NCBI GenBank assembly: GCA_020137815.1
Contig: CM035356.1
Coordinates: 5,952,001-6,016,000, forward strand
Reading direction: 5' to 3'
DNA length: 64,000 nt
Source of the DNA: Hormiphora californensis
Lineage: Eukaryota > Animalia > Ctenophora
Below the pieces are notes generated by a model. It had not been told where the DNA came from and searched no databases. It saw nothing but the letters and a program-made list of their open reading frames with translations. This document shows, piece by piece, positions 1-64,000 of the stretch. Both the position numbers and the translations under genes were made by a program. Position 1 is the stretch's first letter. Each line of letters opens with the position of its first letter.

Positions 1-59
1 ATCAGAGCTTTCCATCTTCTTGCTGCCCTCTTGGGCTCTTACATAGACATTTGCTGAAA

Positions 60-103
60 CTCAAATTAATTTGTTTAAAGTAGTGTTGAAAAGTTTGAAA
101 CTC
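60..103 (-). other. Spliced-leader (SL) sequence heading a leftward retrocopy that runs off the window
   Basis: Reverse complement reads GAGTTTCAAACTTTTCAACACTACTTTAAACAAATTAATTTGAG, identical to 272-315. It is followed by TTTCAGC..., not a GT donor, so it is not an SL RNA gene. Identity as the ctenophore SL is from recall. Confidence 0.75.
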
Positions 104-271
104 ATTCCTCGTACATTTAGCAAATGGGGTTTTTAAAAAATGAAGGAAAGAAAATCTGTTTATGAGGCCCCTCGGAAATGTTCAAGTCATGCACAATCAA
201 GTCACGCCCACCAATCACAGCTCAGAACGCGCGAAGCAGTCCGCGCGTTCTGAGCTGTGATTGGTGGGCGT

Positions 272-1461
272 GAGTTTCAAACTTTTCAACACTACTTTAA
301 ACAAATTAATTTGAGCAGGTAGATATGGTGATGTGATAGCCCCTATGGGCAGACCGTACGATATGACAGTTATTCCAGTACGTCAAGAGGAGCTGACTCA
401 GGCTGATTTGGATTGGTATGCGAGCCGGATCCTGACCATGGTCAAGTATGCAGGGATTCCTTCACCGGATTTAACCAGAAAGTTAGGGAGTAGCCCTGAG
501 GATATCAGGGAAATACCGACATCTTTCAATATCCACTCATCCCACACGAAACGTGATTTGGCATCTGTGTTAGAAGATGTATTTATGTCGACCTTGCCAC
601 TTCTTAAGTACTTCCAACATCGTTTCAACGTCGAGAAGTCGCCTGAGTTGGAATTAAAGGAAGAAAGAGATGAACTGTTGAGAAAGAGTTTGGAGTTGCA
701 GAAAAAAGAGGAGATATTGAGAGTTGAGATGGATGACCTGTTGAGAAAGACTATTAGGTTACAAGAGCAGGTCATTGAGCTTCAGGACACTCAACTACAT
801 CGAGTAACCGAAACAGTACAGAAAGATCTGCGCTCTTTCTCAACTGTCTTGACGCAGAATTGTAGGTCTGCTCTTGCACCGAAAAATATCAAGAAAGATG
901 AAGGGAAAGCTCATGGCAAAAAAGTTGATTCGAGTCCAGATCCAGACAGATCCAAAAATCTGATGGTGTTTGGTCTACCGGAAGTTGAGGCAGAATCTGA
1001 ATCTGTGTTGAAATGCGAGATAGAGAATGTTTTGGCTGAGCTTGATGAGAAACCTATTGTTGTAGCTAAAAGGGTGGGTTTGAAACGGGAAGGAAGGGAG
1101 AGACCCGTGATCGTGAAGCTACAGAGTAGAGAAATGCTGCTGAGCCTTCTCCAGAAGGCTAGGCAGTTGAAACAGTCCGAATCGTACTGCGGTGTATACT
1201 TGTCAAGAGATATGTCACTCGCAGAGAGAACGGAGAGGAGGGAACTCCACCTTACATTGAAGGAGTTAAGGGAATCGAATCCCGAAAGACAATTTCGGAT
1301 ACGGAAAGGAGCGATAAACTTTTCATAGACTATCTTTATAAACTGGACTCTTAAATGGACTCATATCTTTGATCAACCGTTTTTTGCCCACAAAAAGGGG
1401 CTGATAATTTGATACATCAAACTGTGTAAATTATTATATAGATTTAATAAATAAATAATAA
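272..1461 (+). mobile_element. SL-headed, ORF1-only LINE-derived retroelement
   Basis: Starts with the 44-nt SL (272-315), contains one intronless ORF and ends in an (AATA)-type tail. Flanked by a direct repeat TGGTGGGCGT(GA) at 262-271/273 and 1462-1471/1473. Confidence 0.8.
345..1328 (+). CDS. LINE ORF1-like protein (coiled coil plus RRM/CTD-like C-terminus, CR1/L2/L1-type)
   Basis: Coiled-coil segment, then NLMVFGLPE...RPVIVKL...VYLSRDMSLAER...FRIRKGAI motifs typical of non-LTR ORF1p. First ATG at 345 (the ORF track starts at GTG 333). Confidence 0.75.
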   Translation: MGRPYDMTVIPVRQEELTQADLDWYASRILTMVKYAGIPSPDLTRKLGSSPEDIREIPTSFNIHSSHTKRDLASVLEDVFMSTLPLLKYFQHRFNVEKSPELELKEERDELLRKSLELQKKEEILRVEMDDLLRKTIRLQEQVIELQDTQLHRVTETVQKDLRSFSTVLTQNCRSALAPKNIKKDEGKAHGKKVDSSPDPDRSKNLMVFGLPEVEAESESVLKCEIENVLAELDEKPIVVAKRVGLKREGRERPVIVKLQSREMLLSLLQKARQLKQSESYCGVYLSRDMSLAERTERRELHLTLKELRESNPERQFRIRKGAINFS

Positions 1462-1751
1462 TGGTGGGCGTGACTTGATTGTGCATGACTTGAACATTTC
1501 CGAGGGGCCTCATGTTTTCGTGTCGGCCAGGAAAAATATCGCGCGCGAGAGCAAATTTTATGCGTCGCAAATAATGTAACGCGCGAACTGCAATGTCCTA
1601 AAGTCCTTTTTTTTTCAACTGTTCACCCAAAAACTGAAATTTAATAAAAATTAGAATTTTGGTGGCGCGCACTATACGTTAACATGTGATAAACGCGCAA
1701 AAGAATTCCGCGCACGACTTTGGGGGGTGAACAGTTGAAAAAAATGGAGTA

Positions 1752-1987
1752 TATAGTCTGATTTTAAATAACTGTCGTTTTTACCGCACTCGATTTTGCT
1801 ATATTATGACAATATCTCCAGTTCCTGATAAGATAGAGACTTGAAATTTGGAGGTTAGGAAGAACTTAGCATGTTCTTCGCAACCCCCGAGTTTCAAGTC
1901 TTTATCTCATCAGGAACCGGAGTTATTGTAATAATAGAGCAAAATCGAGTGCGGTAAAAACGATAGTTATTTAAAATCAGACTTTAT
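1752..1987. mobile_element. Hairpin MITE (imperfect ~110-bp arms)
   Basis: AGTCTGATTTTAAATAAC...CCGCACTCGATTTTGCT pairs with AGCAAAATCGAGTGCGG...GTTATTTAAAATCAGACT. A smaller inverted-repeat element lies just upstream (~1604-1750). Confidence 0.7.
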
Positions 1988-2149
1988 CCAGCTGAGAGAG
2001 ATTTTGCAACGCGGATAAAAATTTGACAACATTTCGCAAAATTAAAACGGTTTTTTAGGATGACTCATCGCGATTAACTCTTCATACGATTACCCCCTTT
2101 CTCTCTTCGGCAGCTTCTCTTCGGCTGTTGGAAAGTGATGCCAATCGGT

Positions 2150-2630
2150 GTTGGGGTTAGTGAATTTTTTTAGGATGAGGGTTAAGGTAGGGTTTGGGTT
2201 AGGGTTGGGGTTTGGGTTGGGGTTAGGCCTTGAAATTTCCTACCAGATAAACTTTGAATTAACCAAAACGGTTGAGTGGTTTGGCGGTTAGAGCCATTTT
2301 TAGTGAATCAACTTTTTTGGAAGGGCGCACCTGTAAACAGGCCACCAAACACCCTGCAGATCGTAACGGCGCCCCGGGCGGCTGTTGTTGGTCAATCAGC
2401 TGTCTGGCGCCGCGACCCATCTGAGCGCACTGTCGCGCGCTCAGATTAGGGTCTGGTGTCACAATTTATCACGCTGCGTGAGTGATCTGGTGGGATCGTT
2501 GAGAATCAAATTGGGGTCTGGCGCCGCCAGACAGTCAATCAGTGCCTTGAGGCATGACCTCTGTGACATATCTTTGCCACTGCCTAGTGCCTAACCCCAA
2601 CTCGAACCGCAGCCCTAACCCTAATTAGTC
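2150..2630. repeat. Interspersed repeat with degenerate TTAGGG-like tracts
   Basis: GGTTAGGG-like runs at 2180-2226 and CCCTAA-like runs at 2590-2622. 2190-2320 has an inverted homolog at ~17633-17770. Confidence 0.6.
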
Positions 2631-2631
2631 C

Positions 2632-3218
2632 TTGGCATACGTTGCAGGCCCCTTATAATATAATATAAGGGGCCTGGAGGGAATACCGCGCTGGGGGGAA
2701 TACATAATCAATCATATCTCCGGTTCCAGATAAGGTACAGAAATCGTTTTGGTAGCGTTGGAAAGAGGAAGATAACAGCTTTCAAATGCAACCGGTTTCA
2801 GGTCTCTATCTTATCAGGAACAGGAGATATGAACCAAACTCCGCAAAATCGAGTGCGGTAAAATAAAAAATTTCGAGATTTTAATTCAAATTTGAAACAA
2901 AGTGTCCCTGCAGGGACCTGTGACGTCACTTTTTGAAAACAACCAATCTTTGAACGGCTATTGCTCAGCCTTCTGAAGTCCAATTAACTCGTCTCAAAAA
3001 CAGCAAGGTAGATAATTGTCAGATCTAACAGCTAGTGAAAGAATCAAGTCAAACGGACTTCAGGGGCCAAAGTTATAAGCACCGCCGTTTTTTCGCTCGC
3101 AAAGTTATCTTCGACCCAGCTGGGCCCGTCCTGAGCTCAGGCCAAACGCGCGCGCGGCATTCCCTTCAGTCCCCTCGTTGCGGGGGTGCGCGCATGAGGG
3201 GGCTGCAGCGCATTCCAA
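2632..3218. mobile_element. Non-autonomous TIR transposon, 9-bp TSD (Mutator-like), copy 1
   Basis: 587 bp with imperfect 25-bp TIRs TTGGCATACG.../...CGCATTCCAA. TSD AATTAGTCC at 2623-2631 and 3219-3227. Near-identical to 18587-19173. Confidence 0.85.
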
Positions 3219-4247
3219 AATTAGTCCTAAACCTAAAAAACTGTGAGTGCTTACACTTAGAATACTAGAGTACCCGTCAATGTCCTCTTTCTAATGAGCC
3301 CAAGATTTTGCAAATTGGTCAAGAAATGGCTGAGTTATGGCCAAAACAGTTTTAAATTCTCAGGAGACGGGTCAACCTTTACCGCTTACCCCGTTTGCTG
3401 GGAACCCGTGACCTGGTAAATGGTAATTTATCCTCATATCATATAACCGGTGACATTTGTGTTTGATTTTTAAAAGATAAATTAATTTGTTTGTTCCTTA
3501 GAGCAATGAGTCTCATAGTAGGAGCGCGTTACAATTTCGGCGAGGCGGGTAAATCATTTAGTGTAACGCGCGAATTTCCCCAAAAAAGCGCCGCTTTTTT
3601 ACGCCGCGCGCGGAACCTAGAATTACGCGCGCAGTGTAAAATTTTAAAATTCATTGTATTGAAAATTTCCTCGCCAAAAAAAAGTCGACGAAAAATTCCA
3701 AATTCGTGAATTTAGAATTATAAGAACTCCGGTCAGTTCTCATCTTGCCAATCCGTTTTCCGGGAACCCCTGGCCAAAGGACATTAAAGTTCACATAACG
3801 ACCAAGTTTCATATCGATTGGATAAGATTTTGGGTGGCTACGGTGAAAAATATCGTATTTTTGGCATTTTTAACTTTCCCGACGCGATTTACGACCCTTA
3901 AACATTGAGTTACGGGAAATCGCTATCATGTAAAATGAAGTTCAAACGATTCTCTTTCCCCACTATTGCGTTAGTTTTTTGATTTAGAGCCGTTTTCAGG
4001 GTCTTAGAAGCGTTTGAAAAATGTAAGTATTTTTGGCGCAATGACGTCACCCCGTGACGTCACTGTTGTAAAGATCGGATCAAAAATCTGAGCCCGTACT
4101 TACACCCGCCTTGGTCCAAAGTACCAGTGTACAAATTTTCAGGGGTCTAGCTCAAAAACTGTAGGAGGAGTAGGGAGAAAACAATTATCGGACTAACATT
4201 TTGGAATTTATTATATGGATAACTTCAATAATATTTCTTTAGCTGTG

Positions 4248-5933
4248 ATGTTCAAAGCTGGTGACTGTGTGTGGGTTAAACTAAAGGGTTATCCTTACTG
4301 GCCCGCTCGAATTGACAAGATTGACCGAAATCTAATGTGCACCGTAAGTCTTTTCGAAATTTTGTGACAAACGTCTACTAGGCGTGGTTCAGTGTTCACA
4401 GAGAACACAGTCGGCGACAGGGGGATACAACCTAACATGATAATATCGAGAGTTCACATTTGTTAATATCGGAAAGGATCATGGATAGGTGCCTTGTTCG
4501 ACCCTCCTTCCCCGCGCCCCGGTTTGAACAAAACAAGGATAGGTACCGATCAGTGGTAAAGGATCCTATCGGATGAATTGTGTTAACAAATAAAAACACA
4601 GTATGAGCTACTTTGAACCTTTAAACGAGAGAGGTAAAGACTCTTTACTAAAGAGTACTTTATTTTCAGTTATTTTACTTTGGAACACACGAGATAGGTA
4701 AACAGAAAACTGATCAGCTCCTTCCGTTCACAAAGGAAAACAGAAACAGGTAATACCATTATCTAAAACTCGATAAAAGTCTCTATTGGTTGATTCTATT
4801 GATTGTTTCTAAATTATGGTTAAATTTCTGGTCAGGTACGCGATATTCACAAAGAAAAGTGGTCGGTCTCTACTGGAGGGCGTGTTGGAGGCGGAGGAGA
4901 ATCCCACGGCTAAACCTAAAGATACCTTGACAAGCCTAAAGACAGACGTTCAGGTAGGATGTCTTAAACATGAACCTTGTTTTCCTGTGTGGTAGGGTGT
5001 GAACCTTGTTCTCCTGCCTGCTGGTCCCATGGATGAGTGTGGCAAAATACTTTTGTCATAATTGGACGAAATTCCGTGTTTTTACTCAGTATAACAATCA
5101 TGTTCATGTAAATTAGTTACACAATTTGTTTCAGCTCTGGGCGGTCATGGGGGAGAGAGGGAGGAATGAGTTCAGGGGACGTTACCCAAAACGAGCCATC
5201 GAAACGGAGAAAGATTATGTTTTATATGAAAAGGGTACGTATTTTTCTTAAAGTCCTATTCTATTTCTAACTTTAACTGAATTTACGTAAGACCAAAACT
5301 TTGAATTGTTCATCCTTTTTAGCACAGACTCAGTGTCAGGCGACACTGTCCTATCACTTCCTACTTTTCAGAATTAAAGTTTGCTAGCCTACAGGAGGAG
5401 CAGAGATTAAAAACGGGAAAACAAAACTCTCGAAAACGCATCAACTCAGATCACTCAGAACCACCGCAATGTGCCAGCAGTCCCGTCCGAAAGAAAAGGA
5501 GAACCCAATCTGAGAGCCAGACCATAACGATGTCCCGGCCAGAGCATATAACAGAACTGTGCGACTGTCTACGGTAGGAATATTTGTTGTGCTAGACCCT
5601 CCAAAATTGTTCTAACATATAACTACCTCCAAAATTTCCTAAAATTTCCCCGTTTCTGCTCTAAATAGTCCTATAAAATTATCCATGTTCCCCCTTTCTC
5701 TAAACTGCCCAAGCACTACCAAAATATTCCCTCTCTCCAGATACTCGTTACGACAGAATCATCTAAACAAGACTGCAGCCCAGTGCATTCTATCAGAACT
5801 GGAAACTTTGTGTATTACACGCACAGAGGCCCCCGATATTCTTCTCACGTCCCTCGATTCTATCACGAGACTCCGGAAATTACCAAGTATTCAGAAGAAA
5901 TCACTGACTCTTTTAAATCAAATTAACTCGTGA
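4248..5933 (+). CDS. PWWP-domain protein with C-terminal LEDGF/IBD-like helical domain (HDGFL2/PSIP1-like), ~262 aa
   Basis: Exons 4248-4343, 4670-4749, 4836-4953, 5135-5234, 5372-5573, 5741-5933 are GT-AG and phase-consistent. VWVKLKGYPYWPARI...LFYFGTHE is PWWP. The C-terminus LRYSLRQNHLNKTAAQCILSELETL...IQKKSLTLLNQ resembles the LEDGF IBD. Confidence 0.85.
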
Positions 5934-6132
5934 TTGTACTGGATTCTGAAATGATATTGACACGTTGTTACAATTGTTATTTGTGAAATCAGTTTTAAAA
6001 TTGTTCGAGCAACTTGGAAATGTTGTAACTTACAGCTAGGACAAGGTCAGGATGATCAATTTGGTATACTGAGTTGGGTATTTGGAATTTATCTCAATAT
6101 TTCGATTAATTAATAATAATTCCCGGATAGGT

Positions 6133-9514
<3,382 letters not shown>

Positions 9515-10900
9515 TAATATCACTCTTGAAAATGCTTACAATTATATTATTTGCATTTTATTTCCAATTTTCCTTGTCTCAACAAAACCCGCTTCTTCTC
9601 ATTTGTCCCTAGTTTGTAGCGCGCTATGTTTCGGTCAGTGAAAGTTGGTGTTGTGAGAACAAGGCGCACGACAATAAACCGCGCGCGATAACAAACACTG
9701 CCAATCACTCCAGGGAGTTTCAATCTTGAGTCGCTGGACACTTTCCGTGCTCCGGAATTTCAATCAAATGAATGCTGAGCATTATGCTCATTGCCAAAAT
9801 GGACCGTGTGAATGGTGAATCACCGACCCTATATGAGTGCACTGAGAATCAAAACGGGGTCTGCACATAGCCAGACTGACGATCGTTTTCTGTCAGAGCA
9901 TTGGCCTGACAGATCGTTTTTTGATAATTGATATTCATACACAATGGGTGATCAATGGGGCATGGCGCCGCCATACAGTCTTTGATTGAGCAGAACATAC
10001 AAAGAGAACAAACACGTTTAAATAAAACTGGTGAAAACCAGAGATAACTTATAAATTAACAACCTCCATGTATATTTACACACGTATATATTGTGCAATT
10101 TTCGAAAATATTACTCAAAACTATCATTGCAAACGAAAGTAGGTTGTAAATTGTTCATATTATAGACTTGGTGTGTCGGATGTTGCTACAAGTAGAACCA
10201 TAATCTCACAAAATCTCTAAAAGAAGCTCACTTTATTACAGAGGCTTTATATAGTTACTTAGGCGCCGTTTGGCGTCTTATCTGGCGGCACCGGCCCGAT
10301 CTGACCGCACAATAACCAGACAGCTTCGGCGGGATTTACTACTACATTTCATAACTTTTGATAGCACATTTTATGATTTTACTTCTAGCAACACTCAACC
10401 ATATAATTATTGGGACTTGGAGATACGACCACATATCTATATTGAGATAATTGTTATTAGACAGGGATACTCATAGACAGACTTCACTATTTGTGTGTAA
10501 TGTAAGACAGAAGATTCTAGTGACATTCACATTCAGCACGTAGCGTGACTAGATAAAATACTACTTTTTGATATAACATATAAATTTTCTCAAGGGGGTT
10601 CAGTTCGATCACACAGTTCCGTATATTGGCTGTCAGAGGGATGCCTGACATTTCTTTCTCGAGAACAGATGCCATGGCTTACCTTGTTCGACCCTCTCTC
10701 TCCGCCAATGTAAAGGAGTGTTAGAAATAACAAGTCAGGGCGATATATGTCTGACATTGTATAATATCATAGTGTCTGAGAAGTGTAAAAACTCATTAAA
10801 AGGATGATGGTATATATAAAAGAAAGCGTTCCCCTTCCCTCTATCAGTAGAGTGTGTGGACACTGTTGTGTAGAGAGTGTTGAACACTACTCCGCTAATG

Positions 10901-15083
<4,183 letters not shown>

Positions 15084-15311
15084 GGTTCCGAGTCGAGGTC
15101 TCTTGGCGGGTCTGGGGCTAGCGATCTCCCCTGTTAGAGGGTCCCGTTCCAGACCTTCACTGGACAACTAGTGGGCTACCCAGCAAACCGAGCCTGGCAG
15201 GGGGAGATGGGGTGTCAATAATGTATCAATAAATGTATCAATAAACTAATACGATGTATAAAATGCTTTTTAAAATACAAACCTGGCCGGAAGGGAGGTT
15301 TTAGATCTTAT

Positions 15312-17279
15312 CACTAACCTGGCTTGGAGGGAGGGTGACCCACTAATCACTAACCTGGCTTGGAGGGAGGGTGACCCACTAACCTGGCTTGGAGGGAGGG
15401 TGACCCACTAACCTGGCTTGGAGGGAGGGTGACCCACTAACCTGGCTTGGAGGGAGGGTGACCCACTAACCTGGCTTGGAGGGAGGGTGACCCACTAACC
15501 ACTAACCTGGCTTGGAGGGAGGGTGACCCACTAATCACTAACCTGGCTTGTAGGGAGGGTGACCCACTAACCTGGCTTGGAGGGAGGGTGACCCACTAAT
15601 CACTAACCTGGCTTGGAGGGAGGGTGACCCACTAATAACTAACCTGGCTTGGAGGGAGGGTGACCCACTGACCTGGCTTGGAGGGAGGGTGGCCCACTAA
15701 CCTGGCTTGGAGGGAGGGTGACCCACTAATCACTAACCTGGCTTGGAGGGAGGGTGACCCACTAATCACTAACCTGGCTTGGAGGGAGGGTGACCCACTA
15801 ATCACTAACCTGGCTTGGAGGGAGGGTGACCCACTAACCTGGCTTGGAGGGAGGGTTTCGAACTAATAATACTTTCACTAACCTGGCTTGGAGGGAGGGT
15901 GACCCACTAATGACTAATCACTAACCTGGCTTGGAGGGAGGGTGACCCACTAACCACTGACCTGGCTTGGAGGGAGGGTGACCCACTAATCACTAACCTG
16001 GCTTGGAGGGAGGGTGACCCACTAATCACTAACCTAGCTTGGAGGGAGGGTGACCCACTAACCTGGCTTGGACGGAGGGTGACCCACTAACCTGGCTTGG
16101 AGGGAGGGTGACCCACTAATCACTAACCTGGCTTGGAGGGAGGGTGACCCACTAATCACTAACCTGGCTTGGAGGGAGGGTGACCCACTAACCTGGCTTG
16201 GAGGGAGGGTGACCCACTAACCACTAACCTGGCTTGGAGGGAGGGTGACCCACTAATCACTAACCTGGCTTGGAGGGAGGGTGACCCACTAACTTGGCTT
16301 GGAGGGAGGGTGACCCACTAATCACTAACCTGGCTTGGAGGGAGGGTGACCCACTAATCACTAACCTGGCTTGGAGGGAGGGTGACCCACTAATCACTAA
16401 CCTGGCTTGGAGGGAGGGTGACCCACTAATCACTAACCTGGCTTGGAGGGAGGGTGACCCACTAACCACTAACCTGGCTTGGAGGGAGGGTGACCCACTA
16501 ACCTGGCTTGGAGGGAGGGTGACCCACTAACCTGGCTTGGAGGGAGGGTGACCCACTAATCACTAACCTGGCTTGGAGGGAGGGTGACCCACTAATCACT
16601 AACCTGGCTTGGAGGGAGGGTGACTCACTAACCTGGCTTGGAGGGAGGGTGACCCACTAATCACTAACCTGGCTTGGAGGGAGGGTGACCCACTAATCAC
16701 TAACCTGGCTTGGAGGGAGGGTGACCCACTAATCACTAACCTGGCTTGGAGGGAGGGTGACCCACTAATCACTAACCTGGCTTGGAGGGAGGGTGGCCCA
16801 CTAATCACTAACCTGGCTTGGAGGGAGGGTGACCCACTAACCTGGCTTGGAGGGAGGGTGACCCACTAACCTGGCTTGGAGGGAGGGTGACCCACTAACC
16901 TGGCTTGGAGGGAGGGTGACCCACTAACCTGGCTTGGAGGGAGGGTGACCCACTAACCTGGCTTGGAGGGAGGGTGACCCACTAACCTGGCTTGGAGGGA
17001 GGGTGACCCACTAACCTGGCTTGGAGGGAGGGTGACCCACTAACCTGGCTTGGAGGGAGGGTGACCCACTAACCTGGCTTGGAGGGAGGGTGACCCACTA
17101 ACCTGGCTTGGAGGGAGGGTGACCCACTAACCTGGCTTGGAGGGAGGGTGACCCACTAACCTGGCTTGGAGGGAGGGTGACCCACTGATCACTAACCTGG
17201 CTTGGAGGGAGGGTGACCCACTAACCTGGCTTGGAGGGAGGGTGACCCACTAACCTGGCTTGGAGGGAGGGTGACCCAC
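15312..17279. repeat. Minisatellite with 29/36-bp unit variants upstream of WDR26
   Basis: Unit CACTAACCTGGCTTGGAGGGAGGGTGACC, with or without an extra CACTAAT. Confidence 0.97.
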
Positions 17280-17799
17280 AGACAGAGAAACAAGGATACA
17301 CTGAAGTGGACGCCACACGGTGTCTTTACTCGTCCACCTCTCTATCCTGATGTTCCCAAACGCTTCATTTCTAACGAATATTATATTGGGTTTTACAGTT
17401 AAATTATATCATATATAAACCCCAGCGGGTGAATAAAGGACCGCCCACTATAAAAAGCGAGAAACCTTGGTAGTAAATAACCCTCCCGAGGATGGCTCAA
17501 GCAATGCCGCTGAGATATCGTTTGTTGTAGCTGGTAGATGGGCCGGAGAGACACGTATGGAGCATGCTTGCGGTGATAACAACACACTCCGTGTAAGAAC
17601 AAGGATAGGCCAGGTGTAACGAGCGCGAGCTGGCAAAAAGTTGATTCACTAAAACGGCTCTAACCGCCGAACCACTCAACCGTTTTGGCTAATTCAAAGT
17701 TTATCTGGTAGGAAATGTCAAGGCCTAACTCCAGCCCAAACCCAACCCTAACCTTTACCCTACTTTAACCGTTTGTCAGCAGTCACGAAACACCCAGAT

Positions 17800-18575
17800 T
17801 TTATTTTTAGAAATCAAGGTTATCTGTACATAAAATGGATAAATAATTCGAATTATTTTTAATCATGTATAAAATGTTAATATCATTCCTGTCGCTGAAA
17901 CGTTTTGGGCTAGTGCCACGGTGACCCCTTAGACTGATCACAAGTGTCCTCAAGAGGCAGAATGATAATCGTTGCCTAATGTACCGGATAGAGTCGGGAT
18001 AGGATTGTTTCGTTTTATCGGAAAGTTTAGAAGCAAGCTTCTTATAGAACTTGTCTGCTTCATCGCCCATAATTCCTGATGTCGAGAAGACAACCGGTGT
18101 GAAGGAACTTTTTTCGACCTGCAAGACACGTTCACCATATGCTCGCTTCTTCTCATCCTCGTGTTTCTTGAGAGCCTTGGTAATAGGAAGAGATTGATTG
18201 GTGGGGGCTCGAGAGTTAAAGACGCGGAAATCAAGGAATAGCTTTGCCATAGGAGACCAGAGGTCACGTGCTGAGACATCTAATCGAGCCTCTTCGGTGG
18301 TGATGGCGGAACGGTATTTGAACTCCTCTCCAGTTAGTGGAAGAAGGTGAGGTTCGATTACAACATCCCCACACCCAGCCTCAGCTAAGAGGTTCGCAGT
18401 GAGATCACGCATCTGATTGTGTCTAAGGTTGACATAACCTCCACGGGAGCAGCTTAGACTGTGTTCGATCGAGTTTAGTTTGCCACATGCACAGTGGTTG
18501 GGGAATTCGTGGAGAGGAAGGTCATATCTCAGAGACAGAGCGTCTCTAAACTCTAATTTGTTCATCACGCTGTTT
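17800..18575 (-). mobile_element. 3' fragment of a CRE-clade non-LTR retrotransposon (zinc knuckle plus restriction-like endonuclease)
   Basis: ORF 17807-18568 has CACG..EHSLSC, RHNQMRD, RLDV, DFRVF, EKKRAY and FTPVVFSTSGIMG motifs of REL-endonuclease elements. RT is absent. An A-rich stretch follows the stop. Confidence 0.8.
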
Positions 18576-18586
18576 AACGCTGGCCC

Positions 18587-19173
18587 TTGGCATACGTTGC
18601 AGGCCCCTTATAATATAATATAAGGGGCCTGGAGGGAATACCGCGCTAGGGGGGAATACATAATCAATCATATCTCCGGTTCCAGATAAGGTACAGAAAT
18701 CGTTTTGGTAGCGTTGGAAAGAGGAAGATAACAGCTTTCAAATGCAACCGGTTTCAGGTCTCTATCTTATCAGGAACAGGAGATATGAACCAAACTCCGC
18801 AAAATCGAGTGCGGTAAAATAAAAAATTCGAGATTTTAATTCAAATTTGAAACAAAGTGTCCCTGCAGGGACCTGTGACGTCACTTTTTGAAAACAACCA
18901 ATCTTTGAACGGCTATTGCTCAGCCTCCTCAAGTCCAATTAACTTCTCTCAAAAACAGCAAGGTAGATAATTGTCAGATCTAACAGCTAGTGAAAGAATC
19001 AAGCAAAACGGACTTCAGGGGCCAAAGTTATAAGCACCGCCGTTTTTTCGCTCGCAAAGTTATCTTCGACCCAGCCGGGCCCGTCCTGAGCTCAGGCCAA
19101 ACGCGCGCGCGGCATTCCCTCCAGTCCCCTCGTTGCGGGGGTGCGCGCATGAGGGGGCTGCAGCGCATTCCAA
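18587..19173. mobile_element. Non-autonomous TIR transposon, 9-bp TSD, copy 2
   Basis: Same element as 2632-3218. TSD CGCTGGCCC at 18578-18586 and 19174-19182. Confidence 0.85.
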
Positions 19174-19951
19174 CGCTGGCCCTAAAAAAATTTTTTAAAT
19201 CGTGACTTTTTTTATTTTATTAAAAATCGCGACTAAAAAAGACGCGCGGCGCGGCGTTTGGCACGCGCAAAACATTTTTGTCTGCGCGGCGCGGCATTGC
19301 GAAATCCAGATGTATCAAAAGTCGCGTTGGATAACTCGTGGGAAAACCAAGGACGACCAATTTCTTGGAAATCTCCCGATTTGACTTGATAACTTTTGTA
19401 TTTGATAACTTTTGTATTTGATGCCCGCTGGTGTTGTTCACATGGTCGGGTATGAGTTTTAATAGACATTTAAAAACAAAGATCCAAGCCAAAACAAAGA
19501 TTTTCGAATTTTCCTCTTGTGACTTTATCCATGATTTCTCGTGCACTGTGTAGTCGTTTCTTTTCTAATTTCAAGGGAAACATAACCATTTCACCATTCA
19601 AGATATTAGGGTAGAACTTAGGAGTCTCCACTCTCCAGTCGATAGTCTCAAATCTCAATCCAAAAGTTTGAAATAAAAAAATTTCGCTACGCTAAATCTG
19701 TGCAGCAGTGGTTAGTGGTTACCGAATATCTCACTACATCAGTGAGTGTGTCCTGTCAACCAAAAGGGTTTCCAACCGTTTCCATCAACCATGTGTCTCC
19801 TCTTGATGGCGATGAGGATTTATTATAGCAATATAGCAAGGTGTTCTGAGTGTAATAGTCGCCGTAACGAACAGCAACATAATCCCCGATAAATCGCTTA
19901 ACTCAAAGTAACTAAAATCAAAACTAGAAGAACTGCCTGCTGCACCTAGTA

Positions 19952-20691
19952 CAGTCGGACCCCGATTTACCGGGATCCTCGGGGGAAGCCATTTTGCCCG
20001 GTAAATCGGGGTGCCCGGTATATCGGGGTAGAGCATATTTGACCCATAAATCTTACTTTTGTCCAAAATTCTATAGCAAGATACCTCTAACTGTACAGTA
20101 TACATTTATTGATGACAATATGATCATTGCTTCTGTCATTAGGAATAGAAAATTTAAAAAATTCAAAAAAATTGTAAAATCTTTTTCTAAGGTAAACCAC
20201 CCCGACCGAGTCCGAATCGTGTTTCGAATCGGTGCATCTTATCGCATGTCCTGCCGCTAATTAGAGTCTAATTAAGACGGTTCGAAACGAACCGATACGT
20301 GATACCATGCCGAATCTGGGCACCTTAAGCGGGGTGAGGAAGTATCAAAGTTTCAAAATAACTTTTTCTCTGAAAATTTACGGGGAGCATCGATCAAAGC
20401 ATTGACTATGATTCTGTAAAATTTTGCAAAAAAAGTTATGAAATTTTTCTAAGATATACCAGCCACGTTCGAATCGTGTTTCGAATCGGTGCATCTTATT
20501 ACGTGTCCTGCCGCTAATTAGACGGTTCGAAACGGACCGATACGTGATCCCCATTAGACCTAGCGAATTGCAAATGCAAGTTTACCAACCAGCCAAACTT
20601 CGAAAATTGTCCAAAAAAATCGGGGGAAAGAAACCCTCCCGGTAAATCGGGGTTCCGGTAAATCGGGGCCCGGTAAATCGGGGTCCGACTG
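19952..20691. mobile_element. Tc1/pogo-like non-autonomous element (TA TSD)
   Basis: TIR CAGTCGGACCCCGATTTACCGGG flanked by TA. Shorter relatives at ~35545-35589, 48911-48998 and 52863-52951. Confidence 0.85.
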
Positions 20692-22060
20692 TACGTGACA
20701 GATTAAATGCCTAAAATAGTTTCAAGACTGGTAATTTGTCAGACACCACCTTTCAATTCACCTTTATCAATCCAAAAAGATTTCACCTCCGAATATGGTT
20801 AAATCAACTCTACCCAAATTAATCTGGAACGCGTTTAATTTTATTTCTGAATTAGTATTGTGGGTTCAACCCCTGTTCTAAACTCGGCTAATACTGTTAG
20901 TGAGGTGCCAAATTTGAGTTTTTCTAAAACTTTGCCACCACCAATCAAATAAAATTACCGTTTTCTCTTTCAACGCACTGTCCTCTCGTTCTGCGGGGTG
21001 GAACTAGCAATTAGCTGGAACACGAGATATAGAAAATAAAATTGCTATTTTCTACATTTCTACAACGCGTGCGTACACTGATTCCCAGCTTTTAATTTTG
21101 TTGTGTACAAGTTTAGAGACACGGCTTGTCCGCTTGTATCCTAATTCTCATGGCACTCTTTCTTTCTGTCACTCTAGATTCTGTATTTCTTTCTCTCATT
21201 TTAGTTTAGTACCACTACCACCTCTGTTTTGCTAACTCTCTTTGTTACGATCTAGCTATCTTTCTCTCACCCTAACTCTTCCCTCTCTCTTTAATTCAGC
21301 CTCTATCTCTAAGATGGTGTCTCTCCCGTTATTGGGCCGCTATTATGTTAACGTGAGAGCACTTTGTGTTACACTTCCGTACTTCCTCTCTCTCTGTCTC
21401 TCGATCTCTCTCTCTCCGGTCGTGTCTCCCTCTTTCTTCTGTGAGCCTTCATTCTCATTTCCAACTGTACAACTTTGAATTTTTGGTAGCTATTAATAAT
21501 ATCTTTCCCTCCCTCGTGCATAACTCCCATAACTCGAAAACTTGTAAAGGGTTTTGATATGAGAAAATGTACTGTGGGACGAAATCCATGAACTCAATTT
21601 TCCCTTATTATAAGTGCTACATGGATGCATAGTGTAATTATTCTTGTTCTGACCACTGTTCATGTATCTGGCTCTTCTCGCTCGTGTTGTATAATTGTGC
21701 TGTATACTTAACAGCTTACAGACCTACTTATACGTCCCTCATAGAGCTACCGCGAGGGGAGCAGCTTTACTCGATCTGCTTTGTATCAAATCTCCTTGTA
21801 TCACTCCCTTGTGTACCACCTTTATGTACTAAAATTAGGTACTCTGCTAATACTCTTGTCTCATGAATGTCTGTGTGCAGCTCACTGTGCAGCTCTATTT
21901 TCCTGTCGACACTTATTGAGCCACTACCATGTACATCAACTCCATTTTATCGCTTCAATTCTCTCAGTTCTTGATTTTGACACTCGCAATAGCATTTTCG
22001 CAATACTTGACGCGTCTCTCGTTGCAAGCTAATCCTAAATACCATTCTTCAGAAATAGCT

Positions 22061-24046
22061 ATGGGCTCAGGCAACCTTTTACCTGGAGGATTTGTCCTCG
22101 CAGAAATGGATCTCAAGTCAATGAATTGTGCTAGGGAAGTAATTGCGGAGTTTGTTGGATCATTCTTCCTAATTATCATCGGAGTCGGAGGTAATAAATT
22201 GAGATAATTCAATTATGATTATTAACAATATCATCAACATATTTTTCAGTTTTTCAATAGACTAATATAGTATTTTGCAATATTGCAGTATGTGATCCCG
22301 GGAGGACATTAGAATAATAACTGTAAAACACATTTCACTTTTTTTCAGCTATTCATGGTGCAACCTTCAACGCTGTACCCCTTGGCTCCGCTCAAATCCT
22401 CCAAATTGGTCTTGGTTTTGGTCTCGGAATAGGATGTTGTGTTCATTTGTTTTCTGATATCAGCGGTGGGCAATACAACCCCGCAGTCTCCTTCGCCCTC
22501 TTCTTCGCCAAGAAGATATCCCTAGCTCGAGCAGCTATCTTCACTTTGGCCCAGATTTTGGGAGGACTACTCGGATGTGGTGAGTGGTGTTGTAGAGCCC
22601 CCCCCCCCCCGGCCCCCCCCTGTTGTAGAGCCCCCCCCCCCCTGTTGTAGAGCCCCCCCCCCCCTGTTGTAGACCCCCCCCCTGTTGTAGATGCTGGGGG
22701 GGGGGGGGGGTTCTCAGGGAGATTTGTTAGGTTATATGGTGTCCCTTCTCAGTTCTCATTAACTGACTAAGAGAGATACACATAATACCTAAATACCATT
22801 TCTAGACATTTGACTTTTCACTCCCGGCTCCCCCTTGCTAAAATGTTTCCCCCGCTTGATGTAAGTTAATTTAAACCCCACACCAGGTGTCATGTGGGCG
22901 ATTCTCGATAAATGTCCAGGAGCTGTTGGGCTAGGATCAGGAGTCAGTGGTGCTTCTGGCCTGTTTATCGAGTTTTTCGGTACACTGTTCCTCGTTCTGA
23001 CGGTGTTGGCGAATGTAAACGAACTCCGAGGTCACGCTAATGGGTTCCAGCAGCCTCTCTCCATTGGAATCACAATCTTCGTTATTCACATGTTCCTGGT
23101 GAGTTGAATTATTAGAACGTGGGAAACGGGAATTCTATAATTACCTCCTGTAATGATTTGATTGTGATGGAATTATATAATTCACTGAAATTTGGCTTGA
23201 ATTATGGCATTGCGGTATGGTATGCACAGTAATTCTGTTTACTGAATTAGGACATGCCTACCTCAGTGGGACATATATTTGTGCCCGCTAGTAGACATGA
23301 ATTACAAGGCTCTCTTGCATGCCACCGCAATTTAGAGAAAATTAATTGGCCTTCCTGTGTGCACAGCATACCAAAATATGTCTGGCAAATACCACGATAG
23401 CCAACTTAAAGATAGTTTACCCTTTGGCCGAGTCGATCTGAGCGCACTGTCGTGAGAATTAAAACAGGGTTTGGGTGATACGAACTATCCATTATTAATA
23501 TATGCACTACACAGTTTTTTTATGACTTCACCAACGTCCCCCTTGTTTTTTTCAACCCCTGCGAATGGCAGTCTAGCTTGGCAACGTCCCCCCCATCAAC
23601 TCTCTCTCTCTCTGCTCTAGGTACCAACTACTGGATGTGGAATTAACCCAGCCCGGAGTCTTGTAACAAACCTTGTCAATTGGGAGTTCCCTTCCACTTT
23701 TTATGTAAGTAAAATGACTTTGTTTTTATCTTTTCTTTTTAACAAAAAAAAAAGGTTTTTGGTACTAACATTTAGCACTAGTATTCATTTTTAATCTACC
23801 TAAATCAAAAATGTATTATTATCCTCTCTAATCCCCTCTCCCAATTAGATCTACATAATTGGACCAATGATGGCAGCAGTAGTAGGTGGACTTGGCTACA
23901 CCTATGTGTTTGAACCCCACTATAGCCCATGTAGGCCCCTTCAAGCCGTGGCACCCGGACCCTCAGTTACTACCTCCGAGCACGCTAAGCACACCATTGC
24001 CGGTGTCTGTGCACCGCACGAAAAGAGGACCTCTTTCGTTATGTAA
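22061..24046 (+). CDS. Aquaporin (MIP family, AQP1-like water channel), ~284 aa
   Basis: Exons 22061-22190, 22349-22579, 22887-23098, 23621-23704, 23849-24046. Motifs AEFVGS, SGGQYNPAVS, IEFFGT, TGCGINPARS and IYIIGPMM. Confidence 0.93.
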
Positions 24047-25355
24047 AGTGGTAGAGACACTTTGTAATATATGAGGGACTTTTTTCCGTCTCATCCTGAG
24101 GATAGACTCCACTAGACATAGTGAGATATCTGGAAGTGTCAGATTTGATATGAGGGGTCGGGTGTATGTAGTTGCAGAGTAGGAAAGAGAACAAAAATGG
24201 GGTATTAGGGCATCCAGGCCTATTCTATTGCAGATTGTCTAGACCTATCCATCCTTCTTAGTATTATAATAACGAAAGGTCAACTACAGGGGGTTGATCT
24301 TTTGGGGGTCCTAATAGACCCTCTATAATCACCCATGCTAACTCAATATGCAAAGATTTCATAATTGCCACACAGAGCCGTACAGACAGACAGACAGCCA
24401 TACTGCAATATGCAAATGTAGTGGTTTTGTGATATGTAATTGTAAGAGGAGTAGTTTATTGTATAACACACTTCTAGCCTGAGAGGGATGGAGAAGGGTA
24501 GGATCATACAGTCAGTGAACGTGAGCTTCTTATTTGTAATTATTGACCGAGAGTACGAAAATGAATTTTGTTTTTTGTTGTAATAATGTGATATCAACTT
24601 GTTGTAATACACAAATTAATTTGCTAACTGTGAGTTTTTAAGTGTTCCACTAAATGTAATCCAACTTTTGAGGTCAAAGTTCTTTGATTTAATTTAAAGA
24701 ATTTAGAATTGTGGCCTGCGGAAGCCTCTAGCTGGGAAATATGAAACGATTGCCCAAGTTTAAGTTTGTAAATCAAAGTTCTATTTGTAGAATGTCGAAT
24801 ATTCTAGAAAATATGGATCCTTGAGTGATTGACATGAGAATTCGCGAATTCTGGTGGGTCGCCCTGGTTTGGACGACTCGGTCAACTTTCCTCAGACGTG
24901 CAGTAACGCGCGGTGTCCAATTTTGAGGTTCTTCGCGCGTTGAGATGCTGGATGCGCGCGTCAGATAAATCCACATTGAACCATGGGCGCTGGAAAGGGC
25001 CGAAGGGTGTAAATATGCTGGTCCAATAGGCTTAAATACACGGCCTTGTGAGGCTTTTTAGACACTGGCCTTTTAAGGAATTGAGTCGCCCTATTTAGCG
25101 CCTGTAGACTATTCCCGTCTCTCCGTCAAAAAAGAATAACAAATTAGTTAAACACAATATTTTAGTTTAATCAAAAATAAAATTAGACAGTTTTTAACAG
25201 TCATCCAACGGCTACAAACTTTTATCACACACAAAAACACACACACACACGTGACACAGACATTAAATGTGTGATATCACGCTCTAACACAGTACCTCAC
25301 GCACTAGCTCACACCGTCTGTGTAATAAATAATACATTAATCCACTCCCTCCCCA

Positions 25356-25525
25356 TGGTAAGTGGTAAATTTTAGGGCTTTTCGATACGCTCACGGGCCC
25401 AAACAGTGATTCACATGAAATAAACGATCGAGTTTAGGACGGTCTTACTGGGAAAATATTGCTAAACAATAAACTCATACTCCTTTAGTTTGAGTAACGA
25501 AATGCCCTAATATTTACCACTTACC
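25356..25525. mobile_element. Small MITE
   Basis: GGTAAGTGGTAAATTTTAGGGC ... GCCCTAATATTTACCACTTACC inverted termini. Confidence 0.6.
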
Positions 25526-25899
25526 TCCCCATTATAATATCCCTCTATTTCTACGTCTCTCAGAGCTATCCTACCAAATGTGGTAGAACAAGTGGGATAT
25601 GTTAGTTAAGTTAATATTAATAACTCTGTCAGATAATTACTGCGTGAACAACGCGTTAAATATAGTTATTCACGCGTGGGTAGTAACGCGTGTGATTGTA
25701 AAAAATAAGCCAGCTCCTCAGATCAGTTCATTTCCTTTTCACCTCAAAACTCCAGTGGACACTGCTATGTCTATTAAATTAAATATATAATATCCCTGTA
25801 GCTCAGAGAAGCTCTATTCATAGTCTTGACCCATTACACCGCGGCCTAAACCTATAATCATGTATATCACGAGAGAGATGCCATCAGCTCATCGCGTCC

Positions 25900-28800
25900 C
25901 TACTCATTTTCATCAAATGGTGTGGTAATGTAGTCGTCCCTGTACCCTGAGATATCTGGTGATACGAGTACTGAACCTTCGGGCAGGTCACCAGTGGGAA
26001 CTGTGTCGTCCTTTCCATAGATCTGAGAGAAGACAGTAATAAAAGAGAAATTGGTCCGTGCCAACTTGCTGAGTAACCCCTTACACAACAAGTGCAGTGC
26101 CAACGGCAGTTCAGTGAGTGCTGGCACAAAGTTTGGGGAACAAGCATTGTACCAAACAAAGTTTTTCGTGACGTATCTCACTGCAAAGTTATCGACCCAC
26201 AACCAGGAACCGACAGAAACAAGTAAACAACCAATCAGAACGCGTTGTTTTGGTCACGTGACTGGTTATCAGCCAATCAGGGACCAGTATTTCCTGATTC
26301 GGTTGGTTCCTGCCCACAAAGCTGTGCTATGTACCTGTGATGATATTTTCCTCATTTGATCTCCCATTAGGTAGGTCCGGTAGAAGATTAGGAAATCATC
26401 GGCTGTAACATCGGCAAGAGCATCAACCATCTTCTTCTTGCGGGCAAAATCGCGAGGGGAATTGAATATCTCAGAGTTGAGTTCCAAACTAAAATCTGTA
26501 GGAATATGATTCTGTGTGAGAATCGAAAACTTGGCTGTTAGGTGCAGAAAAGGCAAATGCTACACAAATGCTGTTAGGTGAAATGGAAAATGCTAAAATG
26601 CAGTTCATGACTACATACTAATTATGAATTATACTAATTGGTTAAATTAACCTGGTTAATAACCAATTAGTTAGTTAATTAAAGTTTGTACCTTTGAGAC
26701 TGATTTGTTTTTGTTCTATCTGTTGCTGCATGGCTACTTTTAGACCTTCCCAGTTCGCCTTGCCCTCACTTGTAGAGTTGAGGTCATGGAAACTCGTAAA
26801 CTGTAGCTCCAATAAGTTATCGTGCCTAGGATGATTTGGTTCTATGAAATGTTTAAGGGTACGCTAACCAAAATTTTTTTTCGAGTGCAGGGAAATCTCT
26901 CACCGTAGGGTTGTAGGCCATGCCAAGGAGACCTCAAATATGCAATTTGAGCTCTCAAGTCGAATTCATATTTTTGCTACAGCTGCTTGAAAAATGAACC
27001 GAAAATAAGTTTTTGGCATCTTAAAAATACATTTGTAAAGATAGGATCATAAAAATTCGTGGATTTGAAGAGGACAAAGAGGTGAATAGCCACAAAATTT
27101 TTTTTTGAAATCCGAGCTGATTTCCGGTCCTGAGATGGATTTCTTTTTTTTCACTTTAACGCCCTATTTGGCAAAGTTCCGAAAACATGTGAAAGCTGTA
27201 AATTGGTCAAAAGTTGCGTCTAACGATTCTCTATATGGCCATAAATTTTGGGCGCGTCCTTATTTGAGATAAGCTGTACAGAGTTTTTTTTGTGAAAGCC
27301 ATCATTTCAGAAATAAATTAATTCTCTATATCTCAAAAACGGCTGATCGTAGAGACCTGAGACTATGCTTAAACGATTCAGAAGGTCCGATTTTGGGGGG
27401 GTCTTCTGAGAGACATTTTGCTCCTACTTCAACCGTTTTTGCTGTAATTGCGAAAAACAAAAACCCATCTTCGCCATAGTGAATTTTTTGTGATTTTGTT
27501 TTTGGTGATTATAGGGACCCATATGGACCAAATAGTGAAGGAATTAGCTTGTTACACATTTTTCCATAGTTTCGGTCCTTTCTTAGCTAAAATTCCCTAA
27601 TTACAGAATATTGGAGTTTAGCTTTTGCCCTTTTCATAGAATTTGTTTTTCGCAATTACAGCAAAAACGGTTGAAGTAGGAGCAAAATGTCTCTCAGAAG
27701 ACCCCCCCAAAATCGGACCTTCTGAATCGTTTAAGCATAGTCTCAGGTCTCTACGGTCAGCTGTTTTTGAGATACAGGGAATTTATTTATTTCTGAAATG
27801 ACGGCTTTCACAAAAAAAACTCTGTACAGCTTATCTCAAATAAGGACGCGCCCAAAATTTATGGCCATATAGAGAATCGTTAGACGCAACTTTTGACCAA
27901 TTTACAGCTTTCACATGTTTTCGGAACTTTGCCAAATAGGGCGTTAAAGTGAAAAAAAAGAAATCCATCTCAGGACCGGAAATCAGCTCGGATTTCAAAA
28001 AATTTTTTTGTGGCTATTCACCTCTTTGTCCTCTTCAAATCCACGAATTTTTATGATCCTATCTTTACAAATGTATTTTTAAGATGCCAAAAACTTATTT
28101 TCGGTTCATTTTTCAAGCAGCTGTAGCAAAAATATGAATTCGACTTGAGAGCTCAAATTGCATATTTGAGGTCTCCTTGGCATGGCCTACAACCCTACGG
28201 TGAGAGATTTCCCTGCACTCGAAAAAAAATTTTGGTTAGCGTACCCTTAATATGGAACAATTATTATGGAATTAGTTGATGTGAGAGGACATTAAAAAAT
28301 AGATTGAAAAATTCACACTCACTCTTCAGCAATGACCTCCGCTCCAAATCCAGGTCTAGATCCCTGAACCAGAATATTGAACGTGACGATGTCCTTATAT
28401 TCCTCGTCGAAGCAACTCGCTACGTAACCCAATTGTTGCTGAAACAGAGGTTTACTGAAATTGGTGGCATAAACTGTATGCATGTGTTAATTACAGTACC
28501 ACAATTATCGACTGTGGTCGCCAGACAAATCATGTCAAGCTTGTACCCTTTGTCCAAGCACATTTTTTGAATGAATTGTTGGGGTGATAATATTTGAGGA
28601 TTCACCAACCATGATTGAATACATTCTATAAACCGATTAGGTGGATCCTAGCTAACACCAACTTTCCTTGCTCGACCCTGTTTGAACAAAACGGGAACAA
28701 AACAAACACCAACCTGATTTAGTACCATTATATCGTTGTCTATCTTGTTAACCAACCTGAGTTCTAAGATAGTTAAAGCACGGTTCTCGCATCATAAGAC

Positions 28801-31800
28801 CAAGAAGCCGGGTCAGCACGTATCGGGTGTAGGGTTTCCGTCCCTTGAACAGATCTCCATTACCCTTCATAGGTCCGATCTGGGGGGGGGGGATATTTAG
28901 TGAGTAAAAATTTGAATTTTCAGTTTTTTACTATGGTTACCAAAACATATGGTTACTACTTAGGTGGTTACTATGGTTACCTAATTAGGTGGTTACTATG
29001 GTTACCTGGAAGGTGGTTACAACTGCCGAGTTAGGTTCATCCTTGTTGAGGACCTTCTGCCTTATCACAAGGGTCTTCTCAGCTGGCAACTTCAAGGCGG
29101 GGAATACGAAATCCTCCAACCTGTCTTCCTTTACCACGGAGGCACTTCCACCTGTAGGAATTAGGGGTAACCATGGTAACTTGTGGGATCTGTTAAGGGT
29201 AACCATGGCAACTTGTGGGAGCTGTTAGGGGTAACCATGGTAACTTGTGGGATCTGTTAGGGGTAACCATGGTAACTTGTGGGATCTGTTAGGGGTAACC
29301 ATGGTAACTTGCGGGATCTGTTAGGGGTAACCATGGTAACTTGTGGGATCTGTTAGGGGTAACCATGGTAACTTGTGGGATCTGTTAGGGGTAACCATGG
29401 TAACTTGTGGGATCTGTTAGGCGTAACCATGGTAACTTGTGGGATCTGTTAGGGGTAACCATGGTAACTTGTGGGATCTGTTAGGGGTAACTATGGTAAC
29501 TTGTGGGATCTGTTAGGCGTAACCATGGTAACTTGTGGGATCTGTTAGGGGTAACCATGGTAACTTGTGGGATCTGTTAGGGGTAACCATGGTAACTTGT
29601 GGGATCTGTTAGGGGTAACCATGGTAACTTGTGGGATCTGTTAGGGGTAACCATGGTAACTTGTGGGATCTGTTAGGGGTAACCATGGTAATTTGTAGGA
29701 TCTGTTAGGGGTAACTATGGTAACTTGTGGGATCTGTTAGGGGTAACCATGGTAACTTGTGGGATCTGTTAGGCGTAACCATGGTAACTTGTGGGATCTG
29801 TTGGGGTAACCATGGTAACTTGTGGGATCTGCTAGGGGTAACCATGGTAACTTGTGAAAGTGACTGGGATGTGGTAACCATGGTAACTGGGGAGAAGGGG
29901 AACTAGTTACCATATGAAACCGTGGTGAGGTCATTAATAGAACATACCGGTGACAAGTTTAGTTTTCACTATCTCTGCGTACTCCACTGTTTGATCCTTA
30001 TTGACATTTCCAATGGCCGAACAATCAACAGATATCTCCTGAACAAATTCAATTTTTTAATCAAAATATTCTCCCTTTTTAGGCTCAAAATTTACAACAT
30101 TAACACGCGTGAACGATCAGTGTTCAAACAGTTCAAATAATTTTTAGTTGACTCTCTAAAATCTATTTTCGCGGGGAATGGTATCCCTGATCTCTAAGGT
30201 TTACCTCTAGGAAGTTATCCCTAAGCTCCTTTACTCCTTCCTGTGTCAAGCCGTCTATCATATCGAGGGCATCGCTGAACTCAAAGAAGTATTTGTCCTG
30301 CAAAATCCTGCATGGGAGAGAAAGAGTGAGTTAGTGAACACTACTAGGCCGCTGATAGGTGTGTTTTAGTTGCACTCAGCACTGTTACCATGGTAACCTA
30401 TCTGCAATATATGTTACCATGGTAACCTAGCTGCACTATGTTACCATGGTTATAGGTTACCTAGCCGTACTATGTTACCATGGTAACCTAGCTGCACTAT
30501 GTTACCATGGTTACCTAGCCGTACTATGTTACCATGGTTACCTAGCCGTACTATGTTACCATGGTTACCTAGCTGCACTATGTTACCATGGTTACCTAGC
30601 CACACTATTTTACCATGGTAACCTAGCCACACTATGTTACCATGGTTACCTAGCCGTACTATGTTACCATGGTAACCTAGCTACAAACTATGTTACCATG
30701 GTTACCTAGCTGCACTATGTTACCATGGTAACCTAGCTGCACTATGTTACCATGGTTACCTAGCTACAAACTATGTTACCATGGTTACCTAGCCGCACTA
30801 TGTTACCTTGTTGCCCTCATAGAGAGGTCAGCGGGGGAGCTATTCTGGACATTTAGATATCTCTTTCTCAGGGGTTCCCGTATTGTAGCATTGAAGAAGG
30901 ATTCCTCCATAGAAAAACTCATATCAAACAGAGATCCCATAGAGGTCTTTATCACATTCTTCACCTGTCGAGAGATAAGTATTTAAGTTCTAACCCTTAT
31001 TTTACAATCATGGTCAACTGTCAAGTGGGGGTAAAGTTAAAATATTTCTATTTTCTGTCCCACCTCACTGATATACCTAGGTGAGTGGCGACAAAGTAAG
31101 CAAACCCCGCTGGCAAGGAAACAACAATATTTTCTTTAGAATCATCGGATGGTGAATAATAAGGAGACGGAATTATCCGATATTAATTAATTGATTAATT
31201 AATTACCTTTTCGGAGTGAGAGAATCCTCCTATCGCAATGTGCCAAACCGTCTTAAAGTTAAAGAAAATTTCATACTCCACAGTGACAGCCGGATAGAGG
31301 AGGGCAGCTGTTTCTAGTACAAACATTTCTATGGAGAACAGGTAGATATTAGTTTGGGGCGAGTGGATTTCCAAAATCCCATTTTTCCTTTTTGTAACTC
31401 CTTACTCAACAACATTTTCCTGTTGTTATTGCATTGCAGCAGTAGACCAGCTTTCTCATATACATATATATGTATATATATATTTAGAGCAAAAACTAAT
31501 TGAAATTAGTTCGCCAGAAAGGTGGCCCATTTTGAACTTACTCCTTCATTTCCGTCACCTTTGAGTTGAGACTTCAAAGACATTGAGGTATCCTTAAACT
31601 TTTCCGCCTTCAACTCAAAGGTGACGGAAATGAAGGAGTAAGTTCAAAATGGGCCACCTTTCTGGCGAACTAATTTCAATTAGTTTTTGCTCTAAATTTG
31701 TACTCATTTTTGGTCGTTTGAGGTCATTTATGACCTCAAACAACTAAGCTATTTGTCAACTAAAGTGTTCAAATGTAATTCAAATGTACCTGGGTTGTAG

Positions 31801-34800
31801 GAAACTGATTTGACGAAATTTTCAAAATTCGACGTCGTTTTGACGTCGTGACGTCACACGTGACGTCACGACGACGTAACAAATTATGACAGACTATTCG
31901 GCCAATAAAGCACTAAACTTGTGAAAAGTTTTAGAGGCCATGGTAGTTAAGAACTGAAGTTATTGCACGAAATGTGAGTTTTTATGTGGATTTTCACATC
32001 AAATTTTTGAGTTCTGACGCGTTTTAAGGTCTGAAAATGACAAGTCAGAAAAATTTGCGATATAGCATCTGAAAGTTCAGACAATTTCCCACTAACGATT
32101 TTGCGTCAAATCAGGAATTGGAAAATGTCTTGAGGGTACTAGAGGCGTTTGAAAATATTTGGTCTGAGATTTTTCAATGACGTCACTTTGTGACGTCATT
32201 ACGCCCGTCATAGTGGACATTTTCACTTGAAACCTTAACTAATGCATGCCCCGAACGATTTCCTAACGGATAAAACTTGGTTCAAGTCTCTAGCTAGTAT
32301 GGTTCAGGCTACAAGTGTTACACAGTGAAGCGTCTATAGCTATATATATATATATATCTATCTATCGCCACACTGAATTTTCTGTTTTGGGGGTGGTGTC
32401 ATAACTTGCGACCGGAATGAGCTAGCTACTTGAAATTTTTACCGTCAGTAGAGGTCTATGTGAAGCTTCTTAGTACCAAATTTCAGCCTCCTAGCTCATC
32501 CGGTTCCGGAGTTAGGAGGGGTCGAAAAGTGCCAAAATGGGCTAAAACTTCAAAATTGTTATATCTACGCTGTTGGCAAGCGGGCCCACTTTTTCGGGAA
32601 AAGTTTTTGGGGGGATGGGATGGGGCCACCTTTGCGCTTGCCAGCGCAGTGATATGTATACATGAGCAGGGGGTATCATGGCGCTAACAACTAGTGATAT
32701 ATATATATATATATATATCGTCCACTATAATAGATAACATCCCCCCCACCCGATTCTTACTTGATAGCATCTCAGAGAGAAGTTCATCCTTTTGAGTTGG
32801 GGTGTTTTGTTTGGGGATAATTTGACAGTTTAGATACATTTTGGGCTGGCTGAACTCCTTGTCCTGGAACCACCATATTGTCATATCTGGAATATCAGGG
32901 GGTGATTAATTATAAATTAGCACAATCAGGGTGACGACCTACCCAGTGGTAAGCCCTAACGACCTACTGTTTGGTTGCCATAGCAACAATTGTGAATTTC
33001 AGTAACTAAGGACTATAATTACCTAACGTGTTGTTAACCTCCACCGGAAGATCATTGCCCTCATACGTCAGGAGCCGGAAATCATCGGGGATAAAATCGT
33101 TAGCATCGGGGAGGTGAAGTTCATCCTCAGTACCGATTTCCTGCCAGTTCTTGATATCTGCTTCTTTGATGGCCACATTGGCGTACGGGGTGCTGTACCA
33201 CTCTTCTACCTAAGAGTAGAGTTGTTGAGTAAGGGCCATAAGGGGCGGGGAGGACGGTAATTGGGGGTGAGATGGGGTTTTAAGAAGTTGGATCTTTTTT
33301 ACTGGGATGGTAGGGGAAAGGGTTTTGCACGGAAAATCGGAAATTGGGATCCGACTCCCCAATTACCGGCCAATCAATTACTAATAACCAATCAAATAGC
33401 AATTACCTTATCGAGAGTAGGTCCATATTGGTTGGGGCTCTCCAGACTAAACTTCAGGGAGCTGATATACATGTTCATGTTTTGAGGAGTGATGAAACTC
33501 ATTATCTCCTCCTCTAAGGTCCTGTTGAAGTGTCTCCGAGAGGGAGGGTTCAGGTAATCTCGGGGATCGTCAACCCTCGCCATACGAGATGATATCAAAC
33601 TAGCATAATCCGCTGCACTCTCCTTCTCCTTGAATTTGAACATGATATTATCGATATCTTTGTTTTCCTGCCATCTGTTTTCATTCACACCCTCGTCCTT
33701 GATACGCTTTATGTACTTGAACAAGGCATCCACGATGACATTGGGATCCCTCAAACCTAATGGAAGTCGGGGTAATAACTTGTTGTTTACTTGAGTGTGC
33801 CCCCTCTTGAGTGCAAAAAGGGGTGTGTGCGATAGAATCAAGAGAAAAGGATAGGGGAACACCATGCCAAGACATATACCTACCAACTAAACTAAGATTA
33901 AAACATTAAACAATTTTATAAGATTTTCATATATCTTGAACTCCAAAAGAGTTAGTTCTTCAAATACCTTCGTCGGTAAGGCCAAAATTGATATCAATAA
34001 GGATGAAGTTCTTTGCTTCCACATTAATTGACGCCATCAGCAATGTTATGTATCCCCGAGTTGAGAGATATTGGTAGAGGGATCCCTTACCCTCGTGGCC
34101 CAGGAAATACGTGACGTAATTCATATTCGGGTACTGAAGAAATGGAAAAAATTGATTTCAAGGGATGGATAAAGGTTCCCCATGTCGTATACCACGTGTG
34201 GATCGAGAGAATGAGAGTTAGACAGAGACAGTAGACCACCTAGCTACCAAGGCAAAATATTGGTTACAAAATAACCCCTCTTCCCGAACTTCGCGCTCTG
34301 ACAAGGGAGGGGTAACTTCGTTACCAAGGTAAAATAAGGGTTATCGTAAAGTGTTATGATCGTGTGATAGTGAAAAGTGGCTCACTGAACACCCAGTGCT
34401 TACATTGGCAATGTTGATGGGGAAGAGAAGTTTCAGGGTGTCAGTGTCCGTCTTGGGATGATAGTAGACTCGTCTGTTGATATACCTCTTGTCACCGGCA
34501 GGGAAGGGCAATACGTTGAACTCTGTAGTGGTAAATATCACCGTTACTATTATAATCAATATACTCAAAGGTCGTGTTTTAAGAGAGGCATGGTTGGTTA
34601 ACTCCATGAGAGAAATATTTACACAAAAGTTTTGGTCCTTTTCAAATTTAGATTGAATTTGGAAACGACTAGATTATTTTGTGCAAGTATTTCACTGACG
34701 ATGTTATGACGTTAAACATCTGTTAAAACATGGTCATGGCCCATGGCCGCAGATCAATTTATCGATTGTATTTCGACAGTTACAAGTACCACGTAAATCA

Positions 34801-35388
34801 ATAATCACGATAACTGTAATGACCATGCATCTCAATTTAATTTCATTATTTTTCATCTAAACAGGTTACAACACGTAAATTTTAGAAACTCTAGACCTCG
34901 GATAAAGCATCCGACACGCACCTAACAAATTACAAACATGTTTATTCTCCCACACATGGGGTACACCTTGTCCTTACCCTTGTGGAGAGACAAGGCAGTG
35001 GTATAACACCTGTCCCAAGTACTGCACTCCTACCTAATAATTTGTAACACCTGTATTACCTGGTTTAGGTTTGTCTTTGTTGGGGATGGCGGTGAAGATC
35101 TCCTCAGCCCATCCTTGTAAGGTGTCCAGTGTTTCATTTCCCACTATCGCTACCGTTATCTGTGAGGGAGAGTTGGATCAAAACCAGATCGCTGCTCACC
35201 CAAAAAGTTGATTTCATAATAATTTGAGCTCTATAACCGCCTTTCCTTGCTCGACCCTGTTTCACCGGTTTGAACAAAACAATAACCGCCCCCTTACCAA
35301 GTTAGCGGAGTAATATTTATCGAAAAACTCCCATAGCCGTTCCTGGATATCTGTTCTGTTGAGTGTCGAGATGCTGCCAGTGGAAAAT
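25900..35388 (-). CDS. M16A insulinase/nardilysin-like peptidase: 17 constant 3' exons (~804 aa)
   Basis: Exons 35388-35298, 35159-35060, 34522-34404, 34133-33968, 33756-33407, 33209-33023, 32886-32761, 31328-31207, 30964-30807, 30307-30205, 30038-29948, 29151-29006, 28879-28757, 28438-28323, 26825-26692, 26495-26335, 26022-25900 are all GT-AG and phase-consistent. Motifs FSTGSISTL, YYSANL, LGHEGKGSL, EEWYSTPY, LHLPDANDFIP, EPCFNYLRTQQQLGY. The first exon opens in phase 2 and has no start codon of its own. Confidence 0.93.
26204..26312. mobile_element. hAT-like MITE (8-bp TSD), intronic
   Basis: CAGGAACC...GGTTCCTG termini. TSD CCCACAAC/CCCACAAA. Confidence 0.85.
26857..28246. mobile_element. 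Foldback element with ~605-bp inverted arms, TTAA TSD (Kolobok-like)
   Basis: Arms 26857-27461 and 27642-28246 are near-perfect reverse complements. TTAA on both sides and purine (GG) termini. No ORF. Confidence 0.9.
29161..29855. repeat. 32-bp minisatellite (intronic)
   Basis: Unit GGGGTAACCATGGTAACTTGTGGGATCTGTTA. Confidence 0.97.
30383..30806. repeat. 27-bp minisatellite (intronic)
   Basis: Unit CTATGTTACCATGGTWACCTAGCYGYA. Confidence 0.95.
31482..31697. repeat. Inverted repeat, ~88-bp arms with ~40-bp spacer
   Basis: ATTTAGAGCAAAAACTAATTG...GAGTTGA pairs with TCAACTC...TTTTTGCTCTAAAT. It sits in a cluster of TA-flanked repeat fragments to ~32716. Confidence 0.85.
32974..32987. promoter_or_regulatory. 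Canonical RFX X-box (intronic)
   Basis: GTTGCCATAGCAAC matches GTNRCCNNRGYAAC. Function is unverified. Confidence 0.4.
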
Positions 35389-35669
35389 CTGGGCGGAAGA
35401 GAAGATGGGGGTTAGGGAAACCAATAATCAAAAAGGCTACAGCTGGTAGGATGTGTTAATAGTGAAAAATATGAAAACCAAAGTTGATAAATTTGATCTC
35501 GGGAAAATTCTTTCGCGACTTCTCGCCTGATTTTTAGTAATTTCAACGTCCCCAATTTACCGGGTCCGGTAAAACGGGGTTCGACTGTACGCAATATTTA
35601 ATTGATCCAAATTTTCTTTAGATTTCATCCTATGGATAAGTAACAAACGAACAAACTGACTCAACTAAC

Positions 35670-36730
35670 TTAGGAAAGAATTCATCATTTGCTGGAAGCA
35701 TGATCATAGTCCGGTCGAAATTAACTGGTGTCTGAATCTCCTCCCGTAGGAATCCCTCAAGATCCTCCGGAGCGGACACCTTACCGTACCCAAAAAAGTG
35801 ATTAAAAAGGACCAAAACCCTACGTAACTGCTCGTGGGATATTGAAATGTCTATGGTCGTTGTCTCCGGCTTAACTTTAAGGGAATAAGTGCCCCCGTGA
35901 TTATAAATGTGCTTAAAAAACTGTCTACTGCGTCTGAAGAAGCTCTCATGGGGGAGCTGGTCAAAAAGAAGTGGTACCGTACCGGCATTTCCCGTATAAA
36001 ACTCGTCAAAATAACCGAGACGAAATGTTATGGAGAGAAAGGACCGGGGAATGTTAGTTCTTCTAACAAAGGAATGCCTCATATACGTCCGGATGTGTTT
36101 GAGGACAATAAAAGTGTCATTATAGGGATCGGAACTGAACTCTGACCTGAAATCAGCTTCGTCTTGGATGAAAATTGAGACCGTTTCGGGCATCCTGCCA
36201 GGTCCTGGGACGGAGAGGAGTGCAGCAGCCAGTGCAAACAGTAAAAACACTCCCACCACACCCACACATGTCCCATTTATAGTACAACACAAACACTCCA
36301 CGTCTTTGTCACTTTTCCGAACATCCACCGATTTCTGCTGTTCAAATAGCTGCTTAGCGTCAATTAGCCGCATACCACCGGGAGGGGCCTTCATTGAGTA
36401 GGGTGATCTATTGAAACTCCCTCCTCCCCCTGTTGGTTGGTTGGTTGGTGATCTAAACAGAGGTTTTAGAGGCACACTCTCGTGCAACCCAAGAGCATCC
36501 TCGACAACCAACTCCCGGAGAATCGCATGATCATCCCTGAGAATCATGTCTGGATCACGGATAGACTTAAGGTTTTCACCCGTTCCGTGGACTTGATGGT
36601 GACGATTCTCGTCCAGCCTGCCACCCGTTATCATTCTCAGATTCTCTTCAGCCCAGCTGGGTACCGATGTTCCACCACTGCCTGTTAAAATACTGCTGCT
36701 CTTACAGCTCCAGCTGCGCTTATCTTTCAT
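35670..36730 (-). CDS. M16A variable cassette A: single exon, long tail, TM anchor, catalytically degenerate M16 N-domain
   Basis: TM CVGVVGVFLLFALAAALLSVP. SITFRLGYFDE..NAGTVPLLFD..IYNHGGTY..TTTIDISI..LFNHFF aligns by eye to the M16 N-domain but has no HXXEH. Ends FFP-AA|GTTAGT (phase 2). Confidence 0.75.
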
Positions 36731-37894
36731 TACATACCCTCACTGCCAACACCAGGCATGCGAGGGATAATGACAGTTGTGTTGATGAAGGAGTAGTGTA
36801 GTGCCAATATAAATCTTGATAAAGGAGCAGTTATCGTCAGCGTCGGTTGGTTAATCCCAATTATATCATGCACTGTCAAGTGCGGATTGCAATTGATGTT
36901 AGCTATAAGAGAAAGCAAAAACGAACTGTGAGGGGAGTTGTTTCCAGGAGCTGGTGACAACAGGTAAAGCACTTAATGATACAATTGCGGCACACGAGGA
37001 CAAGATACAACTCGCTATACGGACCGTACAGGGTGTCACGGAAAACTTTCCCCGCTGTGAGATAATTCTAAGGAAAACTCTCTCTCTCTCTTCCATTCCT
37101 GACGGTTTAAGGAAACTCTCTCATCACAACTTGTTAACAAGTGATAGAAGGGTGTGGGAGAAAAGTGTGATTGTCGGGTGAAATAGGGAAACGGAAACGC
37201 AATTACAACCTTAAAAAGCGCCGCTCTCATCCAACAAACGTTTCCCAAATACTATTACTTCTCGAAAGAGGGAGACAAATTTATTACAAGCAACCGAGTG
37301 ATGGGTATTGGTAAAACACACACACACGCGTGATCCCCTCCTACTATAGATATATCTTTACGGGGGAAGATACTTGATTAAGGATACTACCAGCCGATAG
37401 ATTAATCTCCCCTGCTATACACGAGGTTTATACGTAAACAGAGACATATATATATCATCATCACAACAGATATATAGAGACACGTATCATCATCAATAGG
37501 GAACATGAGATGATCATACGCTGGTTAATCTTCATCAACTACCAAACTTCTACCGATCCTTCTAAAGAATATAATATACTGATATTGTACTGCAGCAGCT
37601 CTGTCTCGCCGCAGCCAGGTAAGCCGCATAGCAGACATGTATAAGCCTAAGGCATGTTACGCGTGACTGCGGTTAGAAGAAGGACAATCAAAGTGAAAGG
37701 ACATATTGTTGGTTAGAAACTATGATAGAAAGAAAGAGAAGGAGAGAGAAAGAAGGCGTACAGAATCCTTATGCAAAGTAATCAGAAAAAAGGAATTGCC
37801 TCTACCGTTAACTATCATCGTACAGCACTATGCTCAGCTGGAATCTGCAGTATCATCCTTCTGAAGAACAACGGTAGGGTAGAGAGAGAGAGGT

Positions 37895-38034
<140 letters not shown>

Positions 38035-41000
38035 TAAAGGTAGAGAGAAAATGAGAGTTAGAGGGGGAAACAATTGATCACGTGATAAAGAAACCTAAAA
38101 GCTGTTGAAGGAGTCTCTCGAGTTCGTCCATTTCCTAACGAGCCTGATCACAGCTAGGGACGACCTGGTTATCATCAAGGACCTGTGTGCGGTGGGCCCT
38201 AACGAGATTCTCGTGACCTGGCGCCTGTTATCAACTCAATCACACTCCGAGACCTGCAAGGATCACTGTCTCTCTCTATCAAGAGAGTGCCTCTCTCTCT
38301 CCATCCATCCATCTCTCTCTATCTCTCCATCTCTCTCTCTATCTCTCTCTCTCTCTTCCATCTCTCTCTCCATCTATCAACTGACTCTCTTGAAGCTACT
38401 ACACAATTATATATCGACCTCTGCACGATGGTTTTCATCCAACTAACCGATCTGCACTAAACAATCCTTCACAGCTCGCACACCTCCGTTTTCAATCATT
38501 TTCAAGCTCTCTCACTCGCTCTCTCAGAGGTGAGAGGGTTAATCTCTCAGCCATTCACTCTTTTCACGCAAGTATGAGAAAAAGGACCCCAGGTCAGGAA
38601 AATCTGATTGAATATAATGCGAACAAGCTTGCATAGGTTCGCTCTATTAAATAGTGCATCGGTATAGCCTGCTTTAAGAGCCTAAGGGACCAACGTGAGC
38701 GTGTGAAATGAACACATTCATTAGAAGCATTATACAGCATCCAGAGGAGATGCGAAAAGTAACACCATAAAGAGCTCCTTCTAGTCTCACAACGCAACAA
38801 TTTTCGTCTCAATCAACCAAACCAAATCACACCTGAGCAGATTCAATGGCCAATAGTTGAATATACATAAGGCCAGAATGGAATGCTGGAAGGAGACATC
38901 AAAAGGAATGAATTTTCCAAGAAAAACCGCGGAACAAAGAAACAGTAGGCGACAATGAAGAACGAATTGAAGCTCCTACTACAGCAGCAGCTCCAGCTCG
39001 TGGCCCCGGCCACAGCTTAGAAGCAGGTCACCTACAATTATTGAAGTTGGTGTGCGTGAGTTAGTGTCTACGTCAGGTTGAAAACTACACAGCTTGGTGT
39101 AGAGAAAAACTGGGAGATGGAGAAGGAGGCATAAAAGACTAATTGATTACACCTTGCATGTAGATGGTCATGTAAAAGTTGGTACAGTCAAATTCGTTAC
39201 TAGATATCTCTGGTATAACTAAGATGTAGATGTACCTAGATTGTGCTTTGTTTCTACACCAGGGGTTTGATTATGGTTAGGACAGTGAATACTGAATAGT
39301 GACCATGTCCAGAGATTCGCATGAAATTAATTCAGTCATGTTATATATAATACAAAGTATGTATAATATGAAAACACTTTGATTAAAGCACACGTCCAGT
39401 GGACCCTAGCTGGTTAAGGCATAATTTCCATTGGTCAGGGACAACTCAGCAATCAAGAGATTTCCCTTGGATGCATCGTACTTAACTTAATGAAAGGTTT
39501 GGTGAAGGAGCAGATATTTTAATGAAGAAGCATATTGTGGTTTAATAAGGGGGCTGCAACATTAATAAAAAAACCTGCAATTCCGTCAGAGTATAATCAA
39601 ATCACAACCCACTGAGCTTACAATGCAGTGGGGAAGTTGAGAAGATACAAGGGAGGAAATAGAGGAAACTCTTTTGAACTCTATGTCAAAGAGACAGAAG
39701 CCAGCAAAATTAAAACCTCATCAAGCATTTCTACATATATTATGTCATCGCAACACCCAATTAATCGAACAAAAGCCAAACTTCATACGACCAAGTCTGA
39801 GCCTAGAAACTAGCAACTGTCAACTGAACATGAATAGTTACAAAGTCTGGAACAAATCACCCCTCTATAACAGTAGCTATCTCCTTCTCTCTACGTACGT
39901 CTTTTTCTCTCCCCGTTACGCATTTCTCAGCTCTAGCTTTATGATCTTATCCTTCCTCCTAACTATCCTCCTAACTATCCAGCTATCCTCCTAACTATCC
40001 AACAATACAAAATGATGCAAATTGCAAATGATCATTAAATCTTCGAACAGCTATTATAGCTCCGATCAAGATAGTGTGTTTGTGTGTGTGTATGAATTGT
40101 CACAAAACACATCGTGTTCCTGTAATTATCAAGCGAGGGGGCATTAGCCAACAGAGACTACGGAGCTTCTGTCGATCTACATCTCTCTTTCTCAGTTTTT
40201 TTTTCCTCCTCTCTCTCTCTCTAGCATACCCTTTTTTAAATATTCCTTCCTCCTCTCTCTTTTTAAAATCTCATAATATCTCTATGTTTTTTCTCAGACG
40301 TATCTTCTTATGTCACCCTTTTACAAAAGACATCCTAGACATAAGTGAAGAATAGGGTGAAACTGATCGACAATAATCAGCAACGATCATCTCCACATCT
40401 CTGCGATAAAACATACCAATAAACAAATAACGTGTTTTTTACTTAGTCCCTTCCCCAAAAACAAAACAGTGTTGAATGAGTTTTTCAAAAAGGGGGCCCA
40501 CTTTGAAAGCGCTCTCTCGCACCGCAATTGAGTACTTGGTTCATTAAAAATTTTGGTGAGAAAGGAAAAAACCTTGTTTTATTTGGGAGAAAGGGGAAGC
40601 CGAGTGAGTCGGGTAGAAACCCTTCCCCGGTTATATAGTGCAACAGGGCTGTTTTTTTTGTTCTGGGGGTGAATAACTGCCCAAACCCGTCGTGGGGGAG
40701 AAAGAGAAAGAGAGGGAGAAGGGGAGCCGGTTTGGGTGGCTGGAAAATTTAATGGGGGAAATCAGCTAAAAAAAAACAAATAAAAATACTGATCCTCCCG
40801 GCAAGAGATCGTACCTAAATAGCATTTAAAAAAAGGAAAATGATTCCACAAGCTTGTGGGGCAAAATTTTTGAGTTTTTTAGATGCATCTATCACACCTT
40901 TTTTTCAAAATATCTTTCTCTCTGGGTGCTCGTGTCTCATTTGTAAGAGTTTTAATGGGGATTTTCCCCGCCCCTTTTTCAAAGACATCATTTTAATAAA

Positions 41001-44000
41001 ATACGTCACGAATCATCAAATTTGACGGCACTCTCAGTCCCTATCTGTTCAATGTACTTGTTGTTTTAAGATACAGATCGCCCAAGGGGCAATACTGTAA
41101 TGTTAAAACTCGAATCGCGTTCGACGTTCGTAACTAAAGCCCTTTTCTAGCGTGACCTCTTGTAGCATTATCTGGTGTTATGTGAAATTGGAGGTATAAT
41201 GGTTATAAACACTTGTTGTTTTCAATTACGGTGCAAAATAATTCAAACATATAATTTTCTCCCAAGAGAATTCTTGACAGAAATATGATGCGAATTCTCC
41301 TGAGACAATTTGAGAACAATCGAAATTTTGTCGTTGTCAAAAAGTTATTAACAAAAAAAATAAGAATAAAAATGGCCTGTCGACTCTTGAGAGAGGTATT
41401 TTGTTTTGTTTCATATTCGAAACTTTAAAAAAAGAAACGACAGCTATTTTTACACAAACAATATGTGGAAATGAAGCAGGAAAATCCCAAGATAAAGAGC
41501 GCTACTACTATTATAACACGCCAATAGCGACTTAATAACACCTATTATTATAAGAGTTGTGTGCGAGTGAGTGAGTACCTATAGCTAGCTCTGTGAATTT
41601 GTCTTCAAAGGAGGTAGAAGTTTATGTGGGAAAATGAAAGGCCGGAAGAACTCGGACAGAGAAGTCTACTTTTCACATGGATACTTTATTTACAATCGGT
41701 GTTGTGTTGTATTACTATTGTTGTAGTACAAGAAAATTTCAATCGAATAAGCAATGGCTATCAAAAGCTTTGGATCGATCCAATTTTTTAAAAAAAAGGG
41801 GGAAGAAAAAAAAAAAAAAATAGGGTCATTAAAGGAAATCTCCGGGAGTAAAAGGGAGGGTGGGGCACCGAGCCATGCCCAGGAAAAGTGCAAAAACCTT
41901 TTAAAAATCTCCTAAGAAGTGAAATGTTAATTAAAAGTAAGCGTGAGAACGCTTCTGCAGAAAGTGAATTCAAGGTCGAGGAGCGCAAGAATGAGCAATG
42001 AGCATATAACTTGATCGGGAAAATACACTGCACACAATCAACATGTTGTACACTTTTCTCTCTAATCTCTCATCCAGCTATCTCCCTCTTTTCTTCTCTC
42101 GTATATATCTTACTCCCAGAAAAGATTCAAGTGTGTTAATCACACAGGTATGGTATATAATTAGTACGATTCATGCCGTGCCTTTACTACCCGTTTAGTG
42201 AGAGGGCACGACCAAGGCTCTGGGTCCCCACTGGAAACTGTTTTACACCCCCATCATGATGGCATTGGTCTGAAACTGATCAAATTTTACCCGCTATTAT
42301 ATTGTACAGATCTTTTCCCCTCCTGTAATTGACTCGATTATATTTGGTAAATGCATGCACATTATTAAATTTACGATTGATTGGGATTTTGGATTGTCGG
42401 TTTAAAATGCATACAGGCAAGGGTTTATAATAGTAGTGATAAAATTTTCCCTTCAATTTAACCTTATTCCCTTTAACGTTCCCGCAATGTTGGTTTTTGG
42501 GACAACTCCAAATTTTAAAATCTTTTTGATGATATTTTCACCCAATATATCGGGAGAAGTCAACCCCGTTAAATTCAGTGAAACCCCCCTCTTATCTTTT
42601 AAACGGGTGGGGGCATGCGTTTAGTCGAGTTGATATACAATTGGAGCTAAAGCAAATTGGGGGGGCCCTGTGGGCCCCCTAATAATAAAAGCATTCGTTT
42701 GGGGGGAGGGGGAGGGAGAGAGGGGAGAAAAAGAGAGAGAGAGAGGGGAGAGGAGAGGGGGAAAAAGAGAGGAGAAGAGAGAGAGAGAGAGAGAAAAAGA
42801 GAAGGAGAAAGAGGGATAAGTTGGGGGAAAAAAAAGGGGAAAAAAATTTTAAAATAAAATTTTTTAAAAGGGGGAATGACCCGGGTTTTTTTTTTACTTT
42901 TCCCTTTTTTTTCGGGGTTTTTATATGGGTTTTTCATTCGAAATAAGTGCCTAATTCTTTAACTTGTGCCATTCTGTCGGCAACGGTAATAATAAGGAGA
43001 AGTTGAAGACTTTATTAGCGGACTCAAGTGGAAGAAAACATTTCTTTGCTATTTAGTTCTTGTTTATTGGAAAAAGAATCTCGGGGGAATTTCAGGGAAA
43101 AAACATTATAAAAATGAGGAAAGGAGTTTTTTGACGGGGTGAATGTTTTGGGGGCCGCTCCTTAAACCCCTTTTAATTCCCAGGGGGGCCGACAAAAAAA
43201 GGCCCCCTTTTGCAGAACAGAAAATGCGGTTGTTTATTTAAAAACCCAATGGCCACATGGGTTTGAAGGGGCGGTTTTTAAGAAGGCCCAAACCCAAAAC
43301 GGTAAGAATTCACGGTTAATTAAATAGCGAGAGAGAGGGATAAACCGGGTAGAAGAGAGGCAAGGGGGAGAAGGGAGAGAAGAGGAGAAGAGAGAGAGAA
43401 GATAAAAAATCCCAAAGAGAGTAATAGCTAGATAAAAAGAGACGGGATAGAGTCAAGCTAAGGAAACATTTAGAACAAGAGATCTGGGAAAAGTACATTT
43501 GTTTTTACAAAGGTTTTTTGGTGGTTTGCAAAACTGGGATGTTTATGAATTAATTTAAACAAAGGGGCCCCTTTTTTTCCCGTATAAACAACGTTATTAG
43601 TTGAATCAACATTTAATTTATTTTTAATGTGGGGGGGTGTTAAACAAAAAAAATTGTTTTATGCCCATCAAATATTAGTAAAGGGCGAAAAACTACTCGA
43701 ACCTCCCCCCATTTTTTCCAAATTTTTGTAACATCTGTTTTTGGGGCCTCGACAAAGACCCCCTAAAAAAGGTGTTTTTTTTTTCACAAACTGTTTTTTT
43801 TTTCTTGTTGTAATCAGCAGTTTTAAATGGGGTTTTTGTCATAAAAAAAAACCCCCTATTTTTTTTCAAATTGGGGGGAAAACCATTTGGGGTTTTCAAA
43901 AGTTAGCCTTTTAGGGGCCCCGGGGTAACCGCCCTCCCCGGAGACTCTAAAAAAATATTTCCCAAACCGTTTCCTTTTCCCCTAATAAATTAAACCCGGT

Positions 44001-46277
44001 GGGGGAAAAAAATCAATGGCGGGGCGTAGTGGCGGGCGGGGCCGGCTGTTTAAAAAGTTATTGTATGTTTTTCTCATCTCCCCCAGGGAAAAAACCGGGA
44101 ACGTGCGGTTGGGGGGCCCCCCGAGGAAAAAACTCTTTCTCAAGGGGGAGAAAAGAGAGAGACGGCACATTTTAACGTTATACATTAAAAATTGAGGTTG
44201 TAGGCAAAATTTGGGGCCCAATCCAAAGTCTCTACTCAAAATTTCCCAACCCCGGGGTTTAAAGTATTAAACCCAAAAGGGTTTACAAAATTCTTTTTAG
44301 AGTCTCCGGTGGTTTCTCAGGGGACCTAGAGCCCCAACTTTTGACACCCCATGGTTTTACCCCAAGTTGAAAAAAAATAGTTTGGTTTTTTTTTGAAACA
44401 ACAACATTTCAAGGGGTTTATTACACCAAAATGAAAACAGTTTTGTGAAAAATAACCCTGTTTAGGGTCGTGTCGAGGCTCCAAACAGATGTGACAAAAA
44501 CTGGAACAATTGGGAGAGGTCGATGTAGTTATCGACTCTACTATATTATCTTTGATACACCACCACATTTTAATCATCACTTCTTTGATCTTATAGCTTA
44601 AAATATACTTTACGGCGCAAATTACTGGGGCTATTATTTTCAAACAAAAGATTGCAACACAAATTCACAGAACACAATTTCTGTTTGAAGGAGAGAAGGA
44701 GAAGAGGAGGAGAAAAGAGAGAAAAAGGAAGAAAAATTTTAAAAACGGGTATTTAAACTTGATTGATCTGTTACATATCATGTGTAACTCGTCACGGCTA
44801 GGAATTTTCTGTTATCCCGAGTAGGGCTAAAAATATAATACACTTGTTCATCGAGAGAAATGAATTTAAAAATGAAGAAAATTCCGGAAAGATTCTTTCT
44901 ATCGATTGTTTTGATCAAACTATAACGGGTGCGGAGAACTGTCGGCATGAGGCAAATGCTGTGACCATTTGTTACTCAACAAGTGACCATTTGTTACTCA
45001 ACAAGTGACCATGGTTCTTGCGCACTGATCTGTGTGCAGAAGAAATGAAAAGGGGGTAAAGGGCCAATCCTCTGGGAAAAATCAGAGCATGGGGGGTCAA
45101 CGGGTGAAAACTTTTAAAGTAGTATTGAAGTAGTATGACCATGTTACAGCAAACAATTACAAATTAAATTAAAATTAGTATGACCGTTTGTAGCGGGAAA
45201 ACAAACCCCATTTTTAGGGGCGGGTTGCAACACAAGGGTTTTTGTATTTTAAAACGTGTAAAACTTCAATCATGTACGAAAAAAAAGAGAGAAAAGAAGG
45301 GGAAAAGGAGAGAGAGAGATAGAAGAGGGGGGGAAAAGGAGAGAGAGAGAAAGAAAAAAAGAAAAGGGTTTATTAGGGTTTAAGAGAACAAATAAAACTC
45401 ATGTTTGGGGAGGAGAGAGAGAAAGGAGGGAAAACTAATAATAAGAGGAAGAGAAAAAAGGGGGAGAAAGGAGAAAGAAAGAGAGAGAAGTGAAGGTCGT
45501 TAGAAAATGCCAATCAATAAATAGAAATTGAGAGATTGCGAGTACATGATCAACATAATAGATTGGACCTTGCATATTCAGATAGCTACCAATTCACATA
45601 ACTAAACAGAGATTCAAGATTCAACATAGCTATACCAATTCACCTAACTACCAAATAAACAGAGATTCAAGATTCAAGGATTAGAAATGTCTGTCACTAA
45701 ACAGCTATAGCGGCTGAGTAATATGACTGAGTAATATACACATGCACACTTGTGTGCTAAACATGATCAAACCTGCCGATGATCGATCATCATCATTCTC
45801 CTATTGCCCTATCTTTTTTCTCTCTCCCTCTCTTTTTTCTCTCCCTCTCTTTCTTCTCTCCCTCCCTTTCTTGATTCTATGACTCCTTCTTGACTCTATG
45901 TCTCTCTTTTTATGCCTACCTCCCTTAACGTCTCCACACCATATTCTACATAGCTCATTTCCATACTCGGATCGAGCTGGATAATTTCTCTCTCCCCAGA
46001 GATCCTCCCGGTATAGTGATTGCCATTACCCAATGGTGCCCCCTAGCCTTCACAACAACTCCACGAACTCTCTCTCTCTCTCTCTGGATCCAGAGATTTC
46101 CATCCCTTCGATATTTTCTCCCTTCTCCAATATATTCTGAAAGTAGTGATCGCTTGCAGCTGTCACATATATATTATTGAGACAAACAGGCATGCTTTAT
46201 TCATGCATCGTATTATAATACTTGGGATGGATGAATGGGTGATTCACAAACCTGGCGGGAGGGAGAGAGGGAGGAGA

Positions 46278-46344
<67 letters not shown>

Positions 46345-46646
46345 AGAGGGAGGAGAGTGATAGAGAGAGATAGAGAGAGAGGTATAATGGTGATTTCAAG
46401 CTCCGTATTATAATGTATGCAAATATCAAAATAAGGATGAATTCCGTGGACTATTAGTTTTCAGTTTTGTAATTAAAATTATATTAGAACTGTAATTGGC
46501 TTTTATACTTGTGTCAAAATTACTGCACAATATAAATCTTTTTACTTTTTCTAACTTTTTCATCATTTGTTTAAAAAATAGTACATACTTGTACTATAAT
46601 TTTACTGTAATTCTAGCAGTACTAACATTCATATTTGATTACTTAC

Positions 46647-47293
46647 CCATGGTAGACTCCATCCGGGTTAGAAAGTTGTCTGGTGAGTTGGTGAATACTC
46701 CATATATCGATAGTTTTTCCCTTGTTATACTCACTCTCCACCGCCCCCATCTCCCTTTTAATCGCATCTGCCGTCATTAGGGGGGCAACGAAGAACTGCG
46801 CCAAGACATCCATAGTACCCTTCAAGTTGTTATTCACATAGGCAAAGTAGTTGGTGACCTCGTAATCTGTATAAGCGGATATTCCCCCTCCTGCCTTGTT
46901 CACCACCTCATCAGCATAGTTCATCGCGGGAAACTTCTCTGTGCCCATGAAGAGGAGGTGTTCGAGGAAGTGGGCAGTGCCTGCTGGGAACCCTCCCGCC
47001 CGATCACCCAGGTGACCCACACCAACGTTAACCGCAACAGCGTGCTGGGTTGCCATGGCGTCCTGAACGAGCGTCATCCGGAGGCTGTTGTTTTGGAGTG
47101 TGATCGCTCTGTACGCTCGGTTATCGTTATCAGATGAGATAATACTGCCCGTCGGCGGGCTGGAAGATCTTAGAACCCGGAGGTAGATAAAGACTGTGAC
47201 GGTGCAGAGGACTAACAGGACTGCAATCAGGGTGATCAGCCCTATCTTTCTACGGGTCGTGGCTCTGTCCGCGAGCGGCATGTATTTTGTCAT
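46647..47293 (-). CDS. M16A variable cassette B: single exon, TM anchor, intact catalytic domain
   Basis: TM IGLITLIAVLLVLCTVTVFIYL; GTAHFLEHLLFMGTEKFP; REMGAVESE. Ends VYH-GG|GTAAGT (phase 2). Spliced to the constant exons it gives ~1020 aa. Confidence 0.92.
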
Positions 47294-47773
47294 ATCGAGG
47301 TGACACAGGGTGAAAACTTTGTCCGGGGGATTGTGTTCCGGGATATACTATTGTCTGCTTGTTTCGTATTGTAACAGAATTACGAAAGATGAGTCCCGAG
47401 ATGATCACTGCAGGTAGACGCGATGTGGCAGATATCTGGTCCGGATTTATCAGCCGGGCAAGTTAATTACATTGGAACACGGCGTGTCCGGGCTATTGTA
47501 GGGAGGAAAACGGAGTTTAGTTAGTTATATTTTACAGATAATCTGCAACAGAATGTTATTTGTTTACAGCTTGACAGGTTTGTTCGCCATAAATTGTCAA
47601 TTAAAGGGCAACAATCATGGGGGCTCCTGCAATTGGAGATATTTATTATAACCGGGGGGACATATTAATATTACATAATACAAGGCACAAGCTCAAGATT
47701 TGCTCGACATCTCAGTAATACTCCGTCCCTATAATAAAGGGATGATGTGACAAATTCCCAGTGAGAGAAATAG

Positions 47774-47866
<93 letters not shown>

Positions 47867-49433
47867 AGAAGAAGAAAGAGAGATGGTGTCAACAAAAAGG
47901 GGAATGAATTCACGAGAACTATCAGCAGAGAGGATCGAGTGAGGGTTTCGCCAAAATATATTAAGACAAAGGTGGATGTTAGTTATGGAGGTGTCAAAAT
48001 GAAGCTGCAATATTCAATAATATAGGAAGTGGAAGAAGCTTTGTTCAAGCGAATCTTCCGGTAGGTAAACCGATAAGTGAGAAATCTGAGAGAGAAAGAG
48101 AGCGAGGGAGGGAGAGAAAGAGATTTTACTGAGGACAAGCTTGTTATGTTCTAACCTTCCTTTCATTTGTAAGGAGGATCGACCAAGGCAAGGACAAGCT
48201 TGAAGCTGGAAGAATTTAACAATTCTGTCAAGAAAACAAACAGGTACAGCCGGTGAACGTTCGTCTACAGTAAATTGTCGGCATGTCGAGCTACCTTTAG
48301 GGCTTCAATGAACCCTTCAAGTGAAGCCGCTTCATTCGGTGTGTTAAACATCGAGCATGGAGTGCAAACTGACAGTTCTCTCTTTCAGGGAAAACCAGGC
48401 CGACAGTTCTCTCCTGCAGGACAAACCAGGCTGACAGTTCTATTGGACAAACCAGATAACTTCAGAATCTATCTTTTATAACTTGAAAATTGACGTCGTG
48501 GCCGTTCGTTCAGAATAAATTAAACAGTGGAGGCCTCAACAAGGTTAAGCAGCAACTCAATTACTCCAGTGACAAAATGGGAAAGGTTTGGAACGATCTC
48601 TGCAGGTGTCATTTTCAGCTATAACTACTAAAATTGGCTGCCTTATAGACGCAGTAAAGTATACACACTGGGGCAAATTTACTGGTCTATAAAAAAGTAC
48701 CGGCTTACTTTACTATTTTGGTAAACGCGCTGCACTGTGTGTTATAAAGCTGATACACACCCTGAATGTAGGTGTTGTTACTCTTGTTTGTTTTCATTTG
48801 CAGCATGTAGATATATAATCGTTATACAGAGTGTATGCAGGCAAAGATTACAAGGTTGAAGGCGAGAATCAGGCGATGATAGATTCTAATTAAACTTCGA
48901 GGTTCTTGTGTACAGTTGGACCCCGATTTAACGGCACCTCGATTTAACGGACAAAACCCTTTCACCCGAGCATCCCGGTAAATCAGGGTTCGACTGTAAA
49001 ATATAGAAGCGTAAGTCAGAAAAAACCGACTGGTGTTGTTTCTACAGTTTGATTACGTTAAAATATGAAGCACAGCTACTGCAGAGCATCTAAGACACTG
49101 GGCTGCAGCATATACCTCTTCGACTAATTAATGAGCACTGAGGTTTTATCAAAACGAGGCGGCCAGGTCTTCACATCCTAATTATGGTCGGATTATGGGT
49201 GTTGTTGATAATGTGAGAGGGGAGAGAGATTGAGATGAGGAAAATTTGGACTGTCGCCAGTGTTGATAAGTGATAGCTCTAGCTGTATTTCTATTCTGAT
49301 CGCTCTATGTATAAGTATTTGGTATTTGCAAACAGCAGAATGATGACAGGATTTTCAGAAAAGGATCTTTCGCATACACCCCTAACCTAATGTGCAGGAT
49401 CTTAGTTTGTGGTGCTACCTGTCAGGTGCTACA

Positions 49434-49586
<153 letters not shown>

Positions 49587-50500
49587 AGACAGGGAGACAG
49601 AGAGGGAGAAAGAGAGAAGTGGCAGAGAAGTGACATAGACAGAGAAAAGGATGCTGAGATTGTGATGGCTCGGATGAAAATATTTCAAAAAGTAACTCTA
49701 CAGTTAAATGCTAAAGGGTTTAAAAATATCAGCAATTCTAGGAGATTGTAAAACTCTTTTACCATTTGGCTAGCTACTTAGCCCTCAAATTGTGTACAAG
49801 AGGGAATTGATTCACCTGCAGCAGTATATCACTCGGTGCGTCGTTCAAAGGCTTCTCTAGATGATGAAATGAGACATATATTCATATTGATATTTTGGAC
49901 CCACGAAGTCACTGCATAGACATGATGGGATTGGGTCAACAAGCAATGGAGAAGCTACTGCGTGGGTAATTAAATGTTCGTAAGGTGCAAAAAGAATTAA
50001 TGCTATTTCGCATCTAGAGATATGAGTGCACGCAAAAGCTTTAATTCCGAGGTCCATGGACGCGGGGTTTTGAGATAGGATGAGGAACGGGGGGGGGAGT
50101 GAAAGGAGAGGGAAAGGGGGAAGAGAGGGGAAGAGGAGAGAGGGGAGGAGGAGAAGGGGGGAGAGAGAAGAGAGAGGGAGCAAGGAGGGGGAGAGGAGGG
50201 GGGGGGGAAGAGGGAAATGGGGGGGAAAAAGGGGGAGGAGCGGGGGGGGCGAGAGAGAGAAAGAGGAGGGGGGAAAAGAGCCCAAAAGGGGGGGGGGGGG
50301 GGGGGGAGAGGAGGAAGGGTGTTTGGGTTGTGGAAAAAATTGGGGGTTGATATAGGGTGCAAGGGTTCAAGCTTAAAAAGCCTGCTCCGCCATTCGGGGA
50401 TTTTTTTATTTAAAACCTCTCCAGCAATTGGGGGATGAACAAGTTCAAAGGAAAACAGACGACGATGTACAAAGTTCAAGAAACAACCACTAAAATGACA

Positions 50501-50531
<31 letters not shown>

Positions 50532-50789
50532 ACAAAGTGCCGACAGTGGGGTAGGGCGGCACGTCTCCCCCGTAGGGTGGTAGGGTGTAGGGTTAATTGG
50601 CGTGGCAAAGCGCACATCGTTTGAAAATTAGGGGCAAGGGAAGACTCTTCCGTGGGCAGCTTGTCTCTCTCTCCCCCTCTTGCAGTGGTGGTAGTATAAC
50701 TCAGCTCAATTTGTATCTATAATGTACAGGGAATGAACAGCAACACGCCCCTTCCTCCGTTACAACACGCTCTTAAGGTTTTGGGTTCT

Positions 50790-51936
50790 TATTAAAGAAC
50801 TAGGTTGACACCCAAAGGACCAGACCATACCACACCTCCACCGCCATGCCAGGGGGTTGGGAAACAAAGTAACGATAGACGAGTTTTCGATTGTAGTGAA
50901 TTGCAATGAAGAATAGAAATATGAATGCAAGTTATATACAGAAACTTATCTAGAATCACATGACTGTTATCACTAAGACATTAAGACAAGTACTGGGTTA
51001 TGGGGTGAGGCCTTATATGAGGCGTGATTCTCATGTATAGTGGTATTGCTACTACCGTGTCAATACACACTATAACATATGCCCCTGACAAAAAAGAATT
51101 GTCTTTTGAGTTCGTAATTGGACTCAAAATACAATCAAAAATATCAATCACGTTTACGTAATCAGGAAATTAAATATCCTAATAAACTCGATTGTCAATT
51201 CTCTACCAACCGCTAAAATTTTATTCCCTGGCACCAACATAAAAGCTAAAATTTAAAATAAAATGTCCATTCTACCAAAATGTCCGTAAATATCTGGCCC
51301 TAAACACACTCACACTCACACTGCCCATCCGCCACCTCCACCGACCATAGAGTAGGATAGTCTCCCCAACTGGCTCCAATCTACAAAAAACCAGCTGACT
51401 ACTGTCACACTGTCCTGAGCTAAGCAGGACTACTTCCCCAGGATTGGGGGACTGCCGGCCATCTCATTCTCCTCTAGGCCTGGACTCCACTCGCCACTCA
51501 ACAATCCACGCACAAATCCTGGGTACAGGGGGAGAACACGCGACAGGTAAACTCCTGCTCCTACTGACCAGCGTCTAGCTGCCTATCTCGGTGAAGATTG
51601 GGGATGGAGATGAGGGTCACGGGTTCGTGTCCCGTATCAGGCTCCATTTATTAAAGAACTAGGTTGACACCCAAAGGACCAGACCATACCACACCTCCAC
51701 CGCCATGCCAGGGGGTTGGGAAACAAAGTAACGATAGACGAGTTTTCGATTGTAGTGAATTGCAATGAAGAATAGAAATATGAATGCAAGTTATATACAG
51801 AAACTTATCTAGAATCACATGACTGTTATCACTAAGACATTAAGACAAGTACTGGGTTATGGGGTGAGGCCTTATATGAGGCGTGATTCTCATGTATAGT
51901 GGTATTGCTACTACCGTGTCAATACACACTATAACA
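50790..51936 (-). mobile_element. Non-autonomous miniature LTR retrotransposon (TRIM-like)
   Basis: Two apparently identical 288-bp LTRs (50790-51077, 51649-51936; TGT...ATA on the minus strand). TSD TTCT on both sides. tRNA-complementary PBS at 51611-51646. Non-coding ~570-bp interior. Confidence 0.9.
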
Positions 51937-52620
51937 TTCTAAAACACTACAACACGGCATTCCTACCTGTTCGTTTAGCTCATTTGGGTTCTAAAATGCT
52001 CGATGCGGGCGACGATGTGTGATACTGTTTCAAAAGTAATGCGACGTAGCAAACAAGACAAATAGCGGTTCATAACTAATGGAAGTAGAAAAGTTTGGAA
52101 ACTACGAAAGCAGATTAATCAATATATATACCAAACTCTCACGCCCTCTTATATGGAAAGGTTGCAACGAGGCGGGAGGGGCTACAACATTCACTCATGA
52201 TCAGTGAGTTGTTTGGGTAAGTAAATACCATGCACGTCATGATGTAGATGAAGGAGAGCTTTTTTGTTGAGTAAGGGGGAAGAGCTTTTAGAAGGTTTGC
52301 AAAAACTAAAAGCTCCCTCTCTATTATAGATCCCTCTCTATCTCTTGCTCATCAAAGAAATATAGTTGTGGTTGATGTCATCAAGAGAACAAATTCAAGA
52401 AATATTTTAGAAAAATTTCTCCTGTGCGAAAATCTTCCACGCCAGAGGCAGAACTATAGTTTTTATTCATTTCATGGATGCGGATGTTCAAATTTTTCCA
52501 GATAATTTAGTTTCTGATTCTACAATTACATACAGTGCAATGGCTTGTTATGTTCTAACCCTCCTTTACATTTGTAAACAGAGTCTAGCTAGGCAAGCAA
52601 TGGCACGATTTAAAACTAAC

Positions 52621-54766
52621 CTGTGTAATGGGTGTCGGGGGCTGGAGCTAACTTCAATAATTGCCTGGGAAGCCCAACTATTCTGGTTTACATCTTTTCC
52701 CCATTCACTTTCAATTGCGTGAATCTCTCTGAAATTACACTGGCTGTTATAGAGCTGCAATTGGCCTAGTGGTTTACTGCTAAATAGTGAAAATATGGAT
52801 CGTTATAGGAGAATATGGATCGTTATAGGACAGATCATGTACATTCTATGAACACAAAGGTATACAGTCGGACCCCGATTTACCGGGATGCTCAGTGGTT
52901 TCGCACGGTAAAATGGTAAATTGGGGTTTCAGTTAATCGGGGTCCGACTATAGTTCCCTGAAATGTAGGTCCTTACTTTTCAATGGCCTCCATATCGATG
53001 AGGGGATCCACAAAGAACCTGGAGAGGACCCATGTTGTCTCATTGAGCTTTGAATTCTTCGTCTCAAAGAAGTAGTTTGTGTCCTCCTTGTCGGTAAAGG
53101 CATTAGCCATACCGTTATCTAAAGAAGGATGATTATTTAGCATCTCGGGAACATCGGTGAATCGAGAGTTTGTTTGTTTGTTTGCTAAGACTGGAACTAA
53201 GAGGAACCTGGGAAGTGGGATACTAGATTCTCCCCCTCATTTTGGTCTTTCTTGCTTACAGTTTTCTTTACTTACTGTTTCTGATGAGGATATCATAGTA
53301 ATTTTGAACTGGATACATTCGAGAACCCATAAACAGGAGATGTTCAAGAAAATGCGCCAAACCGTTGTACCTGAAAATGATGTAAGATCTTTAGTTAGCC
53401 ACAAAAGATTCAAGTTTTACTCGATATATGCAATAAAAACGGATTTTCAATAGTATGTAGGGGTTAGAAATGTTTGATTTCACCACTATTCTCACTAAAC
53501 TGCCGTTATTTCACTAACCCGACAGGTTCATTGAAGCTGCCCGCATGAACATTGACTCCACATGCTGATTTAACGGCGTCTTTATCACTAACAAGTGTAA
53601 ACCGGATACCCGATGGGAGTGAGAAGGCCCTGTATAACCTGGCATCACTTTCTGACTTTATAATACGACTTCCCTGAGGAAATATAAGTTGATTATTGTT
53701 AGGGCCATCCAGCCTCCGTGCAAAAGGTAGTATGGAAAATCCATCCAATGCCATGTGGAATAGAAGTTCAGGAATTGATGAAATTCAAGCAAATTATAGC
53801 CTTTCCCTTGAAGTATTTCAAATAAAACACTCGATCAATATCCCACCAGATCAACATCAGTATCGATCTTTACATCTAGATCTTTATCCAGATCTTTATA
53901 TCTAGATCACTTACAGCACGGTGATTGAAGTAGAAAGCTGCGATGGTAACCCCGACAACAATAAACACAACCAGAATTATTGGTATCATGTATTTCCGGG
54001 TGGGTGGTTGCCGTTTCCACCGGTAATAGGTAAAAAGGGCTGTTTGGTAGAAGGGTGGTGGCGCTGAGACATCCTCCTCTAGTCCATGATACTCAACAGT
54101 CGCCTGGAAACAGAGAGAAATCTAAAGAAAGTATAATTTGAAGTTGAAAAACAAAATAAACTCAGGTTTAACATTGTTAAAGTGAGAGTGGACCGAATCA
54201 GAATCAGACAAGTTTGTTGTAGGTAGTAGAGATTAGCTTTCTGAGCATTTTGCGTTTTTGCCGCTCAAAATCGACCCACCCATCACTGAGATATTTTTGT
54301 TATGTTGGGAGAACTCCTGTTTAATCAGTATGTATAAAACAGAAAAGAAACAATCGTGGTGTTTTACTAACACATTCTGAATATAAGCAGTGAGGTTGAC
54401 ATGTCCATGCACAGAAGCAGGGCAATGCAAGCCAGCATATTCAAAATTTAAAGAATGTGTTAGTAAAACACAAGGATTGTTTCTATCCTGTTTGATAAAT
54501 ATTGATCCAGCAGGAATTCTCCCAACATAACAAAGATATCTCAGTGATGGGTGGGTCGATTTTGAGCGGCAAAAACGCAAAATGCTCAGAAAGCTAATCT
54601 CTACTACCTACAACAATTTTATCCGATTCTGATTCGGTCCACTCTCACTTTAAGTAACGGCTGAGTTTGGACGCACGTCTCTGAATCGGGGTGACGTGCA
54701 CATATCTCAAATGTTTACCTCAATATTATCGTCTATCTCAAAAGTTTCCTTTCCATCTTCTGACAT
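52621..54766 (-). CDS. M16A variable cassette C: six exons, TM anchor, intact catalytic domain
   Basis: Exons 54766-54719, 54103-53915, 53673-53519, 53370-53276, 53118-52977, 52728-52621 are phase-consistent. TM MIPIILVVFIVVGVTIAAFYF; GLAHFLEHLLFMGSRMYP; NAFTDKEDTNYFF; KEIHAIESE. Ends HPLH-AG|GTTAGT (phase 2). Gives ~1050 aa with the constant exons. Confidence 0.9.
54181..54649. mobile_element. TTAA-flanked MITE with ~140-bp TIRs (Kolobok-like), intronic
   Basis: AGTGAGAGTGGACCGAATCAG... / ...CTGATTCGGTCCACTCTCACT, with TTAA on both sides. Confidence 0.85.
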
Positions 54767-56790
54767 TACTACTCAGCGGAACTGTAGTGAGTCCGGGGCT
54801 ATATCCGGGGTATTACTACCTGTAGTGAGTCCGGGCCGTTATCTACAACAAAGAAGTAGGTATGAATTAAATCATTTCTGATTATCTTGAAAAGAGTTCA
54901 TATCAGTCTGTGGTAACAAATACAAAACCAGATGGTCTGTTTTGAGTCGCTTGCCATCTGCTGTTTTGAGACACGTAGGTACATACCACTTTTGGTTTTG
55001 TAAAATGAAATATGGACTACTATACTGACTACAACTATTATACAGTACACATGATAATCTAGCAGTTCAACATAATTCATCAACGTGGTGTAAATTCGAC
55101 ATGTGTACATGAATACATGTGAGTGTACAATTTACACTTACCTTAGTTACTAATCACGTTCCTCTTCTCTCTTCCTCTTCTTAATTAATTCATGATCTAC
55201 CACAACAAAGCAGCGGGTGAATGTCAAAGCAAGTTGAGGAGACAAAAGCAAGTTAAAATGCCAGTTGTTTATAATTAATATAATCGTGTACTGCACGCCT
55301 CTCTTTAACTCACACACACATACACGAGAGTGCAAAACAATTATGTTGATCTTTCGAGAAAGGAAGTAAGGCGAGAATTATAATGAGGGTGCCGCCCATT
55401 GTGGGACAGTTAGAGGTAGGTACAGCAATTATAGGTTGACGTTACAGAAGAATTACTAAAGTAATCATAAAAAGGTTATTTTATTTATTAAAGTAGATTG
55501 TTTAGAGTTAAAATTTAATCAATATACCTGTACGAACTTGTGTATAAATGGCATAAAACGTGTTTGTAAAGAAAAGATTGCCATGTAGGGGATAATGACG
55601 GCTATAGAAAGCATGAAGAGATATACAGCTAGAGATGGGTGAGGGAGACATAGTCCACAGAGAGGGAGACAGAGAGACAGAGAGACATAGAGGGTGACGG
55701 AGAGACATAGAGGGTGACGGAGAGATATACAGCTAGAGATGGGTGAGGGAGACATAGTCCAGAGAGAGGGAGACAGAGAGAAGTGGTGAGGAGACAGAGA
55801 GACGTCTTGAGGGCGATGGAGAGATATAACAGCTTGAGATAGATAGATATAGGGAGACAGAGATACGAGGAAGATATTTCTATAGACAGAGATGCAGTGA
55901 GCAGGCAAAGAGAAAGATAGAGACATTAAAACACAGAAATAGAGAGGGAACGCAACAGGTATTCTATATAGAGTTATGAGCGTTATTATAATAAAATATC
56001 AGGATATTTTAACAGACTAAGTGGTTTGTTTGAGAGACATAAATGAATTTCTAAGAGCTCAAAATGTATTGAAAAGAAATAACGCCTTCATTCACGGAGA
56101 CCCAAATAAAGATTAGCTCTTGACGTGTCTGGGTACCCCATAAATTGTGAAATCAAAGAATTCAAAAAAACCATACCAAAGTTAGTGTAACCTGTAAGCT
56201 GTCAAAATAAATGCCAATGTAAAAAGCACACAGAGTATACAAGTAACAGCTAGAACTACAAATAAAGGTGACGACAGGAGGCTCACATATCAGAACAGGT
56301 GCAACTAACTGGAGGGGGAGGGCAATTAACACAGGGGGGGGGGGGCAATTAACACACGGGGGGGGGGGGGGGCAATTAACACAGGGGGGGTGCACCTTGA
56401 TGAGATAAGGGGTGCACCACTAAATGATCAGGGGCATGATAGGTAAATAGTGGCACTATAATATGGTAAAAGAGTTATACGACTGCTGATCACGAACTGT
56501 GCAATTCACGGTTCATTTTGTGAGAGTGACCCTCTCACTCATTTCACAAGTTCTAACTTGCCAAAAAATATCTTGCCATGAGAAATGGCCGGGCTCCAAC
56601 ATATTCTACTAGCCGGTAACACATGCCACATGGTAGACAAAGTGATTTGGCCTGGATAAGGAATTATAATAAATAGGGAGCTAATGGGGCCGGATAATAC
56701 CCAGAGATGTACAGGGGACTAAGTGCAACTATACAAGTGAAGGTTGAAGAAGTGATGTCCCGGATTATACTCCGTGAGATTATGTGAGAG

Positions 56791-56883
<93 letters not shown>

Positions 56884-57337
56884 TACAGAGCTCTCACTTC
56901 CAGAGTACATATACACATTACACGCACGTGATCATTTATGTATTATTCTGTGAGTGGAGAAATAAGAGAGGGATGAGAGAGAGAGAGAGATTTTAGAGAC
57001 GGAGAGATACAGAGAAAGAGAGAGAGACAGAGAGATCTGGGGAAGTTTAAGATCACGCCTAGGAAGCTGGAAGGGCCTATGCAATCGTAATGCTAACAGC
57101 TAATACAGAACACTATTCACCACTATCTCTTGTACGATTTCCAATCCGTACCGAGAGAAAAACTAAAAAGTAGAGAAAAACTGTCTTACACTAAATGTGC
57201 AAATAAAGCAATACCATTGTAAGCTGGTACTGGTCCGCAGATCACACATGTGACGGTGGTGAATAATGAGCAAGGAAACTCTTGCAGCTCTCAACATTCC
57301 ATTTCCTCTAATTTAGCCAAATGGAGGAGGGGTTTAA

Positions 57338-57453
57338 CGGCCTCCCTTGCACCTCGGGAGGTCAACAGTAGATCTGCGCGCACATCCCTGGGAGATCTCC
57401 CAGGGATGTGCGCGCAGATCTACTGTTGACCTCCCGAGGTGCAAGGGAGGCCG
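57338..57453. mobile_element. Perfect spacer-less 116-bp palindrome, TAA-flanked (Harbinger/Tourist-like MITE)
   Basis: CGGCCTCCC...GGAGA|TCTCC...GGGAGGCCG, with TAA on both sides. Confidence 0.8.
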
Positions 57454-57948
57454 TAAGTCCCCGGTCCCTTGGCACTTAAATCCTTATAAACTCGGCCGAT
57501 TATAACTATTTATGAATGGAAATTGCAACAATTCTACTCATTCTACGAGAGTGGTGGGTGAATACGACTGTTGTTACATACGCCATATTGTCAAAAGGAA
57601 AGCAAACGATAATTATTGAAATTGGATATTGGAAAAATTGTGCTCGAGGCGCGATTTAATTTCAAGCCGCCTTTAATTTATAATTTAACAAATTTGATAA
57701 CTGCCAAATACAATTCTCGAGTTCTCGATAAACTGCGAATAATTGTTCAATAGGAAGGATTTTCGAATTTAGCACTTGTTGCTCAATTTAACATCATTAT
57801 ATCAGCCTAAACTTCGAGAAAAAGTTGGGCTAAACTTTTCGTGTGATGGAATGGGATGGTGGGTGATGGGATGTGCTATGCATGTTGATAAACTTTACAA
57901 TTATAAAGGAGTATATTGTGCTCCTTCATAAAACTAAACACCACGTAC

Positions 57949-60900
57949 CCGTTGTAGGGAGATTCAGGGTTGGCTGAGCTATAAATAATCTGGTTCCGTG
58001 TCCGACTATTCTTCCCCTTGTTTCTATTATACTCACTATTAACCGCAATAAGAGCAGTTTCCAGCCTGTTCTCAGACAACAAGGGACTCGCTGTGGGAGG
58101 GGGGGGTTAACAAGGGTCTCACTGTGGGAGGGAGGGGGTTAACAGAGGATCTCCTGTGGGAGGAGGGGGTTAACAGAGGACCTTGTCATTGGGAGGGAGG
58201 GGGGTAAAAGGACTCACTGAGGGAGGAAGGGGTTAACAGGGACTCGCTGTGGGAGGAGGGGTTAACAAGGGGACCTGAGGGGGGGGTTAACAGAGGACTC
58301 ACTGTAGGGAGGGGGTTTAACAAGGGACTCCCTGTGGGAGGGAGGGGGTTAATAGAGGACTCACTGAGGGAGGAAGGGGGTTAACAAGGGACTCGCTGTG
58401 GGAGGGAGGGGGTTAACAGAGGACCCACTGAGGGAGGGGGTTAACAGAGGACTCCCTGTGGGAGGGAGGGGGTTAACAAGGGACTCACTGGTGGAGGGGG
58501 GTTAACAAGGGACTCACTGTGGGAGGGAGGGGGTTAACAAGGACTCCTGTGTGGGAGGGAGGGTTAACAAGGGACTCACTGTGGGAGGGAGGGGTTAACA
58601 AGGGACTCACTGTGGGAGGAGGGGGTTAACAGAGGACTCGCTGTGGGAGGGAGGGGGTTAACAGAGGACTCACTGTGGGAGGGGGGTTAACAGAGGACTC
58701 GCGGGGGAGGGAGGGGTTAACAGGGACTCGCTTGGGAGGAGGGGGTTAAAAGAGGACTCGCGTGGGAGGGAGGGGGTTAACAGAGGACGCCTGTGGGGAG
58801 GGGGTTAACAAGGGACTCGCTGTGGGAGGGAGGGGGTTAACAGAGGACTCACTGTGGGAGGGAGGGGGTTAACAGAGGACTCGCTGTGGGAGGGAGGGGG
58901 TTAACAGAGGACGCACTTTGGGGGAGGGGTTAACAAGGACTCGCTGTGGGAGAGAGGGGTTAACAGAGGACTCGCTGTGGGAGGGAGGGGTTGACGAGGC
59001 CTCGCTGTGGGAGGGAGGGGTTACAAGGACTCGCTGCTGTGGGAGGAGGGGGTTAACAGAGGACTCGCTGTGGGAGGGAGGGGGGGGTTACAGAGGACTC
59101 GCTGTGGGAGGGGAGGGGGTTAACAGAGGACTCGCTGTGGGAGGGAGGGGGTTAACAAGGGACTCGCTGAGGGAGGGAGGGGGTTAACAGAGGACTCACT
59201 GTGGGAGGGAGGGGGTTTACAGAGGACTCACTGTGGGAGGAGGGGGTTAACAGAGGACTCGCTGTGGGAGGGAGGGGGTTAACAGAGGACTCACTGTGGG
59301 AGGGAGGGGGTTAACAAGGGACTCGCTGTGGGAGGGAGGGGGTTAACAGAGGACTCGCTGTGGGAGGGAGGGGGTTAACAGAGGACTCGCTGTGGGAGGG
59401 AGGGGTTAACAGAGGACTCCTGTGGGAGGGAGGGTTACAGGGACTCACTTGTGGGGGGAGGGGTTAACAAGGACTCGCTGTGGGAGGGAGGGGGTTAACA
59501 GAGGACTCACTGTGGGAGGGAGGGGTTAACAGAGGACTCGCTGTGGGAGGGAGGGGGTTAACAGAGGACTCGCTGTGGGAGGGAGGGGTTAAACAGGGAC
59601 TCCTGTGGGAGGGAGGGGGTTAACAAAGGGACTCACGTGGAAGGGAGGGTTTAACAGAGGACTCCTGTGGAGGGAGGGGGTTAACAAAGGACTCGCTGTG
59701 GAGGGAGGGGTTAACAGAGGACTCGCTGTGGGGGGAGGGGTTAAAAAGGAACTCGCTGTGGGAGGGAGGGGTTAACAGAGGACTCGCTGTGGGAGGAGGG
59801 GTTCAATAGAGGTACTCGCTGTGGAAGGAGGGGGTTACAAGGACTCCTGTGGAGGGGGGGGTTAACAGAGGACTCAGAGGGAGGGAGGGAGGGGTTGCAG
59901 ATTTAACTGGGACAAAAGTAACAAAAATATCAGGGTTGGGTTCTACTAAGGGGTAACTAAATAAGTTGGTTAATGAATTATTAAATAAATGAAGTTGAAT
60001 ACCATTAGGGTAAACCGGGGCAAAATGGTTACTTGTTTACTTAATATCGGTTTTCTCACTCATTTAAAAAAAGAGACAACTGGAAAAACTTATATAGGAT
60101 TAAAGTTTCACTTATTTTTAATCTTTCAAATAAGATAATTTCAACTATAGGGAACCAGTCATGTACTTAACTAAATAACTAATTGAAAATTTTGGTCGGA
60201 AATTTGGTACCGGGGCATTCGAGCACAACCATAGAGAGTGCTTTTATTTCGTCACGTGGGAGTCCGTGAACGTCCTCACAACACCAGACAGAAGATTCCC
60301 GCTGGGTGTTGTTAGAGGTGGGGGCACTTTCGAACAATTAATCTACCGCAATCTACACGCTGGTCGTTTTCTGCCTCGAATTGCCCCGGTACTCACCGTG
60401 ATCACGTGGTCAAAACTGTACATCATTGCCCGGGAGTTAACCAAATTGCCCCGTGTGTGTAAAAAACCAATTGCCCATGTTTCGAATTGCCCCGTTTTCG
60501 AAATTCCGATTACCCCGTATCTTTAATTTACCAAAGAATTTGGAATGAAAACATGCTAATTTCAAATATTTTTATACCATCTGAAAGCTGATATTATTAG
60601 CTTTCAGCTGGTTTTTTCAATCGGAAATTGACCAACTTACCTCATCTAGAGCCATTTAGTGTTAACGGCATGCTCGAACGAGCAGTTTCTTCTGGAGATA
60701 GATACGGTCATTATGATACTTAAACTAGGTGAGAGACGGCATACTATGGTTCGAATTGCCCCAGTTGTTTCGAATTGCCCCGGTTTACCCTAACTTACAT
60801 ATAAAGCTGGAGAGCATCTTGGCAGCACGAACCCAGGCATAAGTTGGTACCTGAGGAGAGAAGATTGATTAGATCCACTTGTTATAGCAAGGGGCAGCGT

Positions 60901-61371
60901 GATACCAATGGGGGTATTATAATAGTACTCGGAATACTGGCGGGATACTTAGGGTTGAGTAAGTGATATTTTAACTGACCATAATAAAATATTCTGGCTA
61001 GGGTCCAGCCACCTAAAGTTATCAACTCAAGCCCTCGAGTTATAATGCTCAACATCCTAATATCCGAAGTCCAATAATTTTAAATACCGGCCAAGGAGAT
61101 AATGTTAGGAATTTGCCTACTGCGAAGAAGGACCGACCAAATACTGAGAGAAATTCCCTAATATAATTGGAATTGTTATGATCTAACCCTCCTTTATACG
61201 GGCGTGGCGAAGAGGGTTAGAAGGTCAAAAATTGGTGTTACAACACATTCACCCCCCCCCCTGCAGACAAACCTACCGTGAAGTAGTAGTAGGTGTAAGT
61301 GAATCCGGTGCGCATCCTCCTCCCCCGCTTCCCCGCTTCGACACATACTTATCAGCGTCAGTCAGATGGAC
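57949..61371 (-). CDS. M16A variable cassette D (partial; 5' part in low-quality sequence)
   Basis: Exon 60850-60799 (VPTYAWVRAAKMLSSFI) joins 58090-57949 (SSPLLSENRLETALIAVNSEY...ANPESPYN-GG|GTACGT, phase 2). Exon 61371-61277 (ADKYVSKRG..TGFTYTYYYFT) has an apparent frameshift. Confidence 0.75.
58083..59895. repeat. ~32-bp G-rich minisatellite containing the acceptor of the last cassette D exon
   Basis: Unit TTAACAGAGGACTCGCTGTGGGAGGGAGGGGG. The minus strand reads CCCTCCCTCCCACAG|CGAGTCC. Confidence 0.95.
60008..60790. mobile_element. Non-autonomous TIR element (TA flanks)
   Basis: GGGTAAACCGGGGCAA ... TTGCCCCGGTTTACCC, with internal subterminal TTCGAATTGCCCC repeats. Confidence 0.8.
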
Positions 61372-62699
61372 CTGGAGGAGAGTGGTTTTGGTTAACATGG
61401 CTCCCAATCACCACTGATATGACACAATACACTTACACCTTAAAGCAGTAATACAAATCTTGGCTACCCAAGAAAAACGTGGTAGTGAAAAACAACGTTC
61501 CTCTTTTGCAAACAAGAATTATTGCATTATGTATTCATAATGCGGTTTTCCCCTGCCCTCCATCATCACCTTTAAAAAATTCAAGGTTTGGCCCAATTTT
61601 GGTAAATCTCGATGTTACTTCTAACATCAAAAATAAAACTTAGAAACAGCAACCAAACCCCAAAACCTCATTTCATAAATTACCATTTTCGACTCGCAAG
61701 TTAAGGTAAACAAAACGAAACCGCTTCGCCAACGATTTTCTATAAGGAAACGGCGGGGCTTTGTATTTCTGTCCAGTTAGCGCCGCGCCCAATTTGAAAA
61801 ATAAGCGTCCTCCATCTTTTTTCAATCAAAACATTATTTGATTTGATAAAGGAGCGCACCCAGCGTTGTCAGGCGTTGTCCGTGACGGGGGACGGACGGC
61901 GACTTTAGTTAACCCCCCAGATCTGCTGTTTTTAAAAACCCGAAGATTTTTTTTTTAGCACGTCGTGCTAAAAAATCTCCCGGGTGGATGCCCTTCGGGC
62001 TCCCCCCGGGGGCAGGAAAAAATTAAGAGAATTTAAAAAAAAGGGGTTTGGGAAGTGTGTGTTTCATGCAGGATGTAATGCCCCCCCCCCCCTATGTAAT
62101 TTACCTTGGTAACGGTTTGATCCCAAAAGAGATGTCTCTAGAATGCTCGTCCGGTATCTCTTTAGGGTTCACCCAAAGTGCAGGAGATGTAGTATGGTGG
62201 TATAAATCGGCCAAATAAAAAAAAGAATAACAGAAAAAAACAAAATTTTTGTTTAATTTAAGAAAAAAAAACTAAAAAGTAAAGTAAAAAGTAAAAAAAA
62301 TAAAAAAGTAAAATTAAAAAAAAAAAAATAAAACAAAAAAAAAAAACAAAAAATAAAATAAAACAAAAAAAAAATCAAAAAAAAAAATAAAAAAACTTTT
62401 TTCAAAAAATTTTTTTTTTAGCAAACTTTTTTTGAGCTAACTTTTTTTTAGCTAAAAAATTTTTTTTTTGGGTCCCGGTCGTGGTATAAATCGGGCCCAA
62501 AAGGGCCCAAAAATTAAAGGGGGACCGTTTTTGAAAATTTTTTATCTCCGAAATTAAACAACCCCTGGGCGGGTTTGTACTTGGGGTGGGTGCCAAACCC
62601 ATATCTCTCTCTCTCCCTTCCCCTCTCTCCCCACACACACACCCCTCCTCTCTCTCTCAAAACAAAAACCCCCACTCTCCTCTCACTCTCACGCTCCCC

Positions 62700-62732
<33 letters not shown>

Positions 62733-64000
62733 CTCACTCTCACTCTCTCTCATTCTCTCTCACTTACTCTTCTCACTCTCACTCTTTCCACCTTCTCTCT
62801 CCTCTTTCTCTCTCTCCTCCTCTCTTTTCCTCTCTTTCCTCTCTCCCCCTCTCTCCCCTCTCCTCTCCCCCCCCACCGGGGCCCTCCCCCCCCCCCCCCT
62901 CCCCTCTCAACCAAACCCCGCATTCACCCCCCCCCAAACCCTCCCCCTCCCCCTCCCCTCTCCCCCCCTCTCCCCTCTTTTCTCTCTCCACCCATCCCCC
63001 TCTCATTTCCCCTCTCCCCCCTTTTCCCCCTCCCCCCCACCTCTCTCATTTTCCTCTCCTTTTCTCTCTCCCCTTTCTCTTTTTCTCTCCTCTTTCCCCT
63101 GTTCCCCTCTCTCCTCTCCCTCTTCTCTCTCTCTCTCTCTTCCCTCTCTCCCTTTCTTTTTCTCTCTCTCTTCCCTCCTCTCTCCCTCTCCCCTCCTCCT
63201 CTCTCTCCCCCCTCTCCCCTCTCTCTCTCCCCCTCCCTCTCTCCCCCCCTCCCCTCTCCTTTTTCTCTCTTCCCTTCTTCTCACCAAAGTTTTAAAAAAG
63301 GGAGGGATAGAGAACAAGGAAAAACCCCGGGGGGGGACCGAGGGCAAGGGAAAGGGAGAAAAAAGGGGAAACCCCAAAACAGGGGGACCCCTATAGATAA
63401 ACAAAGGGGGCCCAGAATACAAACCCAGATCGCACCCCGAGGGGAAAAGGGGGGGTGGTGGTGTATGTTTTGTTGTTGGGTTTTGCGGGCGTGCCGCCCC
63501 ACGCCGGGCGGCGGGGCACCTTAACCCCGCGGGGGGGCTCTCTCTCTCTCCCCCTAAAACCCCAAAAATTTCCACCCAAAAATTTTCTTAACAAAAGTGG
63601 GAACCTTAAAATTTTTAAAATAGGCCCGGTTTTCCCCGCGGGCGTGCTCGTGTGGTGGGTGGTTTTTTCCCCGGGGCGCCGGGGTTCCCGCGCGGAAAAA
63701 TTCAGCTCCTTATAACCCAAAGCGAACCCCGGTTTTAAGAAGCGGTTCAAGAAAGTTAAAGGGTCCCCAAAACCAAGCGCCCCTCCCGTAAATTTTCTAA
63801 TTCCTCCTCCCTCCACCGCTCCCTCTCTCTCTCTTAAATTTTTTTTTCTTTTCCCTTATCCCCCCCACCTTTGGGGGAAATAACCAATCAAAAATTTTTT
63901 TTGGGGTTTTTTTTGGGTTTTTGGGGCAAAATGGGGGGGGGGGGTGGGGAGTAAAAATTTTTTTGGATTTTTTTTAAAATCCCGGGGGGGGTTTCCATGC

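Follow-up and report, generated by a model that had tools for sequence, protein, structure and literature searches.

A single locus of the ctenophore Hormiphora californensis very probably carries four tandem heads (A to D) for one body of 17 exons; each head is likely spliced to the body alone, and the heads B and C carry zinc ligands, while A does not. The locus lies in a stretch of 64,000 nucleotides, referred to as the window. In it, paralogous 5' cassettes that lie in tandem and share the phase of their ends precede one constant set of exons, which is the arrangement by which a variable/constant cluster is recognised. Other genes are already known to have this architecture; an M16 peptidase built in this way is apparently new.

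Organization of the locus and its relatives

The four cassettes are paralogous M16A N-terminal segments arranged in tandem on the minus strand (Table 1). All of them terminate in a phase-2 GT donor placed at the same homologous point: AA/gttagt at 35670 (A), GG/gtaagt at 46647 (B), AG/gttagt at 52621 (C) and GG/gtacgt at 57949 (D). The sole acceptor for the heads, ag/A-TTT-TCC at 35388, is also in phase 2. These coordinates and phases had been claimed in a sequence-only reading of the same DNA and all of them were confirmed in the window. The proposed product lengths of approx. 1158, 1020 and 1050 aa for A, B and C were likewise reproduced when the exons were joined by coordinate (354+804=1158, 216+804=1020 and 16+230+804=1050 aa, respectively). 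The cassettes A and B have one coding exon each, C has six, and D at least three, probably four. A profile of the B/C-type heads, compared with 3266 six-frame pieces, matched B, five of the C exons and the last exon of D; the ends of B, C and D all fell on profile column 218, and the next-best match had an E value of 2.2.

Table 1. Features of the locus (positions in the window)
Feature	Position	Strand	Remarks
Locus, whole	25900..~62200	-	cassette order D, C, B, A, then constant region
Putative D exon, zinc-motif position	62106..62200 (start approximate)	-	pieces like the motif region, split over two frames, ahead of a GT donor; frame broken in this assembly
D exon	61277..61371	-	AG/GT bounded; internal frame shifts in the assembly
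D exon	60799..60850	-	17 codons; by position homologous to the helix before QFF; assigned by inspection
32-bp minisatellite	58078..59889	.	~59 copies; unit includes the last D acceptor and first exon bases
D last exon	57949..58090	-	distal-Glu motif AVNSEY; phase-2 donor; head profile E 3e-7, columns 172-218
Cassette C	52621..54766	-	six coding exons; 246 aa; hydrophobic anchor, HFLEH, distal Glu
C exons	54766-54719, 54103-53915, 53673-53519, 53370-53276, 53118-52977, 52728-52621	-	
Cassette B	46647..47293	-	one coding exon; 216 aa; hydrophobic anchor, HFLEH, distal Glu; PF00675 (E 6e-25)
Cassette A	35670..36730	-	one coding exon; 354 aa; putative degenerate M16 domain; 49% identity to the Bolinopsis X1 head
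Constant region	25900..35388	-	17 exons; 804-aa IDE-like body with R/Y motif
Constant exons 1-6	35388-35298, 35159-35060, 34522-34404, 34133-33968, 33756-33407, 33209-33023	-	
Constant exons 7-12	32886-32761, 31328-31207, 30964-30807, 30307-30205, 30038-29948, 29151-29006	-	
Constant exons 13-17	28879-28757, 28438-28323, 26825-26692, 26495-26335, 26022-25900	-	

Every exon of the constant region is bounded by AG/GT and the 804 codons contain no internal stop. The body retains the R/Y motif as LRTQQQLGY and is 59% identical to the Bolinopsis body and 60% to that of Mnemiopsis. It had been suggested that the 17 exons form one set with no copy between the cassettes. This was borne out, since neither tblastn with the body protein nor blastn with the constant cDNA revealed a second copy of the body in the whole window. 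A single body would also be obtained if each head had its own body and these tandem paralogues had been merged by the assembler. Parts of the window are indeed rich in errors, and contigs of short reads depart from it near D. However, the heads are at most 39% identical (B and C, 39%), so their own bodies would hardly be alike enough to collapse; moreover, the one-body pattern is seen in the independent Bolinopsis assembly as well, and the Mnemiopsis body was found once. A collapsed or mis-assembled array is therefore hardly credible.

The constant exons are spliced in the RNA of the window species. In one contig of the RNA run X9 (depth 7.6) the introns 33023/32886 and 32761/31328 were removed as modelled. 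The junction search covered 4 of the 18 runs over the region 31000-37700, where the contigs of run X9 consisted of constant-exon pieces and repeats and left 35388 uncovered. Exon-exon joints were absent from run X7, which behaves like the DNA of a relative, and runs X15 and X8 gave matches to repeats only. Splicing of the heads to 35388 in the window species is likely. The blastn search with the constant cDNA mentioned above gave one stray 30-nt match (E 0.45).

The variable/constant interpretation is backed by the RefSeq gene LOC134818889 of Bolinopsis microptera, whose isoform models combine one body with heads of the A, B and C types. From FSTG on, the models X1, X2 and X5-X9 are letter-identical, except for one two-residue variant; X1/X2 have A-type heads, X7/X8 B-type heads, X5/X6 and the shortened X9 C-type heads. 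These isoforms are computed models, with X3 and X4 outside the set compared; isoform models of the RefSeq type rest on transcript alignments. The heads of the window and of Bolinopsis pair by type (A 49%; B 57%, with the X7 head; C 42%, with the X5 head and also with the Mnemiopsis G002997 head), which is above the identity of B and C within the window. In a tree of 13 catalytic heads, from which the A heads were left out, the window C grouped with the Bolinopsis and Mnemiopsis C heads (support 99/96, on a long branch) and the window B with the B heads (support 89/90).

When a constant exon was used as query, one protein was obtained from 96 candidates, Mnemiopsis ACHWQZ_G002997, in which a C-type head is joined straight to the body at the same FSTG junction. 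A search with the body of this protein yielded 7 proteins at E 1e-60 from 7990 candidates, three of them being the LOC134818889 isoform clusters; only one body-bearing Mnemiopsis protein was found. Among the 12 loci that a scan of metagenomes yielded from 288 candidates, the only close relative was L001, a transcript-like contig with head and body, so that the scan added no further genomic arrangement of the locus. As judged from these comparisons, the locus is conserved between cydippid and lobate ctenophores.

The annotations of two ctenophores could be taken to mean that only C forms a real gene, A and B being nested head-only genes or relics in its long intron, in which case the joining of A and B to the body in Bolinopsis would be a matter of annotation. 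Besides its C-type protein with the body, Mnemiopsis has a stand-alone B head of 223 aa without body (G002999). The P. bachei model (86% identity to B over 98% of its length) departs from the exon at the codon of the B donor and is then spliced into repeat sequence; B-to-body joins are absent from both annotations. Furthermore, nested intronic genes are common in Hormiphora, with 2357 inside 1654 hosts (PMC8527503), and no head-to-body junction read was obtained in the window species, the RNA contigs not reaching 35388. Nevertheless, the Mnemiopsis B model overruns the donor position by a few codons and then meets a stop, and the donors of A and B are kept at the same column and phase in many assemblies. 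In all 7 A-type representatives among 1.84 billion, homology ends at the donor column, with an immediate stop in 3. Six B-type matches were found from 147 candidates, and in 4 of the 6 a stop stands directly after the donor Gly, presumably because a phase-2 GTAA donor would cause one. That the single-exon A- and B-type reading frames of other assemblies end their match at the same column further backs the variable/constant interpretation. For an A and a B frame of this kind, both near those of Bolinopsis, the longest ENA contig measures 71,816 bases in each case and is probably the same contig. Finally, a head-only product would end inside domain 1 and be devoid of the R/Y-bearing half needed by M16 enzymes (PMC12731061), and in the Bolinopsis models both A and B are joined to the body. 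We consider it improbable that C is the only real gene.

Properties of the predicted proteins

The closest solved structure to the Bolinopsis C isoform is human IDE (E 4e-108, residues 80-1015, i.e. 936 residues), and the Bolinopsis isoforms contain the four-domain Pfam set PF00675, PF05193, PF16187 and PF22456. In the alignment of the C isoform the head-body junction corresponds approximately to human IDE residue 218. Consequently, the swapped part would include the tail on the cytoplasmic side, the anchor, both HXXEH and the distal Glu, and the near cleft wall. The shared part would contain the D2 exosite and the R/Y pair together with what remains of the chamber. In the IDE-type layout, HXXEH is located in the base subdomain, E189 in the door subdomain and R/Y in domain 4, in addition to the D2 exosite (PMC12731061). 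The sequence-only reading had likewise placed the zinc ligands of IDE/nardilysin in the N-terminal segment and the substrate chamber in the remainder.

In the B and C heads and their orthologues HXXEH is HFLEH. The distal Glu is found in AVESEY in B and in AIESEW in C, aligned to AVDSEH of IDE (E189), and the LRTxxQLGY R/Y region is also present in the B and C isoforms. B and C are predicted to be zinc-dependent peptidases. The sequence-only reading had given each product one catalytic head; this fits B and C, with HFLEH and the distal Glu, but not A, which is without zinc ligands. Nardilysin is distinguished by an acidic insertion in domain 1. An identity with nardilysin was rejected, as the C-type head aligns to IDE without a long insertion and no acidic run of the nardilysin type occurs in the B and C heads.

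The A, B and C heads have one hydrophobic segment of 19 residues each before the domain (KD 2.7-2.9), and no such segment was detected in the Bolinopsis body (maximal KD 1.13). Type II anchoring is therefore predicted, in line with the membrane anchor that had been assigned to the heads, and the products would be type II membrane IDE-like proteins. The net charge on the N-side of the anchor is +4 in B and +5 in C; in A it is -2 and thus not positive. In the body, 3 of the 7 sequons are kept in all five bodies compared, which is not raised relative to the background, and the sequon Asn is conserved in all five in 4/7 cases vs 17/43 for other Asn residues, without clear excess. Human IDE (PDB 6b70, 2wk3 and others) resembles these proteins in the zinc motif, the distal Glu, the R/Y region and the four M16 domains. 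It is, however, mostly cytosolic, whereas the comb-jelly heads A, B and C each have an internal hydrophobic anchor, and the comb-jelly locus supplies several catalytic domains, one of them without zinc ligands. In one survey, signal peptides were predicted in only 1.7% of the eukaryotic M16A proteins and animal M16A proteins are reported to lack targeting signals for the most part; transmembrane anchors were not reported there (PMC8774118).

The A head consists of a long N-terminal tail, a Cys cluster, the hydrophobic anchor and a putative degenerate M16 domain. Both HXXEH and the distal Glu are absent from the window A head and from 7/7 aligned homologues (33-51% identity). Since the zinc ligands are missing in all of them, A is likely a pseudo-catalytic head. 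Its descent from an M16 domain is weakly supported by several tests, none of them strong alone. By hhalign the A and B heads are in register (E 0.0024), with a probability of 12%, and in the ESM Atlas the top clusters for the A head carry PF00675 at 0.93. A structural model built from A-type sequences only has a pLDDT of 46; with this model, 33 of the 34 best rows listed by Foldseek were M16-fold chains (best E 0.008), a bc1 core chain being the first and IDE the next. A single-sequence AlphaFold model of the Bolinopsis A isoform reached a pLDDT of 31. The A head had no Pfam match, its profile found nothing relevant among PDB sequences, and a wide VIA-align search with the low-confidence model gave scattered rows with Z values of at most 5.4, the 50 best listed containing no M16 chain. 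The position of A, its phase and its joining in Bolinopsis likewise point to an M16 origin. The bc1 core proteins, like A, are without HXXEH; they have the M16 fold, which A probably shares, and the fold without this motif is inactive (PMC12731061). The bc1 core protein, however, is a separate subunit, while A would alternate with other heads in an M16A gene that is otherwise active.

Known variable/constant systems and the proposed selection of heads

The closest analogue is GCNT2, in which anchor-bearing variable exons are placed on an enzyme, although there is no common sequence family. As in UGT1/UGT2A, tandem paralogous 5' exons are each spliced to common exons and the N-terminal half of an enzyme is varied; the three variable exons of GCNT2 have a predicted transmembrane segment (PMC1885805). 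These are unrelated proteins, described as vertebrate-specific, and each of their variable exons is single and closely similar to the others; the comb-jelly heads, by contrast, are at most 39% identical, two are multi-exon and one is predicted to be inactive. Protocadherin and sDscam also have tandem 5' cassettes spliced to constant exons; the cassettes are chosen by alternative promoters and those of sDscam have two or four exons (PMC4835542). They encode adhesion molecules and have dozens of cassettes, in contrast to the four old, individually conserved peptidase cassettes of the ctenophore locus. The orthologous Bolinopsis gene carries no annotation beyond 'uncharacterized protein'; its sequences are thus publicly available but apparently undescribed. 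The sequence-only reading knew of no such architecture for M16 peptidases. The literature outside subscription journals and supplements likewise gave no account of the locus or of this architecture in M16 or other zinc peptidases.

According to the proposed mechanism, each cassette would start its own transcript and its terminal donor would be spliced to 35388, the downstream cassettes being skipped, as in the protocadherin, UGT1 and GCNT2 clusters. With respect to selection, we lean towards separate promoters rather than SL-based choice. The same products could be made from one long precursor or from separate RNAs by SL trans-splicing to an acceptor before each cassette, or by trans-splicing of a head RNA to a body RNA. 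This alternative is live because at least 56% of the Hormiphora Iso-Seq reads carry the leader (PMC8527503). At its start L001 has a short AT-rich stretch with TTGAG as its last letters, which resembles the Hormiphora leader, and sDscam isoforms are expanded by trans-splicing (PMC9258826). On the other hand, direct evidence for such a selection was not found, a leader acceptor in front of B or A would be a competing target for the donors of the cassettes upstream, and leaders may coexist with separate promoters. We regard selection by trans-splicing as the less probable route.

The products expected from the locus are two or more active membrane-anchored IDE-like peptidases and an inactive one, with a common substrate chamber and with differences in tail, anchor and catalytic cleft. 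B and C may be luminal or cell-surface peptide-degrading enzymes which differ in the site of expression, the sorting tail and the cleft residues, and A may be a non-cleaving peptide binder or modulator. Much of the substrate recognition of IDE resides in what is here the shared body, so the choice of head may affect the place and time of enzyme production more than the choice of cleavage. A more speculative and rather doubtful extension is that promoter choice puts different IDE-like catalytic heads at the surface or into the secretory path of different cell types, with the conserved zinc-less A as a peptide trap or receptor which could pair with active isoforms via the body and tune neuropeptide breakdown, the whole being an independent invention of ctenophores for the control of peptide signals.

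The variable/constant clusters described so far belong to vertebrates and chelicerates and encode adhesion proteins and glycosyltransferases. A cluster encoding a peptidase would represent a separate origin in early-branching animals, with the cut inside the catalytic domain and conservation in cydippid and lobate species. The predicted membrane-anchored IDE-like enzymes, unusual for animals, are candidates for processing or clearing ctenophore peptide signals. The locus also offers a natural experiment on the shares of the head and of the shared chamber in M16 specificity. In the current models of Mnemiopsis and P. bachei the locus is split or wrongly joined, so that its gene count and its expression in single cells are likely to be misread.

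Cassette D

D is the least secure of the four cassettes. It had been placed within a span ending at 61371; the donor at 57949 and the last exon stood, but D seems to reach ~62200, with the exon at the zinc-motif position putative. The last exon gave z values of 7-13 against the B, C and other catalytic heads, and 16 of its 44-45 positions are identical with the L001/P0005 type, compared with 12-14 for B or C, a slight lead by which D was assigned to no head type. The upstream exons could not be joined in frame in this assembly, in which neither a membrane anchor nor a start of D was found, and no D-type head is present on the body among the Bolinopsis isoforms X1, X2 and X5-X9.

The DNA check of D covered four runs over 59950-62240, X1 and X2 coming from one sample, possibly the one behind the window itself, and X5 from another. 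The runs X1, X2 and X5 all depart from the window at six positions in 61315-61330, in contigs with 10-29 gap letters, and a contig of run X2 over 62051-62216 has 11 gap letters against the window, across the putative exon. Since these three runs disagree with the window there, the frame breaks of D are likely consensus errors. On balance we favour D being a fourth functional head masked by assembly errors. The last acceptor of D sits behind the ~59 repeat copies of itself in the minisatellite.

A further head type and a body-like protein

Another head type, with an HYLEH zinc motif and an anchor, was found joined to full-length bodies in L001, a contig from the metagenome scan (positions 61-3129), and in the protein matches P0005 and P0021. 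The heads of L001 and P0005 are 71% identical, and the bodies of this type share 50-56% identity with the other bodies. L001 looks like a spliced transcript carrying a leader. P0005 and P0021 are 1032-aa calls without interruption, on contigs of 8.9 and 22.6 kb, and are possibly intronless copies. This head type may or may not correspond to the D type of the window. The protein match P0006 is body-like and more divergent (36% identity to the Mnemiopsis body; the ENA contigs are short), and suggests a second paralogue in some species.

Isoform models of Bolinopsis

In the Bolinopsis microptera RefSeq models of LOC134818889, the members of each of the pairs X1/X2, X5/X6 and X7/X8 differ by two residues, located where the window has the exon 11/12 boundary. 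The start of X9 (P0002) falls within the C head, and this model is without the anchor.

Other features of the window and its assembly

The two ORFs resembling retroelement pieces gave no Pfam match at E 0.1.

Repeats, genes and ORFs in the window
Feature	Position	Strand	Remarks
Retroelement piece by appearance	315-1325	plus	ORF
C2H2 zinc-finger exon	9040-9230	plus
WD40-repeat gene, multi-exon	about 11000-15200	minus	ORF pieces; presumably WDR26-like, by resemblance
Retroelement piece by appearance	17810-18607	minus	ORF
ORF piece with NPA motif	22327-22647	plus	context taken to be aquaporin-like
Minisatellite	29161-29856		intronic; 32 bp x 22
Minisatellite	30383-30807		intronic; 27 bp x 15
Minisatellite (D array)	58078-59889		intronic; 32 bp x 59

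The stretches at about 40000-45500, 50000-50400 and 61500-64000 resemble long-read consensus of low quality. Near 61400-62200, short-read contigs from the DNA runs X1 and X5 skipped 735 and 538 window bases, respectively.

Minisatellites at splice sites

All three intronic minisatellites adjoin exon ends, and their repeat units are similar to the flank of the adjacent splice site. In the D array the repeated unit includes the acceptor and the first exon bases, which creates many decoy acceptors that are out of frame.
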